From contig JAQULK010000001.1 in assembly GCA_028718635.1 (NCBI GenBank), positions 607,834 to 671,833 of the forward strand: a stretch of DNA of 64,000 nt. The letters are read 5' to 3'. The translations under genes and the position numbers were made by a program. Shown here piece by piece: positions 1 through 64,000 of this stretch; the first letter of the stretch is position 1; the number at the start of each line of letters is the position of its first letter. This stretch comes from Minisyncoccota bacterium. GTDB taxonomy: Bacteria; Patescibacteriota; Minisyncoccia; Phycocordibacterales; UBA9973. The notes below the pieces were generated by a model. That model did no database searches and had not been told where the DNA came from. It saw only the letters and a list, made by a program, of their open reading frames with translations.

Positions 1-217
1 GCCTTCGATAATTGGCAAATTCTGCCCGCTCTTTCTGCCAGCCTGTCAAATATTCCTCTTTTTCGACTTTGCACGCCTTCAAATCAGCCCTGAATTTCTT
101 AAGAGTCTTCTTTAAATCTTCTTCCCCGTCTTCATTGAATTCAAACTCTAAAACTTCAGAATCGTCTTGTTTTATAGGCTCAATATTCTCTTGTTCCTTC
201 TTTTCTTCGTCTGGCAT
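1..217 (-). CDS. grpE: GrpE nucleotide-exchange factor, N-terminal part (gene continues beyond window start)
   Basis: Minus-strand translation from the ATG at 215-217 reads MPDEEKKEQENIEPIKQDDSEVLEFEFNEDGEEDLKKTLKKFRADLKACKVEKEEYLTGWQKERAEFANYRR. The coiled-coil plus AEFxNYRKR motif is typical of GrpE. Confidence 0.5.
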   Translation of the reverse strand, partial: MPDEEKKEQENIEPIKQDDSEVLEFEFNEDGEEDLKKTLKKFRADLKACKVEKEEYLTGWQKERAEFANYRR

Positions 218-358
218 GAACTCATATTATCATAAAAATAAAAAAATAAAAAATAATGTTTTTAAGGGGTTTTGAGCGCGACGGCGCGAAAACTTCAGGA
301 TTTTTTAAGCTTCAAAAAATCCGTACCGACAAAAACATTATTTTTTATTTTTAGATAA

Positions 359-790
359 TTATCGTTTAGACCACTGCGGAGCTTTGCGAGCTTTTTTGAG
401 GCCGAATTTTCTGCGTTCTTTTGCTCTAGGGTCGCGTTTTAGGAAACCTAATTTTTTCAAACTTTCGCGCAAAGTAGAGTCTGATTCAATAAGAGCTCGA
501 GCAAGTCCATGACAGACTGCCTCGGCTTGGGAATGAATTCCCCCGCCGCAAACATGCGCTTCTACGCTCCATTTTATGTCTGGCTTGGTTCCGCCGGTTG
601 ATGTTCCTTTCATTATTGGATCCAAGATTAAACGACGCTGATCTTCCGTTTTAAAATATTCTCTAGCATCTTTGTCATTAACCACAAAACTGGCTTTGGA
701 TGCTTCGGTAATGCGTACTCTGGCAGTGGAAGTCTTTCTCCTCCCTACGGCTTCGATATATTTTTCTTTTTTTACTGTATCTTTATCCAT
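359..790 (-). CDS. rpsI: 30S ribosomal protein S9
   Basis: AVGRRKTSTARVRI ... C-terminal RKFGLKKARKAPQWSKR signature. Confidence 0.9.
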   Translation of the reverse strand: MDKDTVKKEKYIEAVGRRKTSTARVRITEASKASFVVNDKDAREYFKTEDQRRLILDPIMKGTSTGGTKPDIKWSVEAHVCGGGIHSQAEAVCHGLARALIESDSTLRESLKKLGFLKRDPRAKERRKFGLKKARKAPQWSKR

Positions 791-796
791 AAATTA

Positions 797-1195
797 TTAG
801 TCTTCAATTGTTAAATTTTTCATCATCATTCTTCTTAATTTATTTCCTGGAAGCATTTGAAATGTTGCAAGCTTGATCAGCTCTTTTAATCCTTTTTTCT
901 CTGCGGTTTCTGTGCCTTTTAAAATACGAAGCCCGCCGGGGATACCCGAATATCTGGTGTGATAAATTTCAGCTAATTTTTTTGGGGTGATGCGAAGCTT
1001 GCTCGCATTGATTATTTTTACAGGAAGACCGCAGTACTTATTGCGTTCAAAAGTCGCTTTGGTCTTGCCCATCAAAGACATAGCAACTTCGCTCGCCACT
1101 CTGCCTAGGGTTCTACCACCAGCATCTATTGTTTTTACCTCTCTCATTTCTTTTGCATCCTTGGCTTTTTTTGTTTTATTTTTTTCTGTTTTCAT
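797..1195 (-). CDS. rplM: 50S ribosomal protein L13
   Basis: IDAGGRTLGRVASEVA...YHTRYSGIPGGL motifs; sits immediately upstream of rpsI as in the usual operon. Confidence 0.85.
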   Translation of the reverse strand: MKTEKNKTKKAKDAKEMREVKTIDAGGRTLGRVASEVAMSLMGKTKATFERNKYCGLPVKIINASKLRITPKKLAEIYHTRYSGIPGGLRILKGTETAEKKGLKELIKLATFQMLPGNKLRRMMMKNLTIED

Positions 1196-1220
1196 TTTTC
1201 AAAATTATATCAAAATAACT

Positions 1221-1574
1221 CTAGACAAATTCTATTATTGCCATCTTGGTGCCATCCGACTTTCTAGCCCCTAATTTTAAAATTCTCGTATAACCGCCTT
1301 TTTTATCAGCATATCTCGGAGCAATAACACCAAAAAGTTTTTTAACTTCAACACTACGATTCGAAAGCCTTGCAATTATTAATCTGCGCGTAGCCAAACT
1401 GCCTCCCTTTGCTCGAGTCACAAGCTTCTCCATAAATGGTCGCAATTCGCGAGCTTTAGGTTCGGTCGTTTTTATTTTTTCGCGCACAATCAAATTGAGC
1501 GCTAAAGAATTCAAAAGCGCTTTCTTTTGGTTTTTGTTTCTGCCGAATTTTCTTGTATTGTTGTGGTGTCGCAT
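1221..1574 (-). CDS. rplQ: 50S ribosomal protein L17
   Basis: MRHHNNTRKFGRNKNQKKALLNSLALNLIVREKIKTT matches the L17 N-terminus. Confidence 0.85.
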   Translation of the reverse strand: MRHHNNTRKFGRNKNQKKALLNSLALNLIVREKIKTTEPKARELRPFMEKLVTRAKGGSLATRRLIIARLSNRSVEVKKLFGVIAPRYADKKGGYTRILKLGARKSDGTKMAIIEFV

Positions 1575-1575
1575 A

Positions 1576-2562
1576 TTATTCTTTTAAATTCAAACCAAAT
1601 TTATTTAAAACTTTTTTAATTTCGGTAATGCCTTTTTCTCCTATTCCCTCAATCTCAAGCAGGTCGTCTCTCTTTTTTCGAGCTAGGCCTCCCAAGGTTC
1701 GAATATTTGCGGAAGTAAGCGCATTTAATGTTCTAGTAGAGAGATCTAGGCTGTCCGTACGAGTTTTTAGGACATCGACAAAATCAGCCCCTTTTTTGTC
1801 TTCATCGTCATCTTTCTTATCTTTCCCGACCTTTGTCGGGATCCCGACTACGGTCGGGACTTCATCTAGAGGTTCCTTGAAATCAATAATGGCTTTCAGT
1901 TGATTTATCATAATTTCGATAGAGCGAGAAAGAGCTTCTCGAGCAGAGAGAGTGCCATCCGTCTCAATTGAAATTCTTAGACGATTGTGGTTTGTTTTAT
2001 CACCGACGCGCATATTTTCAACTTCATAAGAAACTCTGCGAATGGGAGAGAAGATCGCATCAACGGCAATGGTGCCAACGTCCAATTTTTCTTTTTGAAA
2101 GGCTTCTTTGGCGATAAAGCCCAAGCCTTTTTCTATTTTCATCTCTACGTTCAAATTTATTTTACCAGTAACTTCGGCTATGTGAAGTTCAGGATTTAAA
2201 ATTTCTACTTGGCCTCCGGTTTTTATGTCTCCTGCTAAAACATCCTTAGGGCCTTTTATGGAAAGTGTGACTATCTGAGGCTCGTCGGAAATCATTTTGA
2301 AACGGACTTTCTTTAAGTTTAAAATCATTACGATAACGTCTTCCTTGATTCCATCCATTGTTTGAAATTCATGGCTTACTCCATCTATCTTGATGGAAGT
2401 GATGCTGGCGCCTGGAAGAGAAGAAAGAATTATCCTTCTAAGACTGTTCCCTAGCGTATGGCCATATCCGGGAGACAAACCATCTATTTCAAATATTCCT
2501 TTATTGCCTTCCTCTAAAACAACGCGAGGTTTTGAAGGCATAATTATTTTATATTCAGGCAT
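1576..2562 (-). CDS. rpoA: DNA-directed RNA polymerase alpha subunit. The interdomain linker contains an in-frame palindromic insertion.
   Basis: GHTLGNSLRRILLSSLPG N-terminal-domain signature plus C-terminal-domain helix-hairpin-helix. Linker PTVVGIPTKVG is encoded by the palindrome at 1825-1860. Confidence 0.9.
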   Translation of the reverse strand: MPEYKIIMPSKPRVVLEEGNKGIFEIDGLSPGYGHTLGNSLRRIILSSLPGASITSIKIDGVSHEFQTMDGIKEDVIVMILNLKKVRFKMISDEPQIVTLSIKGPKDVLAGDIKTGGQVEILNPELHIAEVTGKINLNVEMKIEKGLGFIAKEAFQKEKLDVGTIAVDAIFSPIRRVSYEVENMRVGDKTNHNRLRISIETDGTLSAREALSRSIEIMINQLKAIIDFKEPLDEVPTVVGIPTKVGKDKKDDDEDKKGADFVDVLKTRTDSLDLSTRTLNALTSANIRTLGGLARKKRDDLLEIEGIGEKGITEIKKVLNKFGLNLKE

Positions 2563-2633
2563 AATACTTTTTATAATTAATTTGTAATAATATTTATTTG
2601 CCTCACTCCTTTCAATAGGAAGGGCATACTAAT

Positions 2634-3236
2634 TTAACGACTGTAAAATTCAAGAACGGCATTAATATTAAGAAACGTTTCAATATTTTTCGGTTTGGCT
2701 AAAATACGCCCTTCCATATTATTTAAATCAAAACTGACCCAAGTCGGCGCCGTATAATCCTTTAATTTTTCTGCGAGATTGCTGAAAATTTTCTTGCCTT
2801 TGCTTCCTTCGCGAATTTTTATCACATCTCCCATCTTTACCTCGAAAGAAGGAACAGTCACCCGGTGATTATTTACAACAAAGTGTCCGTGAGAAACCAT
2901 TTGTCTGGCTGCACGTCGAGAGGCTGCAAGACCCATTCGATAAACCACATTATCTAGACGAGATTCCAGTCTTTCGTAAAGTTTGTCTGCGGTTCCGGCG
3001 CCTTTAACGCTGGAAACTTTTTTAACATAATTGGAAAACTGGCGTTCTGATATGCCATATGAAAATCGTATCTTTTGCTTCTCGATAAGCTGAACACCGT
3101 ACTCAGTAGGAGCTTTCGGACGTTTTCCTCCAGAAAAGGATTTTGAAGATGCAGCTGAAAATTTAGAAGTCTGACATTTATCATAAACGCCTGGACCAAG
3201 TCTTCTACATATTTTAAATTTGGGTTTTGTTATCAT
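2634..3236 (-). CDS. rpsD: 30S ribosomal protein S4. The start is taken at the internal ATG at 3236; the track ORF extends to 3299 and would overlap rpsK.
   Basis: KFKICRRLG ... RLDNVVYRMGLAASRRAARQMVSHGHFVVNNHRVTVPSF S4 motifs. Confidence 0.85.
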   Translation of the reverse strand: MITKPKFKICRRLGPGVYDKCQTSKFSAASSKSFSGGKRPKAPTEYGVQLIEKQKIRFSYGISERQFSNYVKKVSSVKGAGTADKLYERLESRLDNVVYRMGLAASRRAARQMVSHGHFVVNNHRVTVPSFEVKMGDVIKIREGSKGKKIFSNLAEKLKDYTAPTWVSFDLNNMEGRILAKPKNIETFLNINAVLEFYSR

Positions 3237-3243
3237 AAATTTT

Positions 3244-3720
3244 TTATACTCTTCTAGGTTTCTTAGCTTTTGGTCCATTATGAGGAACTGGTGTTGCATC
3301 TAATATAGAAGTAATTTCTATACCATGAGCCATAAAAGCTCGCACAGCAGGTTCCCTCCCGGACCCTACTCCTAAAATAACAGCGTCAGCATCTTTTACG
3401 CCCAAGGCTTCTGCCTTGCCGCCGACAATATCTCCCACCTTGGAAGCCGCAAACGGGGTTCCTTTCTTAGCACCCCTAAAACCTAAACTGCCGGCACTTG
3501 ACCAAAATAATGTATTGCCTAATTTGTCCGAAAAAAGAACTTTGGTATTATTAAATGTGGCTTCAACATGCAGCACACCAGAACTAATTTTCTTTTTGGC
3601 TGTTTTTCCTGCCTGTCCGGTAGGCAGGGATGAAACTTTTTTTGTTTCTTCTGCTGCAGTTTCTTCTTTATTTATTTCTGTTGCTATTTTATCTTTGGCC
3701 ATTTGTTTTTTAATTATCAA
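3244..3720 (-). CDS. rpsK: 30S ribosomal protein S11, with an N-terminal extension that carries an in-frame palindromic insertion
   Basis: FNNTKVLFSD..GN..FWSSAGSLGF.G..K.TPFAA ... VPHNG S11 motifs. The LPTGQAGK segment is encoded by the palindrome at 3608-3628. Confidence 0.85.
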   Translation of the reverse strand: MIIKKQMAKDKIATEINKEETAAEETKKVSSLPTGQAGKTAKKKISSGVLHVEATFNNTKVLFSDKLGNTLFWSSAGSLGFRGAKKGTPFAASKVGDIVGGKAEALGVKDADAVILGVGSGREPAVRAFMAHGIEITSILDATPVPHNGPKAKKPRRV

Positions 3721-3773
3721 TTACGAATTACGAATTTCAAATTATTAATTCGTAATTTTTAATTCCTCATTGA

Positions 3774-4154
3774 TTACGTCTTACTTTCTTTTCTCTTTCC
3801 TGAAGCCATTGTTTTTCTGACGTTCCCTCTAATCGTTCTAGAATTTGTTTTAGTGCGTTGTCCGCGAACTGGCAATCTTTTCATGTGACGTACTCCCCGG
3901 TAACTCTTTATATCTTTCAATCTTTTTATATTTGAAGCTATCTCTCTTTTTAAATTTCCTTCAATTGATATTTTCTCCACAATAGAACGAATGTTATTCT
4001 CTTCATCTAAGGTCAAATCTTTGGCTTTTTTCCCATGGTCAATATTTGCTTGATCTAAAATTTTACGAGCAGAAGAAATACCAATACCATACAGGCAAGT
4101 TAAACCTATCTCTAATCTTTTTTCATTTGGCACTGTAATTCCTAATATTCTCAT
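3774..4154 (-). CDS. rpsM: 30S ribosomal protein S13
   Basis: RILGITVPNEKRLEIGLTCLYGIG ... YRGVRHMKRLPVRGQRTKTNSRT. Confidence 0.85.
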   Translation of the reverse strand: MRILGITVPNEKRLEIGLTCLYGIGISSARKILDQANIDHGKKAKDLTLDEENNIRSIVEKISIEGNLKREIASNIKRLKDIKSYRGVRHMKRLPVRGQRTKTNSRTIRGNVRKTMASGKRKESKT

Positions 4155-4416
4155 ATAAATTATTGTTTTTGTTTATGTTTAGGGTTGGAGCAAATTATCT
4201 TCAAATGCCTGGCTCTTTTAACCATTTTACAATTGGCACAAATTTTTTTTACTGCTGATTTTATTTTCATAAAAATTTCGAAAATTCAAATAATAAACAA
4301 GAAAAACAAGGAGAATACCCTTATTTTTCAATACTATAACTTTTTAAAACCTACAATTAATATAATACACTATTCTTTAAAAAAACACAACCTGTCTGTC
4401 GGCAGGCAGGCTCCTT

Positions 4417-4662
4417 TTACAATCTTTTAATTATTCTACCTTTTCCGCCATAAGGATCCAGCACCATCTCGACGGAATCTCCAATCAAAACTTTAATTCT
4501 GTGCATCCGCATTTTTCCTCCCAAATATGCTAAAATTTCTTTCTCCTCATCATTTACTCTTACTCTAAATAAAGTAGAGGGCAAAGCCTCAGTGACGATT
4601 CCTCGCGCTGTTTGTAATTTTTCCTGCCTGCCGGCAGGCAGGTCTTTTCGGAAGTCACTCAT
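4417..4662 (-). CDS. infA: Translation initiation factor IF-1, with an N-terminal extension that carries an in-frame palindromic insertion
   Basis: GIVTEALPSTLFRVRVNDEEKEILAYLGGKMRMHRIKVLIGDSVEMVLDPYGGKGRII is the IF-1 S1 fold. The LPAGRQ segment is encoded by the palindrome at 4623-4642. Confidence 0.85.
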   Translation of the reverse strand: MSDFRKDLPAGRQEKLQTARGIVTEALPSTLFRVRVNDEEKEILAYLGGKMRMHRIKVLIGDSVEMVLDPYGGKGRIIKRL

Positions 4663-4717
4663 GTATATGCCACAATTATAGTAAAATTAAACATTGGAGT
4701 CAAGATGGCAATCAATT

Positions 4718-5971
4718 TTACTTTGTATAATCCATCACCACTTTAATATTTTTAATTTTACTTGGAAGAGAAGATATCCACGGAGGACTCAATTTTACGA
4801 GCGCTGAATCAATATTCGGATATTTTAATAAAATTTGGTTAAAATCTTTTTTGGGTTTGTTTAATAAATCGGTGGTAAATTTATCCGCATCAAGTTTCCA
4901 AACAATTTTTGCGGGACCAGATAAATTAAAATCTATATTTTTCACGCTATCAAATAAAATATTCTCTTTATTGACAAGAGAAAAAGTCAGATCTTTGATG
5001 TTCGGTATGTACACATCGCTATTGTCATAATTTTCAATATTGTCTTTTGAAATTTTTTGGGTTAATTTCTGTTCATTAAAAATAATACCGTAAAGAGTAC
5101 CTGGAAGAGTTAGAACTACTGAACCATCGGGAGACACCGGACCAGCTATAAGATCATCGGTTTTTATAAAAGTGGCGTCTTTGTATAACAAAAATCCTGG
5201 AATTTGGCTCGAAATTTCATTAAAAAGTTTACTTTCTAAAATTGTCTTTAACTCCCCCTCTGTTTCTATTTTTTGTAAATCACTAACTTGACGAGACTTA
5301 CCGACAATCCCACCAGTTATATCTCCCATAGATCTACCATAGAACTTTTCATACTTAGCTGTTCCCTTAAAACCAAAAATTTTAAAATCAAGCGGAGAAC
5401 TATTGTAATCCGCCCCCTCTTTCTCTGCGTAAATATCGACACTAACCTGCCCCGGAGTGCCATTTTTACTCATTCCTGGAATTACTACCTTAGATATTAT
5501 TTTATAAATTTTTCCATTTGATCCGTCTAGACGGGTATCTACGCTGAGTATCTGAGAAGCTGAGCTGTATTTATTATAAAGAATAACTGTACCTTTTGCT
5601 TTTTCATAAAAATCTCCTTCTTCTAAAAAAATCGTTTTTGACACATCTCTTGAAATGTGGGTAAGCTCGAAAGGTAAAGTATCGGCATTCTCGTCGAGGC
5701 TAGCAGATAAATTTTTATTTAAAACAATATCTTTAGTTTTTAAACTCACCGAAACTTCCGCTTTTGCAAATAAAAACGAAAATGCAAAAAAACAAAATAT
5801 TATGGACGCCAATGCCACGAGCCAAAGCATGTAGCGATATTTATTTCCCGAAGGCTTCGTACCAACATCTGCCAAATAATCTATGCGCTCCGTCTTTGTC
5901 GGTTCTTTTTTAATAAGACGCCTTTTATTATTTTTTACTCGAACCATGTCTTCCAAAAGGTGCTTGGACAT
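4718..5971 (-). CDS. Hypothetical membrane-anchored protein. A PilN/PilO-like partner of the upstream actin-fold ATPase is possible.
   Basis: Single N-terminal transmembrane helix. It is translationally coupled to the upstream gene, with a 4-bp overlap. Confidence 0.3.
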   Translation of the reverse strand: MSKHLLEDMVRVKNNKRRLIKKEPTKTERIDYLADVGTKPSGNKYRYMLWLVALASIIFCFFAFSFLFAKAEVSVSLKTKDIVLNKNLSASLDENADTLPFELTHISRDVSKTIFLEEGDFYEKAKGTVILYNKYSSASQILSVDTRLDGSNGKIYKIISKVVIPGMSKNGTPGQVSVDIYAEKEGADYNSSPLDFKIFGFKGTAKYEKFYGRSMGDITGGIVGKSRQVSDLQKIETEGELKTILESKLFNEISSQIPGFLLYKDATFIKTDDLIAGPVSPDGSVVLTLPGTLYGIIFNEQKLTQKISKDNIENYDNSDVYIPNIKDLTFSLVNKENILFDSVKNIDFNLSGPAKIVWKLDADKFTTDLLNKPKKDFNQILLKYPNIDSALVKLSPPWISSLPSKIKNIKVVMDYTK

Positions 5972-5973
5972 AA

Positions 5974-7155
5974 TTATTTTGAAATTAAGAAACGATTAAT
6001 GTAAACAGAATCAATAATCAGAGAAGCTTCGAGAGGCATATTATTTTTCAATATTGTAATCCCGTTGAGAATTTCTGCATTTAAAAAAATAATTTTGAAT
6101 TTTGATTCTGTTAAAGTATATTGGCTAAACTGTTCTGTTTTAATTGTTTCAGAAAAAAAATCTGTAAAATCTTTATCGACTACTATAAAAATAGTAGAGG
6201 GAATAGAAATATCATTCGACAAATTAGCTAAGGAATTTTGAAATTCCTTTAACCACTCTGTCCTAAGCTTATTTAAAACTGAAGCAAGTTTTTTAGCTAC
6301 AGATTCTTCTGCGTGGCCGTTTTTAAAAAGAGAGATAAAAGACTCAGCTTCATTCATAGAGCAACCCAGCTCCGAAGCGACACCACGTATTAAAAAATTG
6401 CACCCGAGAGGAAAAGACGCAGACTCGCGCAGGGTATTCTTCTTTATCATAGAAATGTCCGTCATCTCACCGCCTATTTTTAATAAAAGGAAATTCTCTT
6501 GTTCTAAATACATATCGCGCACTATTGTAAAAAAAGATAATAAGAACGAAGCAAATTTTATTTGTTTGAAATGAAAATATTTGCTTATCGTATCCTCGAT
6601 TTTCTTTAGCACTTGTTCCCCGCTCATCGAAACAAAAATATTCATCTCTAATTCTTTGGTTTTTTTATTTAGAGATTGAGGCGCTTCGTAGCCGTTTAAT
6701 AGTATTTTGATATTTTTCAATTCAATCATTCGAACTCTGTTGTCGGAATTGCCGTATTTCAACATATGTTCTTCTTCAAAAAGTTTTATTTCTTTTTGTA
6801 TTAATTCATCAGCCAATTTTTCAGTAAACACAAAAGGAGTGTTTTTTTTCAAATTAATTATCCTCGTCTGAGAAATACACCAAGGAGAAGACAACACGCA
6901 AAATATCTCTGAAGGCGCGCCTAGGCCTGCTTTATAAATTTTTTCAACGACAATTTCTAAAGATTTTATTGTGGATGATAAAAAATTATCGATATCAACT
7001 TTTTCTTCTATTTTTATCGGTTCTTTAACGGAGAAAATTATTTTTGGAATTCCAGAGCTTTGCGCCTCAAAAATCGCTCCGTCCACAGAAGAAGAACTGA
7101 CATTGAAAACTAGCATCAATTTATTTTTTTCTTGAAGTTTAGAAAAAATACCCAT
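5974..7155 (-). CDS. Actin-fold ATPase of the FtsA/PilM family
   Basis: The N-terminus (MLVFNVSSSSVDGAIFE) and the C-terminal KIGGEMTDISMI...FPLGCNFLIRGVASELG motif match the FtsA/PilM phosphate-2 and adenosine motifs. Confidence 0.45.
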   Translation of the reverse strand: MGIFSKLQEKNKLMLVFNVSSSSVDGAIFEAQSSGIPKIIFSVKEPIKIEEKVDIDNFLSSTIKSLEIVVEKIYKAGLGAPSEIFCVLSSPWCISQTRIINLKKNTPFVFTEKLADELIQKEIKLFEEEHMLKYGNSDNRVRMIELKNIKILLNGYEAPQSLNKKTKELEMNIFVSMSGEQVLKKIEDTISKYFHFKQIKFASFLLSFFTIVRDMYLEQENFLLLKIGGEMTDISMIKKNTLRESASFPLGCNFLIRGVASELGCSMNEAESFISLFKNGHAEESVAKKLASVLNKLRTEWLKEFQNSLANLSNDISIPSTIFIVVDKDFTDFFSETIKTEQFSQYTLTESKFKIIFLNAEILNGITILKNNMPLEASLIIDSVYINRFLISK

Positions 7156-7313
7156 GTAAGGTAATTATAACAACAAATAGCAAACATAAACAAGTATATT
7201 TTAGTACAATTGACTTTTATTTTGATTAGTAATATACCTTTACTAGATCACCCTTGACAAAAAGTTTTAAATAACTCATAAAAACAAGACAATCAAACAA
7301 AAAGGAGCCAACC

Positions 7314-8567
7314 ATGAAAAGAATAGCGTCAGTAGCAGTATTACCTTTCCCGCTTACAGTTATATCATTGTTCAGTTACGGAATTTTGCATTTTTTGGGA
7401 CATGTAGATGACTGGACTCACGTTCGTTTTGCACAGAACATGGGAAATAAGACTCACAACTTATTTGGATGCCAAGAAAGAATCATCTACCTGTATAGTA
7501 AAGATTTACATTCCAAAATGCTTGAACTCTTGGAAGACAGTTGGCATCTCAAAAGGATCCTCCATTTTGCTCAGTGTGGAGGCAACAAACAAACCAAAAG
7601 TCTGTACGCAAGACTAGTGTCAGTACTAAGGAAACTAGACACTGAAGGCAGCAGGCGAGCAATTACCCAGACCTCTCTTTTAATCTCGGATCTTAGAAAT
7701 AAAAGCAGAGATATCTGGAAAGGTACCGAGGTTATGGAGACTTTTGTTCCTTTGCTCGAATCACTTGAGATAGCGCAACCTTTAGTTGCTTCCTATCCTC
7801 CCGATAAAAGATTCCTCTATCTCCCAGTATTTAAGGATAGAGGCGGAGCAACAAGAACCGAGGACGACGTAAATGATTATTTTGAAGTTGTGTTGTCCGA
7901 GGGTCGCATTTACGAGCTTAAAAACAAACGCGTTTCCATAGTCGTAGGGGGACCCAGCAGAAGTGGCAAAAGCACTTTGGCAGTGTCCCTTGTGGCCGAA
8001 ATGCAAAATTACATCAGGTCACTAAAGTCTAGACAAGGTTTCTCAGATCTAGAACTAAGTGTTGGTCTTGCAAACCTAGACTTAGCAACACCAACAACCC
8101 AAGCTATTGCTGAGAAATGGGCTACTGATCGTGAAAAAGTTGCAAGTTTGAAACGTCCGTGGAATATTGCGCTCGCAGAAGAAGCCCAACGAAATTTGTT
8201 CCAATGTCGAGAAGAAAACAATATTTCCATTGGAGACCTGCCGGGAGGCCGTGTTGACGATATCACTGAGCTTCTCGCAAGTAGCGCAGATGCTGCTATT
8301 ATTATCAGTAACGACTGGAATGTTTTCAAAGAAGAATGGAATCCTCTGTTTTGTCGCGTAGGATTGCCACTCGTTGCAAAGATAAGAAGCAGAAGAGCTG
8401 ATGAAGGCTTTTCCAGCCTAATTACAACAAGAGATCCGGGGAAAGCACTCATGGGAAGAATAAGTTCTCTCAATCGCTACACGAAATCCTGGGATTTATT
8501 TATTCAATGGTTGGCAGCTTTTCTGTTGTTTGAAATTCTACCAACACAGTTTGAGAAAGGTTCGTAG
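7314..8567 (+). CDS. P-loop NTPase of unknown function; GC-anomalous orphan gene
   Basis: Walker A motif VVGGPSRSGKSTL. Strong AAGGAG Shine-Dalgarno 7 nt upstream. GC is visibly higher than in neighbouring genes. It is the only plus-strand gene in this stretch and is followed by a perfect terminator hairpin. Confidence 0.5.
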   Translation: MKRIASVAVLPFPLTVISLFSYGILHFLGHVDDWTHVRFAQNMGNKTHNLFGCQERIIYLYSKDLHSKMLELLEDSWHLKRILHFAQCGGNKQTKSLYARLVSVLRKLDTEGSRRAITQTSLLISDLRNKSRDIWKGTEVMETFVPLLESLEIAQPLVASYPPDKRFLYLPVFKDRGGATRTEDDVNDYFEVVLSEGRIYELKNKRVSIVVGGPSRSGKSTLAVSLVAEMQNYIRSLKSRQGFSDLELSVGLANLDLATPTTQAIAEKWATDREKVASLKRPWNIALAEEAQRNLFQCREENNISIGDLPGGRVDDITELLASSADAAIIISNDWNVFKEEWNPLFCRVGLPLVAKIRSRRADEGFSSLITTRDPGKALMGRISSLNRYTKSWDLFIQWLAAFLLFEILPTQFEKGS

Positions 8568-8591
8568 TTCGTAAGCACAATCAATCGCAGA

Positions 8592-8630
8592 ACAGGGGTC
8601 AACGGTTTCCGTTGACCCCTGTATTTAGTT
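8592..8630 (+). terminator. Rho-independent terminator (perfect 14-bp stem)
   Basis: acaggggtcaacgg ttt ccgttgacccctgt followed by atttagtt. Confidence 0.6.
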
Positions 8631-8644
8631 AAATCCAGTAAAAC

Positions 8645-10462
8645 TTAAAATAAAGTGGCTTTGATACGTCTAACACCTTGCGCAACTGCTTCTTCTTTTT
8701 GAATTTTAAATTTGCCCAATTCACCCGTATTGGAAACGTGCGGACCTCCACAGAATTCTCTGCTGAAATATCCTGTTTTTTCGTCTCCGATGGAGTAAAC
8801 TTTTACCATTTCTCCATATTTTTCATTAAAAGAATGTGTAGCGATTTTTTCTGCATCTGCTTTAGGCATTTCCACAAAACCAACCGGCAACTTTTCCGCA
8901 ATTTTATCATTTACAATTTCTTCCACTTTCTTCTTTTCTTCTTCGGTCATTTTTTGCGAATGAGTAAAATCAAAACGCAATCGCTCGCCGGTAATATTGC
9001 TTCCTTTTTGCATTACATGATTGCCGAGTACTTGCTTCAAAGCAGCATTCAGTAAATGTGTAGCAGTATGCAATTTTTTAGCTTCTTCCCCGCCGTCTGC
9101 CAGCCCGCCTTTAAACATCCCAGCAGAAGCAGAACGGGATTTTTCCTGATGATCCTTCAAGGCTTTATTTATTTCATCTTCGTCTACTTTGAATCCTAAG
9201 TCTTTGGCGGTGTTGACCAACAGCTCGATGGGATTTCCGTGTCTTTCAAAAAGAGTAAAGATAAATAATCCGGAAGCCGTATTTTTGTCTTTTAATATCG
9301 GAATATCTCCTGCTTTTTTTATGTTGCCTAATTTTGCAGCTTCCAGGTCAATACGGTATCTTTCAATTCCGTCAAAAGGCTTTTTAAATAATTTTTCTTC
9401 CTCCCTGATAACTGAAATAATATGATCAAATTTATTTTTTATTTCAGGATAAACTTTGTCATAAATTTCAGATATTAGAGAATTAAGTTCAATCCAGAAA
9501 TTATCTGAAAGTTTGATAATTGAGGCTTTAGAAAAAACTCTCCGAAGAAGACGGCGCAAAATATACCCGCGGCCAGTGTTAAAAGGCGTGACCTCGTCTA
9601 TGATCATAAATACTGCTGTACGAAAATGATCAGCAATAATTCGAGCAGAACGCAAATCATAATTTGCGCTTTTTTCTTTTATTAAATCCATCAACGGCTT
9701 GAACAAATCCGTCTCAAAAATATCATCTTTCCCTTGCACTGCCATTACTACTCGCTCGAGGCCCGCTCCGGTATCTACATTGCTTTGTTTGAGTTTCCCA
9801 ATTACTTTCCCATCAAACTTTTCGTATTCCATGAAAACATCGTTCCAGATTTCAATAACTTTCTGCTCCCCGTCAGCTTTCATGTATTCTTCTTTACTTA
9901 AATCTCCCAATCCTTCTTGCGTGATATCATAAAACATTTCAGTGTCAGGTCCACAGGGGCCATTGTCCCCCACGCTCCACCAATTCGATTTTGCGCTCAT
10001 ATAATAAATGCGATTTTCAGGGATATATTTTTTCCAAATATTAAAAGCTTCCGTGTCTTTGGGTGCGTTTTCATCACCTTCAAATACAGTTACATAAAGA
10101 CGTTTTGGGTCCAACCCTAAACCTTCCTCTTTGGAAGTTAAAAATTCATAGCTCCATTTTATAGCTTCTTCTTTAAAATAATCTCCAAGAGACCAATTGC
10201 CCATCATTTCAAAAAAAGTGTCATGAGTTTTATCCCCCACTTCGTCTATGTCTTGAGTGCGCACACACTTCTGAATGTTTACTAATCTGCTACCCATCGG
10301 ATGCTCCTCTCCTAGAAGATATGGCACAAGAGGTTGCATACCTGCAGTATTAAATAAAACAGAAGGATCATTTTCGGGTACTAGAGAAGCAGAAGGAATT
10401 ATTTTATGTCCTCGACTTTCAAAAAATTTTAGAAACCTTAATCTAATTTCGTCTGATTGCAT
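8645..10462 (-). CDS. alaS: Alanyl-tRNA synthetase, short form (catalytic plus editing domains; no C-Ala domain)
   Basis: N-terminus FESRGH..IPSASLVP.NDPSVLFNTAGMQP ... QKCVRTQDIDEVGDKTHDTFFEMMGNWSLGDYFK. C-terminus HTATHLLNAAL...CGGPHV editing-site motifs. Confidence 0.8.
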   Translation of the reverse strand: MQSDEIRLRFLKFFESRGHKIIPSASLVPENDPSVLFNTAGMQPLVPYLLGEEHPMGSRLVNIQKCVRTQDIDEVGDKTHDTFFEMMGNWSLGDYFKEEAIKWSYEFLTSKEEGLGLDPKRLYVTVFEGDENAPKDTEAFNIWKKYIPENRIYYMSAKSNWWSVGDNGPCGPDTEMFYDITQEGLGDLSKEEYMKADGEQKVIEIWNDVFMEYEKFDGKVIGKLKQSNVDTGAGLERVVMAVQGKDDIFETDLFKPLMDLIKEKSANYDLRSARIIADHFRTAVFMIIDEVTPFNTGRGYILRRLLRRVFSKASIIKLSDNFWIELNSLISEIYDKVYPEIKNKFDHIISVIREEEKLFKKPFDGIERYRIDLEAAKLGNIKKAGDIPILKDKNTASGLFIFTLFERHGNPIELLVNTAKDLGFKVDEDEINKALKDHQEKSRSASAGMFKGGLADGGEEAKKLHTATHLLNAALKQVLGNHVMQKGSNITGERLRFDFTHSQKMTEEEKKKVEEIVNDKIAEKLPVGFVEMPKADAEKIATHSFNEKYGEMVKVYSIGDEKTGYFSREFCGGPHVSNTGELGKFKIQKEEAVAQGVRRIKATLF

Positions 10463-10577
10463 CCCGTTAGAAGCAGGTTGCGGTCACCATACCGCAATTA
10501 TACTTAATTATGCTATTAAATTTTGTATTTCTTTTAAACATTAAATATATTTAACTGCGACCGCGGCTTCTAACGGG
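10463..10577. mobile_element. Start-codon-associated palindromic MITE-like element, copy 1, abutting the alaS ATG
   Basis: Terminal inverted repeats CCCGTTAGAAGCAGGTTGCGGTCA / TGCGACCGCGGCTTCTAACGGG. They are flanked by direct repeats ATGCAAT (10456-10462 and 10578-10584, minus sense). Confidence 0.6.
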
Positions 10578-10590
10578 ATTGCATACAACT

Positions 10591-11076
10591 TTATTTCACC
10601 GGTTGATCTATTTCTTCAACAATTTTTCTAATAGGTTTTTCAAGAATATTTATTAAAACTAGTATTAAAAGTACTAAGACAGTAACAAGTATGGCTAGAC
10701 TATAAAGTCCGAAACCAGCCGCCATACCGATACCTGCAGTAACCCAAAGCCCACCAGCGGTAGTAAGGCCTCTAAGCTGTGAACCATAAAGCATTATAGA
10801 ACCAGCACCCAAAAAACCGATACCAACGACAATTTGTGATGGAATCATTACTGGGTTCAAGCCTGGAAGGTTTATATATTTTTGCACCAACGCTTCTGAA
10901 ACCAATACAAAAACCGCTGAACCCAAAGAGACAAGAGCATGTGTTTTCATGCCAGCATCCTTGTGAACAAAGAATCTTTCTGCACCCACTAAAAGCCCTA
11001 AACCTACCGCTACTACTAATTTCAAAATAACATCTCCGTTTTGTATAAAAAATTGTTCCATCGGATAATTATACAA
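10591..11076 (-). CDS. MgtC/SapB family membrane protein
   Basis: LKLVVAVGLGLLVGAERFFVHKDAGMKTHALVSLGSAVFVLVSE is the MgtC signature. Confidence 0.7.
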   Translation of the reverse strand: MYNYPMEQFFIQNGDVILKLVVAVGLGLLVGAERFFVHKDAGMKTHALVSLGSAVFVLVSEALVQKYINLPGLNPVMIPSQIVVGIGFLGAGSIMLYGSQLRGLTTAGGLWVTAGIGMAAGFGLYSLAILVTVLVLLILVLINILEKPIRKIVEEIDQPVK

Positions 11077-12292
11077 CTACTCCACCACCCAAGCAAACAT
11101 TACCATCATAAATGACACAAGATTGACCAGACGCAACTAAAACAGGCTTCTCAAAAATCACTTGTGCAGAAGCCTTACTTCCGCAAATTATTTTGCAAGA
11201 TAAAAATTCCCCATGATAACGAATTTGCGCAGTATAGGTTTTATTTTGTTCTGGAATCTTAGAAATCCAATTGATACTACTCAAAACAAGAGAAAAACTA
11301 TTTGAAAAAGAGGCTACGGAGCGCGACGGCGCGAGTCTTGAGGAATTTTTCAGCAGAAAAATATCCGGACTCTTTTTTAGATAGTTTTTGTCTTGTGATA
11401 CATATAAAATATTTTTCTTTATATCTTTGTCCACCACATAATAGGCTCCATCTGTCGGTGTCTTTTTTGTGATAGTAAAACCATGCCTCTCTCCTAAGGT
11501 ATAAAAAACTTCACCGTCGTGAAAGCCGATCTCTTTTCCATTTTCATTCCCCGCTTCCTGCGGGGCAAGCAACACTTTCCCCTTTTTTTCTTTTATATAA
11601 TGTTTTAAGAATTCTTTTAAATCCACTGCTCCCAGAAAACAAATGCCTTGACTATCTTTTTTTTCTGCAATAGAAAGCTTGAATTTTTTAGCAAGTTTTC
11701 TAACTTCAGTTTTTTTGAGATCTCCAATGGGAAATAAAATCTTCTTTAACTGCTCTTGCCTGAGTGTCCACAAAAAATAACTTTGATCTTTTGCAGGATC
11801 ATTACCTTTCGCAAGCTGAAAAGATGTTCTTTCTTCGGCATTCGCAACCAAAGCTCGGTCAGCCATGTTCAAGATAGAGTGCGAGCCGTGAGAAAGAAGC
11901 ATCTTTTCAGCTTTTGCGTAATGACCAGTAGCCACAAAATCTGCCCCCATTGAAAGAGCCTTTTTAAGGAAAGCTCCAAATTTTACTTCTTTATTACACA
12001 TCACATCCGGATTCGGTGTCCGTCCGAGCTTATATTCTCGAATCATATAATCAGCCACTTCTTTTTTATAAACATCTTCAAAATCAAAAGTAAGAAAAGG
12101 AATATCCAAAGCTGCTGCCACACGCATTGCATCCATACGTTCTTGCTCTTCATTGCAAGCCAAAAAATCCGGATGCCATGTTTTAATAAATACTCCCACA
12201 ACTTCAAAGCCTTGCTTTTTTAGCAAAGCTGCCGAAACAGCGCTATCTACGCCACCCGAAAGTCCCACAAAAACTATTTTTTTCTTTTTCAT
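11069..12292 (-). CDS. mnmA: tRNA 2-thiouridine synthase MnmA, with a repeat-derived in-frame insertion in its C-terminal domain
   Basis: SGGVDSAVSAALL PP-loop motif with the MnmA layout. The segment SSRLAPSRSVAS is encoded by a copy of the 75-bp repeat core at 11300-11350. Confidence 0.8.
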   Translation of the reverse strand: MKKKKIVFVGLSGGVDSAVSAALLKKQGFEVVGVFIKTWHPDFLACNEEQERMDAMRVAAALDIPFLTFDFEDVYKKEVADYMIREYKLGRTPNPDVMCNKEVKFGAFLKKALSMGADFVATGHYAKAEKMLLSHGSHSILNMADRALVANAEERTSFQLAKGNDPAKDQSYFLWTLRQEQLKKILFPIGDLKKTEVRKLAKKFKLSIAEKKDSQGICFLGAVDLKEFLKHYIKEKKGKVLLAPQEAGNENGKEIGFHDGEVFYTLGERHGFTITKKTPTDGAYYVVDKDIKKNILYVSQDKNYLKKSPDIFLLKNSSRLAPSRSVASFSNSFSLVLSSINWISKIPEQNKTYTAQIRYHGEFLSCKIICGSKASAQVIFEKPVLVASGQSCVIYDGNVCLGGGVVV

Positions 12293-12410
12293 GTTTTATT
12301 CGTAAACTCAAATATAATATTTTTGCCGGTACGGATTTTTTGAAGCTTAAAAAATCCTGAAATTCTCGCGCCGTCGCGCTCGAAACCCCTTAAAAACATT
12401 ATATTTGAGT

Positions 12411-12938
12411 TTACGATTCCATCAGCTTTTTGTAAAGCTCAAAGGTCGCACGGGCATCAGAGAGAGCAGAGTGTGGACGCTCGTTTTTAATACCAAAATG
12501 CAAGCACAATTCACGCAAAGAAAAATGCTCAAAATTTTTATTATTATGCAACTTCGCCCAAGCGATAGAGATCGTATCTAATTTATGATAATGCATGGTA
12601 TTTATGGTCTCGATTTTATTAAAGACATATTCTAAAAATCCTGCATCAAAGGCAACATTGTGTCCAACCATAATGCAGTCTTTAACTTTTTTAGAAAAAA
12701 TTTTTATCGCTTCTTTTAGATCAAGCGCATCCTTCCAATCCTCTTGATTAAAATGATTCACTTTAATAGCAGCTGGGTCAGCGTTTTTAATGTATTCCGG
12801 TTTAATTTTTAATTCAAATTCCTCAATCACATCAAGAGTTGATGACGTAAACACACAACCAATCTCAATAATCTCATGCTTCAGTAAACTTAAGCCAGTG
12901 GTTTCTATATCAATAAAAGCAAAATTGTGTTTTCTCAT
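12411..12938 (-). CDS. DnaQ-like 3'-5' exonuclease (DEDDh; epsilon-like)
   Basis: Exo I motif FIDIETTGL, Exo II motif GHNVAFD, Exo III motif HSALSDA. Confidence 0.7.
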   Translation of the reverse strand: MRKHNFAFIDIETTGLSLLKHEIIEIGCVFTSSTLDVIEEFELKIKPEYIKNADPAAIKVNHFNQEDWKDALDLKEAIKIFSKKVKDCIMVGHNVAFDAGFLEYVFNKIETINTMHYHKLDTISIAWAKLHNNKNFEHFSLRELCLHFGIKNERPHSALSDARATFELYKKLMES

Positions 12939-12945
12939 GATTTTT

Positions 12946-13653
12946 TTATTTCAAGTATTTTTTTATATTTTGATTATGTTCTGTAAAAGTCTTTGCATAA
13001 TGTATATTACCATCTTTATCATGAAGATAATAAAGATATTGTGAATTTTGCGGATGGATAGAGGCAATTATGGCCGCGAGCCCTGGATTGCTGATCGGAT
13101 TCTCCGGCAATCCCTTTGTTTTATAAGTCTCTGGCGCGGAATCTACTTGAAGCGGCATGCCGATTTTGATTCTTTTCCATAAAATTCCAGAAATTACTCC
13201 CCTGTCTACGTCTCCTTTTGACTCCCCCTCAATGATTGAAGCCATTGTGATGATATCTTTTTCAGACTTTCCTGTTGAAGAAATTTCAGGCAAAAGAGAA
13301 GTGATTTTTTTATTGAAATTTTCACTCATGGATTTTATCACATCCGCCTCATTTGCATTATTAAGAAAGAAATAAGTATCCGGAAAAAGATACCCCTCTT
13401 GATCCCTTGCTTCTAGAAAAAATTTATCTTTATTGAAATTTTTTAATTTTAAAGCAGATACATTCGCTATTTGATTCAAGTTGAAACCTTCCGGAATAGT
13501 AATTGAAATCGGCACAATATTTCCATAATGCTGATTTCTTTCAATTCGCAAAATTTCCCTTCGACCAAGAACCAAAAAAGCAATAAGGCAAAGTAAGCCT
13601 AAAACTATTTTCCCGACACGTACGAGTTCTTTCAGTAAAAAAGAATTTTCCAT
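12946..13653 (-). CDS. mltG: Endolytic murein transglycosylase MltG/YceG-like
   Basis: N-terminal transmembrane helix; YLFPDTYFF, ASIIEGES and LQVDS..ETY..GLPENPISNPG motifs. Confidence 0.65.
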   Translation of the reverse strand: MENSFLLKELVRVGKIVLGLLCLIAFLVLGRREILRIERNQHYGNIVPISITIPEGFNLNQIANVSALKLKNFNKDKFFLEARDQEGYLFPDTYFFLNNANEADVIKSMSENFNKKITSLLPEISSTGKSEKDIITMASIIEGESKGDVDRGVISGILWKRIKIGMPLQVDSAPETYKTKGLPENPISNPGLAAIIASIHPQNSQYLYYLHDKDGNIHYAKTFTEHNQNIKKYLK

Positions 13654-13656
13654 AAT

Positions 13657-15015
13657 TTATATTGGCAAATTCGTAGGCGGAGAAGCTTCTTTGGATTCGA
13701 TACGTTCAAGTGTAGGAACTTTCAAGATCTGACCTGGGAAGTGCCAGATTGTCGCAAGCTCTTCAACATTCAAAACATAAGTTTCGTGATGAGCATAGGC
13801 ATTTATTACAGAATCAAAAGGCCATTTCCAATGATGCTTTGAGAAAAGATGATGCCGAAGCGGAAGATGAAAAAAGGCACGCTCGCGATATTCATGAAGC
13901 ATTCTATTTGCCAGCATCATCACCGTTTCATTAGAGGCAAGAAAAGTACCGCTATAAAAATCCGCCTGAGCTGAATTTATACGATAAAATTCATTACAAT
14001 CAGGTCTGGCATATTGACGAAAGAGGAGACGCATGTTTCTTCTATTGCTCAAATTAAATACTTCTTTTTTTCCTATATACATTATGCGAACACCAGTTTC
14101 AAAACCTATCTTGGAAGTTTTGGCAGACATTGCCGCTACGGCATTTTTCAAAAAATCAGCAACACGAACCTCTATTCTTTTTGGTCCCTCACCCTTAAAA
14201 TCATCTTTAACAGCAGTATATGGTTTCAAAAATCTGAGCATTTCTTTTTTTGCCTCTTCTACCCAGCTATGTGGAACGTTATCAGAACCTGGTTTTGGTG
14301 TAATGACGATCTGGATCCATCCTTGCTCCCCTTTCTTGAGCGAACCGAAAAATTCTATCACTGGAGAAATAGGGTCAACTTTAAATTCTTCTTTTGGGTC
14401 TTTGTCTAATCCGAAATCAACATATGTTTTAATAGGATAAGCAAAATGTTTTGTCAATTTAAACTCGCATCCCCAGCCATTCCAAGCGCTCTCGGGACTA
14501 ATCTCATCCACAGCCAAAGTGTAATCCTCAACTACTTTTACCTGCGCTTGCGGATATTGCGCATACATCTGAGTCTCGATAAGATCTTTGATGCGTGAAG
14601 GCGTTCGTATATAAAAATGTACTTGTCCGTCGATAGACGCTATCTCCAATGAAAACCAAAACCAGACAGCGCCTTGCCAAAATTCTTCCTTGCCTCCTTT
14701 TATACTCCAATGATAAAGGGCATTAGTAAAAAAAAGTTCCATTGCTTTCGGGCTTCGCAATACCTCGCGCGGTGGGACTATTTCAAGCAACACAAACTCT
14801 ATGCCAGAAATAAAATCCTGCTGAACATAATGTACCCAAAGCTTCCAAGCGAGCCAGCCTAAAAATATCGTTCCGGCCAAGGCCAAAACCCCTATTTCGA
14901 GGTTGTATCTCCAAATCAAAAAACCCAGGATCACAACCACAATCCCAATCCAATAATTTTTTATAAAATCAAAAATCTTTTGCTCAATAGTTGGCCCCGT
15001 TTTTGCTTCCGCCAT
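13657..15015 (-). CDS. Hypothetical membrane protein (two N-terminal transmembrane helices)
   Basis: ORF only; no family recognised. It contains a half-copy of the REP hairpin at 14659-14672. Confidence 0.3.
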   Translation of the reverse strand: MAEAKTGPTIEQKIFDFIKNYWIGIVVVILGFLIWRYNLEIGVLALAGTIFLGWLAWKLWVHYVQQDFISGIEFVLLEIVPPREVLRSPKAMELFFTNALYHWSIKGGKEEFWQGAVWFWFSLEIASIDGQVHFYIRTPSRIKDLIETQMYAQYPQAQVKVVEDYTLAVDEISPESAWNGWGCEFKLTKHFAYPIKTYVDFGLDKDPKEEFKVDPISPVIEFFGSLKKGEQGWIQIVITPKPGSDNVPHSWVEEAKKEMLRFLKPYTAVKDDFKGEGPKRIEVRVADFLKNAVAAMSAKTSKIGFETGVRIMYIGKKEVFNLSNRRNMRLLFRQYARPDCNEFYRINSAQADFYSGTFLASNETVMMLANRMLHEYRERAFFHLPLRHHLFSKHHWKWPFDSVINAYAHHETYVLNVEELATIWHFPGQILKVPTLERIESKEASPPTNLPI

Positions 15016-15051
15016 TCATCTATTTTAATGTATGTACCCAAAAATAACAAA

Positions 15052-15079
15052 CCCAGACAGCGCCTTAGGCGCTGTCTGG
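15052..15079. repeat. REP-like palindromic hairpin, copy 1
   Basis: CCCAGACAGCGCC TTAG GCGCTGTCTGG. The stop codon of the Y1 transposase gene lies in the loop. Confidence 0.6.
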
Positions 15080-15745
15080 TAAATCTTCTTCTTCAAGTAG
15101 AGAAGTTTTTCCTCTCTCCTTTCTAACTATTGAAACAATTTCGTCACAATGTTTTTTAAAATTTCTACTCCCATTAAAAATTTCTAATATCCTTTTTCCT
15201 TCCTCTTTTGAAACAATTTTAAAATTATTATTCTCGTATTCGTAATCACTAGCAATCGAAAGAGTTACTTTATTTTTTGGAATATTGTGAATTTGATAAT
15301 TTTTATTTACATAGCCAATGATTTTGTTAAAATAATTTTCATTACTAATGATTTGCGATTTAAAGGTTCCTTGAAAAAGTGACCCTGTGCGAGAATTTTT
15401 AATATTAAAGTAGGAAGTATATCCCGCTTGCAATTTTTGCATAAATTTAGCTATACCTCCATCCACTAACTGTTTTAAAACAAAATGAAAATGATTCGGA
15501 TTTAAACAATAAGTAGCAAAAGAAACCAATGGCTCTTTGGATACCTTAGACAACGCCTTAGGCACGGTCTTATCTTCATTTTTTCTTGCATTTCTTATGC
15601 TACCGATAATTTCTGTTTGATTAAATTCAGAAATACTTTCAATAAAGCGATCTAAGTCTTTCCTATTAAGAAAAATATCCCTTTTATCTACTCCACGATT
15701 GTAAATATGGTGGTACTCGCCCGTAACGATTGGTTGTTTTCTCAT
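15065..15745 (-). CDS. Y1 HUH transposase-like protein (IS200/RAYT-like TnpA homolog)
   Basis: YHHIYNRGVDKRDIF aligns to the IS200 TnpA start. NPNHFHFVL is the HxH motif. A C-terminal Y-containing helix is present. REP-like hairpins lie at both ends. Confidence 0.55.
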   Translation of the reverse strand: MRKQPIVTGEYHHIYNRGVDKRDIFLNRKDLDRFIESISEFNQTEIIGSIRNARKNEDKTVPKALSKVSKEPLVSFATYCLNPNHFHFVLKQLVDGGIAKFMQKLQAGYTSYFNIKNSRTGSLFQGTFKSQIISNENYFNKIIGYVNKNYQIHNIPKNKVTLSIASDYEYENNNFKIVSKEEGKRILEIFNGSRNFKKHCDEIVSIVRKERGKTSLLEEEDLPDSA

Positions 15746-15760
15746 TCTGTAAGTATAACA

Positions 15761-15785
15761 CAGACAGCGCCTAAGGCGCTGTCTG
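15761..15785. repeat. REP-like palindromic hairpin, copy 2
   Basis: CAGACAGCGCC TAAG GCGCTGTCTG. Confidence 0.6.
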
Positions 15786-15786
15786 A

Positions 15787-16641
15787 TTAACTCATTATTT
15801 TTATTGTTTTAAAGTTTTTAGAATCTAAACCTTTTATTGATATGTTTTCTTTTGTTATTTTACTAGATGCAATTTGAGAAGGAGAAAGCACGTATTCTTG
15901 GTAGCTATCCCCTATCTTTTTTAAAACTCCAATCCCTGGCCAAAATTTAGCCACGGAGGTTTTTGTTGTTCCGACTGGTATACAATTTGCCATTTTCATA
16001 CAAAAAACTATTATTTTTTCTTTTGCGCGATTGTACGCACGTCTTTTAGGGACTGTATAATACGACTGATGTAATAATTCTATTTTTTCTCTCCATAGAG
16101 GATCTTTGTCTTGACCTGGCTTTAAACGTACATTCAACTCAACCATATGTTTATGACGATCATCTAATTTAGGAAGTCCGCCCAATTCTTTTTCCATTAA
16201 TATGATTTTCTCTTTTAAGTCTTTTTCAAATTCTTCAGGTTGATAATATGACCTTACTGGTGTAAGAGTAAATTTTATATTTACTGGCAGATAGTCCTTA
16301 AGAAAATCAACAATTGCAATAAAACTCTTGGCGTAACTATCCGTATAAGCTTTTGGAATATTATTCATTCGTTCCACAATAATTTCATCCGAACTGAAAT
16401 CAAATTCTACCCCAGGTTTATATACTTCTGCTATTGGCTTTAGCCAATTCGTATAATACATCAAGGTAAATAATTCCGACCAATCCGCCTCCGGAGTTTC
16501 TTCCAGACGCCAAAGTTTATAACCACCAAATGGAAAAATTAATTTTATCGGTAAATTATTTTTTATGCTATTTGCTATAGCTTCGTAAATTTTAGGAATA
16601 TATTCAGGAGTTACGGCAAATTTCCTGAATTTTTTAGACAT
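15787..16641 (-). CDS. Hypothetical protein
   Basis: ORF between REP copies 2 and 3; no recognisable motifs. Confidence 0.3.
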   Translation of the reverse strand: MSKKFRKFAVTPEYIPKIYEAIANSIKNNLPIKLIFPFGGYKLWRLEETPEADWSELFTLMYYTNWLKPIAEVYKPGVEFDFSSDEIIVERMNNIPKAYTDSYAKSFIAIVDFLKDYLPVNIKFTLTPVRSYYQPEEFEKDLKEKIILMEKELGGLPKLDDRHKHMVELNVRLKPGQDKDPLWREKIELLHQSYYTVPKRRAYNRAKEKIIVFCMKMANCIPVGTTKTSVAKFWPGIGVLKKIGDSYQEYVLSPSQIASSKITKENISIKGLDSKNFKTIKIMS

Positions 16642-16716
16642 CAGGGTTTTGAATATAAAATCAGCTGATTCCTTATCGGATGAATTTTAACATAATAAAA
16701 TTTTTATACAAAAAAA

Positions 16717-16743
16717 CCAAACAGCGTCTTAGGCGCTGTCTGG
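16717..16743. repeat. REP-like palindromic hairpin, copy 3 (two mismatches)
   Basis: CCAAACAGCGTC TTAG GCGCTGTCTGG. Confidence 0.5.
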
Positions 16744-16762
16744 GAATAAAAAAAAGAAATTT

Positions 16763-17794
16763 TTACGCTACAGTGTAAAGTCCGTTTTTGTTTTTCTTGA
16801 AATATTTTGAATTGGCAAGATTCACTAAAATAGTATTTTTTTTGAAATATCTTTCTTTCATCACTCTTTTGACCACTTCGTCCTTTGATAATGGCTCTCC
16901 TGATTTTTTCAGAATATCTTGAATGACTTCCCGGGCAATACCTGCCTTATAGCCCCATTCAGAAAGAGCATATATTCCCCTGCCAACCAAAATAAAGCGA
17001 GAGTCTTTAATAAGCTCATTGTGACAGGTTGCGTAATGTATTTTTTTGCCGAAAGTTTTAGAAATAGAATCCGCCACCTCCTTGAAGTGCATAGGCGAAC
17101 CATGGCGTCTCATCACCAGAAAAGCATAATCTTTCACTCCACGGGTGCGGATATTGGGCGAAGAAGCCTTGCCCCATTCCCCCAATTTATTTTTCGCAAT
17201 AGTTTTAGAAATAGAAAGCCATCTTTTTGCCATCTCTTCATCTCTACATTCTACAGAACAATCTTTCATTTGATCAAAAAACCTCTTTATCATTTCTGTT
17301 TCTGGAATAAGATCTTCATCATTCAAACTGGCGTAAAGTTTTCGAAGAGCTTCATGCACTTTGTCAGCCATGGCATCATCTATGCTATAACGGGTGTGAA
17401 AATGTTCATCTTCACGATGTTTTTTAAAAACATCAGCTAGCGCTAGGAAAAAGTTTATATGATTTTGAGTATTCTTATCTTTAGATATATAAGGCAAGAA
17501 TTCATGTTCCGCAACGATTGACCCCAGGTTATGAACTATTTGTTTTAACTCGTCAAAAATAGCTTGCTCGTTTTTATAAGCATCGGATTTTTTGATAAGA
17601 TTTATAGCCGCCTCTTCAACCTGGCGAACGCGCTCCCTTGTAATTTTATATTTTTTTCCAATCTCTTCGAGAGTTTTTTTCTTGCCATCAGCGGTCAAAC
17701 CAAAACGGTTCAATATCACATCCAAAGTGCGATCATTAAGGTGTGCAGTTATTTTTTTGGTTATTTTTTGAGGTTTAAAAGTTATTGTTGCCAT
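16763..17794 (-). CDS. DNA-binding protein with a sigma-70 region-4 HTH (N-terminal) and a HARE-HTH-like domain (C-terminal); it has no sigma region 2
   Basis: LTADGKKKTLEEIGKKYKITRERVRQVEEAAINLIKK is a sigma region-4 HTH. The C-terminal MHFKEVADSISKTFG...RFILVGRGIYALSEWGY resembles a HARE-HTH. Confidence 0.45.
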   Translation of the reverse strand: MATITFKPQKITKKITAHLNDRTLDVILNRFGLTADGKKKTLEEIGKKYKITRERVRQVEEAAINLIKKSDAYKNEQAIFDELKQIVHNLGSIVAEHEFLPYISKDKNTQNHINFFLALADVFKKHREDEHFHTRYSIDDAMADKVHEALRKLYASLNDEDLIPETEMIKRFFDQMKDCSVECRDEEMAKRWLSISKTIAKNKLGEWGKASSPNIRTRGVKDYAFLVMRRHGSPMHFKEVADSISKTFGKKIHYATCHNELIKDSRFILVGRGIYALSEWGYKAGIAREVIQDILKKSGEPLSKDEVVKRVMKERYFKKNTILVNLANSKYFKKNKNGLYTVA

Positions 17795-17872
17795 CCCGGT
17801 ACTAAAATTTTAATTAATAAACTTTATCTTATTATCCCGTAATCAAAAATTTAGTACGGGACAAGTATTTTT

Positions 17873-19708
17873 TTATCTTTTTGCCCTAGCTCGATCAATT
17901 TCCGTCAAAAATCTCTTGCGAAGTCTGACGGATTTGGGCGTAATTTCCAAGTATTCATCTCTATTCATCACCTCCAGACCTCGTTCGATACTTAAAATAA
18001 AAGTAGGATTTAAGGTTATCGCTTCATCAGTACCAGAAGCTCGCATATTGGTAAGCTGTTTTCCTTTTGTAGGATTGACAGACATGTCGTCTCCTTTAAG
18101 AACGTTACCAATCACCATCCCTTCATAAACATCCGTACCATGACCTATATACAGTATACCACGTTCTTGTAAGTTTGCAAGAGAAAAGGCTACCGCTTTG
18201 CCAGAAACCATCGAAATCATAGAACCGTATTCCCTCTTTTTTATCTCTCCTGCATATTCTCTAAATCCTGTAACTCTTGAACTCATTATCCCTTCCCCTT
18301 TAGTGTCTATGATAAACTCGCTGCGATATCCCAAAAGTCCGCGTGTCGGTATGTCAAAAATAATTCTAGCAATACCTTCTTTTTCTACCATGTCTTTCAT
18401 GATGCCTCGTCTTTTGCCAATTTTCTCTATAACGCTTCCGGAAAATTCCATCGGAACATCGATCACTAGCTCTTCATAAGGTTCTGTCTTCACGCCATTC
18501 TTTTCTTTTATAATAACTTCTGGTTGAGAAACTTGCATTTCAAAACCTTCTCTTCTCATATTTTCAAGCAGTATTGCGATGTGCAATTCTCCTCTGCCAT
18601 ATACTTTAAAAAATGAGGGGCCTGACTTATTTTCGTTTTGGTTCTGGAGAACCTGCCTGCCGGCAGGCAGGAAATCAACCTTGAGCCCGACGTTGATCTC
18701 TAATTCTTTTTCTAATCTTTCTTTGATTTGTCTTGAAGTGACAAACTTGCCTTCAAGACCTGCAAAAGGAGAATCATTTACTAAAAAATTAAGAGAAAGA
18801 GTCGGCTCATCGATAGCGATGTGCGGCAATATCTCTACGCTCTCGTCCTCGCATATGGTTTCTCCGATATAAATATCCGGAATTCCAGCCAGAAGAACGA
18901 TATCACCCGAAGTTGCAGAATCTATTTCTTTTCTATTTATCCCCTCGAAAACAAAAAGTTTTGTAATTTTCCCCCGGCGGATTTTCTCCTCGCCGTCAAT
19001 ATTGCCTTTTATAAAAACCTGGCTGCCTGATATCATCTTCCCGGAATAAATCCTAGCCACTGCCATTCTTCCTAAAAAATTATCATAACCCAAATTAAAA
19101 ACTTGCGCAGACATTTTGCCATCTTTGTTTACAGAAGCTGGAGGAACTTTTTCTAGTATTAGATCTAATAAAGGAGAAAGATCTGCTGATTCATCGCCTA
19201 AATGCCTGAAAGCTTTCCCTTGCCTGCCAATTGCATATATCGTTTCAAAATTGGCTTGCTCTTCATTTGCACCCAATTCAAAAAACAACTCCAAAATTTC
19301 TTCATGCACTTTATGCGGATCAGCTGCCGGCTTGTCTATTTTATTTATAACCACTATGGGCTTGAGGCCTAATTCCAAAGATTTTTTTAAAACGAATCTA
19401 GTTTGCGGCATCGGTCCTTCTGCTGCGTCTACCAACAGCAACACGGAATCTATGGCACGCAAAACCCGCTCCACTTCTGATCCGAAATCCGCGTGGCCAG
19501 GAGTATCTACGATGTTTATCTTTGTGTCTTTATAATAGATGGAAGTATTTTTTGAATAAATAGTAATACCACGCTCTTTTTCTAGATCGTTTGAATCCAT
19601 TGATACTCCTTCATCTTGAAGACCACCATTTTGCTTCATCAATGCATCAGTCAAGGTCGTCTTGCCATGATCCACGTGAGCTATTATTGCTATATTTCTA
19701 ATTTCCAT
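17873..19708 (-). CDS. typA: Translational GTPase TypA/BipA, with an in-frame palindromic insertion
   Basis: IAIIAHVDHGKTTLTDALM G-domain with the BipA layout. FLPAGRQ is encoded by the palindrome at 18652-18671. Confidence 0.85.
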   Translation of the reverse strand: MEIRNIAIIAHVDHGKTTLTDALMKQNGGLQDEGVSMDSNDLEKERGITIYSKNTSIYYKDTKINIVDTPGHADFGSEVERVLRAIDSVLLLVDAAEGPMPQTRFVLKKSLELGLKPIVVINKIDKPAADPHKVHEEILELFFELGANEEQANFETIYAIGRQGKAFRHLGDESADLSPLLDLILEKVPPASVNKDGKMSAQVFNLGYDNFLGRMAVARIYSGKMISGSQVFIKGNIDGEEKIRRGKITKLFVFEGINRKEIDSATSGDIVLLAGIPDIYIGETICEDESVEILPHIAIDEPTLSLNFLVNDSPFAGLEGKFVTSRQIKERLEKELEINVGLKVDFLPAGRQVLQNQNENKSGPSFFKVYGRGELHIAILLENMRREGFEMQVSQPEVIIKEKNGVKTEPYEELVIDVPMEFSGSVIEKIGKRRGIMKDMVEKEGIARIIFDIPTRGLLGYRSEFIIDTKGEGIMSSRVTGFREYAGEIKKREYGSMISMVSGKAVAFSLANLQERGILYIGHGTDVYEGMVIGNVLKGDDMSVNPTKGKQLTNMRASGTDEAITLNPTFILSIERGLEVMNRDEYLEITPKSVRLRKRFLTEIDRARAKR

Positions 19709-19766
19709 AAAAAAGAGCCCAAAAAAATATTGAGCTTCCTTTTATATTAACATATTTTTCTAAAAA

Positions 19767-20204
19767 CTACAAATTCTTCTTATTGGTGACGATTTTTACT
19801 ATTTTAGCAGTCAGAATATTTGTTGTCTTATCTAAATTCCCGACAATGATCACTTTTTGTCCTGCCAAAATATCGGTGGCAGAAGCCGAGATCCCATCTT
19901 TTTTATATACAGTTGATGCGTTTGTCGCCACATCTACTGAGGATGTTGTTTTAATTTTTAAGTTTTTTACATTTACTGTAAAACCTGAAGCAGTTAAATT
20001 GGAAACAACCCCTACTGCTACATTGTTTTGTTTCCTTAATCCTGTTTTATGCTTATTCTTATTTTGTTTTTGATAAGCCGAATGTACATTTTTTATACCC
20101 AAATCCCGCGGAGTAGAAGCAAAAACGCTTGAACCCGAAACTAATAATGATATGGCTAATGCCCCTGTCGCTATATGTTTTTTATATTTCATATATACCA
20201 TCAT
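19767..20204 (-). CDS. Small secreted protein (signal peptide), downstream of the two-component system
   Basis: N-terminal signal peptide followed by a low-complexity T/N/K-rich mature region. Confidence 0.35.
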   Translation of the reverse strand: MMVYMKYKKHIATGALAISLLVSGSSVFASTPRDLGIKNVHSAYQKQNKNKHKTGLRKQNNVAVGVVSNLTASGFTVNVKNLKIKTTSSVDVATNASTVYKKDGISASATDILAGQKVIIVGNLDKTTNILTAKIVKIVTNKKNL

Positions 20205-20222
20205 ACAAGGAAGATGATGAAG

Positions 20223-21275
20223 TTAAAATGAAGAAATAGGAAAACTCGCTTCGCTGATAGGTAGGGAAATCGTGACGCTTGTGCCTTTGTTTTCCTGACT
20301 TTTTATGGAAATCGTTCCTTTGTGATTCTCAACAATTTTTTTTGATAAAGTAAGTCCCAATCCTGCGCCGTCCGCATTCCTTGCCTTGTCTCCCCTAAAG
20401 AATGGATCGAAGATTCTTTCAATAATACTTTTGGGAATGCCTACCCCGCTATCGCTTATAGTTACAACATATTTATTTGAAATAATTTTGTCCGATACGG
20501 AAATATTTCCTTTGGGAGGAGTATATTTGATGGCGTTATCTAAAATATTATAAAATAACCGGCTGAGTTCGACTTTATTTCCTAGTATAGTTACCGGAGG
20601 TTCCATTATTTTTTTCTCAAAAGCAATCTCTTTACTAGAAGCTAGATTCTCACTTTTTTCTAAAATAAATTTTAATAATTTGCTTATATCAAGGGGTTCG
20701 CATTCCACGCATTTAGGCACATCATATTTTGATATATCGAGCAAAGTATTGCTGAGTTTTGAAAATTCCCTCATCTCGTCCAAAGTATCTTCGAGAGTTT
20801 TTTTTGCCAAAGTGAAATCTAATTTTTTATTATTCAAAGCGACTTCAAGCCCCGAGATGACCACTGCCGTGGGGGTACGAAGTTCATGAGAAGCATCCGC
20901 GATAAATCTCTTTTGTTTTTGCATATTGGATTTGATCGGTTCCAATGTTTTATAAGTAAGCAAAAATCCTAAGACGATAACCAAAATTATTATAATGCCA
21001 TCTATCGTCAAAAAACGATTTAACAATATATTTTGAGTTCTATTGATAATCAAATTAGCGGTATTCACATCTAAAAAGATATTGTCTAAAATCGATTGAG
21101 AAAAATTCGAAAGGATCGTGTTATAAAGCGTAATACTGGCACTGCCTAAAATTACGATTGCCGTAATCGAATAATAAAAAGTAAGCCTGAGCCGCGCTAT
21201 GAAAAATTCATCGTCTTTCAAGCTAGCCTTCCATTTTGTAACCGACTCCTCGAATTGTTTGTATAATTTTTCCAT
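20223..21275 (-). CDS. Sensor histidine kinase
   Basis: Two N-terminal transmembrane helices, H-box ADASHELRTP, HATPase N/G boxes. Confidence 0.8.
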   Translation of the reverse strand: MEKLYKQFEESVTKWKASLKDDEFFIARLRLTFYYSITAIVILGSASITLYNTILSNFSQSILDNIFLDVNTANLIINRTQNILLNRFLTIDGIIIILVIVLGFLLTYKTLEPIKSNMQKQKRFIADASHELRTPTAVVISGLEVALNNKKLDFTLAKKTLEDTLDEMREFSKLSNTLLDISKYDVPKCVECEPLDISKLLKFILEKSENLASSKEIAFEKKIMEPPVTILGNKVELSRLFYNILDNAIKYTPPKGNISVSDKIISNKYVVTISDSGVGIPKSIIERIFDPFFRGDKARNADGAGLGLTLSKKIVENHKGTISIKSQENKGTSVTISLPISEASFPISSF

Positions 21276-21891
21276 TGTCCTTAATTTTTTTTCTTAGATT
21301 TTTTATATGCACATCCACTGTGTTGCTAAACGATGAATCTGCAAAATCCCATGCATGCGAATAAAGCTCATCACGGGTGACTACTTTATTTTTATTGCGC
21401 ATCAGATATTCAAGCACCATAAATTCCTTGAGCGTAAGAGAAATAATTTTGTTTTTATAAGTTACCGTTCTGCTGGCTGTGTTGATGCGGATCTCTCCCA
21501 AGGTAAGTATATCAGAGAAAGATTGTTTGGGACGCCGCAAAAGCGCGTGAACTCGAGCGAGAAGTTCTTTGAAAGCAAACGGCTTTGCCAAATAATCATC
21601 CGCTCCTGCATTGAGGCCGACGACCTTATCATCAATAGTATCTAGTGCTGTAAGCATCAGCACAGGAACCACGACACCATTCTCCCGCCAATTATTAGAA
21701 ATAATAACTCCATCCTTGCCAGGGAGCATCCTGTCTAGAATTACAAGATCATACTCATCGCGATTGAATAATATTCGACGTTCCGCGATCAAACCATCTC
21801 CTATGACGTCAACAGCGTACCCTTCTTGGATTAAACCCTGTTTCAAATTTTCAGCTAATTTTTTATTATCCTCAACAACTAATATTTTCAT
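21223..21891 (-). CDS. OmpR-family response regulator
   Basis: Receiver domain MKILVVEDN...DLVILDRMLPGKDG plus a winged-helix C-terminus. Confidence 0.8.
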   Translation of the reverse strand: MKILVVEDNKKLAENLKQGLIQEGYAVDVIGDGLIAERRILFNRDEYDLVILDRMLPGKDGVIISNNWRENGVVVPVLMLTALDTIDDKVVGLNAGADDYLAKPFAFKELLARVHALLRRPKQSFSDILTLGEIRINTASRTVTYKNKIISLTLKEFMVLEYLMRNKNKVVTRDELYSHAWDFADSSFSNTVDVHIKNLRKKIKDNGKIIQTIRGVGYKMEG

Positions 21892-21912
21892 ATTATATAT
21901 ATTAACATTTCG

Positions 21913-21932
21913 AAGATTAAATCTTCATGAAG
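21913..21932. promoter_or_regulatory. Overlapping palindromes GAAGATTAAATCTTC / CTTCATGAAG upstream of the response-regulator operon; candidate operator
   Basis: Perfect 15-bp and 10-bp palindromes 20-40 bp upstream of the response-regulator start codon. Confidence 0.3.
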
Positions 21933-21978
21933 ACCAAAGAATGCAAAAAATATAATTTTATGTTATTTTATATGCAAC

Positions 21979-22061
21979 GCGTCGGTGGTAGAGCGGTCAA
22001 ATACAAGGGACTGTAAATCCCTCGCCTTCGGGCTACGAAGGTTCGAATCCTTCCCGGCGCA
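21979..22061 (+). tRNA. tRNA-Tyr (GTA)
   Basis: Hand-folded cloverleaf: acceptor GCGTCGG/CCGGCGC, anticodon loop CTGTAAA, long variable arm, T-loop TTCGAAT. CCA is not encoded. Confidence 0.8.
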
Positions 22062-22068
22062 CAAAGAA

Positions 22069-24780
22069 TTATACTGAGGATCTGGTTCGTACTCGGATCG
22101 GGCTTTTGATTTTTGTTTTTTTAGTTTCGACGACGATCTCGTTATTTTTCTCAGAAACAAACACTGTATCCCCTTTGGAAACTTTGTTTGAAATAATATA
22201 AGACGCGACTGCGTTCAAAATTTTATTTTGAATCAAACGGTTCAGCGGTCTAGCCCCATAATGCGGGTTATAGCCTTCTTTCGACAAGTAAGAAAGCGCT
22301 CCGTCGGAAATTTCAAAATTTATTCCTTTAGCTTTTAGTCGATCCACTACGACTTTGATTCGCAAATTAACTATTTGTTTTAGAGCGGTTTCCGACAAAA
22401 CATCAAAAACAATAATTTCATCCAAGCGATTCAAAAATTCTGGACGGAAATTATCCTTTAAAGCCTCTGTAACTTTTTCTTTCATGTTGCCATAATCTTG
22501 TTTTTGAGAGTTATTAGAGAATCCAATTGATTCCATTTTTTCAACAAATTGCGAACCAATATTAGAAGTCAAAATTATAATAGTATTTTTAAAGTTTACT
22601 ACCCTTCCTTTGCCGTCAGTCAATCTTCCTTCATCAATCACTTGTAAAAGCATATTGAAAACTTCTGGATGAGCTTTTTCAATTTCATCGAAAAGGATCA
22701 CCGCATACGGGCGATGCCGAACAGCTTCGGTCAACTGACCAGCCTCATCATAACCCACGTAGCCTGGCGGAGATCCGATAAGCTTGGACATAGAATGTCT
22801 CTCGGTGTATTCAGACATATCTACACGAATAACGGCACTTTCGTCATTGAACATAAATTGCCCGAGCGCTTTTGTGAGCTCTGTCTTACCCACACCTGAT
22901 GGACCTAAAAAAATAAAAGAACCTATCGGACGATTCGGGTCTCCGATACCGGCGCGAGAACGGCGAATAACATCAGCTACGCGCGAGATAGCATTATCCT
23001 GTCCCACGACTCTTTTCTTTAATTCAGCCTCCATTTTTTCAAGTTTTTCACGTTCTTCTTCAAGCATCTTTGTAAGTGGTATCCCTGTCCAACGAGCTAC
23101 CACCTCGGCTATATCTTCAGCCGTAATTTCTTCTTTCAAAATTCTGCGGGATTTTTGCAATTTCTTTAATCGGGCAAGTTTTACATCCAGCTCTTTTTGA
23201 AGCATAGGTATTTTCCCATAGCGCAATTCAGCCGCTAAAGTAAGATCCGCTTTCATTTCTGCGCCTTCAGCTTCTAAGCGGATGCTCTCAAGCTCTTTCT
23301 TTATATCTCTGATTTCAGACACGATTGTTTTTTCATTCTGCCATTTTAATTCGAGCTCTTTTGTCTTCTCGGACAGATTGCCTATTTCTTTATCAATTTC
23401 TTTAATTCTATTTTTTATTTCATTATTTTTTTCTTGTCCTTTTCCTTTTTGCTTTTCTTCTCCATTAAAAGAGCTGATCTCTTTCTTCAAAGCTTCTTTT
23501 TCAATTTCCAAACGCATTGTCTTTTTATTGGCATCTTCTAAAATCGGCGGTTTGTTTTCTAGCATTATCTTTAATGAGGAAGAAGCCTCGTCAATCAAAT
23601 CCACAGCTTTGTCAGGTAAAAATCTATTTGTAATGTAACGAGAAGAAAGATTGACGGCAGCCACGATGGCATCATCAGTAATTCGTATTCCATGAAAAAG
23701 TTCGTATCTTTCTTTTAACCCACGAAGAATTGCAGTCGCATCTTCTACGCTGGGTTCATCGATATAGACAGGCTGGAAACGGCGAGCTAAAGCGGGATCT
23801 TTTTCTATGTGTTTTTGATATTCACGCAAAGTTGTTGCGCCGATAGCCCGCAATTCTCCGCGCGCTAGCGCCGGCTTCAACATATTCGAAGCATCCATGG
23901 TGCCTTCTGCTCCGCCTGCACCGACGATAGTGTGAATCTCATCAATAAAAAGAATTATTTTTCCAGCCGATCTCTCGATCTCTTTCATTAAACCTTTCAA
24001 TCTCTCCTCAAACTCTCCGCGATACTTTGTACCGGCCACGAGCATTCCCAAGTCAAGAGAAACGACTTCTTTGTCCTTCAAGGATTCAGGCGTATTATTT
24101 TTTGCGATTAATTGCGCCAACCCTTCCGCTATAGCGGTTTTTCCTGTCCCCGCTTCTCCAATCAAGATAGGGTTATTTTTTGTTCGGCGCGAAAGAATCT
24201 GCATTATGCGAGTGATTTCATTGTCTCGGCCAATAACCGGGTCCAGCTTGTCTTCCCTTGCCAGCTTGGTCAAATTGCGGGTATATTTCATCAATAATTT
24301 GAATTTTTTTGGCTCAGTTACATCCGTAATGTTTTGACTGCGAAGCTCCTCTAAGACCTTCATTACTTGATCTTTGTGAATTCTAAATCGCGCCAAAGTC
24401 TCGCGAGCTTCACTCATGACTTCGAGAATTGCGATAAAAAGATGTTCGGTTGAAACGAAATCATCTTTCATAAATTCTGCCAGTTTCGCTGATTGTTCTA
24501 TGACTTGCGCTAAATCAGGATTGAGATAAATCTGATACGAAGGTGAAATGGTGTTTCGCGATTCCGGCGACTCAATCAATTCTAAAACCGAGTCGGTCAA
24601 AAGTATCGTATCAATTTCCAATTTATCTAAAATAGAATTCACCATGGACTCTTCTTGGAGCAAGAGCGCGCCAAGCAAATGCAAGGAAGACACATGGTTT
24701 ACCCCGCGTTCAATAGCTAGCTCGTGGGCTTTTTTAATGGCATCTTTGGCTTTAGTTGTAAATTTATTTAATGGTGGCAT
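22069..24780 (-). CDS. clpB: ATP-dependent chaperone ClpB
   Basis: Clp N domain, two AAA+ modules ([15 protein letters not shown]; [15 protein letters not shown]) and a long middle coiled coil. Confidence 0.9.
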
Positions 24781-24856
24781 ATATTTTTATATAATTTAAT
24801 TTTTTTTACTTAACTCTATACTTGCATTATACACTACGTGTCAAGTGTATGAAGTC

Positions 24857-25648
24857 TTACTGAAGGTTAGATGAAGAAGAACCTGTTTTTACAGACGCGG
24901 TTACCGATGCCAAAGCATCAGTAATAGTTTTTATTGAGGCAAAATTTGTCATATCATTAAAGAGAGCGATGCCGAGAGCTTCTCCGTCTAAATTTAACAC
25001 TAAGCCTCCGGCATTTGATTTAGTAACATTGATGTCAACATTCTTATTCCCTTCAAAAATAGAAGAAGATATGCTATTGCCAAAAAGTAAAACTCTCTGT
25101 CCCGCTTTCATTTTATCCAAATCCCCAAAAACTGGTACTGAAAAAGATAATTTATTTTTCACGTCAACTGTAGAGCCTATCTTCAGAAAAGAAAATCCGG
25201 ACTTGTCAGCTAAAATGAAATCTGCCTTGAATTTTCCGCTATCATTTTTTACATAATAAACTTCTTTGTCGGGAACGAGAGTCGCATCGGCTGCAATAAT
25301 TCCATCAGCAGAAACTACAAACCCTCTTCCTGCTCCCACTTCGACAGTTTTCAGATCTGCGTCTTGGGTTTCCTTAGTTATGGAAAACACAGCGGATTTA
25401 TTTTTGGCAATAGCATCTACTACCAGGTCTTCTTCTTTGATGACCACTGTTTGAACTGTTTTTTTCCCCTCCACTTGTTGAATTTTCTCAATTGTCTGCT
25501 GGACCACGTGATTAATCGGAGTAGTGATCGACGGCGGAGCCTGTTGCATTAAGGTCACAGTCGTTATACCTGTCGCAATGGAAGTAACAAAACTAAGCAA
25601 GATAGCGAGCAAAATAAGTTGAGTTTTATTTAATTCCTTGATATCCAT
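24857..25648 (-). CDS. Trypsin-like (HtrA/S1C-like) domain protein, probably catalytically inactive, membrane-anchored
   Basis: GAGRGFVVSADGIIAADATLV has no His where HtrA has TNNHVV. NAGGLVLNLDGEALGIAL has Ala in place of the GNSGG serine. Confidence 0.4.
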   Translation of the reverse strand: MDIKELNKTQLILLAILLSFVTSIATGITTVTLMQQAPPSITTPINHVVQQTIEKIQQVEGKKTVQTVVIKEEDLVVDAIAKNKSAVFSITKETQDADLKTVEVGAGRGFVVSADGIIAADATLVPDKEVYYVKNDSGKFKADFILADKSGFSFLKIGSTVDVKNKLSFSVPVFGDLDKMKAGQRVLLFGNSISSSIFEGNKNVDINVTKSNAGGLVLNLDGEALGIALFNDMTNFASIKTITDALASVTASVKTGSSSSNLQ

Positions 25649-25726
25649 CCCGTTAGAAGCAGGTCGCGGTCAATAATAATTTCATTTACTTTCCCGTCAA
25701 AAACTGCGACCGCGGCTTCTAACGGG
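25649..25726. mobile_element. Start-codon-associated palindromic MITE-like element, copy 2
   Basis: Terminal repeats CCCGTTAGAAGCAGGTCGCGGTCA / TGCGACCGCGGCTTCTAACGGG. ATGGAT direct repeats at 25643-25648 and 25727-25732 (minus sense). Confidence 0.6.
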
Positions 25727-25735
25727 ATCCATACC

Positions 25736-27022
25736 CTAATGATACCATTTTTTTAGTTTAGTCAAAATTTTTACTAAAACTTTTATAGTATAATCAATAT
25801 CCTCTTTTGTTGTATCTCTGCCTAAAGAAAAACGCACTCCACCAGTATCATCATACCAAGGGTTCCCCTTGGCAAGTTTTACCAAGGGGAACCCTTGGTA
25901 TTGTGCTTGACGAATTGCTTTGATTACATAAGATCCTCCGCTTTCCCCGCTCTTGCACGCGCTCTTGGCCGACGTCATTATCCCCTTTGCAGAAAGTTCA
26001 ATCACTAATAGATCGCTCGGAATTTTTGGAAATGTTACATTTACATTATTCGGCAATCTATTTTTCAAATCTCCATTAATTATATAACCTTGCGGACGTT
26101 GGACGTCCGATTTTCGGACGTCCAACGTCCGCAACCTCTCCATAAAATAATTACGAAGTTTTTCCAAGCGTTTGCTTTCTTGTTCTTTAATATTTTGCGC
26201 TGATTTTAATGCACAGGAAAATTTTAAAATCTCCGGCAAATTTTCCGTGCCTGGACGAATTCCTCCTTCTTGATCTCCCCCGCCGAACACCTTCGCAAGC
26301 TTAATCGTTTTCTTTTTATAAAGAACTCCGACTCTGCCAGATTCCTGTATCTTTGAGCCGGAAAGTGAAAGCAAATCTATACCCAATCTCTCCACGTTTA
26401 GATCTAGATAATTTACCGCTTGTACTGCATCCGTATGGAAGAGCGGGAAAATACACCTCTCCCCAACCCTCTCCTTATTAAGGAGAGGGTGCTGAAAGCG
26501 GGTGAGGTTCTTCCAATGCTTAATTGCCTTTGCAATTTCTTTTATTGGCTGTATTGTCCCTATTTCATTATTCGCATACATTACCGAAACAAGTACAGTA
26601 TTTTTTTTTATTTCTTTTTTTATTTTTTTTGGATCTACTATTCCATTTGCTTCGACTGGTACGATCGTTATTTCTGCCAGCTTTCTTTCTGCTAACAACT
26701 TGCAAGTCTCAAGAACCGATGGATGCTCTATGTTAGTTGTTACAATATGCGGCATACGGAGGCAATTCCTCCGTACGGAGAAATTGCCTCCGTATGCTTT
26801 TTCAAACCAAGCCCACACTACTCCCTGTATTGCAAGATTGTTGCTTTCTGTACCACCACTTGTAAAAATTATTTCTTCTGGTCTAGCGCCCAAAATATCA
26901 GAAACTTCTTTCCGTGAATTTTGAAGTTTAATTTTTGCTTCTACCCCAGCCCTATGTACAGAACTAGAGTTTGCCGACGCGCTGGCGGCATAATCTAGAT
27001 ATATTTCATTTGATTTAGGCAT
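25736..27022 (-). CDS. Cysteine desulfurase (class V aminotransferase, NifS/IscS-like) carrying four in-frame palindromic insertions
   Basis: IYLDYAASA...FTSGGTESNNLAI and the PLP-lysine region SGSKI match cysteine desulfurases. The protein is about 40 aa longer than usual; the extra segments YQGFPLVKLAKGNPW, LRTLDVRKSDVQRPQ, RFQHPLLNKERVGER and AYGGNFSVRRNCLRMPH each sit on a palindrome. Confidence 0.75.
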   Translation of the reverse strand: MPKSNEIYLDYAASASANSSSVHRAGVEAKIKLQNSRKEVSDILGARPEEIIFTSGGTESNNLAIQGVVWAWFEKAYGGNFSVRRNCLRMPHIVTTNIEHPSVLETCKLLAERKLAEITIVPVEANGIVDPKKIKKEIKKNTVLVSVMYANNEIGTIQPIKEIAKAIKHWKNLTRFQHPLLNKERVGERCIFPLFHTDAVQAVNYLDLNVERLGIDLLSLSGSKIQESGRVGVLYKKKTIKLAKVFGGGDQEGGIRPGTENLPEILKFSCALKSAQNIKEQESKRLEKLRNYFMERLRTLDVRKSDVQRPQGYIINGDLKNRLPNNVNVTFPKIPSDLLVIELSAKGIMTSAKSACKSGESGGSYVIKAIRQAQYQGFPLVKLAKGNPWYDDTGGVRFSLGRDTTKEDIDYTIKVLVKILTKLKKWYH

Positions 27023-27052
27023 AAAAATAGTATATATTGAAATTACATGAAT

Positions 27053-27129
27053 CCCGTACGAAATTACGGGATTTGATTATCACATTAACACTTCTACCGT
27101 GAAAAATAAATGGTAGGATTTCGTACGGG
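27053..27129. mobile_element. Start-codon-associated palindromic MITE-like element, copy 6, plus-strand orientation, variant interior
   Basis: ATGAAT-CCCGTACGAAAT ... ATTTCGTACGGG-ATGAAC. Direct repeats ATGAA at 27047-27051 and 27130-27134. Confidence 0.5.
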
Positions 27130-27585
27130 ATGAACACAAAGCTTCAAATTGTTTTTTTTATTTTGATTGGCATTATTATTCTACTCGGAATCGTTTGGGT
27201 TATCGTTACAGAAAAGCGCTTAAAAAGATTTTTCCTTGGCAAGAAAGCAAAAGATTTGGAAGACAACATCATTTCATTAGAAAATAATATAGCCGAATTA
27301 AATAAAACGAAGGACGCGATGCATAAAGATATCGCCGGAATAAACACTAAACTTAAAAAAAGCATTCGCGGACTGGAGACAATACGTTTCAATCCTTTTC
27401 CTGATCAAGGCAGTAATCAAAGTTTTGCTATTGGAATGCTTAATGAAGAAAATGACGGTTTGGTGATTTCAAGTTTATATTCTCGCGAACGAATGAGCGT
27501 ATTTGCCAAGCCCATCAAAAATGGAAAATCCGAGTACGAACTCACAGCTGAGGAAAAAGAAGTTTTGAAAAAAGCCCAAATATAA
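27130..27585 (+). CDS. DUF4446-like membrane-anchored coiled-coil protein
   Basis: N-terminal transmembrane helix, a coiled coil, then RFNPFPDQGSNQSFAIGMLNEENDGLVISSLYSRERMSVFAKPI, which resembles the DUF4446 core. Confidence 0.45.
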   Translation: MNTKLQIVFFILIGIIILLGIVWVIVTEKRLKRFFLGKKAKDLEDNIISLENNIAELNKTKDAMHKDIAGINTKLKKSIRGLETIRFNPFPDQGSNQSFAIGMLNEENDGLVISSLYSRERMSVFAKPIKNGKSEYELTAEEKEVLKKAQI

Positions 27586-27587
27586 TA

Positions 27588-29105
27588 ATGGAAAAAGATA
27601 AACAAAAAGAAAATATAGTTAATCGTCCGCCTGTCGTGGTAGTCATGGGTCATATCGATCATGGCAAATCTACTCTGCTTGATTATATAAGGAAAACAAC
27701 TGTTACTGAAAAAGAAGCTGGGGGAATAACTCAGAGAATTTCCGCCTATGAAGTCACGCACCAAAACAGCAAGATAACTTTCATAGACACTCCAGGACAT
27801 GAAGCTTTTTCAAAAATGCGCGAACGTGGCGCAAAGATTGCCGACATTGCCATTTTGGTCGTTTCGGCGGAGGACGGCGTAAAACCGCAGACTATCGAAG
27901 CATGGAAAACTATTGTCGAGTCCGACACTCCATGCATTGTCGCTATAAACAAGATAGACAAAGTGGGCGCTGATATAGAAAAAACAAAAAAAGAATTAGC
28001 CGAACATGAAATCTATTTGGAGAGTTATGGAGGAAAAATTCCTTCCGTAGATATTTCTGCCAAAGTCGGTACTGGAGTGGACGAACTACTTTCACTTATT
28101 TTAATTTTAGCAGAAATGGAAAACTTTACTGGAGACAGCTCTCTGGATGCATCTGGATATGTAATTGAAGTGAACTTAGATTCCAAACGCGGAATAATGG
28201 CAACCTTGATAATAAAAAATGGAACTATCAAAAATGGAATGACTGTGGTAATCAGAGACGCTATGTGTTCCACGCGCATAATAGAGAATTTTCTTGGAAA
28301 GGCAATAAGCAAAGCTACTTTTTCCTCCCCTATTCGTATTGTAGGTTTTGATAAAATGCCGAGAGTGGGCGCGCAATTTAAAACTTTCCAAAAAAAGGGA
28401 GACGCCGTGGCGTATATAGAAAAGAGACCCCCTCGCCCTTCGGGCACTCCCCCTTCTCAAGGGGGAGAAAACGTGGTTAATAAAAAAATAATTCCAATAA
28501 TATTAAAAGCTGACGGCTCTGGATCTATTGAGGCGATTGAAAAAGAAATTTCTAAAATAAACTCTGATACCAGCACCACAATAAATAAAAATGCAGAATT
28601 CAGGATTGTCGGAAAAGGGATCGGGCCCATTTCTGAATCCGATATAAAAAATGCGTCATCTGGCGACACGATCGTCATAGGATTCAATGTAAAAGCAGAC
28701 AAAAGCGCAATTGATACAGCCCAAAAAAGAGACATAACGATTTCCTTCTTTAATATTATCTACCAAATGACAAAGTGGTTGGAGATCCAAATGGAAGAAA
28801 GAAGACCAAAAATTGAAACCATAGAAACAACTGGCCGAGCAAAGATTATTCGAGCCTTCAGTCGCACTAAGGAACGCCAAATTTTAGGAGGAAAAGTTAC
28901 GGAAGGGCAAATAGGACTAAACAGTGCTATTAGAATAATGCGACGAGGGTTTGAGATTGGCCGGGCAAAGATTGTTAATCTTGAAAAAAATAAAGTAAAA
29001 ACGAGTGAAATTTCCGAAGGTTCTGAGTTTGGAATGATGATTGAGTCAAAAATAGAAGTTGTCGCCGGAGATATATTAGAATCTTTTTCAATAACTCAAA
29101 AATAA
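27588..29105 (+). CDS. infB: Translation initiation factor IF-2 (short form)
   Basis: RPPVVVVMGHIDHGKSTLLDYIRKT...GGITQRISAYEV G-domain with the IF-2 C-terminal domains. A small GC-hairpin insertion lies at 28432-28467 (PRPSGTPPSQGGE). Confidence 0.85.
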   Translation: MEKDKQKENIVNRPPVVVVMGHIDHGKSTLLDYIRKTTVTEKEAGGITQRISAYEVTHQNSKITFIDTPGHEAFSKMRERGAKIADIAILVVSAEDGVKPQTIEAWKTIVESDTPCIVAINKIDKVGADIEKTKKELAEHEIYLESYGGKIPSVDISAKVGTGVDELLSLILILAEMENFTGDSSLDASGYVIEVNLDSKRGIMATLIIKNGTIKNGMTVVIRDAMCSTRIIENFLGKAISKATFSSPIRIVGFDKMPRVGAQFKTFQKKGDAVAYIEKRPPRPSGTPPSQGGENVVNKKIIPIILKADGSGSIEAIEKEISKINSDTSTTINKNAEFRIVGKGIGPISESDIKNASSGDTIVIGFNVKADKSAIDTAQKRDITISFFNIIYQMTKWLEIQMEERRPKIETIETTGRAKIIRAFSRTKERQILGGKVTEGQIGLNSAIRIMRRGFEIGRAKIVNLEKNKVKTSEISEGSEFGMMIESKIEVVAGDILESFSITQK

Positions 29106-29156
29106 TACACCTCACCCTAGCCCTCTCCTTATCAAGGAGAGGAAAAAATAAAAATT

Positions 29157-29480
29157 ATGAACCAAAGGAATGAAAAAGTAGCGAATCAGATTAAAGAATT
29201 ATCAGCGCAATTTTTAGGACGCGAGGATAATAAAACTTCGCTCATCACCGTCACTTCCGCCACCACCTCTCCTGATTTAAAACGAGCGACTATCTTTATC
29301 ACCGTGCTTCCCGATTCCAAAGAAAAATCTGCGTTGGATTTTGTAAAGCGAAAGCTTAAAGATTTGCGGGAATATTTGAAGAAAAATATGCCGATTAAAA
29401 TTATTCCCTTTCTGGATGTGTCGATAGATCTTGGAGAAAAAAATAGGCAAAAAATTGACGAACTGCTTCGAAATGGTTAA
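29157..29480 (+). CDS. rbfA: Ribosome-binding factor A
   Basis: KH-like RbfA pattern: VANQIKELSAQFL...LITVTSATTSPDLKRATIFITVL...IPFLDVSID. Confidence 0.75.
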   Translation: MNQRNEKVANQIKELSAQFLGREDNKTSLITVTSATTSPDLKRATIFITVLPDSKEKSALDFVKRKLKDLREYLKKNMPIKIIPFLDVSIDLGEKNRQKIDELLRNG

Positions 29481-29505
29481 ACTTCTTGAATAGTCTTTAA
29501 AAAAA

Positions 29506-29577
29506 GGCCTGGTAGCCAAGTGGTAAGGCATTCCTCTGCAAAAGGAATATACGGCGGTTCAATTCCGCCCCAGGCCT
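29506..29577 (+). tRNA. tRNA-Cys (GCA)
   Basis: Cloverleaf: acceptor GGCCTGG/CCAGGCC, anticodon loop CTGCAAA, T-loop TTCAATT. Confidence 0.8.
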
Positions 29578-29579
29578 CA

Positions 29580-31229
29580 TTAAAATATGTTAAAATATTT
29601 TAAGATAAATAATTGCCCAAGTGGCGTAATTGGTAGCCGCGCAAGACTTAAAATTTTGTGACCGCAAGGTCGTGTGGGTTCGATTCCCACCTTGGGCACC
29701 AGAATAGAACTAGACGGTTTTTCAGAAACCAAAATGCGGGACGCGCGAAGCGCGTCCCAAGGATTCCCGCCGAATTCCCCCAACGAATTCAGAATTTTTG
29801 GCGCGCTTGCGCGCACTAATTTTTCGCCAAGAAGCAGGTTCGAGCCAAAGATTTCTTTGGCTTTGACCTTTTTTGCAAAAAGGTCATCATCAGAAGCAAT
29901 TTTGTCCAAGGATTGAGCGTCTTTTATCCATTCTTTCATCGGTTCGAGCCAATCATTCTGCTTGTGTGAAAGAGAGGTTATTTCTTCTTGGAGAGACTTC
30001 TTTTCAGATAACAACTTTGCTTTTTGATTTCGATAATCTTGTTCATCAATTACTTGGTCTAAATATCCTGTAAGAAGTCGCTCTAACTTTTGTGAAATGA
30101 CCGATAGTCTTGTTTCGTTCTCTTTCACACAAGCAGTCAAAGACGGGGCGGAATTGTTAAAATCTTTTTCTGCCATTTTTAACAATTCTTCCGCCCAGTC
30201 TTTGGGCAAAGAAACTTTTTGTATTTCGGATGATAACTGGCGATCCAATTCTTTTTCTCGAACGGCAGACTCGGAGCATTTTATAGTTTTAGATTTTTTT
30301 GTACAACGATAATATGTGTATTCATGGACATTACCATTTTTCTGCCGTTTGAATTTGTGTTCGCCAGTTATCATCATCCCACAAGAAGCACAGGAAATGA
30401 GTCCGCAAAATGGTTGAGGTTCGTTTTGTGGTTTTCGTTCGGGTTGTCCACGGAGTTTCAACATTTCCTGTGCTTCATCAAAAAGTTTCATTGAAATAAT
30501 TGGCTCATGAATACCTTCATGAATTTCTCCGCCATATTTAAACAAACCGATATAGAACGGATTAGAGAGGATAAAAGACGCTTTGGTTTTGGAGATTCTC
30601 TTTCCGGTTCGAGTGGTAACGCCGGACTTTGCCAAAAATGATGACACATCTTCCAGTCGCATATTTCCTTTTGTGTATTTCTCAAAAGCCAAGCGCACGA
30701 TGCGAGATTTTTTCTTTTCCACCACGATTGTTTTTGTTCGTGAATCGTTGAGATAACCCACTGGCGCTTGGCTTGGGAATATACCCATTCTGACTTTTTG
30801 GCGAAGTCCGCGTTTCGTATTTTCGGAAAGAGAATCGACATAGTATTTGCTTTGTACAAAGGCCATAGAGAGCGTAAATTTGCCCTGTGGCGTACTTTCA
30901 AACCAAAACTGTGGGAACTTAAGGCTCACAAGCAATCCGATGTCTAAAAAGTAGACAATCTTTCCACCGTCCACCGAATTGCGGGCCAAACGATCTGGAT
31001 GCCAAGAGAGAATACAATCTGCATCGCCCTTTTCAATACGCTTCATCATTTCATTAAAAATTGGACGACCTGGAATTTTAGCAGATTGTTTTTCGATAAA
31101 CTCTTGGGCGATGTTCAGATTTTCTCTCTTGGCGAACTCCCGCAATTCGGTGAGTTGTGCGTCAATTGATAAAACCTGCTTGTCTTCGACATCGGTTGAC
31201 TTGCGAGCATACAAAAAGAATTTTTGCAT
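29580..31229 (-). CDS. Large serine recombinase (integrase/invertase). The ORF reads through tRNA-Leu(TAA) on the opposite strand before reaching a stop.
   Basis: Resolvase catalytic N-terminus (YARKSTDVEDKQVLSIDAQ), recombinase domain, zinc ribbon (CGLISCASCG...YYRC), coiled-coil C-terminus. The last ~45 codons lie inside the 149-bp inverted repeat. Confidence 0.8.
   Translation of the reverse strand: MQKFFLYARKSTDVEDKQVLSIDAQLTELREFAKRENLNIAQEFIEKQSAKIPGRPIFNEMMKRIEKGDADCILSWHPDRLARNSVDGGKIVYFLDIGLLVSLKFPQFWFESTPQGKFTLSMAFVQSKYYVDSLSENTKRGLRQKVRMGIFPSQAPVGYLNDSRTKTIVVEKKKSRIVRLAFEKYTKGNMRLEDVSSFLAKSGVTTRTGKRISKTKASFILSNPFYIGLFKYGGEIHEGIHEPIISMKLFDEAQEMLKLRGQPERKPQNEPQPFCGLISCASCGMMITGEHKFKRQKNGNVHEYTYYRCTKKSKTIKCSESAVREKELDRQLSSEIQKVSLPKDWAEELLKMAEKDFNNSAPSLTACVKENETRLSVISQKLERLLTGYLDQVIDEQDYRNQKAKLLSEKKSLQEEITSLSHKQNDWLEPMKEWIKDAQSLDKIASDDDLFAKKVKAKEIFGSNLLLGEKLVRASAPKILNSLGEFGGNPWDALRASRILVSEKPSSSILVPKVGIEPTRPCGHKILSLARLPITPLGQLFILKYFNIF
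29625..29701 (+). tRNA. tRNA-Leu (TAA), CCA encoded. Its last nucleotides form the end of the 149-bp inverted repeat.
   Basis: Acceptor GCCCAAG/CTTGGGC, anticodon loop CTTAAAA, long variable arm, T-loop TTCGATT, ACCA tail. Confidence 0.8.
29695..29843. repeat. IR1-left: 149-bp inverted repeat overlapping the recombinase 3' end and the tRNA-Leu(TAA) 3' end
   Basis: Reverse-complement match to 31426-31574 with one mismatch. Confidence 0.85.
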
Positions 31230-31243
31230 AATATTTTTCTAAA

Positions 31244-31306
31244 AGCAGAAATGGTTGTACTAGGCGCACAATCCCAACAATAAAGTTAAAATTGTTCTAG
31301 CACAAC
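31244..31306. promoter_or_regulatory. 20-bp imperfect inverted repeat pair in the recombinase upstream region; candidate operator or recombination site
   Basis: AGCAGAAATGGTTGTACTAG, 23-bp spacer, CTAGCACAACCATTTCTGCT. The arms match 19 of 20. Confidence 0.35.
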
Positions 31307-31425
31307 CATTTCTGCTAACTTTACTTAATAATAATTGTGCGCAAAGTCATTATACTACTTTTAGAAAAAAGACAAAAATTCTTTTTGTATTTAAAGCAAA
31401 TACTATGTCAAAATTGCTTCTGATT

Positions 31426-31574
31426 TCGAACCTGCTTCTTGGCGAAAAATTAGTGCGCGCAAGCGCGCCAAAAATTCTGAATTCGTTGGGGGAATTCGGC
31501 GGGAATCCTTGGGACGCGCTTCGCGCGTCCCGCATTTTGGCTTCTGAAAAACCGTCTAGTTCTATTCTGGTGCC
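31426..31574. repeat. IR1-right: inverted copy of the 149-bp repeat, including a copy of the tRNA-Leu 3'-terminal GGCACC
   Basis: Reverse complement of 29695-29843. It encodes the same recombinase C-terminal peptide on the plus strand. Confidence 0.85.
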
Positions 31575-31986
31575 TCTATTATACCAAGTTAGGACCTATT
31601 TTCAAAACAAAGTGAGGTAATCGCACGCGCGGAGCGCGTGGTGATGTGAAAGTTTTTCGTACGCTCGACGCAAAGCCCCGCCACTGCCTCGCTTCACTCG
31701 GCAACCCCAAAAAGAAAAAATGTTCCTTGCTCTTTTGATTTTCGCGGGGGGATTTTTTTCTAAAATGGAAAGGACATTTTTCTTTTTGGTGTTCTGCCTT
31801 CCAAGTATTCAGGCAGTGTGGCGGGGCTTCAATTCGGACTTCGGCAAAGCGGAAAATCTATTTTTCTGGGGGAAAGGATTTTTCCGCTTTGCCTCAGACT
31901 GTTTTTATTTTTGGCCCGCGCGCAGAAAGGGGTCTGGGGAATGAATGCGCGCGGGCTTTTGAGGCGGGGCTATTTTTTCCAATCTT
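31571..31986. repeat. IR2-left: ~415-bp GC-rich, highly structured inverted repeat; candidate structured RNA or recombination arm
   Basis: Reverse-complement identical to 36244-36657. It contains several perfect hairpins, including GGCAAAGCGGAAAATC...GATTTTCCGCTTTGCC, GCCCGCGCGC...GCGCGCGGGC and CACGCGC GGA GCGCGTG. Confidence 0.85.
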
Positions 31987-32149
31987 TAATAATCAAATGT
32001 CTTGCTTTGAGTTCAACAACCAATTTTTGTTTTTCTTTCCACTTTAGCTTGCGAACATATTCAATCGGCAAGGTTATAGAAAAGCTGTTGCCTCCGGCAA
32101 CTTTGGAAAGTTTTCTGATGTTATGATTTTGTGATTTTTGTGTTGGCAT
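31970..32149 (-). CDS. AbrB/MazE (SpoVT/AbrB swapped-hairpin) family small DNA-binding protein, 59 aa. It is not in the ORF track.
   Basis: Minus-strand translation MPTQKSQNHNIRKLSKVAGGNSFSITLPIEYVRKLKWKEKQKLVVELKARHLIIKDWKK matches the AbrB/MazE pattern K.G.S..VTIP.E....L....D.V.L...G..I.L. Confidence 0.45.
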   Translation of the reverse strand: MPTQKSQNHNIRKLSKVAGGNSFSITLPIEYVRKLKWKEKQKLVVELKARHLIIKDWKK

Positions 32150-32176
32150 AGTGGTTCATGAATACTTTCATGAGAA

Positions 32177-35100
32177 TCATTTATTTCCCATTAACTCATT
32201 TATTTTAGCTAAAGTGGTTTTGCCGACATAGCCAGTTCCTTTGATAAAACCCCATGGCACAAGAACATCCTTTACATATTTTTCTTGGAATTTGATTACT
32301 GCTTTTTTAGTGAGCAGACCGAAAAAATTGGTTTCTTTGCCAGGAGAACCAGCGCCTGAATCGGCCACTTTTGTATCTGGATCGGAATTGAGGAAAATTT
32401 GCAAGCGTTTAATATCGGCGTTTGTTTGTCTGTATTGCAAGTATTTAGTAAATGGATTGGTAAGCGACAAATTATTTGTCTGTTGCAAATTTTCCGTCGG
32501 GGTACTACTGGATTTTAGAATAATTGTACTTGAGGCAATACCTGACGATTGGCCATAGTATGTGAAGAATTTAACATAAATTTTGTATGTTCCGGCGGGA
32601 CAAGTTGGATTTTTTATCACATCAAATTTTGAGCAAAGATCAATTTGTTTGGTTGCTGAATAATTTTCTTGGCTGGCGTCATTGAAATCACCGGTCAAGG
32701 AAATTGCCATTTTTTTAACATCTGAACCAGCGTTGAAGTTGAGATTAACAATTCTGCTTGTAGTTGTACCTGCTCCAGAATTTACTAAAACTTTGAATCC
32801 GCCTGTCGGCGTTATTGGTAAATTACTCCAACCTGCTGGCATACCACCGCCTCCACACCCGCTCGTTGATTTTGTAATTGAAATTGAACTAGTTTCTGTT
32901 CCGTCACCGTTTCTATATATTACGGAGTAATCGTATGAATGACCGCAAGATAATCCGGTATCTGTCCAGGAGTTAGTTTGTATCCAGCCAGAATTGGCAC
33001 CGGAACGAGAAAAATAATATCCTGATGTTCCGCTTGTATCATTTGGAAAACTATCAACGCTCAAAGTTACACTGTTTGAATTTGATGAGGCGGAAAGATT
33101 AGTTGGAATCGGAGCTAAAGTATATCTAGACAATGAATCAGAAAAAGCGGATTCGTTTAAATTGTTATCCCGTGCTTTGACTTGATAAGTATATTGAGTA
33201 TTAGCGGAAAGTCCGGAGTCAATTAAAGAAGTTGATGATTGCCAGTCAGAAGAAGATGATCCGCCAGAGTGTCCTGTTGTTTCGTTGAACCAATATGGAG
33301 CTGAGTGTAATCCCGGGTCTGCATCAGTAGCCGTCTGAGATGTAATAGTTAATTGAGTTGTTGAATCAATAGATATAGACGAAATGCCTACATTAGTTGG
33401 CGCGCCTGTATTTTGTTCCAAAGCAAAAATGTGTGTGGAATATCCCCCAGTATAGGTAAATGTTAAATTACCCGAAGAATCTGAAAGGCATAACCCGTTG
33501 GTGCAGGTATCACCGGTAATTGCAGTTGTGGAGGCTACCCCGTCTAATTTAAATTGGTAATACTTACTCGATGCTAAATTACCAATTGTATAAATGGTAT
33601 TTGTTGCGATAGACGAGGTGGCTGTCCATTGCTTGTTCTTTGTTCCTGATGTTAGCCAAGAATCAAGAGTAACATTTATATACTCACTGTAATCAGATGA
33701 AGGCCAGCCGCCAACAGGAGAAACTGAAAAATTAGCAGATTGTGTGCTTGATGTGGCTGTAGTGTATCTATATTTTCCGTCAGAATAAATTCTGATTGAA
33801 CCAGTCGGGTCAACTAAATCTGTGCCAATAGTATATGGTGGTTGATATTCGTATGCACCAATATCGGGAGTGCCGTAAATATGGTTGCCAGAAATATCAG
33901 TGGTCAAGGAAAGGTTGGTACCGGTATCTATGCCAGGCGACAAATTTTGAAGAGAATAAATATTGCTCGAAGAATCTAGAAACAAAGGATTTGCATTAAT
34001 GCTATTAGCATCTTTTCCTGTAATAGCATTATCACTAATTAACGCCGTTTTCCACAAGCTAAAATCAGTATAATTTGTACCATTCAACGCAGATAAATGC
34101 GCACCATTAGGAGCATAATACAAGTTATTATCAATACCGACAGAAGTATAAGGTCCTGAAATTGAAACATTTTGTAAATTATTTCCGAGAGAAGCCTCCG
34201 TATAGACAAGATTATTTTTAAAGATTACTTTTTTTCCACTTGTTTGTGTATCCATGCCATGTCCATATCCTCCAGGGGCAGATGGATTATGAATAACCGT
34301 ATTGTTATAAAATGTGGATGTATTTATCGTAGATTGACCGGTAAAGTTAAGACCGTTAACATGGGCGTTTCTAACTAGGTTATAGTAATAATTATTACCT
34401 CCATTACCAGAAGTTACCCCATCGCTTATCTGACCTTCCAATAAATTGTTTCTGTAGATATTATTGGTAGCACTTGATCCAGCAATAAATATTCCGGAAC
34501 CACTCATGGTGGGGTATTCTAATAAATTCCAAGTATATGATATATTGTTACCAAAAATAGAATTGGAGTTCGCATTATTTAAAAAAACACCATATTGAAA
34601 ACTATTTGTGGTACTTGTACCGATAATATTTGTTGAGACATTGGAATTACTACTACCATTCAAATATATCCCAATAAGAGCGGCACTTGTTTTATCAGAA
34701 TTTGTGTTTGTAATAGTATTTCCCGTTATAGTGTGCGAGTTGGTGGTCACGGAGATTCCCTGACTTACTGTTCCGTTTGTCACTATTGAATTGCTGGTTA
34801 TATTAAGCGTTGTCGCTGTATCGACAGTGATACCATAATTGAAACCATTGCTCGCAGTGCTACCAATTATGTTTTGATCTATTGTACTATTGCTGGAAAC
34901 TCCAGTAATAAAAATGCCCACTAATCCAGCATTTGTTTTTGTGACATTAGAGTTGGTCATTGTATTACCACGAACAACTGTTGATGCTCCAGTGTTCACA
35001 TAAACTCCTTTTGCCCCAACCGCACTCGTAACAATTGTATTGTTTAATATCTGAGTGCCAGTCACACCACCAGTGGTGATATAAATGCCCGTGCCTAAAT

Positions 35101-35590
35101 CGTTAGTAATATCGCATCTTTGTACGATTCCGCCACTCATTGAACCCATGAAAACTAAAGCACCATTGGTATCACCTCCTCTTAAATCTAAATCCTGGAA
35201 CGTTACATTACTTTTACCGTTTGATAAAACAGCGTGGATATTCGTATCAGTTATAGCATTCAAAATTGGTTTATTTCCTGTACCATATGCTCCTGTAACT
35301 ATTGGAGTTGTTACGCCACCCTCATCGGCTGTTATATAAACATTTGAGAATGAATCTCCTCGATTGAATAATATTTCATCACCACTTACCAATACAGTAG
35401 AGGCAGACAATCCAGTCGCAGAACCGTCCCAAGGATGATGAGCCCAGGTCGTCGATATTGAAGTTCCATTGTTTGAATCTGACCCAGTAGCACTTATATA
35501 ATACGTTGTCGCACTTGCCGACTTAACAAATAAAAAGCAAGTTCCGAATATAACGAAAACAAAAAAGATTTTATAATATTTATTCAACAT
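32177..35590 (-). CDS. Giant secreted surface protein: right-handed parallel beta-helix repeats, Ig/FN3-like middle region, C-terminal peptidoglycan-binding domain
   Basis: Signal peptide. Dozens of NxTI/GxxxN beta-helix rungs with a DIGAYEY cap. C-terminal IKRLQIFLNSDPD...GLLTKKAVIKFQEKY resembles a PG_binding_1 domain. Confidence 0.7.
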   Translation of the reverse strand: MLNKYYKIFFVFVIFGTCFLFVKSASATTYYISATGSDSNNGTSISTTWAHHPWDGSATGLSASTVLVSGDEILFNRGDSFSNVYITADEGGVTTPIVTGAYGTGNKPILNAITDTNIHAVLSNGKSNVTFQDLDLRGGDTNGALVFMGSMSGGIVQRCDITNDLGTGIYITTGGVTGTQILNNTIVTSAVGAKGVYVNTGASTVVRGNTMTNSNVTKTNAGLVGIFITGVSSNSTIDQNIIGSTASNGFNYGITVDTATTLNITSNSIVTNGTVSQGISVTTNSHTITGNTITNTNSDKTSAALIGIYLNGSSNSNVSTNIIGTSTTNSFQYGVFLNNANSNSIFGNNISYTWNLLEYPTMSGSGIFIAGSSATNNIYRNNLLEGQISDGVTSGNGGNNYYYNLVRNAHVNGLNFTGQSTINTSTFYNNTVIHNPSAPGGYGHGMDTQTSGKKVIFKNNLVYTEASLGNNLQNVSISGPYTSVGIDNNLYYAPNGAHLSALNGTNYTDFSLWKTALISDNAITGKDANSINANPLFLDSSSNIYSLQNLSPGIDTGTNLSLTTDISGNHIYGTPDIGAYEYQPPYTIGTDLVDPTGSIRIYSDGKYRYTTATSSTQSANFSVSPVGGWPSSDYSEYINVTLDSWLTSGTKNKQWTATSSIATNTIYTIGNLASSKYYQFKLDGVASTTAITGDTCTNGLCLSDSSGNLTFTYTGGYSTHIFALEQNTGAPTNVGISSISIDSTTQLTITSQTATDADPGLHSAPYWFNETTGHSGGSSSSDWQSSTSLIDSGLSANTQYTYQVKARDNNLNESAFSDSLSRYTLAPIPTNLSASSNSNSVTLSVDSFPNDTSGTSGYYFSRSGANSGWIQTNSWTDTGLSCGHSYDYSVIYRNGDGTETSSISITKSTSGCGGGGMPAGWSNLPITPTGGFKVLVNSGAGTTTSRIVNLNFNAGSDVKKMAISLTGDFNDASQENYSATKQIDLCSKFDVIKNPTCPAGTYKIYVKFFTYYGQSSGIASSTIILKSSSTPTENLQQTNNLSLTNPFTKYLQYRQTNADIKRLQIFLNSDPDTKVADSGAGSPGKETNFFGLLTKKAVIKFQEKYVKDVLVPWGFIKGTGYVGKTTLAKINELMGNK

Positions 35591-35596
35591 AATTTA

Positions 35597-35932
35597 TTAT
35601 TTCTTTTGCAATACCGTCGAAACTTCAAAAATTGAGGTTTTCTTCAGTACAATTTTGTAAACACTTTCCAAAAAATCGCCACCAGCGTAACCGACAACAA
35701 ACGCTAATGCCGGAGTAAATTCACCAAGACCAAAAAAGTTTAATCCAAGTTCTTTTGTTGCAACTGCGGTCAAAAGACCAATAATGCCGGAGATAAAAAC
35801 CATAACGAAAAAATACAAAGTTTCAAATTTAGGCGTTTTGTAAGAAAACTGTTTGAAAAATCCAAACAAAGCTCTTACCATTCCTCCGCCGAATCCGGCG
35901 ATCAATATTGAGAAGTAAAATGATTCCCACAT
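35597..35932 (-). CDS. Small three-transmembrane membrane protein. It is the first gene of the surface-protein operon; a holin-like role is possible.
   Basis: Three hydrophobic helices; translationally adjacent to the giant gene. Confidence 0.3.
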   Translation of the reverse strand: MWESFYFSILIAGFGGGMVRALFGFFKQFSYKTPKFETLYFFVMVFISGIIGLLTAVATKELGLNFFGLGEFTPALAFVVGYAGGDFLESVYKIVLKKTSIFEVSTVLQKK

Positions 35933-36042
35933 AGTTTTGATAAGTTAATTGTTAATAATTAAATACAAAAAACACCGCAAAAACGGTGTTATAATTTAAG
36001 TGGAAAAGTTAAACAAACAAAAACACGGAGAGCGCGTGTTAC

Positions 36043-36062
36043 TCTCTCTCTCTCTCTCTCTC
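36043..36062. repeat. (CT)10 dinucleotide repeat in the operon upstream region
   Basis: ctctctctctctctctctct, about 110 bp upstream of the first ATG of the operon. Confidence 0.9.
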
Positions 36063-36243
36063 GATTCGTGCCGAAATTTTGTTCATAATTTTTTTGATAA
36101 TAACGTCTCCAACCATATTTGTATTATAGCAAATTTTGGTGTAAAGTGTAAATACAAAGTCAAGCTGTGAATTTCGTTTTCCCCCACCCAAAAACTAGCG
36201 GAGTAAGCGGAGGATTATCCAATATCATGAATGTATTCATGAG

Positions 36244-36657
36244 GATTGGAAAAAATAGCCCCGCCTCAAAAGCCCGCGCGCATTCATTCCCCAGACCCCT
36301 TTCTGCGCGCGGGCCAAAAATAAAAACAGTCTGAGGCAAAGCGGAAAAATCCTTTCCCCCAGAAAAATAGATTTTCCGCTTTGCCGAAGTCCGAATTGAA
36401 GCCCCGCCACACTGCCTGAATACTTGGAAGGCAGAACACCAAAAAGAAAAATGTCCTTTCCATTTTAGAAAAAAATCCCCCCGCGAAAATCAAAAGAGCA
36501 AGGAACATTTTTTCTTTTTGGGGTTGCCGAGTGAAGCGAGGCAGTGGCGGGGCTTTGCGTCGAGCGTACGAAAAACTTTCACATCACCACGCGCTCCGCG
36601 CGTGCGATTACCTCACTTTGTTTTGAAAATAGGTCCTAACTTGGTATAATAGAGGCA
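36244..36657. repeat. IR2-right: inverted copy of the ~415-bp structured repeat
   Basis: Reverse complement of 31571-31986. Confidence 0.85.
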
Positions 36658-36691
36658 CATTACGTTAGGTAAGACCCAACGTAAAAGTTTT

Positions 36692-36764
36692 GCGCCCTTA
36701 GCTCAGCTGGTAGAGCAGATCCCTCTTAAGGATAAGGTCGTTGGTTCGATCCCAACAGGGCGCA
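36692..36764 (+). tRNA. tRNA-Lys (CTT)
   Basis: Acceptor GCGCCCT/AGGGCGC, D-arm TAGCTCAGCTGGTAGAGC, anticodon loop CTCTTAA, T-loop TTCGATC. Confidence 0.8.
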
Positions 36765-36767
36765 CAT

Positions 36768-36849
36768 GCCGGGATGGCGGAATTGGTATACGCGCTAGTC
36801 TTAGGAACTAGTGGGGCAACCCTTGGGAGTTCGAGTCTCCCTCCCGGCA
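36768..36849 (+). tRNA. tRNA-Leu (TAG)
   Basis: Acceptor GCCGGGA/TCCCGGC, anticodon loop CTTAGGA, long variable arm, T-loop TTCGAGT. Confidence 0.8.
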
Positions 36850-36945
36850 CAAATATATGGGATATATTTTTGCCAGACTCGAAAGCCGGAAGCCGACGGG
36901 CTGAGGCGGGGTCGCAGGATTTTTCAGTAGAAAAATACCTGTGAC

Positions 36946-36965
36946 CGAGTCTCCCTCCCGGCACA
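36946..36965 (+). repeat. 20-bp direct repeat of the tRNA-Leu(TAG) 3' end; att-like scar
   Basis: CGAGTCTCCCTCCCGGCACA repeats 36832-36851, 95 bp downstream of the tRNA. Confidence 0.6.
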
Positions 36966-37003
36966 CTTGACATTTGTATTCATAAGTGCTATACTAAACC
37001 CGT

Positions 37004-37687
37004 ATGAATAAAATAGACACAAAATCAATAGTTATTGGGTTAGAAATACTATCAGTGTTGATGTTTAGTTTGTTGATCACACCCGCAAAAGCATTTGCAA
37101 CGCCCGGGTATGTTGACAACCCTACGCCTTTTATTTCATCCATTAGCCCAAATTCTAGCAATCCTAATCAGGGGTCAATTGTTATTGCGATTACAGGAAA
37201 TGGATTCATTCCAAGTTCAATTGCTAGAGTCAACGGTTCTGACCGCATGACTACTTTTATAGATTACTCTCATATTTTGATTAGATTAAATTCAAATGAT
37301 ACTCGCAACACTGATGGAATATACATTAATGTCTTTAATGGATTTCCAGGTGGAGGATATTCGAATGCGGAATTATTCACCATAAATAATAACAATAATA
37401 ATTCGACAACAATAACCAGAACTACCACAAACACAGTAAATAATAATACAGACAATACTTATTCAAATACGAATCAAAACACAAGTCAAACAAAAAATAC
37501 AACTACTACCGACTCAAATTCCAGCAACCTAGCAGCTACCGCTATTTTCGGATCAAACGGCTTCCTTCCTTCTGGTTTAATTCAGTGGATATTGTTTGCT
37601 ATAGTTATCTTGCTCATCATTATCTTGGTCAGAAAAATCTTCGGAGCTAGGGCAAAATACAACGAATCACCGTTAAAAAGCCCGTAA
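37004..37687 (+). CDS. Cell-surface protein with an IPT/TIG-like domain, an N/T-rich linker and a C-terminal transmembrane anchor
   Basis: Signal peptide; ISSISPNSSNPNQGSIVIAITGNGF is IPT-like; a poly-N/T tract; a C-terminal hydrophobic helix followed by basic residues. Confidence 0.5.
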   Translation: MNKIDTKSIVIGLEILSVLMFSLLITPAKAFATPGYVDNPTPFISSISPNSSNPNQGSIVIAITGNGFIPSSIARVNGSDRMTTFIDYSHILIRLNSNDTRNTDGIYINVFNGFPGGGYSNAELFTINNNNNNSTTITRTTTNTVNNNTDNTYSNTNQNTSQTKNTTTTDSNSSNLAATAIFGSNGFLPSGLIQWILFAIVILLIIILVRKIFGARAKYNESPLKSP

Positions 37688-37711
37688 GAATCCTGCCACC
37701 ATACTAAAAAA

Positions 37712-37735
37712 AGGAAGCCTTGCTTCCTTTTTTTA
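37712..37735 (+). terminator. Rho-independent terminator (bidirectional)
   Basis: A-run, AGGAAGC CTTG CTTCCT, then a T-run. Confidence 0.6.
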
Positions 37736-38008
37736 TATTTTAGTATGTATTATTTTCTCGATTGCCTTTATTCGCTTCAGGCTTGCTAAAATTTCTTCAG
37801 CTTTTACTCCGCCTTTCTTAAACTTAGTGAAATCAATTAAAGTTTTCCAAGTTCCCTCATCCCCCCACTCATCAACAGGCATAATGTTGAAAATGGGTTT
37901 TGAACGACGAACAACAGTAAAAGACTTGCCCTCTGCAATGGCATTTATATATTTTTCTGCATTTAAGCGCAGATCTTTTAAACCAATAATGCTTGTTTTC
38001 GTAGACAT
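37733..38008 (-). CDS. Phd/YefM-like antitoxin-domain protein; orphan, no adjacent toxin
   Basis: IIGLKDLRLNAEKYINAIAEGKSFTVVRRSKPIFNIMPVDEW resembles the Phd/YefM N-terminal fold. Confidence 0.35.
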   Translation of the reverse strand: MSTKTSIIGLKDLRLNAEKYINAIAEGKSFTVVRRSKPIFNIMPVDEWGDEGTWKTLIDFTKFKKGGVKAEEILASLKRIKAIEKIIHTKI

Positions 38009-38027
38009 ACGTATAAGTTTATCTTAA

Positions 38028-39045
38028 GATAACCCTGTGTCTGTCTTAGGCACAGACATTTGGCGGTTTAATTAATTGATAATCTTCCAGAAATTCATTT
38101 GGCGTTTTTCCATTTAAACCGCAATGTTCTAGATTGTTGTAATATATATTCCATCTTTTTAATTTCTTTTGCAAATCTTTGAAACTTTTAAATTTGTTTT
38201 GCTCGTAGAATTTCTCTTGGTCTTCCCGATGGCTGCGTTCCACAGTGCCATTTTGAGCTGGCTTACCGGGATCAATCAAGTAATGGATGATATTGTTCTC
38301 ACGGCAAAAAATATCCAAAGGGTGTAGGGTTTTCACCCTAACATCACTTCTTTTGTTGGTTCCTAGGTAGTAATTGGTAAAAACAACCCCATTGTCTGTT
38401 TTAATCGCTTGGATTTTGTATTTAAATATTTGCATCACTTCTTTTAAAAACAGAATCGAATGAAAATTAGTTTGTTCATCGTAAACAGCTAGATGTCTCC
38501 ATCTTGAAGCTGTATCGATGGCTGTATATTGAAAATATCTTTTGTTTGCAATACGTCCAGGAACATATTTCACGTCAATTTCTAGTAGTTCTCCTGGTTG
38601 TCTTTCGGCTTTAATATATTTGTATTTGATTTTCTTTACCCGATATTTTCGCACCAAGTTTTCCTTTTTTAGAATCTTACCGACTGTTCGTTCGTGAATT
38701 TCAATACCTTCCTTCTTTAACTGCCAGTGTATTTTGAGTGCGCACTTTTTTGTTTTCTTTCTAACCTCAACCACTCTTTCTTTCATCCAAATTGGAGTTT
38801 CGTTTTCCTGTGTTTTCGGTTCAGTTGATTTAGGTTCCAGTCCTGCTTCTCCTTTCGCTTTATAGGTTGCTACCCAGCGTTCTAGGCTTCGTTTACTGTA
38901 TGGACAAACCCCAACTGTATCAACTATTTTAACTTTCTTCTTTACAATTGGCAGCACCCACCTCAACCTCTCTTCTTTGATTGTTTTAGCCATAGATATG
39001 CTCATTCCTCCATTTTAGGAGAAACCGCCATATGTGTGTGCACAT
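38028..39045. mobile_element. IS481-family insertion sequence (single DDE transposase, imperfect terminal inverted repeats)
   Basis: Ends GCACAGACATTTGGCGGTTT (left) and AAACCGCCATATGTGTGTGC (right) match about 18 of 20 as inverted repeats around the transposase ORF. Confidence 0.55.
38046..39005 (-). CDS. IS481-family DDE transposase (rve integrase core)
   Basis: N-terminal HTH; catalytic D (ELLEIDVKYV), D (AIKTDNGVVF), E (NGTVERSH) with IS481-like spacing. Confidence 0.75.
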   Translation of the reverse strand: MSISMAKTIKEERLRWVLPIVKKKVKIVDTVGVCPYSKRSLERWVATYKAKGEAGLEPKSTEPKTQENETPIWMKERVVEVRKKTKKCALKIHWQLKKEGIEIHERTVGKILKKENLVRKYRVKKIKYKYIKAERQPGELLEIDVKYVPGRIANKRYFQYTAIDTASRWRHLAVYDEQTNFHSILFLKEVMQIFKYKIQAIKTDNGVVFTNYYLGTNKRSDVRVKTLHPLDIFCRENNIIHYLIDPGKPAQNGTVERSHREDQEKFYEQNKFKSFKDLQKKLKRWNIYYNNLEHCGLNGKTPNEFLEDYQLIKPPNVCA

Positions 39046-39254
39046 TACCTGTCAATATTGACTTTTTGGCTTTAGTATGATACAATATGAGCTGACAAAA
39101 GTTCGTCGAAAACAAAATAAAAAATAAAAAACAGAGGGTTTCTCTCTGTTGAAAAATAAAAAAGGAAATGGAAAAGAGGGCTTTTTCTCCCCTCTTCTAA
39201 AGAAAAACAAAAACTGCGCCCTAATGGCGCTCACAACAAAGAAAAGGAGACGCC

Positions 39255-40220
39255 ATGAAAGACAATCAAGAAAATGAAGAAGAAGTTGTAGTAGAAGAAG
39301 AGACAAAAGAAGGAAGAAGAAAAGAGAAAAGAAAAATAAAAGAGCAGAAAAACAGTACTCTCGACATAATACTGGCAGTTCTGTTTGTATCCATCACTAT
39401 TGCCGGATGCATTTGGGGCATTAGAATTGAGTTCCCAGGTGCTTGGGTGGCAACAACTATTCTCCTCCTTCTAGAGGGAATAGTCTTGTCGTTAAGTCTC
39501 AAAAAAATCAAAGTTGGTCACAGAGCACAATACCTGTATTTGGGCCGAAGGATAGAATACTTTGTGAAAGAAGGTTTGCATGTTGTACCGTGGCCTTTTT
39601 TTACAAAAAAAGAAATCGATTGCAGGGCGAAAACTACAACCCTAGATGAACAACACATCTTCACTAAAGATAATGTCGAAGTAAAATTGGGAAAACCATC
39701 CATAGTATCACAGGTTATAGATTTAGATCTATATCAAAATTTAGATACAGAAAACCTACCTGGGTTAATGGACGACGTAGTGGACGAAAATGTTCGCTAT
39801 AAAATAAGAAACACCCCATATGAAAAAGTTCTGGAAATGAAATTCAGTGTTGAAGAACATGACATCGAACATACTCTAGGAAATTGGGGGATAAACATCG
39901 TAAGAATAATTGTACCAAACGTCATTCCCGTAAATGAAGATTTCATTAAAGCTCAAGAGCTCAAAGTAAAAGAGGACCTTGAGCGCAAAGGACAGAGAGT
40001 GCAGGCACGACATCATGCTGATCTTATCAAATTCTTTTCTGGAACTGAAAAGTTGGGAGAAAAAGGTCCTGAAGGTCCTGGGCTTCCTGTTGAGCTAGCC
40101 TATGAGGCTGCTTTGATCCATATGGACAAGGCAGAAAAGAAAAAACTGGCGTCCAGCACTTTTGGTCTAGACGCTAACACAGTAGACACCATTACTAAAG
40201 CGGTAATGACAAGGAGGTAA
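39255..40220 (+). CDS. SPFH/band-7 (stomatin/prohibitin/flotillin-like) domain membrane protein
   Basis: N-terminal transmembrane helix. The SPFH core VPWPFFTKKEIDCRAKTTTLDEQHIFTKDNVEVKL is followed by a coiled coil. AAGGAG Shine-Dalgarno present. Confidence 0.65.
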   Translation: MKDNQENEEEVVVEEETKEGRRKEKRKIKEQKNSTLDIILAVLFVSITIAGCIWGIRIEFPGAWVATTILLLLEGIVLSLSLKKIKVGHRAQYLYLGRRIEYFVKEGLHVVPWPFFTKKEIDCRAKTTTLDEQHIFTKDNVEVKLGKPSIVSQVIDLDLYQNLDTENLPGLMDDVVDENVRYKIRNTPYEKVLEMKFSVEEHDIEHTLGNWGINIVRIIVPNVIPVNEDFIKAQELKVKEDLERKGQRVQARHHADLIKFFSGTEKLGEKGPEGPGLPVELAYEAALIHMDKAEKKKLASSTFGLDANTVDTITKAVMTRR

Positions 40221-40223
40221 GGA

Positions 40224-40670
40224 ATGATTAAAAGAACGATTTTTTTAATCGCCCTCGCTACTGCCATAATCTTTGCGGTGGTGTGGGGTTCAAATTGGAT
40301 CGCGACAAAATGGTCCAAAAAAGAAGCAAAAAAAGCGGCTGAGGAAAAGGCGAAGGAAATCGCCAAGACTCAGCCACCGACACAAACAGCTTCACGACAG
40401 AAGGTCGAGGCACTCGTTCTGGACAATGAGTGCCTCACACCCTGTAGTGGGAATATTCCTGCAGGGAGATTCAAAATCCGGACGGACGGACATCCGCTCC
40501 GGATAAAGTTCAAGGGGGTGCACGACTGGGTCGAGCACCCAGCAGAGGGAGAAGCCAAGTCTCCCTCGGGAGTAGAGCCTGGCGAGGCACAATTCGTCTC
40601 GTCAGATAAAGAAAACCCGCACGTAAAAGTGTGGGTATACAAAAAAATTACCGTTCCAGGAGGGCGGTAA
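40224..40670 (+). CDS. Membrane-anchored protein with a markedly GC-rich C-terminal part; possibly an NfeD-like partner of the SPFH protein
   Basis: N-terminal transmembrane helix, a K/E-rich linker, a C-terminal beta-rich domain. GGAGG Shine-Dalgarno. Local GC is near 55% against a ~33% background. Confidence 0.35.
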   Translation: MIKRTIFLIALATAIIFAVVWGSNWIATKWSKKEAKKAAEEKAKEIAKTQPPTQTASRQKVEALVLDNECLTPCSGNIPAGRFKIRTDGHPLRIKFKGVHDWVEHPAEGEAKSPSGVEPGEAQFVSSDKENPHVKVWVYKKITVPGGR

Positions 40671-40707
40671 ATGGCCAAAATCGCGCTGGCCACGCAAATA
40701 AAATCGA

Positions 40708-40750
40708 AAGGGCATTAACGACCTAAGTCGGAATGCCCTTTCTTACTTTC
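40708..40750 (+). terminator. Rho-independent terminator
   Basis: AAGGGCATT...AATGCCCTT stem followed by TCTTACTTTC. Confidence 0.5.
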
Positions 40751-40806
40751 TAGTGGAATATCCACCCCGTCTCGCGAGCGAGCCACCCCTGCCGAGGGGA
40801 ATTTTT

Positions 40807-41793
40807 TTACTTTTTATTTACCCTCAGTAATTCTACAACAAGAGCGACCATCTTGTCTTTGTGCCTTGGATCGCTTTCAGCTATTAAAAGAGTAATTGCA
40901 GTTAACCCTGTAGGATTGATATTGCGCGCTCCTCTTACCCTATTTTTTCTTAAAAACCAGATAAACGCAAAAGCTCCAGATCTTTTGTTGCCATCTATAA
41001 ACGGATGATTCTTCACCATAAAGTAAAGCAAATGCGCGGCTTTTTCCTCAAGTGTCTCGTAAACATCCTTCCCGCCAAAAGCCTGCATGACGTTGCCGAC
41101 AATGCCTTCGATACTTCCCCTTTCTCTTTCCGTGGCAAAAATATCCATGGCTTCAGACTTTTTTATTAATTCATTTTTAAGTTCAGAAATAGCTTTCAAA
41201 AGTTCTACGCCAGCAAGTTTTATCCTCTTTTTCGTCACACCAGCTTTTGTAAGTAAATCTTTATCATATGCATCAAGCTTCGCCCAAGTAATAGAATATT
41301 CTTTTACAAGATCTAAAATAGTTTTTGGGTCAAGAATTACATGTGTTGGCAATAATGCTTGAATATCAGAAACATTTTTCAAAAACTGATCGTAATTTTT
41401 AAGAACTACTTTTTTGTTTATGGTGTAGCCTTTTACAAGATGGTCATGTAAAGTCTTAGTCGCCCACTGACGAAATAATGTAGCTGTTTTGCTGTTAACT
41501 CTGTAGCCAACGGAAATAATCGCATCTAAATTGTAAAGTTGAGTACTATAAATTTTTCCATCGCTAGCAGTTATTCGGAATTTCCGAATAACTGATTTTT
41601 TATTCAATTCCTGATTTTTAAAAATATTTGCTAAGTGTTCGTTTATAGTTGGAACCGTAACTCCAAAAACCTCGGCTATCTGCGCTTGGGTAGCCCAGAT
41701 AGTCTCTCGAGAAAAATCTCCACGCAATTCTATCGCTCCATTTTTGGCTTGATAAATTATAAGTTTATTTTTTATTTGTTGTTTATCTTTCAT
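40807..41793 (-). CDS. RhuM-family N-terminal domain fused to a Fic/Doc (death-on-curing-like) domain
   Basis: N-terminus IIYQAKNGAIELRGDFSRETIWATQAQIAEVFGV...IRKFRITASDGKIYSTQLYNLDAIISVGYRVNS matches RhuM. The C-terminal HPFIDGNKRSGAFAFIWFL is the Fic motif HPFx[DE]GN[GK]R. Confidence 0.65.
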   Translation of the reverse strand: MKDKQQIKNKLIIYQAKNGAIELRGDFSRETIWATQAQIAEVFGVTVPTINEHLANIFKNQELNKKSVIRKFRITASDGKIYSTQLYNLDAIISVGYRVNSKTATLFRQWATKTLHDHLVKGYTINKKVVLKNYDQFLKNVSDIQALLPTHVILDPKTILDLVKEYSITWAKLDAYDKDLLTKAGVTKKRIKLAGVELLKAISELKNELIKKSEAMDIFATERERGSIEGIVGNVMQAFGGKDVYETLEEKAAHLLYFMVKNHPFIDGNKRSGAFAFIWFLRKNRVRGARNINPTGLTAITLLIAESDPRHKDKMVALVVELLRVNKK

Positions 41794-41928
41794 TCTCTTA
41801 TTTTACACTATTAACTTCTACCCAGCCAACGCACAAAGGGCGAATTTCGTTTACGAAATTCGCCCTTTATTAATTTCTATTGTATTTTCCCCTCTCCTTA
41901 ATTAAGGAGAGGGCTAGGATGAGGTGAA

Positions 41929-42258
41929 TTACTCACTCAAATGCACCGTTCCTGCTTCTGGATCTATCTCACCTTTAGATATCCCCAATGTATTCAGCAC
42001 AATTCCGAGGATAGTCCAAACTCCCATCATGATTGTTATCCCGACAACTCCCCAGATCATATGGTTTTTGCCAGTGGTTTTTTTTTCTTCGTTGGCTTGA
42101 TTTGAAAGAAATTCAAACACGCCATAAAGAAAATACACAATAGCTAAAGCAAACAAAAGTCCTATGAGTGGATTTATGATCATGGTATCAACGTTCCAAA
42201 TAAAACCATCAAAGGAAGATGAAGCCGCAAAAGCTATTTTTGTAGACAAAAAATCCAT
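41929..42258 (-). CDS. TrbC/VirB2-like pilin-fold small membrane protein, paralog 1
   Basis: Helix-loop-helix: a hydrophobic helix, a charged loop NQANEEKKTTGKNHMIWGVVG, then a second hydrophobic helix. This is the same layout as VirB2/TrbC pilins. Confidence 0.4.
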   Translation of the reverse strand: MDFLSTKIAFAASSSFDGFIWNVDTMIINPLIGLLFALAIVYFLYGVFEFLSNQANEEKKTTGKNHMIWGVVGITIMMGVWTILGIVLNTLGISKGEIDPEAGTVHLSE

Positions 42259-42376
42259 CCCGTTAGAGATAGGAAATGCAAAGCATTTCCGTAGTTATAT
42301 TACTTTTAATAAAAACTTTTAACATAAAATTATTTTCTCTATTATTTCAGATAATAAACTATATGATCTCTAACGG
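42259..42376. mobile_element. Start-codon-associated palindromic MITE-like element, copy 3 (variant interior)
   Basis: CCCGTTAGAGAT...ATCTCTAACGGG. ATGGAT direct repeats at 42253-42258 and 42377-42382 (minus sense). Confidence 0.55.
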
Positions 42377-42395
42377 GATCCATACTTTATTTAAT

Positions 42396-42779
42396 TTATT
42401 GATTTAGTGTGGGTAAAATAACATTAACATCATTGCTGCCAGTAAGACCAAAAGTATTGGTTAAAATATTTACAAGACCCCACAAAGCTACGATAACCGC
42501 AAAACCGATAATGCCGTAAATCACTCTATCTCTACCTTTTTTCTTTGCTTCTTCGTCACTTCCGATCATATAAGAAACAACTCCCCATACAAACCAAACT
42601 ACAGCTAAGGCGATCAAAACTGGAACAACAGCGTTAAGAAGTTGTCCTATTTTACACAACACTGAACCTATGTCTGTAATTGTTCCTGCATTACAATTAC
42701 CACCAAAAGTCGCCGCAAATGCAGCAACAGGCGCTAAACTTGAAACAAAACCTGTCAATACGATTAATTTCTTTTTCAT
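42396..42779 (-). CDS. TrbC/VirB2-like pilin-fold small membrane protein, paralog 2
   Basis: Signal peptide, a cysteine pair, then LNAVVPVLIALAVVWFVWGVVSYMIGSDEEAKKKGRDRVIYGIIGFAVIVALWGLVNIL. Confidence 0.45.
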   Translation of the reverse strand: MKKKLIVLTGFVSSLAPVAAFAATFGGNCNAGTITDIGSVLCKIGQLLNAVVPVLIALAVVWFVWGVVSYMIGSDEEAKKKGRDRVIYGIIGFAVIVALWGLVNILTNTFGLTGSNDVNVILPTLNQ

Positions 42780-42895
42780 CCCGTTAGAAGCAGGTCGCGA
42801 TCTTAATTAATTTTAAAATCTATAAAATCAGACCCACTAAATTTATACTTATAATAATTTCCCGACTATAAACCGTGACCGCGGCTTCTAACGGG
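42780..42895. mobile_element. Start-codon-associated palindromic MITE-like element, copy 4
   Basis: CCCGTTAGAAGCAGGTCGCGATC...GTGACCGCGGCTTCTAACGGG. ATGAA direct repeats. Confidence 0.6.
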
Positions 42896-42943
42896 ATTCA
42901 TAACCCCAATAATTATACCTTCTCTAAAAAATCAAAGCAAATT

Positions 42944-43744
42944 CTAATGTGGAGGAGTGACCTGTGGAAGAACTGAAGTGCCAACACCAAAGGTAGTGCC
43001 AAGTATCCCCACCAACCCCCAAACAGACAACATCACTGCTAAAGCAATAATACCCCAGATCATGAATTGCTTGCCTTGCGCTCTTTTTGCTTCTTCGTCA
43101 GCATTAAGTATAAAAAACTGCACTACCCCCCAGACAAACATAACGGTAGCCACGGCAAAAATCAAAGGAATTACGGCGCTATTGATAATGCCAGTAATAT
43201 AGGTTAATACATCTTGAAATTTTGGATTACTAGTAAGAGTGGAAGTAGAGCCAGTACCACCACCTACTGAAGACAAAGATGGCGGAGTAGTACCACCAAG
43301 ACCAAAAGTCGTAGTAATAATATTCACCAACCCCCACAAACCAATGATGACCGCAAAACCAATGACTCCATAAATTATTCTATCTTTTCCTTTTTTCTTC
43401 GCTTCTTCCCCATCAGCGATTACATACTGCACTACTCCCCAGACAAAATAGACCACCCCAAGAGCCACTAAAACCGGAACAATAGAATTGAGAATTTCCT
43501 TAAATTGACATATTATTTTCCCTATACCATTCAAAGAATCACACGTACTAGAAATTGGAATACCACTACAAGTTCCATCTGGAAGCATTCCCGAACCATC
43601 ACTGCATGTACCTACAAATCTGCTATCAAGAGCAAAAGTCATCATTGGAAACAAAACTAATAAAGAAAATATAAGACTAAACTTTTTTATTTTTTGCATA
43701 ATTCGTAATTCGTAATTGATAATTCGTAATTGCTTATAAAGCAA
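42944..43744 (-). CDS. Tandem-duplicated TrbC/VirB2-like protein (two helix-loop-helix modules), paralog 3
   Basis: Two repeats of the ADGEEAKKKGKDRIIYGVIG / NADEEAKRAQGKQFMIWGIIA loop, each flanked by hydrophobic helices. The N-terminal part is cysteine-rich. Confidence 0.45.
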   Translation of the reverse strand: MLYKQLRIINYELRIMQKIKKFSLIFSLLVLFPMMTFALDSRFVGTCSDGSGMLPDGTCSGIPISSTCDSLNGIGKIICQFKEILNSIVPVLVALGVVYFVWGVVQYVIADGEEAKKKGKDRIIYGVIGFAVIIGLWGLVNIITTTFGLGGTTPPSLSSVGGGTGSTSTLTSNPKFQDVLTYITGIINSAVIPLIFAVATVMFVWGVVQFFILNADEEAKRAQGKQFMIWGIIALAVMLSVWGLVGILGTTFGVGTSVLPQVTPPH

Positions 43745-44171
43745 GTACTGTCGCTGATATCATTTTAGCGATAGCCCAAGCTCCTAATAATATCGCTGCA
43801 CCAATCAAAGTGTAAAGAAGCGCATCTTTGGCTTTGGTCAATTCAGTTGGCTTGCCTTGAGCTTTTACAAAAAGAAAGCCACAGTAAATGATAGCAAGCG
43901 CGACGATAGGCATACCGATTTTAATCACACCCTGCAATATGGCTTGAATTAAATCTGATATTAAGGGAAATTTACCACCTAAGGGATCAACAATTTTACC
44001 GCCACCCCCAGAAGCGGTACCATCAGTATCTCCAGCAAAAGAAATAATTGGAATAATTAACACATAAACTGCTAAAATTATCTTATACCAACCTCTCTTA
44101 ATAAAATTCTTTTTCATCTTGTTTTCATTATAACTCATATTAGAGAGGATTGAAACCAATCCAACTGCCAC
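43734..44171 (-). CDS. TrbC/VirB2-like small membrane protein, paralog 4. The real start is probably the internal ATG near 44117.
   Basis: Signal peptide followed by a two-helix hydrophobic core with a KAQGKPTELTKAKD loop. Confidence 0.35.
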   Translation of the reverse strand: MAVGLVSILSNMSYNENKMKKNFIKRGWYKIILAVYVLIIPIISFAGDTDGTASGGGGKIVDPLGGKFPLISDLIQAILQGVIKIGMPIVALAIIYCGFLFVKAQGKPTELTKAKDALLYTLIGAAILLGAWAIAKMISATVLAL

Positions 44172-44520
44172 TGTAGCCTAGAATATATAGTACTGTTTTA
44201 ATAATCAAAAAAGCTGCCACCGCGATAATCAGCCCGAGAACTGTATTAGTAAAAACAGAATTTGCTCTAGTCCTCGCTCCCGATGACCCACCCGAAGTGA
44301 CAAAGAGAAACCCCGCATAAACAAACATAATAGCCGAAATAGGTATAACCATATCAAAAAGAATAAAATGAATTACTCTATTTATAAGATCCATAAATTC
44401 TTTAAAACCACAATTCGTATCGCATTGTACCAAAGGCGTACTTCCTGCTAAAGAGACAACGGGAATAATCAGAATCAAAAAAACAAGAAGGTCTATGGTA
44501 AATTTTGTTTTGCTTTGCAT
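44140..44520 (-). CDS. TrbC/VirB2-like small membrane protein, paralog 5
   Basis: Signal peptide, CDTNC cysteines, two hydrophobic helices separated by a GGSSGARTRA loop. Confidence 0.35.
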   Translation of the reverse strand: MQSKTKFTIDLLVFLILIIPVVSLAGSTPLVQCDTNCGFKEFMDLINRVIHFILFDMVIPISAIMFVYAGFLFVTSGGSSGARTRANSVFTNTVLGLIIAVAAFLIIKTVLYILGYSGSWIGFNPL

Positions 44521-44543
44521 ACCTGTCCGCCTGTGGCGGAAAT

Positions 44544-45833
44544 TTATTTTAATAATAATAATTGCAATTTAGTATTCGCGTCCTTGACCGCATCTGCTAC
44601 TGATAAATTGTTAGAAATCACCGCATTGGTCATCACGCCGAAAATATTGTCAGTGTCTTTCGGCGAAGGATCGAGCCAGCTTTTCCCATACAATGCTGAG
44701 CTATAGAAAATAGGAGAAAAGGCATCTTGAGGTTTGACGGCGAGCAAGTCCCGGCGCGCTGGAGGCACGCCCGTTGCCACGGCAAACTTTGAAGCAAAAT
44801 CCGAAGTCGCCATCTGGCTCGCTGCCAGGAAGGCTGTGCTGATATTTTTTGAAAAAGAAGAAATAGCAATTCCGGTCACCCTTGCTCTAGTGGTTTTAAA
44901 AGTGGCATCTCTGATCTGAGGCATCCCCGCGACAAAGAAATTTTGATTAGGATTTCTTTTTACTAGGGACTGCAGCTCGGAGGCATAGCCGAAATAAAAA
45001 GCTAAATCCTCCCGAGAAAAAGCGTCGTCAGAATTAGGAAATGATTTATTCCAAGAATATGCAGGATTGTTCGGATCTGCAAAATCCGTATAGAATTTTA
45101 ACATTGAAGGCAAATTGAAATTTCCAATTGAAGAATCTAAGGTCGAACCCAAAACTCCGTCCGTCTCTTTCACGATGGGGTTGCCAGCTTGCATAAAAAG
45201 AGTAGCCAGGATGTCTTTGAAATGAATGATGTTTGAAGAATATCCAAAGGCTATAGCGCTTTTTATTATTTTATTTGAATCATCTTTTTTTGTAAGGAGA
45301 GGCGCGACTTTCGCCACATCATCCCAGTAAGCCGGAGGATAGACGACTCCATTCGCATCAAGCATGCTCCTGTTGTAATACATCATAAGCGGATCAATAG
45401 AGATTGGAAAAGCTAAAATTCCGTTCTTTGTTAAAAAGACTTCTCCTGCGCCGGCAAAATTATTTTTAAATAAAGACAGAGAATAGCTCTGATACGGAAT
45501 GGTGAAAATTTTATCTGTGTAATGAAAAACCAAATTGTCAGGCAAAAAAAACATATCCGGTCCTGTTCCAGAAGCGGCTGCCTCGAGTAAATCTTGATCA
45601 AAAGTATCAGCAGATTTTTGCACATAAGTGACAGAAAAAGTAGTATTAGCATTATTAAAATCCTTCATTACGGATGACATCGTCGCCTCAGGCACTGTTC
45701 CCCATAAAACTACATCGCCCAGACTGCCCGCGCCGCCTTTGCCTATTGGAATAGCGCCAGAAAAAACCAAAATACCCAAAATACCTGCAGCAATAAATAT
45801 GATTAAAATGATTAGTTTAAAATTTCCTTTCAT
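44544..45833 (-). CDS. Extracellular solute-binding-protein-like (SBP family 1 type) membrane-anchored protein
   Basis: N-terminal transmembrane anchor followed by a periplasmic-binding-protein-like domain (GTGPDMFFLPDN, multiple W/Y-rich sugar-binding-type segments). Confidence 0.4.
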   Translation of the reverse strand: MKGNFKLIILIIFIAAGILGILVFSGAIPIGKGGAGSLGDVVLWGTVPEATMSSVMKDFNNANTTFSVTYVQKSADTFDQDLLEAAASGTGPDMFFLPDNLVFHYTDKIFTIPYQSYSLSLFKNNFAGAGEVFLTKNGILAFPISIDPLMMYYNRSMLDANGVVYPPAYWDDVAKVAPLLTKKDDSNKIIKSAIAFGYSSNIIHFKDILATLFMQAGNPIVKETDGVLGSTLDSSIGNFNLPSMLKFYTDFADPNNPAYSWNKSFPNSDDAFSREDLAFYFGYASELQSLVKRNPNQNFFVAGMPQIRDATFKTTRARVTGIAISSFSKNISTAFLAASQMATSDFASKFAVATGVPPARRDLLAVKPQDAFSPIFYSSALYGKSWLDPSPKDTDNIFGVMTNAVISNNLSVADAVKDANTKLQLLLLK

Positions 45834-45949
45834 CCCGTTAGAGACAGGTCGCGATCTTCGCTACCTGTGAATTATTGTTAATATAGTTGATCGTCATAAA
45901 ATTATTGATTTATTTATTATATTACTTCGTGACCGCGGTCTCTAACGGG
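45834..45949. mobile_element. Start-codon-associated palindromic MITE-like element, copy 5
   Basis: CCCGTTAGAGACAGGTCGCGATC...GTGACCGCGGTCTCTAACGGG. ATGAA direct repeats. Confidence 0.6.
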
Positions 45950-45951
45950 AT

Positions 45952-46467
45952 TCATTGTTTAGTTAATATCATACCATAATGGTGGTCTCCTGCATCAATT
46001 TCTCTATCCAAAGTAAAGCCTTTTTTCTCAAACTTTTCTTCCGCCTTAGCTTTGGGAACAATAGAGGTTCCGCTCATGATCGAAGACTCTGACCAGTCGA
46101 TCAACAAAACTCTCCCCTTTGGCTTTAATATTCTTTTTATTTCTTCAATAAACTTTTCTTTATCTTCTATTTGAAAAAGTATATTTGAAACGATAACAGC
46201 ATCCGCTATTTCATCGCCGATCTTTGTTCCACCGGGCTTTTCCGCATCTCCTAAAATAATCTCGACATTGTCTAAATGAGCTTCGAGTATTTTTCTTTTA
46301 ATAGTATCCAAAAAATCTTTTTGCAATTCGACAGCGTACACTTTTCCTTTCGGCACGATGGCTCCCAGTGCGATAGAATAAAATCCAGTTCCCGCACCTA
46401 AATCCGCTACAATATTATCTTCCCTTAATCCAAAAGCTTTTAAATTTTTTACCGGATCGGTGAACAT
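45952..46467 (-). CDS. Class I SAM-dependent methyltransferase
   Basis: Motif I VADLGAGTGFYSIALG, motif II AVIVSNIL, post-II ...LKPKGRVLLIDW. Confidence 0.65.
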   Translation of the reverse strand: MFTDPVKNLKAFGLREDNIVADLGAGTGFYSIALGAIVPKGKVYAVELQKDFLDTIKRKILEAHLDNVEIILGDAEKPGGTKIGDEIADAVIVSNILFQIEDKEKFIEEIKRILKPKGRVLLIDWSESSIMSGTSIVPKAKAEEKFEKKGFTLDREIDAGDHHYGMILTKQ

Positions 46468-46474
46468 AGGTTAA

Positions 46475-48958
46475 TTATATACAAGCAAGTGATGCAATAC
46501 CATCACCGGCACGAAGGCGCATTATTGTCACTCCTTGAGTTTGACGGCCCAGAGAAGAAATATCTTTTAAAGCTGTCCTGATGACTTGTCCTTTCTTAGA
46601 CATGGCAATTAATTCCAGTTCTTCTCCTGATAAAACCTTTGCCACGATGAGTTTGCCGGTTTTGGAAGTTACTTTGGCTGTTTTCACGCCTGAACCCCCG
46701 CGCTTTTGAACTTTGTATTCTTTTAGAGAAGTCTTTTTACCAAAACCATTTGCGCTCATCGTGAGGAATGCTCCCTGCCTGCCGGCAGGCAGGCCTTTTT
46801 CCATTTCCTTCTTCACGACATCCACACCGATAACCTCATCGCTCTTCCTTAGTCTGATACCACTCACTCCTCCGGCCGTCCTGCCCATCTCGCGCACGTC
46901 GGACTCTTTAAATCTGATCGATTGGCCATTCGCTGTGGCGATCATCACTTCATCCCCTTTTTCTACAGAAAGAGCAGAGACAAGCTGATCATCCTTATCA
47001 AGGCGAATAGCAATAATCCCGCTTCTGCGCACGTCTTTGAAGCTCTCCGAGGACATTTTTTTGGCTGTGCCATCTTTTGTTACCAACATAAGCGAGGAAG
47101 AAGCCTTGGCTAAATCTTTCGGCATTGCCAAGATGGAAGTCACTTTTTCATCAGAAGAAAGAGAAAGAAAATTCATAATGGATTTTCCTTTTGTCGCTCT
47201 CCTGCCCTCGGGAATATCATACATTTTCATTTGATAAACTTTGCCGAGGTTCGTAAAGAAAAGCAGATTGCTGTGGGTAGAGCCGGAAACAAGCTTCGTA
47301 ACAAAATCTTCTTCTTTGGTTTCAAGATCAATTACGCCCACACCTCCCCTTTTTTGGGCATGATATTCAGACGGATCTGTGCATTTTACATAACCGCCGG
47401 CTGTGAGTACGAGCATCGTTTCTTTTTCTGGCACTAGATCTTCGTCAGAAATTTCTTTCACTCCGCCTTTCACTATTCTCGTCCTTCTTTCGTCCGCGTA
47501 TTTTTCGCGGATTTCTTTCAATTCACTGGCAATCACTTTTAATATTTTCTTTGAACTAGCAAGCAAATCTTTCATCGCCTCGATAAACTTTTGTTTTTCT
47601 GCAAGCTCATCTTCTACGGCTTTTCTCTCCAGTCCGGCCAATTTAGCCAATTTCATTTCCAAAATAGCAGTCGCTTGCAAATCTGAAAACTTAAATTCTT
47701 TCATTAAATTCAATTTTGCAAGTTGAGAATTCTTGGATCCGCGGATAATAGTAATCACGCGATCTATCTTGTCTAATGCTTTTTTCAATCCAAGTAAAAT
47801 GTGTTCGCGCTCTTGAGCTTTTTTCAAATCATATGCGGTTCTCCTTTTAACAATCTCTTTTCTATGCTCTATAAATAAGGCTAAAATGGATTTGAGAGAT
47901 AAAGTTTGCGGCACGCCATCCACCAACGCAACCATATTAAAATTAAAATTTGATTCAAGCTGGGTATTTTTATAAATATAATTTAAAACTTTTTCCGGAT
48001 GAGCGCTCGATTTTAAATCGATCACCACTCGGATATCTTTGGTAGATTCATCTCGAAGTCCTTTTATACCTTCAAGTTTTTTCTCTTGAACTAATTCGGC
48101 AATGCTGATTATTAAATTAGCTTTATTTACTCTGAAAGGTAGAGAGGTGATAATAATAGAAAAATTCCCATCTTTTTGTTCTACAATCTCTGCTTCACCT
48201 CTACACACTACTCCGCCTCGCCCTGATCCATATGCATGAAGCATGTCTTTGTATCCATAAGCGATACCGCCAGTAGGAAAATCCGGTCCTTTGACAAATT
48301 GCATCAGATCTTCGGTAGTTGCCTCACTATTTTCAATTAAATAATTTGTAGCATCAAGAATTTCCGCCAAGTTGTGCGAAGGAATATTTGTCGCCATGCC
48401 GACAGCGATACCGAGCGTGCCGTTTAGAAGCAAGGCTGGAACAGCAGAAGGCAAGACTATCGGTTCTTTACGGGTCTGGTCATAGTTTGGACGAAAATCA
48501 ACTGTTTCTTTTTCCAAATCTCTCAATAACTCATTGGAGATCTTCATCATTTTTGCTTCCGTATAACGCATAGCTGCAGCATTATCTCCGTCGATTGAAC
48601 CAAAGTTCCCTTGTCCCCAAATCAAAGGATAGCGATAGGAAAACTCTTGAGCCATTCCAACCATGGTGTCATAAACAGCCGTATCACCATGTGGATGATA
48701 TTTTCCGAGCACATCTCCGACTATCGCCGCGGACTTTCGAAAACGCGCCGAAGAAGTAAGACCCATTTCATTCATGCCAAATAATATTCTGCGATGCACT
48801 GGTTTCAATCCGTCTCGAACATCCGGCAAAGCGCGCGAAGTGATGACTGTCATCGCGTAGGCGATATACGACTCTTTCATCTCTGCCACGATATCAACCG
48901 GCAAAATGCTATCTGCTCTTATTTCTTCGTTTAATTCTGGTGTAGACTTTTTTGCCAT
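46475..48958 (-). CDS. gyrA: DNA gyrase subunit A, with an in-frame palindromic insertion
   Basis: [26 protein letters not shown], the AMRYTEAKM active-site tyrosine region, C-terminal beta-pinwheel repeats. GLPAGRQ is encoded by the palindrome at 46774-46793. Confidence 0.85.
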
Positions 48959-49182
48959 TTGATTATTGGATTGGTTGGGTAATATCGTCTTTTAAAATTG
49001 AAAACGGTTTTAAATCTTGAAGCATTTTTGTTTGAGTGTCTGTGTCCGTCAAATTTGTTCCTAAAGAATAAATCCAAAATAAAAATAAAACAATTGCACA
49101 GATAATTATCGTAATGTGCAAAATATGTCTCTTAATGTGTTCAGGCTGTTTCCTTATGTGATGAATTACTCTTTTCATAACT

Positions 49183-49830
49183 TTATATTGGTTGCAAGAT
49201 TATCACTTCCCCTTCTTTGTTATCTAAATCTTTTCTCTTTAAGGTCAACTTGTCCACCACTTGCGCTTTTTCTTCGCCTATCTCTTTTAAAAATACTTTC
49301 AAGGTATTCTCGTCATAGTCCATCGGAATTATTAATCTCGGCTCAAGGGACGATGCAAGTTTGGCTGCCATCTTTGCATCCAATAAGCCTCCCTCTTTCC
49401 CTTTTCCCCCCACGGGGATGAAAAGAATATCTGGACTGCTCAATGACTCGCGGGACTCTTTGGAAAGTTCTCCTTCTGACAAAGCTCCTAAAAAGGTAAT
49501 ATTAATATTGTCTACAGAAAGAGAATAAATAGTATTAATATATTTCTTTCCGGCAATCAATGAATGCGACAAGAGACCTTTGATAAAAATCTCTTTTATT
49601 TCATAATCTCCCGGTCCGTTGATAACAAAAGGCGTTCGCTCGCCATGGCTTAATTGTTCTATACCGTTATAGTCAGGATGATTGGTAGTTACCAAAGCGA
49701 CATCTGCGCCAAAATGCGCCGGTGCGTTGATTTTTGAATTCTTACTTATGGGATTAAAAGCGAGCACCATCTCCCCTTGCTGTATTTTAAAAAATTGGCG
49801 TCCGTTGTATGTGATTATCATTATTTGCAT
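49183..49830 (-). CDS. MBL-fold metal-dependent hydrolase (UlaG-like)
   Basis: VTTNHPDYNG ... IPMDY pattern typical of the small MBL hydrolases. Confidence 0.55.
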   Translation of the reverse strand: MQIMIITYNGRQFFKIQQGEMVLAFNPISKNSKINAPAHFGADVALVTTNHPDYNGIEQLSHGERTPFVINGPGDYEIKEIFIKGLLSHSLIAGKKYINTIYSLSVDNINITFLGALSEGELSKESRESLSSPDILFIPVGGKGKEGGLLDAKMAAKLASSLEPRLIIPMDYDENTLKVFLKEIGEEKAQVVDKLTLKRKDLDNKEGEVIILQPI

Positions 49831-49877
49831 TCTAACATAATTTTTGCTATATTGGAAATATTATCAGCCAGTTGGCT

Positions 49878-49973
49878 GATCCGCCTACTGGCGGAAAAGC
49901 ATGGATTTAGGGTAACCTTTTGACAAGTTGTCAAAAAACCTAGACCTTATATCCGCTTAAAGGCGGATTTTTT
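49878..49973 (+). promoter_or_regulatory. rpsA leader: 15-bp perfect palindrome TTGACAAGTTGTCAA flanked by two similar hairpins, the second followed by a T-run
   Basis: ATCCGCC TACTG GCGGA (49878-49895), TTGACAAGTTGTCAA (49919-49933), ATCCGC TTAAAG GCGGAT plus TTTTTT (49951-49973), immediately upstream of the S1 start. Confidence 0.4.
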
Positions 49974-49979
49974 AATTAT

Positions 49980-51056
49980 ATGGAAAACGAAGAAATAAAA
50001 GAAAATTTAGTGTTGAATTCGGTCGTAGATCGCAGTGCCAACAAACCGGAAATTGATTCTCTTGTAGAGGGTCCGGTAATTTTAATAGCAAAATCTTCAG
50101 TATATGTGGATTTGGCGCCCTTTGGTATAGGTATTATTTATGGCCGAGAATTTATTAATGCAAAGGATGTCATAAACAAGATCAACCTTGGCGACATTAT
50201 CAAGGCAAAAATTGTCGAAACAGAAAATGAAAACGGCTATACCGAACTTTCCTTAAAAGAAGCAAGACAAGCTCTGGCTTGGAGTGAAGCTGAGAAAGCT
50301 ATCAAATCAAAAACAATTTTAAATTTAGAAGTAAAAGATGCGAACAAAGGAGGCCTCATTTTGGAATGGCAAGGCATCCAAGGGTTCCTGCCTGCTTCCC
50401 AGCTTAAAGCAGATCATTATCCTAGAGTGTTAGATTCAGATAAAGACAAAATATTAAAAGAATTGAAGAAACTTGTCGGAGAACATATTTCTGTAATGAT
50501 TATTTCCACGCTTCCAAAAGAAGGAAAATTAATCTTTTCTGAAAAAGACAATAATCCTGAAGAGAAAAAAGAGATTTTGAGCAAATACAATGTCGGAGAC
50601 AATTTAGACTGCACCGTTGCGGGTATTGTCGATTTCGGCGTCTTCCTGAAATTAGAAGACGGGTTAGAGGGGCTTGTTCATATTTCCGAACTTGATTGGG
50701 GATTAGTTGAGGATCCAAGAAATATTTTCAAAGTTGGAGATAAAGTGAAAGCTAAAGTAATTGAAATCAAGGACGGCAAAATCTCTCTTTCAATTAAGGC
50801 TCTAAAAGAAAATCCATGGAAAGAGTTTGAAGGAAAATTGAAAAAAGGAGACATTATCAAAGGAGTAGTTATCAAATACAACAAACACGGCGCACTCGTA
50901 TCTATAAAAGAAGGCGTCGCAGGGCTTGTACACAACTCAACCTTTGCTTCCGAGGCCAAACTTCGCGAGAAATTAGAGCTTGGAAAAACTTACAATTTCC
51001 AAATTACCCTCTTTGAACCAAAAGATCAAAAAATGACGTTGATATATTTGGAATAA
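49980..51056 (+). CDS. rpsA: 30S ribosomal protein S1 (four S1 domains)
   Basis: Repeated S1 OB-fold motifs (G..V.G.V......G.FV....G..GL.H.SE). Confidence 0.75.
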   Translation: MENEEIKENLVLNSVVDRSANKPEIDSLVEGPVILIAKSSVYVDLAPFGIGIIYGREFINAKDVINKINLGDIIKAKIVETENENGYTELSLKEARQALAWSEAEKAIKSKTILNLEVKDANKGGLILEWQGIQGFLPASQLKADHYPRVLDSDKDKILKELKKLVGEHISVMIISTLPKEGKLIFSEKDNNPEEKKEILSKYNVGDNLDCTVAGIVDFGVFLKLEDGLEGLVHISELDWGLVEDPRNIFKVGDKVKAKVIEIKDGKISLSIKALKENPWKEFEGKLKKGDIIKGVVIKYNKHGALVSIKEGVAGLVHNSTFASEAKLREKLELGKTYNFQITLFEPKDQKMTLIYLE

Positions 51057-51066
51057 AAAAGGATAA

Positions 51067-51100
51067 AAAACTGCCCCGACTTAAGTCGGGGCAGTTTTTT
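51067..51100. terminator. Bidirectional rho-independent terminator
   Basis: AAAACTGCCCCGAC TTAA GTCGGGGCAGTTTT followed by TTT. Confidence 0.7.
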
Positions 51101-51740
51101 ATGTAGTTGAATTTTGGGTGACCATCGCTAGATCTTCATCTCCGATATCTTTCATTATAGATATAACCTGATCAGCGTATTTAGGAATTATAGAAGGTGG
51201 ATTATAAGCATGAAGGATTCCTTTAGTAGTTTTATCGTCATAGTGTTTGGCAGTCTTTGGGTTATTTCCACCTAAATTTTTAGCAACGGTTTCAATAGCT
51301 CCATCAACTGATTTGAAACCAATCTTGCATGACCCCCAGCCAAAAGGATTATTTTCTACTTTTTTACACTTGAATTTTCCTCCAGTAGATTCTCGCACCG
51401 CGATAGACGGCAACAAACGCCAGTCGAGGTCGTTCTTTTCCGCCTCTTCTACCATTTTCATACCAGTTCCTTCAAGTGGCATATCGTGCTCGGCAAAATA
51501 TGCATCAATAGCATCAGCCTTTTGCTGTCGTGCTAAGATCTTATCATCCACTTTTGGGTCTTCCTTAAGATCAATAACCTGATTAAAAGCTAGAGTTCCT
51601 TTGGATTCAATATTAACTTTTTTGACCAACACGTTTTGAGAAGTCTCAATATTATGAATGCCAGATATAGAGATTGGCATAATCACAACAGGCAAAAGCA
51701 CTAAAGACTGTGCAAAACGTATTAGATTGTTTTTTTTCAT
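51099..51740 (-). CDS. Secreted peptidoglycan hydrolase-like protein (GH73 glucosaminidase-like)
   Basis: Signal peptide; IAVRESTGGKF...NNPFGWG resembles the glucosaminidase AALESGWG...NNLFG motifs. Confidence 0.35.
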   Translation of the reverse strand: MKKNNLIRFAQSLVLLPVVIMPISISGIHNIETSQNVLVKKVNIESKGTLAFNQVIDLKEDPKVDDKILARQQKADAIDAYFAEHDMPLEGTGMKMVEEAEKNDLDWRLLPSIAVRESTGGKFKCKKVENNPFGWGSCKIGFKSVDGAIETVAKNLGGNNPKTAKHYDDKTTKGILHAYNPPSIIPKYADQVISIMKDIGDEDLAMVTQNSTT

Positions 51741-51973
51741 ATTATAGCGGTATTTGCTCCGCCAACACCTCTACTGTCTACTTCAGCCAAACTTTGACTT
51801 ACGCGTTTATAATATCATTAGTCTTAGTAAAAGTCAATAGTTATGCAACATTTTTGTCATATGTCAAATCAAAAATACCTTGTAAAATAAGGATATAATG
51901 GAATATACCTATTGACAAAAAGGACTAAAAATAGGATAATTAAGGACTTGTGGACAACTTTTTTGCCCCGACC

Positions 51974-53263
51974 TTAAAGTCGGGGTCCCGATACAAGGTC
52001 GGGAAATACTTTCTCAGCAACTTTATACGCTTCTCCTGCTCCCATTGTCACAAATACGTCATTTTCACCTAATTTCATCCTACTTACCCTCTCTTCTGCT
52101 TCAGTAAAACTGCTAAAAGCGGTTACTTCTCCGCGGTGCGTACGCATTGCTATGGCTAATTTCTCACTAGAAACCTCTTGATCAGGATTTTCACGGGCAA
52201 AATAGATTGGTAAAAGCAAAACGTTGTCAGCATCATCAAAACAAGTCACAAATTCATCAAAAAGGGCTTTGGTTCGGCTATAAAGATGCGGTTGAAAGAG
52301 AACTGTGATTCTTTTCCCTGCCTGTCCGGTAGGCAGGTGCCCTTTTGGATACAGCTCTCGCAAAGCTTCTAGACTTGCCTTTACTTCCGTAGGATGATGG
52401 GCGTAATCGTCATAAATGATTGTTCCTTCTTTTGTTACACCCTTTTTCTCTAACCGTCGCCACGTGCCTGTAAATTCTGAAAGAGACTTTTGTGCTATTT
52501 CTTCTTTGATGCCCAAAAGGTCGGCTACCGCCAGGGCTGCTGCCGCATCCATTCTGTTGTGCTGTCCTGGAACTAAAAGCTTCGGAACTTTGTCTAAATA
52601 TTTACTATAATCTGAAATCACTTTCTCACTCTGTTTTTCAAGTTGTTTAAAGGCGCTTTTAATGTCTTCTAGATCTTTATAATAATCCAAATGATCTGCT
52701 TCAATATTCGTAATCACTAAAATTTTTGGTTTAATGTTTAAAAAAGCTCTTTTATATTCACAAGCTTCCACCACAAAATACTTACTTCTTCCAATGATTA
52801 AATTTGATTTACTTTCTTTTAGTAAAGACCCGACAATTACCGAAGGGTCCAATTTTGCGTCCAGTAATATTTTGCCAATCATTGCTGTAGTGGTGGTCTT
52901 GCCATGAGTACCAGAAACTGCAATGGTGTACTTATTAGAAGTCACGATACCTAATGCCTCTGGATAACTTAATTTTTTAACTCCAGAATTATTTAATTCA
53001 GTAAAAAACTTCGGGTCATATTGAGCAACTGAAAGCGAAAATATAACCAATTCAACATCTTTTGGAATCAATTCCATCGCTTGACCCAAAGTTATTTTAG
53101 CTCCGAGCCTTTGGAGCTCGTCAGTTATTCCACTCATTGAGATGTCTGACCCAAAGACATCTTTCCCTTCCAAAAGCATCATTCGTGCAATAGCCGATAT
53201 GCCGATCCCCCCGATTCCCACAAAAAATACTTTTTTAATTTTTGATAAATCAAATTTTTCCAT
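51974..53263 (-). CDS. murC: UDP-N-acetylmuramate--L-alanine ligase, with an in-frame palindromic insertion
   Basis: VFFVGIGGIGISAIARMM, the Mur ligase ATP site GTHGKTTTTAMI, C-terminal domain. HLPTGQAGK is encoded by the palindrome at 52317-52337. Confidence 0.85.
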   Translation of the reverse strand: MEKFDLSKIKKVFFVGIGGIGISAIARMMLLEGKDVFGSDISMSGITDELQRLGAKITLGQAMELIPKDVELVIFSLSVAQYDPKFFTELNNSGVKKLSYPEALGIVTSNKYTIAVSGTHGKTTTTAMIGKILLDAKLDPSVIVGSLLKESKSNLIIGRSKYFVVEACEYKRAFLNIKPKILVITNIEADHLDYYKDLEDIKSAFKQLEKQSEKVISDYSKYLDKVPKLLVPGQHNRMDAAAALAVADLLGIKEEIAQKSLSEFTGTWRRLEKKGVTKEGTIIYDDYAHHPTEVKASLEALRELYPKGHLPTGQAGKRITVLFQPHLYSRTKALFDEFVTCFDDADNVLLLPIYFARENPDQEVSSEKLAIAMRTHRGEVTAFSSFTEAEERVSRMKLGENDVFVTMGAGEAYKVAEKVFPDLVSGPRL

Positions 53264-55697
53264 ATTTTTTCACTAAATTTTTAAACAAATCCCCTTTTTC
53301 TTCAAAATTTTTCCAAAGAGAATAAGAGGGTGACGCGGTAGATAAAAGACAAACCTTTCCTTTGGGTGTATTTTTAAAAGCAAACTTAACTGCTTCCTCC
53401 ATACTTCGTGTTTCTAAAATTTTGAAACCTTTTTTTGACCTCAAAATTCTTTTACCAGTATCAGGAAATAATACTATGTTTTTTATATAACTCTTTCTCA
53501 AAACTTTTTCCAATTCATTAAAATGATAGCCGCGGTCCTCTCCTCCGAGAAAAATCGTAGTAGTATTTGGAAGAGCTTGAATAGCTGCAATGGTGGACTC
53601 CGGAGTAGTAGAGATAGCATCATCGTAAAATTTTATCCCCTTAAATTCTCCTACGTATTCAAGACGATGCGATAAACCCTTAAAATTAGCAACTGTTTTT
53701 TTTATTACACTATCAGAAATATTAAACAACTTAGCGACTTTTACCGATACTTTTATATTTTCTAAATTATGTTTTCCGAGAAGAGATATTTCAGACTTTT
53801 TGAATATAATTTTAGAAGTAAAAGGCGGACAGAGAGCAATGTCTCCAGGCTTTTGGAATTTAAAAATATTATTTTTAGCTTGATAGTAATTTTCCACTCC
53901 TCTGTGGTAATTCATATGTTCTGGAAATAAATTTAAGAGCACGGCTACATTCGGTGAATATTCTATGTCTTCCAGCATATAACTTGAAAGCTCTATCACA
54001 AAAATTTCATCAGGCTTTGGAGAGTCAAGTAATGCTCCAAGCATTGGGTTGCCTATATTGCCCAATAGGCGAACTTTTTTACCAGATTTTTTAAAAATTT
54101 CATATATCAAACTCGTTGTTGTGCTTTTCCCTTTGCTCCCAGTAATTCCAATAGTAAAATTTTTATTTTTAGAAAAGAAAATATTTGTAGCAGTAGTATA
54201 AGTAATTTTTACTTTATCTTTTGGAATACCTGGAGTTTTAATTGCAAAATCATATTCACTTTGTTTTTCAAGATAATTCTTATCAATGCTCTGATCTAGA
54301 ATTCCGATTTTTAATTCAGGGTAATTTTTCTTTAGATATTTTTCTGTTACTTTACCTTCTTTGCCATAACCGAGAATACACACATTCTTTAAGCCAAGCA
54401 ATTTAAATTGCGTAGGTAATGTAGGAGCGCTATAAGTTTTGAATACTTTTGGAATAATTTTCTCAACATCTTTTACCAAAGGAAGTAAATTTTTCACAAC
54501 AATATCTTCCCCAAAACCTTTTTTCGAAGCTAAATGTAGAGCAACTTGAGATTCATCAAATGTTCCAACACAATCAAAAGGTTTCATTTTTCCAAAACCA
54601 AGAATATCTCTATATAAAGATAAAAGTTTCTCATCAGCGAGTAAATTCTTACCAAAAATTTTAATCAATTTTTTTTTTTCAACAAAAGGCGTAAACATTA
54701 AAAAAACAAATAAACATTTAGGGCACTCCCCACACCAAAGAGAGATTGGGCGAGATTTAAAAATTCTAAAGTTTCTATTACAACTAGAAAATAGAGGGAA
54801 ATATTTTTTATGTTGAGCAAACATTTTTGCAATTCTAATTTCATGAAACTGACGAAGCAGAGAAAAATAAACAATATCTGGAGTAATGAATGTCCTAACA
54901 TATTCCTGAAATAATGATTCAAATTCAGCGGACTTACTCCATTGATGATTAATCACTTCACCTTTGTATTTTATATTGCCAAAATTACTGCTGAATTCAT
55001 TACCTACGACAACATATTCATATTCATACAAGAAAGCCGATAAAATTCCTAAAAATGCAAAAACTGCTGAAACTGGAATATGTCCATTATAAGATCCTTC
55101 ATATTCCTTAAAAATTTTTGGGTCGAGAATTCTTTTTATGATAAACGAAGACTTATTGGATTCTTCAATAATTCTATTAGAAATCAAATCGGGACGCCCT
55201 GCTTCAACTAAGAATAAAGAAGTCTTAAAATTCTTTAAAAGTTCCATGGCAACAATAGAATCTTTGCCACCACCTATTCCAAGTAAAATAGAATTATTTG
55301 TTTCTATACGTACAGTTTTAGTCTTTTTATTTTTATATGGAAACTTTGCTAGTTTTTGAGAATCTAGTTTATTTCTATATAAAAATTCTCCAAGGCCTTT
55401 CTGATAAACAGTATTCCAAAACTCAGCTTCTTCTTTCGAAAGTTCAAAAAGGGTTGAAATTTTTGGTGGACAATATAATTTATAATAACTGATCCCTAAA
55501 ATTAAACTCAAAGGCTCAAGAAACTTATGAATCTCTTTTTTTTTTAGATTCTTTGAAATCTTAGGTAAAATTATGATTTCAGAGAAATTTATAGGTTCAC
55601 AATTATAAAATTCTATGCTGTATTTAAAGATTATTTCTGCCCTTTCTGAATAAATCTGATAACCAATAAACTTAAAAGTTTTAGCTTTTGGAGCCAT
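53250..55697 (-). CDS. murD: Fusion protein: N-terminal ~400-aa PP-loop (adenine-nucleotide alpha-hydrolase-like) domain plus C-terminal MurD (UDP-MurNAc-L-Ala--Glu ligase)
   Basis: N-terminus ILLGIGGGKDSIVAMELL (PP-loop SGGxDS-like) and CGECPKC. C-terminal half: GITGSKGKSTTTSLI, NLENI, GGEDRG Mur-ligase motifs. A single uninterrupted ORF. Confidence 0.6.
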   Translation of the reverse strand: MAPKAKTFKFIGYQIYSERAEIIFKYSIEFYNCEPINFSEIIILPKISKNLKKKEIHKFLEPLSLILGISYYKLYCPPKISTLFELSKEEAEFWNTVYQKGLGEFLYRNKLDSQKLAKFPYKNKKTKTVRIETNNSILLGIGGGKDSIVAMELLKNFKTSLFLVEAGRPDLISNRIIEESNKSSFIIKRILDPKIFKEYEGSYNGHIPVSAVFAFLGILSAFLYEYEYVVVGNEFSSNFGNIKYKGEVINHQWSKSAEFESLFQEYVRTFITPDIVYFSLLRQFHEIRIAKMFAQHKKYFPLFSSCNRNFRIFKSRPISLWCGECPKCLFVFLMFTPFVEKKKLIKIFGKNLLADEKLLSLYRDILGFGKMKPFDCVGTFDESQVALHLASKKGFGEDIVVKNLLPLVKDVEKIIPKVFKTYSAPTLPTQFKLLGLKNVCILGYGKEGKVTEKYLKKNYPELKIGILDQSIDKNYLEKQSEYDFAIKTPGIPKDKVKITYTTATNIFFSKNKNFTIGITGSKGKSTTTSLIYEIFKKSGKKVRLLGNIGNPMLGALLDSPKPDEIFVIELSSYMLEDIEYSPNVAVLLNLFPEHMNYHRGVENYYQAKNNIFKFQKPGDIALCPPFTSKIIFKKSEISLLGKHNLENIKVSVKVAKLFNISDSVIKKTVANFKGLSHRLEYVGEFKGIKFYDDAISTTPESTIAAIQALPNTTTIFLGGEDRGYHFNELEKVLRKSYIKNIVLFPDTGKRILRSKKGFKILETRSMEEAVKFAFKNTPKGKVCLLSTASPSYSLWKNFEEKGDLFKNLVKKYGKI

Positions 55698-55718
55698 AAA
55701 ACCATATTAGCATAAGAT

Positions 55719-57005
55719 TTATTGAAATGCTTTCTTAAGCTCTTCCATATCATCAAAATGATGTTTTATTCCTTTTATTTCTTGATAGTCCTCGTGTCCT
55801 TTGCCGGCGGAAAGTATAATGTCACCCACTTTCGCAATTCTAACTGCTTCCTTTATTGCTTCATGTCGATTAGTTATAGTTTTTACTTTTTCTAAAAGTT
55901 CGGGAGATAAGCATTCTTTCATTTGTTCAATGATTTTGTCTGGATCTTCGCTTCTAGGATTGTCAGAAGTAAAAATTGCAATATCAGAAAGCGTTGCCCC
56001 GATATGACCCATGATTCTTCTTTTTGTCGAATCTCTGTCGCCTCCACATCCAAATATAGAAATTACCTTGCCCTCTTTTGGTTTTATCTCTTTTATAGCC
56101 ATCAAAATTTTCTCTAAAGCATCGGGCGTATGCGCATAATCCACAATTACTGAAACTCCATTCGGAGACACAAAATGCTCAAAACGTCCACGGGGAGGCT
56201 CAATATTTTCTAAAATCTTTTTTACTTTATCCATATCAAAACCCAAGAGTTCACTCGCACTCCACACTGAGAGTAAGTTGTAAGCATTAAACTTACCAAG
56301 AAGTTTTGAACTAACTTCTATTCCATTAAAATTCAAAACCGAACCGGAAAAATCTATTTTAGAAATTTCTCCGTGAAAATCTTCTCCGCCTTTGAATCCA
56401 TAAGATACTTTCCCAGTTTTTATTTCTTCAAGCATCCTCTCTCCGTATTCATCGTCAGTATTAGAAAGGGCAAAAGCGTGAAGTGGAAGCATCTTAAAGA
56501 ATTTCTTTTTTGCTCCAAAATAATTCTCAAAATTTTTATGATAATCTAAATGATCGTGAGTCAGATTGGTAAAAATTCCTCCGGCAAAATTTATTCCTGC
56601 TACTCTTTTTTGATCAAGCGCATGCGAACTCACTTCCATAAATACATATTCGCACCCTTTCTCTGACATTTTATTTAATAATTTATATAAATTTATCGGG
56701 TCAGGGGTCGTTCCCGGTACTGGTCTGCCTTCTTCGGAAAGAACCACGTCTCCATTTATTATATTTTCTACAGTACTAATAAGACCTGCTTTATAGCCAA
56801 GACCTATCGCTATTTTATAAAGAAGGGTAGCTGTGGTCGTTTTGCCATTTGTCCCCGTTACCCCAGCAATCTTCATTTTTTTAGAAGGATTGCCATAAAA
56901 ATGCATCCCTGCCAATAATGCAATTCCCCGCCTCTTTAATTTTAGATTTTTAACTATGTTTTGCATTAGTGGATACGTTCTCTTTTTTCTTCTCCAGTGG
57001 GACAA
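55719..57005 (-). CDS. murE: UDP-MurNAc-tripeptide synthetase MurE
   Basis: IAGVTGTNGKTTTATLL, DYAHTPDAL, GCGGDRD motifs. Confidence 0.8.
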   Translation of the reverse strand: MSHWRRKKRTYPLMQNIVKNLKLKRRGIALLAGMHFYGNPSKKMKIAGVTGTNGKTTTATLLYKIAIGLGYKAGLISTVENIINGDVVLSEEGRPVPGTTPDPINLYKLLNKMSEKGCEYVFMEVSSHALDQKRVAGINFAGGIFTNLTHDHLDYHKNFENYFGAKKKFFKMLPLHAFALSNTDDEYGERMLEEIKTGKVSYGFKGGEDFHGEISKIDFSGSVLNFNGIEVSSKLLGKFNAYNLLSVWSASELLGFDMDKVKKILENIEPPRGRFEHFVSPNGVSVIVDYAHTPDALEKILMAIKEIKPKEGKVISIFGCGGDRDSTKRRIMGHIGATLSDIAIFTSDNPRSEDPDKIIEQMKECLSPELLEKVKTITNRHEAIKEAVRIAKVGDIILSAGKGHEDYQEIKGIKHHFDDMEELKKAFQ

Positions 57006-57338
57006 TTTTGTAGTATTTATTTATATATAAAAGATCGCTCATGACTTTGCGGATAGAATCAAGCTGTAACGCTCGCATTTCAGGAGTAACATTTTCGTTT
57101 TTTATAGTCTCTTCAAAAAAACGCAGAATGCTTGTGAGCGTTGTCGTATAATCTCCAGCCTTTAAATGAAAAACCAAGCTCTTGTGATCAGAAGCTTGCT
57201 CTAATTCAAGTGAATATGTATTATTTGACCCATCTTTTGTAATTAAATATTTAGAAACCTGAATATTATATGATTGATTCGCCATATTTCTATTGTAACA
57301 TAATACTTTTTGATAAGAATTGTGGATAAATAAATTTT

Positions 57339-57599
57339 TTATTTTGGTTTTATTAAAATTTCTTGTTCAATTTTTTTAAATCTTTCAATCTCCTTCCCGT
57401 CCAATACAATATTTTCTAAAAACATATGCTTTGGCCGAGCCCAAATACCTCCATCTTCTAAATGCATATAAATAACTAAATGTTCTTGATTCTCACTGTG
57501 CACTGCCTCAAAGAGAACCCTAACTTTTGTTCCCTTATAATGTTCATAAATTCCTCCGATTTCTAAATTTTTCATAGATATATAATACCCCAAAATCAA
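57339..57599 (-). CDS. DUF1653-like small protein
   Basis: GGIYEHYKGTKVRVL...HSENQEHLVIYMHLEDGGIWARP matches the DUF1653 pattern. Confidence 0.5.
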   Translation of the reverse strand: MILGYYISMKNLEIGGIYEHYKGTKVRVLFEAVHSENQEHLVIYMHLEDGGIWARPKHMFLENIVLDGKEIERFKKIEQEILIKPK

Positions 57600-57643
57600 C
57601 TTATTACAAAAATAGACGACCGCATTATTTTATAGTATTACCA

Positions 57644-58189
57644 TTATTTTAGACCAAAGTGTTTTCGTAGATTTTCGTCATAATCGAGCTTTTCTACCAC
57701 CATATATCTTATATTTTTACCAAAAGACAAATCGGTTTTTAAGAGCTCAATAAATTCTGCACAGTTATATGGATAAATCCAAACGCTACGTTGAAGTTGA
57801 ATAAAACCAAAATCTTTTATTTCTAAGCGTAAAAGATTTCTTTTAGATCTGGCATTTTCCCAAACATCAAAAATGACTACTCTCCACTTGCCATCCCATT
57901 TAGTATTTTTCTTTTTCTCTTTAATTTGATAATAAAGGAGTTTTCGTTTTCCTTTTTCAGTCAAACGTAAAAACTGTTTCCCGTTTTCTGTTTCTATTTT
58001 AAGCAATCCATCTTTCACAAGTTTTTGTGCTTTTTGATTTAAATAATATTTAAGATTATATTTTTTCTTTTGTTTTAAAAATGGTTTTAAAATTTGTAAA
58101 GCATTGGGCGCCAACACCACAATTGATAAAACCCCTACGGTAGCAACCGTCATTAAAATAATTTTTTTAAAATCAATCTTTTTATCCAT
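57644..58189 (-). CDS. PaaX-like C-terminal (Cas2-like fold) domain protein with an N-terminal transmembrane helix
   Basis: WDGKWRVVIFDVWENARSKRNLLRLEIKDFGFIQLQRSVWIYP closely matches the PaaX_C signature WDG.W.LV....PE..R..R..LR..L...GFG.L..GVWV.P. Confidence 0.45.
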   Translation of the reverse strand: MDKKIDFKKIILMTVATVGVLSIVVLAPNALQILKPFLKQKKKYNLKYYLNQKAQKLVKDGLLKIETENGKQFLRLTEKGKRKLLYYQIKEKKKNTKWDGKWRVVIFDVWENARSKRNLLRLEIKDFGFIQLQRSVWIYPYNCAEFIELLKTDLSFGKNIRYMVVEKLDYDENLRKHFGLK

Positions 58190-58227
58190 AATTTCATTAT
58201 ACTACAAAAGTAGACGACCGCATATTT

Positions 58228-58638
58228 TTATAACAAAGTTTTTAATACAATTTTTCTATGAGCTTCTTCGGCTTTTTCTAAATTAACACCAAATTTTTGC
58301 AAATGACTTACTACTTTTTGAACCCTTTTATAATTTCCACAAAAATTAGAAACGCCCTTGGGTAAACCAACAAATAAATAAATCTCACGCCAAACTAATT
58401 TCCTATCCATAAATTTTTTTACAGAATTTCTTGTAATTTTCCAAATTTCTCCATTTATTCCAAAACGCCAATATAACCAAAGCTGTAAAAAATGTAACAC
58501 GTCTTCAAATTCTTCGTGAATTCCTTTTTTATTAAATTTTATAATTTCCGTAATTAACTCTCGAACTTCCAAAAGAAGTTCTAAAAAAGTAATCTTTTCT
58601 CCATTAGAATATTCTTTAATATATTCACCAATATTCAT
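58228..58638 (-). CDS. Hypothetical protein
   Basis: ORF only. Confidence 0.3.
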   Translation of the reverse strand: MNIGEYIKEYSNGEKITFLELLLEVRELITEIIKFNKKGIHEEFEDVLHFLQLWLYWRFGINGEIWKITRNSVKKFMDRKLVWREIYLFVGLPKGVSNFCGNYKRVQKVVSHLQKFGVNLEKAEEAHRKIVLKTLL

Positions 58639-58648
58639 TTAGATTTTT

Positions 58649-61189
58649 TTAATTAACTAACGATTTTCTGTGCTGAGGTGCATTGATCATTCCGCACTTT
58701 TTCCATTTATATACTTCACCTGTAGCCGGGTTGATAGCTCCGCAAGGACACGGATCGTTCCGACCAATGTTGTTCACTGGATCAGTTTGGGCGCTTTTGG
58801 CATCTTCGCTCGGCTCTTCATGACTCGTGATTAAAGTTTGTTTCGGGGTACTTTCTTCAGCTTTTATATTTATAATATTATCGGTTTTTATATTATTTAT
58901 AAGCGAGGAAACTTGATCCTTAAAAGCTATTTCCATTTCCTTAAACATAGCAAGACCGTCTTTTTTATATTCCACGATAGGCTCTCGCTGCCCGTAAGCC
59001 CGCAAATTTACCGACGAACGCAAATAATCCATCGCTTCCAAATGCTCCATCCAAAGCGTGTCATTTACATAAAAAGCAATCCTTCTGACAGTTTCAAAAA
59101 ACGCCTCCTCACCAAGTTTTTTTCTTTTCTCCTCTAAAACTTTAGCAAAGCTTTCCCTGGTCATCGCAATATCATAAAGCAAAGCTTCAATTTCTGTCCT
59201 ATCCGCTCGCAACATTTTTTGCCTTCTTTCGTAAATTATTTTGCGTTGATGATTCATCACATCATCATATTCAAGGGTGTTTTTTCTGGCATCAAAATGA
59301 AAACCTTCAATTTTTGCCTGAGCTCCTTCCAAGGTTTTACTGATAAAACGATTTTCTATAGGCTGATCTTCGGAGATGCCAAAACGTCCCATCATTGTTT
59401 TTATTTTTTCCGAACCAAACACTCGCATCAAGTCGTCATCCAATGAAACGTAAAACTGCGTTTCTCCCGGATCGCCCTGCCTTCCAGCTCGTCCTCGTAG
59501 CTGGTTATCGATTCTCCTTGCTTCATGCCTCTCTGTGCCTAAAACGAAAAGTCCTCCAACACTTTTAACAAATTCATATTCTCCGGGAACCAAAGGATTG
59601 CCTCCGAGTTTTATGTCTATTCCGCGTCCAGCCATATTTGTAGCGATGGTTACTGCCCCCCGACGTCCCGCTTGCGCAATTATTTCACCTTCTTTTTCAT
59701 GATTTTTGGCATTTAATATCGTATGTTGCACGCCTTCTTGTTTGAGATACACGGAAAGAAGTTCATTTTTTTCAATAGAGATGGTGCCGATCAAAACCGG
59801 AGTTCCTTTTGAATTCAATTCTTTTACTTTCCTGGCGATAGCTTGAAATTTTCCTTTTTCTGTTTGAAAAATTAAATCACTATGATCGATACGAATGACG
59901 GGCATATTGGTCGGGATTACAATAACATCAAGCCCATAAACTTTTAAAAATTCTTCTGCGGAAGTGGCTGCTGTTCCGGTCATACCGGAAAGTTTTTTAT
60001 AAAATCTAAAATAATTTTGAAAAGTAATAGAACCGGATGATCGAGTCTCTTTTTCAATTTTTACTCCCTCTTTCGCTTCTATCGCTTGATGAATACCTTC
60101 ACTCCAACGCCTGCCCGGCTGAAGACGCCCGGTAAAAGGATCCACGATGATAACTTCCCCTTCCTTCACGACGTAATCTTTGTCGCGTTCAAAAATAGCT
60201 TGCGCTTTTACGGCAGTTTCCAAATGATGCACATATTTTATACCCTTTTCTGTGTAAATATTTTCAATACCTAAAAGTTGTTCAGCTTTTGTTATACCAG
60301 CATCAGAGAGAGATATCGCTTTTAGCTTCTCATCTACCTCATAATCCAGATCGCGCTTGAGTTGTTTTGCAATGTTAAAAAATTTTATATAAAAATCTTC
60401 AGAATCTCCAGAAGCAGAAGAAATAATAAGAGGGGTGCGAGCTTCATCAATTAAAATAGAATCCACCTCGTCCACAATGGCAAAATTGTGTCCTCTTTGC
60501 ACGAGATCATTTACACTCGTAGCTAAATTATCTCGTAAATAGTCAAAACCATATTCATGATTTGTGCCATAAGTTACATCTGCCTCATAGGCCTCTCTGC
60601 GGGAACAAGGTTTCAAAAAATCATAAACAATTTTAAATTCTCCGACTGAGTCTCTCTCTAAATCCTCTTCTTTGTGCGTGGCGTCATAAAGAAAAGAAAC
60701 ATTTTGTGAATTAATAACTCCGACGCTTAATCCTAAAAAATTATAAACTTGACCCATCAATACCGCGCCTATCCTAGAAAGATAATCATTGACTGTGACA
60801 ATGTGCACCCCCTCGGATGTAAGCGCATTTAAATATGCAGGAAGAACCGCAACAAAAGTTTTTCCTTCTCCCGTTTTCATTTCAGCAATTTTACCTTCAT
60901 GTAATGCCAAACCTCCGACAAGCTGAACATCAAAAAGACGTTTATTATCTACTCTTCTCAACGCTTCCCTCACGAGAGCAAAAGCTTCTGGTAATATTTC
61001 GTTTAAAGTTTCTGCTTTATTACTAGAATTGTTTAATTTATCCTTGAATTCCAGAGTTTTTTTAGGAAAAGCGTCATCTGTTAAGACCGAAATATCCGCC
61101 TCTAAAACATTGATTTTGGACACTATTTTTTCCGTATCTTTTATGAATTTAGAGCTTTCGTCTCCAAATATTTTACTATATAAACTCAT
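58649..61189 (-). CDS. secA: Preprotein translocase ATPase SecA (with a C-terminal zinc-binding motif)
   Basis: DEAD-like NBD1 (MKTGEGKTFVAVLPAYLNAL), NBD2, helical scaffold domain, C-terminal CPCG...C zinc finger. Confidence 0.9.
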   Translation of the reverse strand: MSLYSKIFGDESSKFIKDTEKIVSKINVLEADISVLTDDAFPKKTLEFKDKLNNSSNKAETLNEILPEAFALVREALRRVDNKRLFDVQLVGGLALHEGKIAEMKTGEGKTFVAVLPAYLNALTSEGVHIVTVNDYLSRIGAVLMGQVYNFLGLSVGVINSQNVSFLYDATHKEEDLERDSVGEFKIVYDFLKPCSRREAYEADVTYGTNHEYGFDYLRDNLATSVNDLVQRGHNFAIVDEVDSILIDEARTPLIISSASGDSEDFYIKFFNIAKQLKRDLDYEVDEKLKAISLSDAGITKAEQLLGIENIYTEKGIKYVHHLETAVKAQAIFERDKDYVVKEGEVIIVDPFTGRLQPGRRWSEGIHQAIEAKEGVKIEKETRSSGSITFQNYFRFYKKLSGMTGTAATSAEEFLKVYGLDVIVIPTNMPVIRIDHSDLIFQTEKGKFQAIARKVKELNSKGTPVLIGTISIEKNELLSVYLKQEGVQHTILNAKNHEKEGEIIAQAGRRGAVTIATNMAGRGIDIKLGGNPLVPGEYEFVKSVGGLFVLGTERHEARRIDNQLRGRAGRQGDPGETQFYVSLDDDLMRVFGSEKIKTMMGRFGISEDQPIENRFISKTLEGAQAKIEGFHFDARKNTLEYDDVMNHQRKIIYERRQKMLRADRTEIEALLYDIAMTRESFAKVLEEKRKKLGEEAFFETVRRIAFYVNDTLWMEHLEAMDYLRSSVNLRAYGQREPIVEYKKDGLAMFKEMEIAFKDQVSSLINNIKTDNIINIKAEESTPKQTLITSHEEPSEDAKSAQTDPVNNIGRNDPCPCGAINPATGEVYKWKKCGMINAPQHRKSLVN

Positions 61190-61474
61190 ATATATATACT
61201 AGCATAAAATGAAAAATCCTCCGAACGGAGGATTTTTCTAAGAAATCCCGACCTATGTCGGGATCCCGACTTTGGTCGGGACTATGCTCGCTTCTTTGTA
61301 GTCTTTTTTGCTGCCTTCTTTGCTTTCTTTTTTGCTGCCATATTATTTGTCGCTTACGCGAAATTATTTTTTTAATTTTAGTTTGCAATAAACCGACCGA
61401 AAATATTTATTGCTTCGAACTACATTAATTATCTCGCATAATAAAAAATTAAACAATACTTTTTTCACAAAACT

Positions 61475-61483
61475 GTGGATAAC
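61475..61483 (-). promoter_or_regulatory. Consensus DnaA box (TTATCCACA)
   Basis: The plus strand reads tgtggataa, the reverse complement of TTATCCACA. It lies in an AT-rich intergenic region between secA and tRNA-Pro. Confidence 0.3.
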
Positions 61484-61725
61484 TTTTTTAAAAAGAAAAA
61501 TGAAAAAGTTTTTAGAATGCATTGCGCAGGCGGACGCGCCGAGCATAGCAAATTTTTAGCAAAAAATTATGTGCGCATTATAAAAATTGTTTTCATTTTT
61601 CTTTTTTACAAAAAAAAATTATTTTCATTTGAAGCGGGTGATGGCTAACCTCCAACATATGTGCCTATGTGAGTGCGATCACCCGCTACAGATAAAAATA
61701 ATTTAAATATATTGTATCACAAAGT

Positions 61726-61796
61726 TCGGGCCGCTGGGAATCGAACCCAGTCTACATCCTCCCGAAGGATGCGTACGACCGGTATACTACGGCCCG
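61726..61796 (-). tRNA. tRNA-Pro (CGG)
   Basis: Minus-strand cloverleaf: acceptor CGGGCCG/CGGCCCG, anticodon loop TTCGGGA, T-loop TTCGATT. Confidence 0.75.
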
Positions 61797-61798
61797 AT

Positions 61799-62632
61799 TT
61801 ATGCCTTTCTTTCTAAGGCTCTTTCTAAAATATGCTCTATGACAGTGTGCGGTTCGGCGCCGACATATCCACAAACTTGAGAGAAATGCGAATCTGGTTT
61901 TAAATCAGGTATTCCGGTAATTTGCAAAAGATAAATCTTGCTCTTGGAATTCAAAACAAAATCCATTTTTAGATAGTGGCCTCCGCCAATATTTTTATGC
62001 AAATCTTTCACTAAAGCATTCAATCTTTCTTTTTCAGCATCGGAAAAGGAACCAAAAGAGTTTCCAAGTGGAAAAATATAAATTTCCTGTCCGCGGAATC
62101 CTGGAACAGAATGCAGAGACGCAATTTTCCCGAGAATAAATTCTTCCACTATTACGTCATCACTGTCGTTTATAATTTTTGAAAGTTCATCAAAAGTTTT
62201 TACTATTCTAATTTCGTTAGAACTTTTTACAATCCACGGCGCTCCAAATTTTCCAAAAACTTCTCGCGCAGACTTAGGAGAAATTACAGATCGAGGCATT
62301 TGCACACCGAATTGCTTTAGTTTTTCTAACAAATAATCTTTATTGCCCGCATTGGGAATGGCTAAGCTGTCGAGAATGTTTGAAAAGCTTGGGTGTGTTG
62401 TGTTCCACACTACATCAATTTTATTTATTAAATCACTAGTATTGATCGGCAAGCCGCCTAAATGCCAAACATAATCCTTGTCAACTAAAATATCCATCAC
62501 TTTATACTTCTTTCCCAATCTTTCATAAATATGCGAAATAATTTCCCCGCCTTTCTGCAAGGAAGACTTATAGTGTTTTCCCGAACCGCCTCGCAACACT
62601 CCAACTCTTTTTTTACTTTTAGTCTCTACCAT
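61799..62632 (-). CDS. ddl: D-alanine--D-alanine ligase-like ATP-grasp enzyme (short form)
   Basis: N-terminus VGVLRGGSGKHYKSSLQKG resembles the Ddl N-terminal domain; ATP-grasp C-terminal part. Confidence 0.5.
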   Translation of the reverse strand: MVETKSKKRVGVLRGGSGKHYKSSLQKGGEIISHIYERLGKKYKVMDILVDKDYVWHLGGLPINTSDLINKIDVVWNTTHPSFSNILDSLAIPNAGNKDYLLEKLKQFGVQMPRSVISPKSAREVFGKFGAPWIVKSSNEIRIVKTFDELSKIINDSDDVIVEEFILGKIASLHSVPGFRGQEIYIFPLGNSFGSFSDAEKERLNALVKDLHKNIGGGHYLKMDFVLNSKSKIYLLQITGIPDLKPDSHFSQVCGYVGAEPHTVIEHILERALERKA

Positions 62633-62659
62633 AAATAAATTATATCACAAACAAAAAAA

Positions 62660-62690
62660 TACCAAGGGTTCCCCTTGGTATTTTTTTGTT
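62660..62690. terminator. Bidirectional terminator hairpin. It shares its sequence with the palindrome inserted in iscS at 25854-25900.
   Basis: A-run, TACCAAGGG TTC CCCTTGGTA, then a T-run. Confidence 0.55.
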
Positions 62691-63040
62691 GCTGTTGTTT
62701 GTTTTGTTTCGTTCTTATAACTTAAGAGTCTTTCCTCTCTGTCAATATATCTTTTTAAGTCCACAACATATTTAGACTATTGTGTCGTCAATTGAGCGAC
62801 ACAATACCGACTCAATATATCCAACCTCTCCGAGGTCAGTTTTCGTTTTGAGACGAGAAACTCAATTCTATAAAATTTCTTTCATAAAACTGGGACGTTT
62901 TTCAAATTGAATTATTCCACGACCAGCTTCCGCTAGCCGTGCCTTGTTACGACTTAGTCCCTGTCACCGAGCTTACCTTAGGACCCACTTATGCGGATAC
63001 TTCGGGTACTCCCGGCTCCCTTGACTTGACGGGCGAATAC

Positions 63041-63905
63041 TTTCGTTAAACTACGAATTTGTGTTCCCACCGAACGGACGGATTTCCCGTATTCGGCGAG
63101 CTCTAATGCATGTGTTGTTTTAAGGAATACAACTTCTTTAATCCAGATTCTTTTAAATGTATACCATTATCAATCATCGAAAACATTTTGCAAAATATAT
63201 CGAAATCTTTCTTTTTTGAAGGAAATTTCAATATGTGTTTCTTGAAAAATGGAATTATGACTGATTTTAGGTCGTTTCTATTGTAAACTTCATATCTATA
63301 ACAATTTTGATGATTGGGACGCGTATCTTTTTGAAAATACACACTGCCACAACCAAAGAAATTTTTTAATTGATATAAAATCTTTTTATCTTTCTCAACA
63401 AGTTTCAAATAAAATTTTGGTTCTATTTTAACTCTCCGAGAATGAGAAACTTTAGAAGGATTTCGAACGTAAACAGTAAAACTGCCTTCGCCATCCACTA
63501 AACCTATAATGTAATCTGGGTTAATGTTTTGCATAGAGTGAATACCTTCCCTTGACATAAGGTCGAGGTACTATGATTCAGCTGACTTCTGACGCTGCGT
63601 AAGTTTAATTATATCATATCTTTCGAAATGACAACAACATCAGATCTCCACAGGTCACTTAAAATTCTTTTCCAAACATCCCAAACGAGCTTTTCTACGA
63701 GTTTTCCCTACCCTCACCACCCACTAGTAGGTCAACTGACTCTTTTTTATGTCGGGCTGCTCTTTGTTTCCAGATCCTCCACCATTTACCTCGCGGTAAA
63801 AGGCTATCTTTCTACTACGCTTCGATTACGAATCGAAGGAATGGATTTAAACCATTTAGAAAATTAAGCTGCTGCGCGCTTTTATTGTGAGTACAAGACT
63901 TGAGA
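63041..63905 (-). mobile_element. Intron (group I type presumed) inside the 16S rRNA gene, carrying a LAGLIDADG homing-endonuclease ORF
   Basis: The exon sequence CTTGTAC / CGCCCGTC is split by ~860 bp of non-rRNA sequence that contains the endonuclease ORF on the same strand. Confidence 0.65.
63103..63558 (-). CDS. LAGLIDADG homing endonuclease (intron-encoded)
   Basis: IIGLVDGEGSF motif; ~150-aa single-motif LAGLIDADG layout. Confidence 0.75.
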   Translation of the reverse strand: MSREGIHSMQNINPDYIIGLVDGEGSFTVYVRNPSKVSHSRRVKIEPKFYLKLVEKDKKILYQLKNFFGCGSVYFQKDTRPNHQNCYRYEVYNRNDLKSVIIPFFKKHILKFPSKKKDFDIFCKMFSMIDNGIHLKESGLKKLYSLKQHMH

Positions 63906-63952
63906 ACGTATTCACCGCAGTTTAGCTGACCTGCGATTACTAGCAATTCCAG

Positions 63953-63988
<36 letters not shown>

Positions 63989-64000
63989 AGGGCCACTTTT

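Follow-up and report, generated by a model that had tools for sequence, protein, structure and literature searches.

The window examined here, a 64-kb stretch within a contig of ~672 kb, comes from a groundwater bacterium of the Paceibacterota (candidate phyla radiation) with a very small genome, and the palindrome survey covered this window. It contains rpoA, rpsK (encoding uS11), infA, typA, gyrA, murC, infB, and a gene for an IscS/NifS-type cysteine desulfurase, all of which were identified as such with NCBIfam, together with a RAYT-like transposase gene. Short, GC-rich palindromic repeats belonging to several families are found in and between the genes, many of them in frame in loops of essential proteins. 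An initial annotation had listed these palindromes, their host genes, and the encoded peptides, and had likened their behavior to that of Rickettsia palindromic elements (RPEs); each sequence that it listed was found again where it had been placed, as were the peptides (LPAGRQ three times, LPTGQAG twice, VPTVVGIPTKVG in rpoA, and four inserts in IscS).

When the 64-kb window was compared with dinucleotide shuffles, 29 perfect hairpins with a stem of at least 9 bp were observed versus 4.7 ± 1.8 in the shuffles, and for those with a GC fraction of at least 0.5 the counts were 13 and 0.2. Roughly half of the GC-rich hairpins lie within genes. The hairpin density per base is ~4.5 times higher in intergenic than in coding DNA. 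The hairpin unit is GC-rich, measures 20 to 25 bp, and occurs singly or as an inverted doublet, with element lengths in the window ranging from 20 to 57 bp.

Family P1 is a 20-bp perfect palindrome, CCTGCCTGCCGGCAGGCAGG, with exact copies starting at 4623, 18652, and 46774. Its members in the window are as follows (strand is given where one is assigned):
3608-3628, + strand: 21-bp P1 variant CCTGCCTGTCCGGTAGGCAGG in rpsK, in the N-terminal extension of uS11, encoding LPTGQAG
4391-4410: decayed P1 just 3' of infA, mismatched at two positions, each of them C>T on the + strand
4623-4642: P1 in infA, encoding (D)LPAGRQ, a 21-bp insertion made up of P1 and one A
18652-18671: P1 in typA, inserted into a T5 run as 20 bp with no extra base, encoding LPAGRQ
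46774-46793: P1 in the C-terminal domain of gyrA, encoding GLPAGRQ, seven additional residues (P1 and one G)
52317-52337, + strand: 21-bp P1 variant in murC, encoding LPTGQAG

These three exact and three variant copies compare with none expected in 100 shuffles of the 64 kb, and the density of six copies per 64 kb contrasts with three copies in 514 kb of relatives. The alignment of orthologs placed the palindrome segments as lineage-specific insertions (rpoA and infB are treated below), and the same segments were not found in unrelated orthologs. Filled and empty infA and rpsK sites coexist among relatives that are ~80% identical at the DNA level. In infA, the 21 bp are absent from L172, L173, and more than 60 further relatives, and L189, a distant relative, has an insertion at the same position; ~21 bp are also missing 3' of infA in L172 and L173, where the site of the decayed copy is empty. 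The rpsK variant is present in L172 and absent from L173 (21 bp) and from more than 70 other relatives. GLPAGRQ is lacking in ~95 of 119 GyrA homologs, and L261, the closest relative, has an empty gyrA site at the DNA level. The inserts fall exactly in gaps of solved structures, namely BipA (8ewh) for typA, 8s7k for GyrA, and 9ir5 and 1gqq for MurC, in which LPTGQAG occupies a 9-aa gap. An origin of the palindromes in ancestral protein sequence, or in an error of assembly, is accordingly refuted by the empty sites in close relatives, the structural gaps, and the recovery of the same insertions from independent metagenomes and assemblers (L172, L189, L259, and L260), with P1 also present in cultured isolates; nothing beyond an infB peptide that several, though not all, relatives possess was found in its favor, and we regard it as having virtually no chance of being correct. 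Judged at the sequence level from filled and empty sites, the insertions are recent and polymorphic.

Between filled and empty sites, the difference is exactly 21 bp in infA and rpsK and 20 bp in typA, and in infA and gyrA it corresponds to P1 with 1 nt added. In typA, a further 4 nt located ~30 nt downstream of P1 restores the frame, and because this happens only there, the intervening VLQNQNENKS is read outside the ancestral frame. Only one of the three P1 reading frames (LPAGRQ) is used in all 11 independent bona fide genic sites (p ~(1/3)^10), and each of the two unused frames holds a Cys codon. This one-frame use indicates that the inserts are translated. The P1 hosts in the window all lie on one strand; the notion that the palindrome yields the same peptide in either orientation holds in other genomes. 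It is highly improbable that the inserts are instead excised at the RNA level, in the manner of tiny introns, and are missing from the protein and from mature tRNA. P1 does occur inside tRNA genes (D-loop region: L015, L037, L085, L099, and L152; variable arm: L145), and genic net insertions in multiples of three would also be compatible with a 21-nt excision, but excision predicts no frame bias, and the 20-nt typA insertion with its downstream compensating indel is sensible only if translated. Introns and inteins were rejected as well, since 20 to 57 nt is too short for them, no Rfam family matched, and the frame bias points to translation.

The remaining palindromes belong to other families:
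1825-1860: P2 doublet in the rpoA interdomain linker, two CCCGAC..GTCGGG hairpins
25854-25900, - strand: IscS insert 4, doublet of the TACCAAGGG..CCCTTGGTA unit, RNA hairpin of -40.3 kcal/mol
26090-26134, - strand: IscS insert 3, doublet of the CGGACGTTGGACGTCCG unit, -41 kcal/mol
26454-26510, - strand: IscS insert 2, P3-type element encoding LTRFQHPLLNKERVGER
26752-26797, - strand: IscS insert 1, doublet of the TACGGAGG..CCTCCGTA unit, -38.5 kcal/mol
28432-28467, + strand: a pair of small GC hairpins that encode PPRPSGTPPSQGGE in the infB linker
29108-29142: P3 family copy in the infB-rbfA spacer
41889-41926: P3 family copy, intergenic
51063-51102: 40-bp perfect palindrome between convergent genes, with a CCCGAC core and A/T-run flanks
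51966-52004: P2-like doublet at the murC 3' end, spanning the last codons and the stop (FPDLVSGPRL*)
61247-61282: P2 doublet, intergenic
62650-62690: single TACCAAGGGTTCCCCTTGGTA unit, intergenic, extended by A/T runs

The four different in-frame palindromes reported for the IscS gene were all recovered and correspond to gaps relative to the solved structure 9wep. In the AlphaFold model, they form low-pLDDT coil between conserved secondary-structure elements, and neither Lys224, the PLP lysine, nor Cys356 varies. In other lineages, the same loops carry different palindromes at the same places. The loops are thus permissive hot spots for insertion. Three of the inserts (25854, 26090, and 26752) are REPIN-like doublets of palindromic units with mRNA hairpins of -38 to -41 kcal/mol. 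The intergenic recurrence that had been described for the IscS palindromes likewise stands, with a singlet of one unit at 62660 and the two P3 copies. Across 544 kb of relatives, neither the P2 family nor any of the IscS units occurs.

Other entries of the initial annotation required revision. For the rpoA doublet, the sequence, the linker position, and the peptide were correct, but a clean insertion cannot be shown because the linker is hypervariable and the net length exceeds that of the closest relatives by only 9 bp. The infB hairpin insertion is present but is older, as its peptide is common to some relatives (L253 and L254; it is absent in L255). The element at 51966-52004, described as a terminator, is not only that, for it also encodes the last ~10 residues of MurC and the stop codon; the MurC alignment to solved structures stops at residue 419. 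The supposed P2 terminator at 51067-51100 is terminator-like, and the whole palindrome looks like a bidirectional terminator, but it is a separate palindrome that resembles P2 in its CCCGAC core alone.

Terminator-like A/T runs at 51063-51102 and 62650-62690, the high stability of the RNA hairpins, and the intergenic excess noted above would all suit hairpins that are mainly selected RNA or DNA signals (terminators, mRNA stabilizers, pause or protein-binding sites), with the genic copies as co-opted regulators. We consider this improbable. Close relatives differ in whether they have the genic copies, apparently without consequence, the same loops hold different sequences in different lineages, decayed copies occur, and the exclusive frame argues for selection on the peptide and not on the RNA.

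The transposase gene and the hairpins that accompany it are arranged as follows:
15053-15079: hairpin CCAGACAGCGCCTTAGGCGCTGTCTGG at the 3' end of the RAYT-like gene, whose stop codon lies in the hairpin loop
15065-15745, - strand: RAYT-like Y1 (IS200-type HUH) transposase, 226 aa, Pfam PF01797
15549-15569, - strand: decayed copy of the flanking hairpin inside the RAYT-like ORF (TVPKALS)
15761-15785: inverted copy of the CCAGACAGCGCCTTAGGCGCTGTCTGG hairpin, 15 bp upstream of the start region of the RAYT-like gene
16717-16743: third copy of the flanking hairpin, slightly decayed, one gene further upstream

The ORF scores 27.4 bits against Pfam Y1_Tnp (PF01797, cut-off 23) and 27 bits against NCBIfam REP_Tyr_transpos, below the cut-off of 80. 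It has an HUH motif (NHFHFV) and a catalytic Tyr in GYVNKNY, and more than 2600 homologs are 70 to 84% identical, with RayT as the JGI name; no solved structure was matched by sequence. The gene is syntenic in L256 and L257, and inverted hairpins surround it in L256, L257, and L258, with co-varying arms, a conservation that would again be compatible with a selected signal. The decayed hairpin at 15549-15569 has a perfect counterpart in L256 (1133-1155). Y1_Tnp genes adjoin IscS and gyrA in two other relatives. A RAYT-like gene with flanking hairpins makes REP/REPIN-RAYT the closer known kind than RPE. Within the window, the flanking hairpin recurs solely beside the gene (16717) or inside it; its sequence differs from P1, P2, P3, and the IscS units, and no result ties the enzyme to these families.

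Beyond this genome, exact copies of the P1 20-mer turn up in many phyla, with at least 120 species representatives carrying one, and 35 viral stretches contain it as well; composition-matched control palindromes give 0 and 1. P1 occupies the identical gyrA and infA nucleotide in non-sister lineages, and the lineages that have a site in common are ~70 to 80% identical in DNA. A RAYT-like ORF lies near one of the 171 P1-bearing loci of other genomes, which, like the NCBIfam score of 27 versus 80 bits, counts against mobilization by a RAYT. The hairpins might have spread without a dedicated transposase, through copying during replication or repair (for instance, template switching at stalled forks, capture of self-annealed hairpin oligonucleotides at nicks or breaks, or gene conversion), the RAYT-like gene then being unrelated and domesticated. 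We hold this to be unlikely, if a good deal less so than the signal interpretation. It would agree with the lack of a common enzyme gene near P1 across the 171 loci, with the identity of P1 in many phyla that are unlikely to have one specialized enzyme in common, with the same-site copies in gyrA and infA, which recombination could also produce, and with a RAYT-flanking hairpin unlike the dispersed families. On the other hand, template switching builds palindromes from local sequence and not one 20-mer at unrelated loci, the control palindromes fall far short of the 35 occurrences of P1, and the DNA identity between site-sharing lineages is low for homologous exchange.

We lean, with somewhat more than even confidence, toward miniature non-coding palindromic repeats of the REP/REPIN type with RPE-like behavior, of which several families have multiplied in one Paceibacterota genome, probably mobilized in trans by a Y1 transposase. 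On this reading the copies are selfish, are probably moved as single-stranded hairpins by such an enzyme, and are filtered by selection. The mobilizer would be a host-resident, vertically inherited RAYT-type Y1/HUH transposase acting in trans, and the predicted enzyme at 15065-15745, bracketed by its own hairpins, is a candidate. New copies land throughout the chromosome with a target duplication of 0 to 1 nt; intergenic copies occupy terminator positions, and the genic copies that are observed are those that keep the frame through a length of 21 bp, one extra base, or a nearby compensating indel, and they fall in permissive loops and linkers. The peptide of the genic P1 copies (LPAGRQ or LPTGQAG) is tolerable, Cys-free, and turn-forming, and these copies are thus translated as small surface insertions. 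Single-strand HUH transposition in IS200/IS605 and REP-RAYT systems leaves no target duplication, and the 0 to 1 nt seen here fits it. Some P1 copies in other genomes adjoin 7-8-bp direct repeats, which HUH transposition does not predict and which count against it.

The repeats resemble REP/REPIN-RAYT systems in their palindromic 20-40-bp units, in the several families per genome far above chance, in the occurrence of units alone or paired as inverted doublets, which can fold as a single long hairpin, and in the copies mostly at gene ends with some in frame within genes. As in a REPtron, a single-copy, vertically inherited gene for a putative Y1/HUH transposase lies between inverted hairpins, with no target duplication. 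Intragenic REPs have been documented in other bacteria (Di Nocera et al. 2013, PMC3733652), where REPs are defined by a GTAG (or CGTC) tetranucleotide at one unit end. P1 differs in having neither tag, GTAG being internal in the 21-bp variant and CGTC lying inside the GGGACGCGC..GCGCGTCCC pair; further differences are that the transposase-flanking hairpin is not the dispersed family in the 64-kb window, that genes contain about half of the GC-rich hairpins, and that the host is a CPR bacterium with a very small genome.

RPEs (Ogata et al. 2000, 2002; summarized in PMC3733652) are reportedly selfish palindromic repeats in frame in functional, often essential genes. The comparison with them is supported by the in-frame repeats in loops, translated as surface peptides in genes that stay functional, by copies in intergenic DNA and RNA genes, and by the reduced AT-rich genome, but it was incomplete, having overlooked the RAYT-like transposase, the doublets, the single reading frame, and the occurrence of P1 in many phyla. 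RPE-1 is also longer (~100-150 bp versus 20-57 bp) and belongs to an unrelated taxon, and a candidate transposase is present in this window. By analogy, GC-rich hairpins also proliferate in the protein and RNA genes of AT-rich compact organelle genomes, including yeast mitochondrial GC clusters, sponge and fungal hairpin elements, byp elements, and coding palindromes of Nematomorpha (PMC6649704). These are organellar, however, and they include bypassed elements and long inverted repeats. MITEs are non-autonomous repeats too, but P1, P2, and the IscS units lack terminal inverted repeats other than the hairpin that each forms, and a MITE origin for P1 and its kin was rejected because the window copies have no regular, fixed-length target-site duplication. 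The window does contain one classical MITE (242-351 and 12288-12397), ~110 bp long and bounded by terminal inverted repeats. As for the organelle hairpin elements, we know of no transposase that moves them.

REP families are normally lineage-specific, and the identity of P1 across phyla counts against a REP assignment for it, horizontal spread being the simplest reading of that identity. On the best reading, the palindromes of this genome are REP/REPIN- and RPE-like repeats of a known kind, from which P1 departs in being identical across phyla.

All palindromes that the initial annotation had listed were found at the coordinates reported for them. P1, a 20-bp GC-rich perfect palindrome (CCTGCCTGCCGGCAGGCAGG), is present as exact copies at 4623, 18652, and 46774 and with two mismatches at 4391, against a chance expectation of zero matches (100 shuffles). 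Its 21-bp variant (CCTGCCTGTCCGGTAGGCAGG), which encodes LPTGQAG, lies at 3608 and 52317. The NCBIfam assignments agree with the host genes named, i.e., rpoA, rpsK (uS11), infA, typA, gyrA, murC, an IscS/NifS-type cysteine desulfurase, and infB, and their translation returned the same palindrome-encoded peptides. In this window of 37% G+C, 29 perfect hairpins with a stem of at least 9 bp were observed versus 4.7 +/- 1.8 in dinucleotide shuffles, and 13 of at least 50% G+C versus 0.2. When one mismatch is tolerated, genes hold 13 GC-rich hairpins and intergenic DNA holds 9, with 2 more lying across gene ends; since 86.6% of the window is coding, such hairpins are about 4.5 times denser per base in intergenic DNA. 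Within the candidate phyla radiation, the host is a Nomurabacteria-like member of the Paceibacterota: two proteins of the window show 100% identity to those of a "Candidatus Pacebacteria" metagenome-assembled genome, and IscS homologs bear the names Paceibacterota or Nomurabacteria.

The genic palindromes are insertions, as was originally claimed, because solved structures and close relatives lack the palindrome-encoded segments and a structure model agrees. The alignment of IscS with the solved structure 9wep shows four gaps, precisely at the four palindromes of this gene. In the BipA structure 8ewh, the typA P1 site falls in a gap, 11 residues around GLPAGRQ are absent from the GyrA structure 8s7k, and 9 residues around LPTGQAG are absent from the MurC structures 9ir5 and 1gqq, whose alignments stop short of the final ten MurC residues, those encoded by a P2-like element (P2 being another palindrome family of the window). 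When IscS was modeled with AlphaFold2 from 62 homologs, all four inserts were predicted as coil between conserved helices and strands with a pLDDT below 50-60. Neither the PLP lysine Lys224 nor the catalytic Cys356 varies. Close relatives were drawn from 80 metagenomic loci around rpsM, of which two (L172 and L173) share about 80% DNA identity with the window across 5.7 kb. In three-way alignments, exactly 21 bp are missing at the infA site in both loci, and at the rpsK site L173 is shorter by exactly 21 bp and L172 carries the insert. The decayed P1 copy 3' of infA is absent from both, and the infA and rpsK inserts are absent in more than 60 and more than 70 further relatives, respectively. 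The GyrA of a third relative, L261, is 96% identical to that of the window, and an unbiased indel list against this locus contains only three window-specific insertions of at least 9 bp, the gyrA P1 among them. An ancestral sequence or an artefact is refuted as the source of the segments. The insertion claim is qualified for two hosts: in rpoA a clean insertion is not demonstrable because the linker is hypervariable and the net change is only +9 bp, and the infB peptide is common to some relatives.

At the DNA level, typA carries a pure 20-bp P1 insertion within a run of five T. Its frame is restored by four additional bases about 30 nt downstream of P1, so that the ancestral frame is lost across VLQNQNENKS. 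The inserted segment in infA and gyrA consists of P1 plus one base identical to the neighboring base, and the 21-bp variant leaves the frame intact on its own. It follows from this anatomy that a regular target duplication is absent in the window. P1 has no stop in any of its three frames, and its bona fide genic copies all read LPAGRQ: infA, typA, and gyrA in this window, and elsewhere FtsK (in a Saccharibacteria genome), GatB, RfbB, ScpB, a GT39-like glycosyltransferase, and three more proteins in other phyla. Seeming frame exceptions lie upstream of the true start or in spurious ORFs, and for one P1 copy in an HsdS-like gene the junction is ambiguous. The probability that eleven sites use a single frame is about (1/3)^10, and each of the two unused frames holds a cysteine codon. 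These observations argue for translation of the genic inserts with selection acting on the peptide, and they disfavor the alternative that the inserts are excised from the RNA, which single-frame use would not be expected to accompany.

Some host sites are hot spots with turnover. IscS homologs vary in length from 376 to 456 aa, many differing peptides occupy the same four loops across lineages, and in the IscS of relative L253 three loop peptides come from other perfect palindromes of 38, 43, and 50 bp. In GyrA, the insert is absent in about 95 of 119 homologs; GLPAGRQ is found in at least three separate lineages, the nearest neighbors of each being without it, and decayed forms (GLSAGA, GLPAVA, GLPAQP, and SLSAQA) occur in other homologs. 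Fitch parsimony demands 10 changes at this site, and the insert occupies the identical nucleotide in the window and in relatives L259 and L260. Likewise, the distant relative L189, from the Hainich groundwater series like L172, carries P1 at the same infA nucleotide, with nearer relatives lacking it. The Mur ligase of L261 has two in-frame 27-bp palindromic insertions of its own, absent from the window and orthologous to its positions of about 56232 and about 56388 (window gene 55719-57005). One of them is P1-like (GCCTGCCCGCCCGGGTTCGGCAGGCGG), and the other is akin to an IscS unit of the window (CAGACGTTGGACGTCTG). The P2 family and the IscS units of the window were not found in 544 kb of relatives, with which only the P3 family is held in common; P1 occurs 6 times per 64 kb in the window versus 3 times per 514 kb in relatives. 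Further short inserts (PSKDSGRPA, SSCQGESLTSLSRTPLDTQTLR, and IPTPDKSESGHRPQASG) are seen in the same GTPases, namely typA of L257 and infB of L253, and "PAR..SAGG" peptides recur in infA and gyrA homologs; these inserts and peptides may point to additional palindrome families in the lineage. An in-frame selfish insertion of another kind is found in the same gene in a Paceibacterota GyrA of 1279 aa (P0313), which contains intein/homing-endonuclease domains (PF14528 and PF14890).

The initial annotation overlooked a transposase ORF in the window that resembles the REP-associated tyrosine transposases (RAYTs), where REPs are the single palindromic repeats of such enzymes and REPINs their doublets.

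RAYT-like transposase and its hairpins
15065-15745, minus strand: RAYT-like Y1 transposase, 226 aa, matching Pfam Y1_Tnp (IS200-like) above cut-off
15053-15079 and 15761-15785: hairpin CAGACAGCGCC-TTA-GGCGCTGTCTG, inverted, on both sides of the RAYT-like ORF
16717-16743: third copy of this hairpin

The ORF matches the NCBIfam entry "REP-associated tyrosine transposase" below cut-off, and it contains the HUH motif as NHFHFV and the tyrosine motif as GYVNKNY. Its stop codon falls within the loop of the 3' hairpin copy, and one decayed copy of the flanking hairpin lies inside the ORF. More than 2600 homologs were found at 70-84% identity, named RayT by JGI; a sequence search returned no solved structure for this protein. 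L256 and L257 carry the gene in synteny and retain the flanking hairpins with co-varying arms (CAGCGCC/GGCGCTG versus CAGTGCC/GGCACTG), and two relatives have further Y1_Tnp genes, one two genes away from IscS and one adjoining gyrA. The association of RAYT genes with REPs in such a layout is well established. The window ORF with its inverted hairpins resembles RAYT genes with their REPs, and several inserts are doublets of palindromic units, each folding as one hairpin of -38 to -41 kcal/mol, which resemble REPINs. A RAYT gene flanked by its own REPs is a known arrangement (PMC3733652). The RAYT-flanking hairpin, however, differs from P1, P2, P3, and the IscS units, and P1 has neither of the REP tags GTAG and CGTC. 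As P1 lacks the tag and, within the window, a cognate flanking REP, it was not filed as a classical REP.

Other features of the window
242-351 and 12288-12397: MITE-like element of about 110 bp, two inverted copies about 90% identical
29506-29578: tRNA-Cys, adjoining the serine recombinase
29615-29701: tRNA-Leu, adjoining the serine recombinase
29580-31229, minus strand: large serine recombinase (Resolvase, Recombinase, and Zn-ribbon domain matches)
38046-39005, minus strand: rve-type integrase or transposase with HTH domains (domain matches)
41929-44520, minus strand: five small genes with T4SS pilin/TrbC-VirB2 domains, a cluster syntenic in L254 and L261
63840-64000, minus strand: 3' end of a 16S rRNA gene, which runs past the window end

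The rve-type gene marks an IS element in the window, and the position of the serine recombinase beside tRNA genes suggests an integrated element. The mechanical ORF of this recombinase overlaps tRNA-Leu, and inverted copies of the hairpin GGGACGCGC-GAA-GCGCGTCCC (29738-29758 and 31511-31531) flank it on both sides. The MITE-like element has AT-rich terminal inverted repeats of about 22 bp and an inner GGATTTTTTGAAGCTTAAAAAATCC palindrome; the L172 site orthologous to the copy at 242-351 is without it. Inverted arrays of the heptamer AATTACG upstream of rpsK (3714-3773) are inserted relative to L172 and L173, and such an array is also found beside P1 in the unrelated locus L101.

P1 extends well beyond this lineage. 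In a scan of one genome per species, exact P1 was found in at least 120 stretches, from many candidate phyla radiation groups, Bacteroidota including cultured isolates (e.g., Winogradskyella echinorum KCTC 22026 and Flagellimonas yonaguniensis), Omnitrophota, Planctomycetota, Gammaproteobacteria metagenome-assembled genomes, Bdellovibrionales, and others. Among viral contigs, P1 occurs in 35 stretches versus 0 and 1 for two control palindromes of matched composition, and the 21-bp variant occurs in 15. Two viral contigs of about 29 kb each hold six copies, of the variant in IMGVR_UViG_3300038551_000082 (L160, L158, and L166) and of P1 in IMGVR_UViG_3300037242_000417 (L141, L148, and L149); some viral-contig copies are nested inside larger CCTGCCTG-rich palindromes. 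Outside the lineage P1 is mostly intergenic, and its flanks there contain 26 direct repeats of at least 7 bp versus 4.5 expected, some of them exact adjacent heptamers. The flanks of 166 P1 copies yielded no target motif, just a weak A...T extension of the palindrome. A doubled-P1 query of cultured-phage and plasmid collections returned no full copy, the partial matches being chance matches in GC-rich replicons. CRISPR repeats and restriction-site effects were rejected, having no support, as were adapter or linker artefacts, since copies are common to independent assemblies and isolates.

In a phage tRNA-Met (L145, 2239-2330), P1 forms a long variable arm of 20 nt, and without it a standard 72-nt tRNA results. 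P1 is also located at the D-loop end of several tRNA-like genes (L015, L037, L085, L099, L152, and L030), in at least one of which (L152) a group I intron lies about 650 nt downstream. When P1 was deleted from the tRNA-like flanks, a tRNA was restored only in L145; the other P1-bearing tRNA-like genes look intron-containing or partial.

The elements are repeated, recent, and polymorphic and insert with a target duplication of 0-1 nt, and the genic copies that survive preserve the frame of the gene, lie in loops, and use a single reading frame. They are probably mobilized in trans as single-stranded hairpins by a RAYT-type Y1/HUH transposase. A less probable rival account is that the hairpins are copied independently of a transposase: all-against-all clustering of 4231 ORFs revealed no transposase family common to P1 loci, only phage structural genes, ParB-methylase genes, and ABC ATPases, and the RAYT-like family profile matches 1 of 171 P1 loci; the window itself contains the RAYT-like gene between its own hairpins. 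According to another, still less probable rival, the hairpins are selected RNA or DNA signals; they are denser in intergenic DNA. Rfam scans of the window and 16 P1 loci placed no family over the hairpins, detecting only tRNAs, an end of 16S rRNA, and a single group I intron. Under a broader and rather doubtful reading, P1 would be pan-bacterial, a 20-bp hairpin that spreads horizontally and is smaller than any other known mobile DNA, with its own fold as its only cargo. This reading would have P1 enter chromosomes and phages of many phyla, prefer certain sites (in non-sister lineages an identical nucleotide of gyrA and of infA, and in tRNA genes one place of the D-arm), and be tolerated in genes only in the LPAGRQ frame. 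Its mobilization would be due to a widely shared host activity, either domesticated Y1 transposases or a replication/repair route, rather than to an element-encoded enzyme.

The initial comparison with Rickettsia palindromic elements (RPEs) holds for the behavior of the elements, whereas REP/REPIN-RAYT systems are nearer in their parts list. The elements are of a known kind, in a phylum for which we found none described in the literature, with an additional cross-phylum component; our literature search retrieved nothing relevant on the P1 sequence, its peptides, or elements of this sort in candidate phyla radiation bacteria. Together with its hairpins, the RAYT-like gene constitutes a testable candidate REP-RAYT system, none having been found described for this phylum. 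How a 20-base non-coding sequence comes to be identical across phyla and phage contigs becomes a testable question as well, which the cultured P1-bearing Bacteroidota make experimentally approachable. For these lineages, the inserts may lead sequence alignment, tree building, and gene prediction astray; they also show, as a natural map, which loops are permissive in the essential proteins of uncultured bacteria from the candidate phyla radiation. Selfish hairpins in translation, replication, and cell wall genes are tolerated even where bacterial genomes are most streamlined, as exemplified by the -40 kcal/mol hairpins in the IscS mRNA and the inserts in IF1, uS11, GyrA, MurC, and BipA.

Follow-up and report, generated by a model that had tools for sequence, protein, structure and literature searches.

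A family of MITE-like palindromic elements adjoining gene starts in Patescibacteria

Described systems of short palindromic elements

Correia/NEMIS in Neisseria, RUP and ERIC are examples of short non-coding elements, present in numerous copies whose flanks differ, that end in inverted repeats and are bordered by target-site duplications. MITEs of the Correia/NEMIS type are co-transcribed with their neighbours as hairpins, and the Correia hairpins are substrates of RNase III. The elements described here share these general features, but they are essentially confined to first codons, lie in a single orientation and rebuild the start codon with their terminal base. Their arms are common to a class-level radiation rather than to one genus, they duplicate TG(N)1-3 instead of TA, and no cognate IS was found in the sampled loci.

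There are several further points of comparison. REPINs with their RAYT partners are likewise symmetric, hairpin-forming, non-autonomous elements of about 100 bp with conserved arms and long persistence in a lineage; the present arms, however, are not REP hairpins, and the elements have target duplications and occupy start codons instead of general extragenic space. Excision of piggyBac is precise. IS1380 is a prokaryotic relative of piggyBac (PMC10813416). The modal 4-bp duplication and the T-CCCG...CGGG-A termini of our elements recall the 4-bp duplication and CCC...GGG-type termini of these systems (the left end of ISEcp1 is CCTAGATTCTACG), but our elements have an additional T/A pair at their ends, TGNN in place of TTAA as the target, and a duplication that varies in length; we regard the resemblance as a lead only.

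Palindromic mobile inserts that persist in gene-dense genomes only if the product is left undamaged include the Rickettsia palindromic elements (RPE) and the mitochondrial byps and GC clusters; insertion of a byp creates matching take-off and landing codons as its flanks. RPEs differ in being translated in frame inside ORFs, a situation seen here in one copy, and byps in needing ribosomal hopping within ORFs, whereas here the start codon itself lies inside the duplication. Ribosome shunt leaders (CaMV 35S) and split ribosome-binding sites (T4 gene 38) also combine a start signal, a stable hairpin and the real AUG at its base. Those are eukaryotic-viral cases or SD-dependent phage cases at single loci, in contrast to a mobile, apparently leaderless arrangement at hundreds of loci.

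Six copies and the anatomy of the family

The window (the whole 64-kb stretch of DNA analysed) contains six palindromic elements of 77-119 bp, each adjoining the start codon of a long ORF, and the first 5-7 nt of the gene are repeated on the far side of the element, as the sequence-only reading had reported. Element 1 (10463-10577; 10456..10584 with flanks, minus strand) is a CCCG...CGGG hairpin element before alaS (8645..10462, minus strand), with the rebuilt ATG at 10462-10460 and the upstream copy, ATGCAAT, at 10584-10578; the MgtC gene on that side has its stop codon 6 nt beyond this copy. Element 2 (25649-25726; 25643..25732 with flanks, minus strand) is a short form of 78 nt before a Trypsin_2 protease gene (24857..25648, minus strand), with the rebuilt ATG at 25648-25646 and the upstream copy ATGGAT at 25732-25727. 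A candidate extended -10 box, TGGTATCAT (25739..25747, minus strand), read from the sequence as a consensus match only, ends 6 nt before the upstream ATG, a spacing of the leaderless type. Element 3 (27053-27129; 27047..27132 with flanks, plus strand) belongs to a short, 77-nt subfamily with CCCGTACGAAAT arms, found also at locus L041; its upstream copy ATGAAT (27047-27052) and the rebuilt ATG (27130-27132) enclose it before a DUF4446 gene (27130..27585, plus strand).

The remaining three elements are all on the minus strand. Element 4 (42259-42377; 42253..42383 with flanks) is 119 nt long and belongs to a GAGAT subfamily with a different inner arm, found also at loci L003, L048, L073 and L116. 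It precedes a T4SS_pilin gene (41929..42258, minus strand), with the rebuilt ATG at 42258-42256 and the upstream copy ATGGAT at 42383-42378. Element 5 (116 nt, 42780-42895; 42775..42901 with flanks) precedes a second T4SS_pilin gene (42396..42779, minus strand), with the rebuilt ATG at 42779-42777, the upstream copy ATGAAT at 42901-42896 and a TATAAT box at 42917-42912. Element 6 (116 nt, 45834-45949; 45829..45955 with flanks) has GAGAC arms and precedes an SBP_bac_1 gene (44544..45833, minus strand), with the rebuilt ATG at 45833-45831 and the upstream copy ATGAAT at 45955-45950. It is also present in an independent Logan assembly, the one found by exact-protein look-ups to carry this genome; alaS gave no record in those look-ups.

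The duplicated flanks in the window are thus ATGCAAT once, ATGGAT twice and ATGAA three times. Some details of the first description need correction: element 4 ends at 42377 and not 42376, and the variant arms belong to the third copy rather than the sixth. Terminal repeats of about 24 bp had been given for all six, which holds for copies 1, 2, 5 and 6 (about 22-24 nt), whereas copies 3 and 4 share the outer 12 bp only. Pfam alignments place the natural N-termini at the rebuilt ATGs, with alaS residue 5 at profile position 1 and DUF4446 residue 7 at profile position 7. For the motif CCCGTWMGA, 13 occurrences were counted in the window where 0.8 would be expected, a number that no shuffle reached, and all of them except one are element arms. 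The RNA hairpins of the window elements have predicted folding energies of -30.5 to -47.8 kcal/mol (z-scores -4.0 to -6.5).

Across the family, the outer stem consists of 12 bp, CCCGTTAGARRY paired with RYYTCTAACGGG; every position is paired in 115-117 of 117 copies, with covariation at positions 10-12. The main subfamily has an inner stem of 7-8 bp (CGCGGTC paired with GACCGCG), and a 4-nt bulge, NCCT, lies on the gene-proximal arm in every case. Single arms are not self-complementary beyond CCGCGG and are not hairpins by themselves. The interior is AT-rich, unconserved and unalignable, and lengths cluster tightly at 113-121 bp, apart from minor classes at 45, 62-66, 76-79 and 93 bp (45-124 bp overall). 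Of the terminal base pairs, 101 are T:A and 13 are C:G.

The element is non-coding. Reading frames from the upstream ATG are spread 30/34/36 and their stops are scattered, so that neither a conserved uORF peptide nor an N-terminal extension is credible, and the proposal of an upstream uORF as a coding feature finds no support. No Rfam family matched at the gathering score anywhere in the window (noise only, at E <= 10, over two elements), and our literature search found no published description, which agrees with the initial failure to recognise a described family. Over 9 nt the 5' arm (AGCCGCGGU) is identical to the universal 16S 530-loop, but taken alone this identity was not considered significant, its chance occurrence being estimated roughly at ~0.16.

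The flanking duplication is perfect in 95 of 117 copies among the matches listed, and is 3, 4 or 5 nt long in roughly 13, 76 and 9 copies, respectively. A duplication at start codons was correctly recognised, but since the inverted repeat extends into the flanking A-T/T-A pairs, the duplicated unit is better described as TG plus 1-3 nt than as ATG(N). The first bases of the upstream and rebuilt codons are A and G in nine copies and G and A in two, combinations which show that the first base of the start codon is supplied by the element; among C...G-ended copies, as read from flank listings, the rebuilt start is GTG and the upstream copy is still ATG in 9 of 12. Insertion duplicates 3-5 bp, usually 4, which at gene starts are TG and the next 1-3 nt; the original A or G with its TG stays in the upstream copy, and downstream the element's terminal A or G joins the duplicated TG to give a rebuilt start codon, so that the ORF is left intact. 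The start codon at the inferred transcript 5' end is preserved by the duplication in about 88% of copies; the upstream ATG has been lost in about 10%, where it is now ATA, ACG or CTG.

Distribution, position and mobility

Exact matches to the 21-mer arm CCCGTTAGARRCCGCGGTCRC were found in >120 stretches from about 94 Patescibacteria MAGs among the matches listed, mostly in Paceibacteria/Parcubacteria lineages, with GC contents of about 30% to 54% implied by the record names of those listed; the 21-mer is absent from viral contigs. About 115 of 129 inverted-repeat elements among the matches listed adjoin an ATG or GTG, and the ORF that follows has a median length of 197 aa and is at least 60 aa long in 92% of cases. 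Copies with asymmetric standard arms are all in the same orientation relative to the gene (86:0 among the matches listed, p = 2.6e-26). A tally of copies in other genomes thus bears out what was seen in the window, in that the overwhelming majority lie at start codons. The host genes share no common function and include essential ones (alaS, and ssb in three genomes). The position may reflect a true preference of the element for inserting at ATGRA-like sites or near transcription starts, a preference which selection sharpens. A single orientation is unexpected for a MITE with near-identical ends.

Comparison with relatives shows that the elements are mobile. The site is empty in 78 of 78 alaS orthologues, and the syntenic MgtC-alaS loci L122, L142 and L162 are without the element. 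In a further syntenic locus, L020, the SBP site is empty but an element is present at the start of the pilin gene orthologous to that of element 5. The flanks at these empty orthologous sites are unduplicated, in support of the sequence-only reading. Control loci contain 2 elements in 458 kb, against 6 in this 64-kb window. Related interiors are found at unrelated genes in different genomes, and tandem, nested and rare off-target copies exist, including one at L001 that lies in frame and stop-free inside a MurC-like ORF. Where orthologues are co-occupied, each duplication matches its own second codon and the interiors are unrelated, as expected for independent insertions, and the intact duplications point to recent ones. 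The MITE-like interpretation, of non-coding inverted-repeat elements with target duplications at start codons, is upheld, and the window copies are members of this family. We think it likely that the six features belong to a widespread Patescibacteria family of non-autonomous, mobile MITE-like elements at apparently leaderless gene starts.

A mobilising enzyme was sought in 1.4 Mb of loci, which yielded no long-range arm pairs indicative of an autonomous element and no recurrent transposase next to elements. The ends of the window's own rve-type IS are unrelated to the element arms, and it was set aside as the mobiliser. A tblastn search with the TnpA of ISEcp1 for an IS1380-like transposase gave nothing better than E = 2.9 in all loci (1.4 Mb) and the window. 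The variable duplication length of 3-5 nt is unusual for a single DDE transposase, and counts against the mobile-element reading.

Apparent leaderless context and alternative readings

At 23 of 97 sites the end of a TAnnnT hexamer falls exactly 6 nt ahead of the upstream ATG, compared with about 5 for other offsets, and an SD-like motif is present in only 15% of sites. The empty alaS sites have the same hexamer peak (30 of 73 at offsets 6-7). With transcription starts placed from hexamer spacing alone, the target genes appear to be transcribed leaderless or with a very short leader, and the suggestion that the hairpin hides a ribosome-binding site is thus the wrong picture. If the sites are leaderless, transcription of the gene would include the element, and the mRNA would have a strong hairpin at its extreme 5' end, 4-6 nt from the terminus and abutting the real AUG. 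This raises the question of how the host genes are still translated. In essential genes (alaS and ssb, for instance) a strong hairpin touching the AUG would be expected to prevent initiation, and to call the element merely tolerated is therefore an incomplete account. Presumably the cell either eliminates the hairpin, perhaps through cleavage of the dsRNA to restore an AUG at the 5' terminus, or carries its ribosomes beyond it. The two AUGs share a single helix base, where the A and U of the real AUG pair with the two final bases of the 5' flank, and in the frame given by a 5-nt duplication the uORF stop is a UAG within the outer stem, opposite the real AUG. This anatomy, with matched AUGs at one helix base, would be compatible with a bypass or shunt element. 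Splicing of a bulge-helix-bulge or intron-like type was discarded, since exon-exon pairing is impossible with a 5' 'exon' of only 4-6 nt, as was an internal promoter giving a leaderless transcript from the rebuilt ATG, since the 3' arm, as read, has no -10-like hexamer at the required position.

The strongest competitor of the mobile-element reading takes the hairpin to be first of all an RNA device that acts in cis and is kept by selection, with a role in the mRNA stability or translation initiation of the downstream gene and a mobile vehicle as its means of spread. The strict single orientation (86:0), the constant placement of the NCCT bulge on the gene-proximal arm, the stem kept by compensatory changes, the tight length despite an unalignable interior, arms that are invariant in genomes of about 30% to about 54% GC, and the presence of copies on alaS and, in three genomes, ssb are all consistent with it. 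A device of this kind is harder to reconcile with sporadic presence (none of 78 alaS orthologues has the element), with the 2 copies in 458 kb of control loci, with host genes of no common function, and with intact duplications and co-occupied orthologues that point to recent and independent insertions; we regard it as possible, though improbable. We are more doubtful of a dedicated neutralisation at the RNA or ribosome level, whether by ribosomes that load on the duplicated 5'-terminal AUG and then reach the real AUG across the hairpin base (shunting, hopping or reinitiation), or by removal of the hairpin, for example through an RNase III-type cut, to restore a leaderless AUG. The preserved start codon at the 5' end (about 88% of copies), the leaderless appearance of the sites, the pairing of the real AUG at the shared helix base and the UAG opposite it in the 5-nt frame all argue for this, but the upstream ATG is missing in about 10% of copies, the stops of the uORF show no other regularity, and neither a bulge-helix-bulge or known ribozyme motif in the element nor an Rfam match was found. 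A combined form, in which a transposon homes to the transcription/translation starts of leaderless genes and depends on an undescribed initiation—an AUG-to-AUG hand-over (shunt or 'hop') or a punctuation-like processing in which a dsRNA nuclease clips the hairpin and restores a leaderless AUG—is offered tentatively and is rather unlikely; were it true, the invariant arms would be constrained by host machinery as well as by a transposase.

Two further readings concern the DNA. One is that our elements are REPINs, pairs of REP sequences that a RAYT-type Y1/HUH transposase would mobilise. In its favour are the hairpin architecture with covarying arms, the known vertical persistence of REPIN-RAYT systems, and the Y1_Tnp/RAYT-like genes that are common in these genomes, including one in the window (15065..15745). 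However, every RAYT-like gene has at its flanks a short REP hairpin specific to its genome, which for the window gene is CAGACAGCGCC...GGCGCTGTCTG and is unrelated to the element arms. Nor is there an enrichment of RAYT genes around the elements, with such genes at 6 of 120 element loci and 2 of 80 control loci, and on these grounds RAYT was rejected as the mobiliser. IS200/IS605-type transposition yields no target duplication, in contrast to what is seen here, and single arms do not form hairpins, so that we consider this reading very improbable. Scarcely credible is an origin as invertible promoter switches (invertons), which is suggested by inverted repeats of 22-24 bp around an AT-rich segment directly upstream of the start codon and by -10-like hexamers in some interiors; related interiors never differ in orientation relative to the arms and the gene, the native -10 box is upstream of the element, an interior of roughly 70 bp would be very short for recombinase-mediated inversion, and the target duplications and empty sites argue for insertion. 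Integron attC sites were dismissed because the arms read 5'-..GTTAGAA...TTCTAAC..-3' on both strands, the opposite of 5'-RYYYAAC...GTTRRRY-3', and a cassette context is lacking; the copies are scattered over housekeeping genes, unlike an attC cassette array.

If the mobile-element reading is correct, these would be mobile elements whose niche is the start codon, with the gene kept alive by a donated first base, and much of the Candidate Phyla Radiation would have such an element in common. Its insertion may be one that, in bacteria, is aimed at the starts of transcription or translation, and it would offer a natural experiment, at hundreds of loci, in ribosome initiation beside a very stable hairpin in reduced, apparently leaderless bacteria. 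The elements also introduce spurious upstream ATGs, short uORFs and ATG-to-GTG changes of the start codon, which can confuse start calling in Patescibacteria MAGs. The arms are near-identical across a GC difference of >20% and the interiors are saturated, which may mean functional constraint in situ and not selection for transposability alone.

Six palindromic elements and their folding

The elements form a mobile, non-coding, hairpin-forming family. Its copies sit at the starts of genes in a single orientation and keep the open reading frame (ORF) unbroken. The window derives from a Patescibacteria (CPR) genome of ~37% GC with T4SS_pilin and DUF5671 proteins, and all six copies lie where the sequence-only reading had placed them; its ends also agree except for element 4, which ends at 42377, one base off. 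An independent Logan assembly has the same sequence, so the six elements are not an assembly artefact. Each directly touches the ATG of a long ORF. By Pfam, these genes are alaS, a Trypsin_2 protease gene, a DUF4446 gene, two T4SS pilin genes and one for a solute-binding protein; in the alignments of alaS and DUF4446, the protein naturally begins at the ATG next to the element. Within the window, CCCGTWMGA, the outer arm motif, is found 13 times versus 0.8 expected, and all six copies, aligned in gene sense, have ATCCCGT..GA and TC..ACGGGATG as their two ends. RNA folding, which the sequence-only reading had proposed as a check, returned strong hairpins for the six copies (−30.5 to −47.8 kcal/mol; z-scores −4.0 to −6.5).

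The repeat is not specific to one genome: the element belongs to a large family common to many Patescibacteria MAGs. Exact matches to the 21-nt arm CCCGTTAGARRCCGCGGTCRC were found in more than 120 stretches of GTDB species genomes, which is a lower bound. The listed matches come from ~94 MAGs, with names including Nomura-, Kaiser-, Zambryski-, Wolfe-, Taylor-, Lloyd-, Sungi-, Komeili-, Wildermuth- and Tagabacteria, Paceibacterota, Minisyncoccia and others, and with GC contents, as implied by the record names, of ~30% to ~54%. A relaxed search, for 12-nt inverted repeats starting CCCGT within the fetched DNA, identified ~129 elements, including subfamilies with other inner arms and short forms of 62–79 nt. 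When 113 copies are aligned, the arms are near-invariant and the length range is narrow (113–121 nt, mode 115–116); the interior is AT-rich and unalignable, with weak subfamily motifs only. One complete element lies at a gene start in a MAG labelled 'uncultured Gammaproteobacteria' (contig CAZSQN010000001.1, 347 kb); either this contig is Patescibacteria DNA under a wrong label or in a wrong bin, or the element occurs outside the phylum.

Among 117 unique copies, all 12 positions of the outer stem are paired in 115–117, with covariation at positions 10 (A:T in 66, G:C in 49), 11 (G:C in 66, A:T in 46) and 12 (C:G in 92, T:A in 22). An inner stem of 7–8 bp follows beyond a 4-nt bulge of the 3′ arm; this bulge reads ACCT in 80 copies and NCCT in the rest. 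The reading frame that opens at the upstream ATG, the gene-distal copy of the duplicated start, shows no preferred phase (30/34/36). Its stop codon falls within the interior in 68 copies, within the 5′ arm in 16 and within the 3′ arm in 15. The random phase and scattered stops exclude a conserved peptide and equally an N-terminal extension. Within the 5′ arm, AGCCGCGGU is identical to the universal 16S 530-loop sequence (for example at window 42872–42895, minus strand), and the 3′ arm is similar to its complement; the match is probably due to chance (rough estimate, ~0.16).

Insertion at start codons

Copies elsewhere are enriched at start codons: in the fetched DNA ~115 of 129 elements adjoin an ATG or GTG. 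The ORFs behind them have a median length of 197 aa, and 92% of them reach at least 60 aa. All copies with standard asymmetric arms share a single orientation (86:0, p = 2.6e-26), the CGCGGTC arm being gene-distal and the GACCGCG-ACCT arm gene-adjacent in 86/86. The upstream flank consists of [A/G]TG, one to three nucleotides matching the next bases of the gene, and T or C; the duplication is perfect in 95 of 117 copies.

The base before CCCG pairs with the base after CGGG: T:A (101 copies), C:G (13) or another combination (three). Where the ends are C...G, the downstream start is GTG and the upstream copy is usually still ATG; in L011, L039 and L050, three copies that combine T...A ends with GTG upstream, the downstream start is ATG. 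Scoring only copies with at most one mismatch, the first bases of the upstream copy and the rebuilt start codon (the true gene start) are A/G in nine copies and G/A in two. On the simplest reading, the ATG-containing duplication originally described is TG(N)1-3, of 3, 4 and 5 nt in roughly 13, 76 and 9 copies; the terminal pair would then be the element's, and the rebuilt start codon would take its first base from it. The alternative is that a stem pair evolved by compensatory change, but C...G ends go with certain arm subtypes and certain genomes, in favour of element ends that are inherited. With element-owned ends, insertion would involve a staggered cut around TG(N)1-3, right behind the first base of the start codon, and the new start codon would comprise the element's 3′-terminal A or G plus the duplicated TG.

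Comparison of the alaS locus with 80 relatives from metagenomes (50–71% amino-acid identity), 78 of them scorable, a kind of check that the sequence-only reading had proposed, revealed empty sites: the alaS start is empty and unduplicated in 78/78, for example TTAATATGCAATCAGATGAG in L121 and the syntenic MgtC-alaS loci L122, L142 and L162. Locus L020 is syntenic to window 42.8–48 kb at 65–74% nucleotide identity and has an element at the orthologous pilin start and none at the solute-binding protein start. Two elements were found in 458 kb of control loci chosen through alaS versus six in the 64-kb window, and recognisably related interiors occur at unrelated genes in different genomes. Some orthologues are occupied in more than one genome, namely ssb (three genomes), alaS (two) and a PabA/TrpG-like gene; each duplication matches its own gene's second codon, and the interiors are no closer (similarity 0.60) than those of random pairs (0.60 ± 0.05), which fits independent insertions with some hot spots. 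Tandem double elements with ATGAAT between them are present in L003, L110 and L116, and a 66-nt element is nested inside the 3′ arm of another. Off-target copies are rare: one (L001, 2106–2220) is inserted in a MurC-like ORF past the ninth codon, at ATTAAAA, adding 120 nt in frame and stop-free, and a 45-nt arms-only copy (L091, 2550–2594) lies between two tRNA genes. Insertion elsewhere is thus possible, and most such copies are probably removed by selection.

Classification and the search for a mobiliser

Among known kinds, the bacterial MITE comes nearest; every testable feature of MITEs is present except a cognate transposase, which was not found in 1.4 Mb of loci. The element did not qualify as REPIN/RAYT, attC or inverton in membership tests, and it matched no Rfam family. 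In the literature found, nothing describes the start-codon specificity, the start codon rebuilt from the element's own end, the strict single orientation, the apparently leaderless context, or one arm sequence across a class-level radiation.

No arm pairs 0.3–4 kb apart were present in the 1.4 Mb of loci. The 4-bp duplication and CCC...GGG ends recall piggyBac/IS1380 (PMC10813416); an ISEcp1 transposase query had no match in the fetched loci. The sole recurrent suspicious protein near the elements is a Y1_Tnp/RAYT-like family, with genes in 6/120 element loci versus 2/80 controls and thus no enrichment. The window member (15065..15745, minus strand) has the same perfect hairpin on both sides, CAGACAGCGCC-TWAGG-GGCGCTGTCTG (region 15053–15785), with a third copy and a half copy nearby (16718–16742 and 14663–14673); none of the fetched loci, 202 in all, has this REP. 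Elsewhere, every RAYT-like gene comes with a different short REP hairpin of its own, unlike the element arms. These unrelated REPs and the absence of enrichment speak strongly against RAYT as the mobiliser, and the rve-type IS of the window has ends that differ from the element's.

Target context, translation and other window features

The rebuilt pre-insertion sites have the local consensus ATG-[A/G]-A. By a rough count, non-coding ATGAA-type sequences should rival those at gene starts, so the observed start-site excess of ~20 to 1 needs either positive selection or real targeting, the latter guided by sequence together with some feature linked to where transcription or translation begins. 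At 23/97 sites, versus ~5 at other offsets, a TAnnnT hexamer ends exactly 6 nt ahead of the upstream ATG; such a hexamer lies 4–12 nt upstream in 60% of sites, with an SD-like motif in only 15%, and the same peak is seen at empty alaS sites (30/73 at offsets 6–7). Given this spacing and the scarcity of SD-like motifs, mRNAs in these Paceibacteria lineages are probably leaderless, or nearly so, as a rule.

On a leaderless mRNA the hairpin would lie 4–6 nt from the 5′ end of the transcript, which the duplicated AUG would itself occupy; a native promoter still firing at the upstream A would yield AUGNN-hairpin-AUG. A predicted hairpin of −30 to −48 kcal/mol on the AUG of alaS, ssb and other genes should block initiation, yet copies persist, so the cell must open, remove or bypass it. 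Candidate routes are co-transcriptional loading at the 5′ AUG followed by relay or reinitiation, ribosome shunting across the helix base, and dsRNA cleavage giving back a 5′ AUG. The upstream ATG is lost in ~10% of copies and is therefore not strictly required.

Throughout the window and the alaS-chosen loci (L121–L200), many gene starts have a −10-like TAnnnT 6–7 nt before the ATG and SD-like motifs are rare; the divergent pair around 27020–27050 exemplifies a −10-like box close to an ATG. Another palindromic element (117 nt, 12300–12416, 25-nt arms TCGTAAACTCAAATATAATRTTTTT, 96% complementary) lies between two minus-strand genes, its left arm over the upstream gene's stop codon and its end 7 nt before the next ATG; it shares the length class of the main family, but its arms are unrelated. 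Three near-perfect palindromes of 45–49 nt (25853–25901, 26090–26134 and 26752–26797) lie inside the Aminotran_5 ORF (25736..27022), read in frame and stop-free, resembling Rickettsia RPE-type inserts, and the Pfam match of the protein is split; a related hairpin, TACCAAGGG...CCCTTGGTA, is at 62650–62690. The segment 29506–41800 looks like an integrated mobile region, with a large serine recombinase (29580..31229) adjoining tRNA-Cys and tRNA-Leu, a roughly 1-kb rve/HTH_32 IS (~38047–39044, ends TGCACACACATATGGCGGTTT), a RhuM/Fic protein and a 1137-aa beta-helix protein, whose gene has mirror-image palindromic units of ~78 nt on either side (31710–31787 and 36441–36518). At 63840–64000 the Rfam SSU match covers model positions 1278–1533 in only 161 nt and the sequence leaves 16S consensus after GTACTCAC. 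The 16S gene may therefore hold an intervening sequence or have an unusual 3′ domain, as reports on CPR often describe.

Follow-up and report, generated by a model that had tools for sequence, protein, structure and literature searches.

A small RAYT-like transposase gene set among 25-base hairpins of its own in a Paceibacterota bacterium with a tiny genome

In a bacterium of the Paceibacterota (Candidate Phyla Radiation, CPR) with a tiny genome, a small RAYT-like transposase gene was found to lie among several copies of a 25-base hairpin of its own. The gene was analyzed within a 64-kb stretch of DNA (64,000 nucleotides, hereafter the window), and the same layout was seen in 80 related metagenome loci and in the six more distant relatives examined. 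We consider it probable that this is a REPtron-like unit, i.e. a gene for a TnpA-Y1 (RAYT-related) HUH single-stranded DNA endonuclease/transferase, accompanied by hairpins that the enzyme would recognize.

The Y1 HUH enzyme

The enzyme gene (positions 15065-15745, minus strand) encodes 226 aa, and its relation to TnpA-REP/RAYT proteins was derived from Pfam, alignment, AF2 and Foldseek. A preliminary description of this DNA had proposed a Y1/HUH protein, and this assignment held. The Pfam Y1_Tnp model scored 27.4 bits against a cut-off of 23, and no other Pfam family was found at E ≤ 0.1. The AF2 model (pLDDT 90.4) displayed a helical C-terminal domain at residues 150-215; an HTH or DnaA_C domain was not detected in the C-terminus by Pfam search. 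As the top Foldseek match, 4ER8_A was obtained (E. coli TnpA-REP in complex with a REP hairpin; E 4e-5, TM 0.66 on the target), followed by the TnpA proteins of IS608 and ISDra2. The Pfam score above its cut-off and the best fold match, TnpA-REP, identify the protein as a Y1 HUH enzyme with a predicted TnpA-REP fold and an intact HUH/Tyr center. The relation to PDB entries is one of fold comparison, as sequence searches of the PDB were uninformative (a single sequence returned nothing, and profiles reached 4ER8 at only E ~0.5).

The HUH motif is formed by H85-F-H87, and the catalytic Y145 and N149 lie within GYVNKNY. In an alignment of 79 sequences, extending down to 32% identity, H13, N84, H85, H87, N114, G121, Y145, and N149 were invariant. 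The class-2 tyrosine motif is Y-x-x-x-N-P (PMC6006769); here it reads Y145-V-N-K-N149-Y150, with the invariant N but with Y instead of P throughout the close family. The motifs N84-H-F-H87 and L123-F-Q125 were also recognized. With the NCBIfam RAYT model NF047646, the enzyme scored 27 bits and its relatives 27-42 bits (cut-off 80), and a PHROGs search gave no match for the enzyme or for the 284-aa ORF beside it. The window contains a single copy of the enzyme gene. A paralogue of the YIHLNP type occurs in the same genomes and is homologous to the enzyme over its full length (33% identity).

Hairpins in the window

Three copies of the hairpin CAGACAGCGCC-TWA-GGCGCTGTCTG are located at 15052-15080, 15759-15787, and 16716-16744. 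A 25-mer search of the 64 kb, allowing up to three mismatches, returned exactly three sites (15054-15078, 15761-15785, and 16718-16742, with 2-3 mismatches), where shuffles expect 0. The two flanking copies and the third copy reported earlier are thereby confirmed. A covariance model was built from 147 related hairpins and run with filters off over the whole 64 kb. It scored the three copies at 46.5 (downstream hairpin, D), 42.7 (upstream hairpin, U), and 34.9 bits (third copy), and added a fourth, decayed copy inside the gene (I; 17.3 bits, E 0.075). No further copies were found by this model in the window; the four lie within 1.7 kb and the remaining ~62 kb is empty, so that the hairpins do not make up a dispersed REP-type population in the window. 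The consensus of the 147 hairpins is nCCAGAYAGnGCCTAAGGCnCTRTCTGnn. Neither in this consensus nor in the window sequence was GTAG or GTGG found beside the hairpin foot, in either orientation.

Hairpin D (15052-15080, minus strand) forms part of the coding sequence. Its 5′ arm encodes P-D-S-A, and the gene closes with the codons CCA GAC AGC GCC TAA, which make up this arm and the loop. The stop codon of the enzyme is therefore located in the loop of D, as had been noted before. A C-terminal PDSA was present in 51 of 120 homologues. Hairpin U (15759-15787, plus strand) is inverted with respect to D, begins 1 nt past the stop of the 284-aa ORF, and scored 42.7 bits on the plus strand and 34.6 on the minus strand. 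D and U show opposite loop orientations, one reading TTA and the other TAA when a single strand is followed; the model scored D best on the minus strand and U best on the plus strand. The third copy (16716-16744, minus strand) carries two substitutions and lies between a sigma-r4/HARE-HTH gene and a truncated gene. Folded as single-stranded DNA, D reached −16.1 kcal/mol (z −8.3), U −14.2, and the third copy −8.3. The internal copy I (15545-15573, minus strand) encodes K-T-V-P-K-A-L-S-K, a protein segment of low model confidence, and folds at −3.3 kcal/mol, no better than shuffles. Because it has decayed in the window genome, the in-frame hairpin is not indispensable.

Two further resemblances suggested in the preliminary description were not borne out. 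A half-copy of the hairpin does exist as a 14-nt match at 14661-14674, but it is coding sequence for the conserved Q-G-A-V-W motif of a DUF8128 gene. Twelve homologous DUF8128 genes keep QGAVW with other codons, so the match is not an independent hairpin copy; at synonymous sites it could be due to chance or micro-conversion. The left end of an IS481-like element (38036-38060) gave no hairpin-model match even at E 10. It differs in register and forms an 8-bp stem of −5 kcal/mol, and no hairpin halves were found flanking this rve-type element.

Conservation of the layout

The layout is fixed among the 80 related loci: (i) U lies by an extended −10 box; (ii) I is read in frame at codons ~57-65; and (iii) D supplies the last four codons, with the stop in its loop. 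All three hairpins were present in 53 of 81 loci, and most homologous loci carry intact internal hairpins at +170 to +204 nt. Among unique loci, TTA is the loop sequence of U in 42 of 55 cases and TAA that of D in 42 of 60; a minority has co-oriented end hairpins (e.g. L007, L009, and L020). In five relatives (33-45% identity) and in the YIHLNP-type paralogue, the gene borders are marked by hairpins of unrelated sequence. A hairpin at +170-190 is also present in four of the six distant relatives, and in two relatives a hairpin site follows the Y motif, replacing the site at codons ~57-65 or added to it.

In the window, U abuts an extended −10 promoter-like box, TGTTATACT (15752-15760, minus strand), which stops 6 nt short of the ATG. 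A box agreeing with TGnTATAAT at 7 or more of 8 positions was found in 52 of 67 loci, compared with 6% of shuffles, and the distance from its end to the ATG is exactly 6 nt in 47 of 65 loci. From this spacing we infer that the mRNA of the enzyme gene would be leaderless. The enzyme gene always lies within strings of co-oriented genes. Its neighbors are ordinary housekeeping genes and not a defense island.

Partnership of hairpins and enzyme

Hairpins of the same locus differed by 1.6-2.1 of 25 nt, compared with 5.1-5.6 between loci, and none of 2000 permutations gave a value as low. In the stems, 206 double-change cells were counted where 90 were expected (0 of 500 shuffles), and the pairing collapses if partners are slid. 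Two paralogues in one MAG, 75% identical to each other, have different hairpin variants. The U, I, and D copies of one unit thus evolve in concert, diverge between lineages and paralogues, and are base-paired. Outside the unit, only a handful of hairpins were detected in 264 kb of related loci. As the hairpins are almost confined to the unit (four in 64 kb, few in 264 kb), the case for dissemination is weak.

The co-variation within loci, the compensatory stem changes, and the retention of the layout with unrelated hairpins argue that the hairpins are cognate sites of the enzyme and not generic terminators. A generic terminator had been named beforehand as the reading opposed to a REP/RAYT pair; in the 80 loci, the hairpins instead kept constant places relative to the gene and co-varied with it. 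The concerted evolution itself could arise through ordinary gene conversion between repeats 200-700 bp apart, which would suffice without the enzyme. A search for the folding strand by strand-specific G.T versus A.C mismatches was encouraging at one stem position, with mixed counts over all stem positions.

Rearrangements and empty sites

Between U and the third copy lies a 5′-truncated gene (15787-16689, minus strand), consisting of the 284-aa ORF (15787-16641) and an upstream in-frame remnant. It belongs to a Paceibacterota family of ~321 aa, one homologue of which is called Dit1 by one source. Aligned to a homologue of 85% identity, the window copy begins at residue 39 of the latter, and its 5′ truncation falls right after a hairpin; upstream of the ORF, the in-frame reading is ...PDSA*DAVW...C*NSSDKESADFIFKTLM. 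One homologue, represented by three near-identical assemblies, has another context and no hairpin-model match. Related loci without the inserted gene contain a single hairpin at this place, between the corresponding neighbors.

Similar traces were observed elsewhere. Hairpins bracket eight of nine inserted neighbor genes, tandem duplications of hairpin arms are frequent, and a solo hairpin is present at one empty site where synteny is otherwise conserved. At the dnaK-c1 junction, L002 lacks the unit and the related L060 has it; the hairpin there is nested within the former terminator. Empty sites bearing solo hairpins, together with a 5′-truncated gene held between hairpins, suggest hairpin-mediated rearrangement. 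Gain and loss of the unit could be due to plain homologous recombination between flanking copies. Two deletion variants, P0139 and P0124, were also considered as hairpin-to-hairpin excisions; at the one junction examined, that of P0139, the break lies at an ‘ISK’ direct repeat and not at a hairpin.

An autonomous insertion sequence of the IS200/IS605 type, in which a hairpin-gene-hairpin unit of ~730 bp moves as single-stranded DNA with the hairpins as left and right ends, would explain several of these observations. The unit resembles IS200 in size and layout and occurs in about ten recurrent genomic contexts. Its presence is polymorphic; sites that lack it have either a solo hairpin or an ordinary terminator. 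Decayed gene copies without the catalytic core exist, and a neighbor-joining protein tree (no support values) was incongruent with context, the proteins of contexts B, C, and D each falling in distant clades. We nevertheless regard such an element as unlikely. Only one copy was found in 64 kb, and the paralogues of the same genome, being 75% identical and having different hairpins, are not recent copies. Synteny is conserved, and the contexts are shared among genomes whose core neighbors have diverged to the same extent (77% for the enzyme, c0, versus 79% for the sigma-like neighbor), i.e. the divergence is core-like. The enzyme also has Y-x3-N in place of the Y-x3-Q of IS200 transposases (PMC6006769 Table 1), its best fold match is TnpA-REP, and its end hairpins are mostly inverted, unlike the co-oriented ends of IS608.

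Less probable still is a domesticated hairpin-binding regulator that has lost DNA cutting, with the hairpins serving only as operator or attenuator sites of this one gene and insulating its neighbors. The fixed distance at which U abuts the −10 box, the terminator pattern that the coding strand shows at D and at the third copy, and the conservation of the gene at the level of its core neighbors, always in co-oriented strings, would agree with it. Yet H85, H87, Y145, and N149 do not vary even among very divergent relatives, and a pure DNA binder would not need them; breakage and joining of DNA are indicated by solo hairpins, arm duplications, and a gene cut short at a hairpin junction. That the hairpins are ordinary rho-independent terminators, alike through local duplication and near a Y1 gene by coincidence, is hardly credible: all three window hairpins do match a terminator-like pattern on the coding strand, each at a gene end, but the T tract after U is poor, one copy lies inside coding sequence at a conserved position and another upstream of a promoter, in 80 loci the sequence accompanies the gene and co-varies with it, this gene family is the only one that it follows, and the hairpin is absent from all other gene ends of the 64 kb.

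Comparison with known systems

The closest parallel to the REPtron-like unit is the REPtron of E. coli (PDB 4ER8; PMC8266576, PMC3479197). Both have the Y1 HUH fold and a low-copy gene between its own palindromes in inverted orientation (mostly so in our case), and in both hairpin and protein co-evolve, each paralogue having its own hairpin type. In contrast to the REPtron, however, (i) there is no GT[AG]G at the hairpin foot, the guide motif that canonical TnpA-REP needs; (ii) the hairpins are not dispersed in high copy, neither in the 64-kb window nor in 264 kb of related loci; (iii) the tyrosine motif is Y-x3-N-Y instead of Y-x3-N-P; (iv) the protein has 226 aa with a helical C-terminal domain and scores 27 versus 80 bits with the NCBIfam equivalog; and (v) evidence for gain and loss concerns the gene unit itself. 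Because of the missing GTAG foot, the lack of dispersed repeats, the Y-x3-N-Y motif, and the NCBIfam score below cut-off, the unit is, by these sequence characters, not a canonical REP/RAYT system. The REP/RAYT signature described initially stood as regards the Y1 enzyme and its cognate hairpins. The flanking copies are mostly inverted, as in REPtrons; the GT[AG]G foot and a RAYT-model score above cut-off were absent.

In TnpA-Y1 subclass 2.4 (Bertels group 4), REPs are inserted in frame within tnpA-REP (Quentin et al. 2018, PMC6006769). Here, cognate palindromes likewise lie inside the transposase gene, in a peripheral loop and with the frame intact. The main site differs, being located between strand beta1 and HuH (codons ~57-65), and it is found again within the c0 family and, with unrelated hairpins, in four of the six distant relatives; an extra copy, moreover, supplies the stop codon.

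With subclass 2.1/TIRYT and its ‘TIRtrons’ (Di Nocera 2013, PMC3733652; PMC6006769), the enzyme shares the NH[YF]H and FQ motifs and its length (226 aa here, ~230-238 aa there, both with a C-terminal extension), a likeness based on motif comparison with Table 1 of PMC6006769 only and not on the authors' HMMs. In both cases, the two flanks form inverted repeats; the YIHLNP-type paralogue is a full-length homologue of the enzyme here. Subclass 2.1 was reported to lack REP-like structures, and its TIRs carry GGGGWSAS (PMC3733652, PMC6006769), whereas the flanks of our unit are perfect CAGAYAG-type hairpins without GGGGWSAS TIRs. The C-terminal HTH found there (Bac_DnaA_C/HTH_23/HTH_28) was not detected here by Pfam.

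IS200, IS608, and ISDra2 (IS200/IS605) also combine a Y1 HUH fold with hairpins at both ends of a ~0.7-kb unit, and their single-strand mechanism, tied to the lagging-strand template, offers a plausible analogy. They differ in having Y-x3-Q and only the ~150-aa core (here N at Y+4, i.e. Y-x3-N, and 226 aa), and in occurring as multiple, near-identical copies with co-oriented end hairpins, compared with one copy in the window and mostly inverted ends. Rickettsia palindromic elements are short palindromes read in frame inside protein genes. For intragenic REPs, termini that provide stop codons have been described (PMC3733652). Both are dispersed over many genes, whereas the in-frame hairpin described here is a fixed part of the enzyme's own gene.

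Discussion

If the unit is REPtron-like, as we think probable, the enzyme would bind folded hairpins on single-stranded DNA, with the sense strand of its gene being, judging from GC skew, presumably the lagging-strand template. It would then cut and rejoin the hairpins via a 5′-phosphotyrosine link, like E. coli TnpA-REP and IS608 TnpA. Enzyme activity, gene conversion, or both would keep the copies alike and leave solo hairpins and duplicated arms behind. Occasionally, hairpin-bounded DNA may be moved or deleted, either the unit itself or a neighbor such as the 284-aa ORF. From its position, the upstream hairpin could take part in auto-regulation of the promoter, and the hairpins on both sides may double as terminators or insulators.

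In a more far-reaching version, which we think unlikely, whole genes of streamlined CPR genomes would be moved by the enzyme and its hairpins, which would act together as a single-strand cut-and-paste system working from hairpin to hairpin. Whatever DNA lies between two hairpins would then be a movable cassette, including the promoter-to-stop unit of the enzyme. This would explain the bracketed variable genes, the captured truncated gene, the solo hairpins, and the repeated arrival at the same slots, and through the conserved in-frame hairpin, a substrate carried within the gene, the enzyme would be able to act on, or limit, its own gene. Such a system would amount to integron-like gene shuffling run by an HUH enzyme and not by a tyrosine recombinase.

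REP/RAYT systems are among the commonest bacterial repeats. To our knowledge, work on them has dealt almost entirely with Proteobacteria and Cyanobacteria. The layout described here is a little-described variant of this known type of system. The enzyme family lies in the Candidate Phyla Radiation, where genomes of ~0.7 Mb leave little room for selfish DNA, and the system is stripped to a bare unit in which a single enzyme gene is accompanied by three hairpins at fixed places, dispersed copies being almost absent; the enzyme is nonetheless as conserved as its core neighbors. Proteins resembling subclass 2.1, a group reported to lack REP-like partners, can have such partners. The empty sites and the truncated captured gene provide concrete cases for testing gene rearrangement by such enzymes. 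With many natural hairpin variants and their compensatory changes already in hand, the unit offers a compact model of what a RAYT-type enzyme does for, or to, its host, and of how the specificities of hairpin and enzyme co-evolve.

Hairpin copies in the window

In the low-GC region around the Y1 gene (15065-15745, minus strand), where almost every gene lies on the minus strand, the 25-mer CAGACAGCGCC-TWA-GGCGCTGTCTG was found at 15054-15078 and 15761-15785; a third match, at 16718-16742, differs by 2-3 substitutions. The flanking hairpins and third copy of the preliminary description were thus recovered, and the 25-mer was absent from shuffled window sequence. A covariance model built from 147 related hairpins and run without filters over all 64 kb scored the downstream, upstream and third copies at 46.5, 42.7 and 34.9 bits (ssDNA folding energies of -16.1, -14.2 and -8.3 kcal/mol, respectively). 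The only other match in the 64 kb was a weak one within the Y1 gene (15545-15573, 17.3 bits, only -3.3 kcal/mol), and all four hairpins lie within 1.7 kb. The Y1 ORF ends in ...CCA GAC AGC GCC TAA; these codons make up the 5′ arm of the first hairpin together with its loop, so that the stop codon does sit in the loop, as had been claimed. Loop orientation is opposite in the hairpins on either side of the gene.

Two further resemblances proposed earlier did not hold. The supposed half-copy (14661-14674), a 14-nt identity to the hairpin 3′ arm within the DUF8128 gene, encodes the conserved QGAVW motif; it was rejected as a hairpin remnant since homologues keep this peptide with other codons. The synonymous-site match would be due to chance or to micro-conversion by the hairpin lying 400 bp from it. 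The left end of the rve-type (IS481-like) element (38036-39042; transposase gene 38046-39005, minus strand) carries a different, extra small palindrome, unrecognised by the hairpin model and in a register unrelated to the Y1 hairpin. The terminal inverted repeats of the element are imperfect, and each has TGGCGGTTT at its end.

Other palindromes were also noted, with no second Y1 gene in the 64-kb window. These comprise (i) two in-frame palindromic dimers (26090-26134 and 26752-26797, encoding LRTLDVRKSDVQRPQ and AYGGNFSVRRNCLRMP) in a class-V aminotransferase (cysteine-desulfurase-like) gene (25736-27022, minus strand), the first being an inverted pair of GGACGTTGGACGTCC with the GTTGGAC loop typical of hairpins at L085, L088 and L089, three loci with distant Y1 relatives; (ii) four copies of CCTGCCTGCCGGCAGGCAGG (18652-18671, 46774-46793, 4623-4642 and 4391-4410), two of them in frame and encoding LPAGRQ, one in an 827-aa ORF and one in TypA/BipA, where it substitutes for the short variable loop of the homologues; and (iii) tandem pairs of TCCCGAC-NNNN-GTCGGGA, in frame in a 328-aa ORF at 1824-1859 (VPTVVGIPTKVGK) and intergenic at 61246-61281. 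Taken together, these sequences indicate that several short-palindrome families colonise coding regions of the source genome.

The enzyme

The Y1 protein scored 27.4 bits against Pfam Y1_Tnp (gathering score 23) and 27 against the NCBIfam RAYT model, well under its cut-off of 80; the HMM search proposed in the preliminary description was therefore positive for the first family and not for the second. We detected 2,675 homologues, the best 120 at 70-84% identity, and 11,006 relatives among 1.8 billion cluster representatives, mostly of 210-230 aa. In an alignment reaching down to 32% identity, H13, N84, H85, H87, N114, G121, Y145 and N149 were invariant, which identifies H85-F-H87 as the HUH motif and Y145-V-N-K-N149-Y as the tyrosine motif. 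For an AlphaFold model computed from this alignment (pLDDT 90.4), the top PDB match was the E. coli TnpA-REP complex with a REP hairpin (4ER8_A, E 4e-5); the IS608 and ISDra2 transposases ranked behind it. Family score, invariant H85/H87/Y145 and predicted fold all agree with the proposed Y1/HUH identity. The low-confidence parts of the model are the two hairpin-encoded segments (residues ~55-70 and 215-226). Decaying enzyme copies exist as well: the homologues P0139, lacking the catalytic core with a junction at an ISK direct repeat, and P0124, lacking the HUH region, are natural in-frame deletion variants.

A fixed layout of hairpins that co-vary with the gene

Nearly all of 80 loci encoding close relatives, taken from a metagenome scan, share one layout: a hairpin 25-50 nt upstream of the ATG (U), an intragenic hairpin at +170 to +204 nt with the in-frame reading ...(T/I)APKALS... 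(I), and a hairpin covering the stop codon (D). The complete set was present in 53 of 81 loci. The C-terminus is PDSA in 51 of 120 homologues and in most others the translated variant arm (PDRV, PASA, PDRG or PERA), while a few translate through a flipped loop (PDSALGAI).

Hairpin sequence varies by locus (CAGACAGCGCC, CAGATAGCGCC, CAGCCAGTGCC, CAGAAAGGGCC, CAGATAGAGGTT, CAGATAGGGGTT and others), and the hairpins of one locus are alike, with a mean distance of 1.6-2.1 of 25 nt against 5.1-5.6 between loci; none of 2000 permutations gave a within-locus distance that low. Among 147 distinct hairpins, bases paired in 84% of cells, and pairing collapsed when partners were slid by 1-3 columns. Two-sided stem changes occupied 206 cells where 90 were expected, a count reached in 0 of 500 shuffles. 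U is mostly the reverse complement of I and D: 42 of 55 U hairpins are centred on TTA, TAA being the centre triplet of 43 of 47 I hairpins and of 42 of 60 D hairpins. I never flips, because a flipped internal loop would give an in-frame TAG. The hairpins belong to the Y1 gene. With matching hairpins within loci and co-variation with the gene across 80 loci, the core idea of the preliminary description was borne out.

An extended -10 box (TGnTATAAT) separates U from the ATG; the window version, TGTTATACT at 15752-15760, abuts U. At least 7 of 8 positions matched in 52 of 67 loci, compared with 6% of shuffles, and the box ended exactly 6 nt from the ATG in 47 of 65. This spacing suggests a leaderless transcript starting at or beside the ATG. 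The unit thus extends from one hairpin to the other, with a promoter and a stop of its own. The promoter-side hairpin would be positioned for auto-regulation, and the flanking copies, which match the terminator pattern, may serve also as insulators. The same box, 6 nt and ATG also precede a prepilin-peptidase gene beside a solo hairpin (L003, 2480-2576); were it shared more widely among the genes of these genomes, leaderless transcription would be commonplace there and not a peculiarity of the Y1 gene.

Distant relatives and paralogues

Five relatives at 33-45% identity (L085, L086, L088, L089 and L090) and a YIHLNP-type paralogue lying 4 kb from the main Y1 gene of L057 all showed the same architecture with hairpins of unrelated sequence (GGTGTTGGACACC, TTCCAACACTCGGTGTTGGAA, GAACGAAGTTGGACTTCGTTC, ACAGACGTTGGACGTCTGT, CGGACATCGAATGTCCG and ACTGCTAGG-TCTTG-CCTAGCAGT). 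Four of the six carry the +170-190 copy, and L086 has two internal in-frame hairpins, each encoding FQHSVLE. Where loops could be compared, U and D were inverted in three (L089, L090 and the L057 paralogue) and identical in L088. The L057/L058 paralogue (124-813, minus strand) has hairpins at 119-143 and 816-848, one of them 2 nt upstream of the start codon; the 3′ arm of its stop-codon hairpin is duplicated. Paralogues within a Nomurabacteria MAG (A2643_01970 and A2643_03460, 75% identity) carry different hairpin variants. The shared architecture with unrelated, paralogue-specific hairpins therefore points to an old and specific enzyme-hairpin pairing, as described for REPtrons, i.e. TnpA-REP (RAYT) genes with flanking REPs (PMC6006769, PMC8266576).

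Genomic context and probable rearrangement

About ten contexts recur for the Y1 gene, which always lies in co-oriented gene strings. It has diverged as much as its conserved neighbours (77% vs 79% for a sigma-r4/HARE-HTH gene; 80.5% vs 83.6% for PilC), which argues for long residence. An NJ tree of the enzyme, without support values, was only partially congruent with context.

The locus nevertheless appears not to be static. In one Nomurabacteria MAG, the PilC-pilin-pilin-[ ]-prepilin-peptidase context holds only a solo hairpin at the place of the unit in its relatives. In this MAG, only an ordinary terminator (AAAAGCCTCC-TACT-TGGAGGCTTTT) separates dnaK from the DUF8128-type gene; at the corresponding position, a relative (84-87% protein identity) carries AAAAGCC-[hairpin]-GGCTTTTT, then a 197-aa gene and then the unit, which terminates again as [hairpin]-GGCTTTTT. 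Where an extra gene separates the unit from its usual neighbours, hairpins bracket that gene in eight of nine cases. The window case is the 284-aa ORF (15787-16641, minus strand), a member of a ~321-aa family; compared with a homologue of 85% identity, it begins at residue 39. The in-frame sequence upstream (...P-D-S-A-stop-D-A-V-W...stop-NSSDKESADFIFKTLM) reads as the hairpin and then a vestige of the lost N-terminus. P0274, the sole family member looked up (three near-identical assemblies), had another context and no hairpin-model match. One-arm tandem duplications and truncated-plus-full hairpins were frequent.

Only a few hairpins lie outside the unit in 264 kb from 34 loci. Among them is an inverted dimer of a Y1-type hairpin, a REPIN-like 52-nt perfect palindrome (L026, 7837-7888), which lies across the end of a ProRS-like gene and encodes its C-terminal PNSALDSV as well as its stop codon. 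One PaaX-like regulator gene (Nomurabacteria MAG; L002, 7680-7735) contains the exact window hairpin in frame, once truncated and once complete, reading ...RDSALGAQTAPKALSGENY...; the 8-kb stretch of L002 contained no enzyme homologue.

Interpretation and relation to known systems

That the hairpin-bracketed Y1 feature is real is well supported, and its best reading is a REPtron-like unit that pairs a TnpA-Y1 enzyme whose catalytic centre is intact with hairpins acting in cis. If it behaves like E. coli TnpA-REP and IS608 TnpA, the enzyme would recognise hairpins folded in single-stranded DNA, then cut and rejoin them via a phosphotyrosine link, as established for those two proteins (PMC8266576). 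GC skew of the plus strand is negative over the whole window, suggesting that the Y1 gene is transcribed in the direction of replication and that the lagging-strand template carries its sense sequence. The action of the enzyme, gene conversion or both would account for the concerted evolution of the hairpins, the solo hairpins and arm duplications, and the hairpin-bounded rearrangements. That the gene and its hairpins form a gene-moving device is a minority possibility.

The REP/RAYT signature claimed earlier stands for the cognate, mostly inverted flanking hairpins and the TnpA-REP fold. Although the unit would work like a REPtron, it differs from one in several defining features: its hairpins have no GT[AG]G foot and no dispersed population (64-kb window; 264 kb from 34 loci), the enzyme has Y-x3-N-Y instead of Y-x3-N-P, and both it and its relatives score under the curated RAYT cut-off. 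Nearest by motifs (NHFH, FQ, ~230 aa, C-terminal extension) is TnpA-Y1 subclass 2.1 (TIRYT), reported to lack REP-like partners (PMC6006769); unlike that subclass, the enzyme has no detectable HTH domain and its flanks no GGGGWSAS repeats. Palindromes in frame within the transposase gene are known from subclass 2.4 (PMC6006769). REPs overlapping genes for tyrosine transposases, or contributing a stop codon, have been described too (PMC3733652). Our literature search returned no paper connecting RAYT/REP to Patescibacteria or CPR. What is new is the fixed three-site layout, which recurs in relatives with unrelated hairpins.
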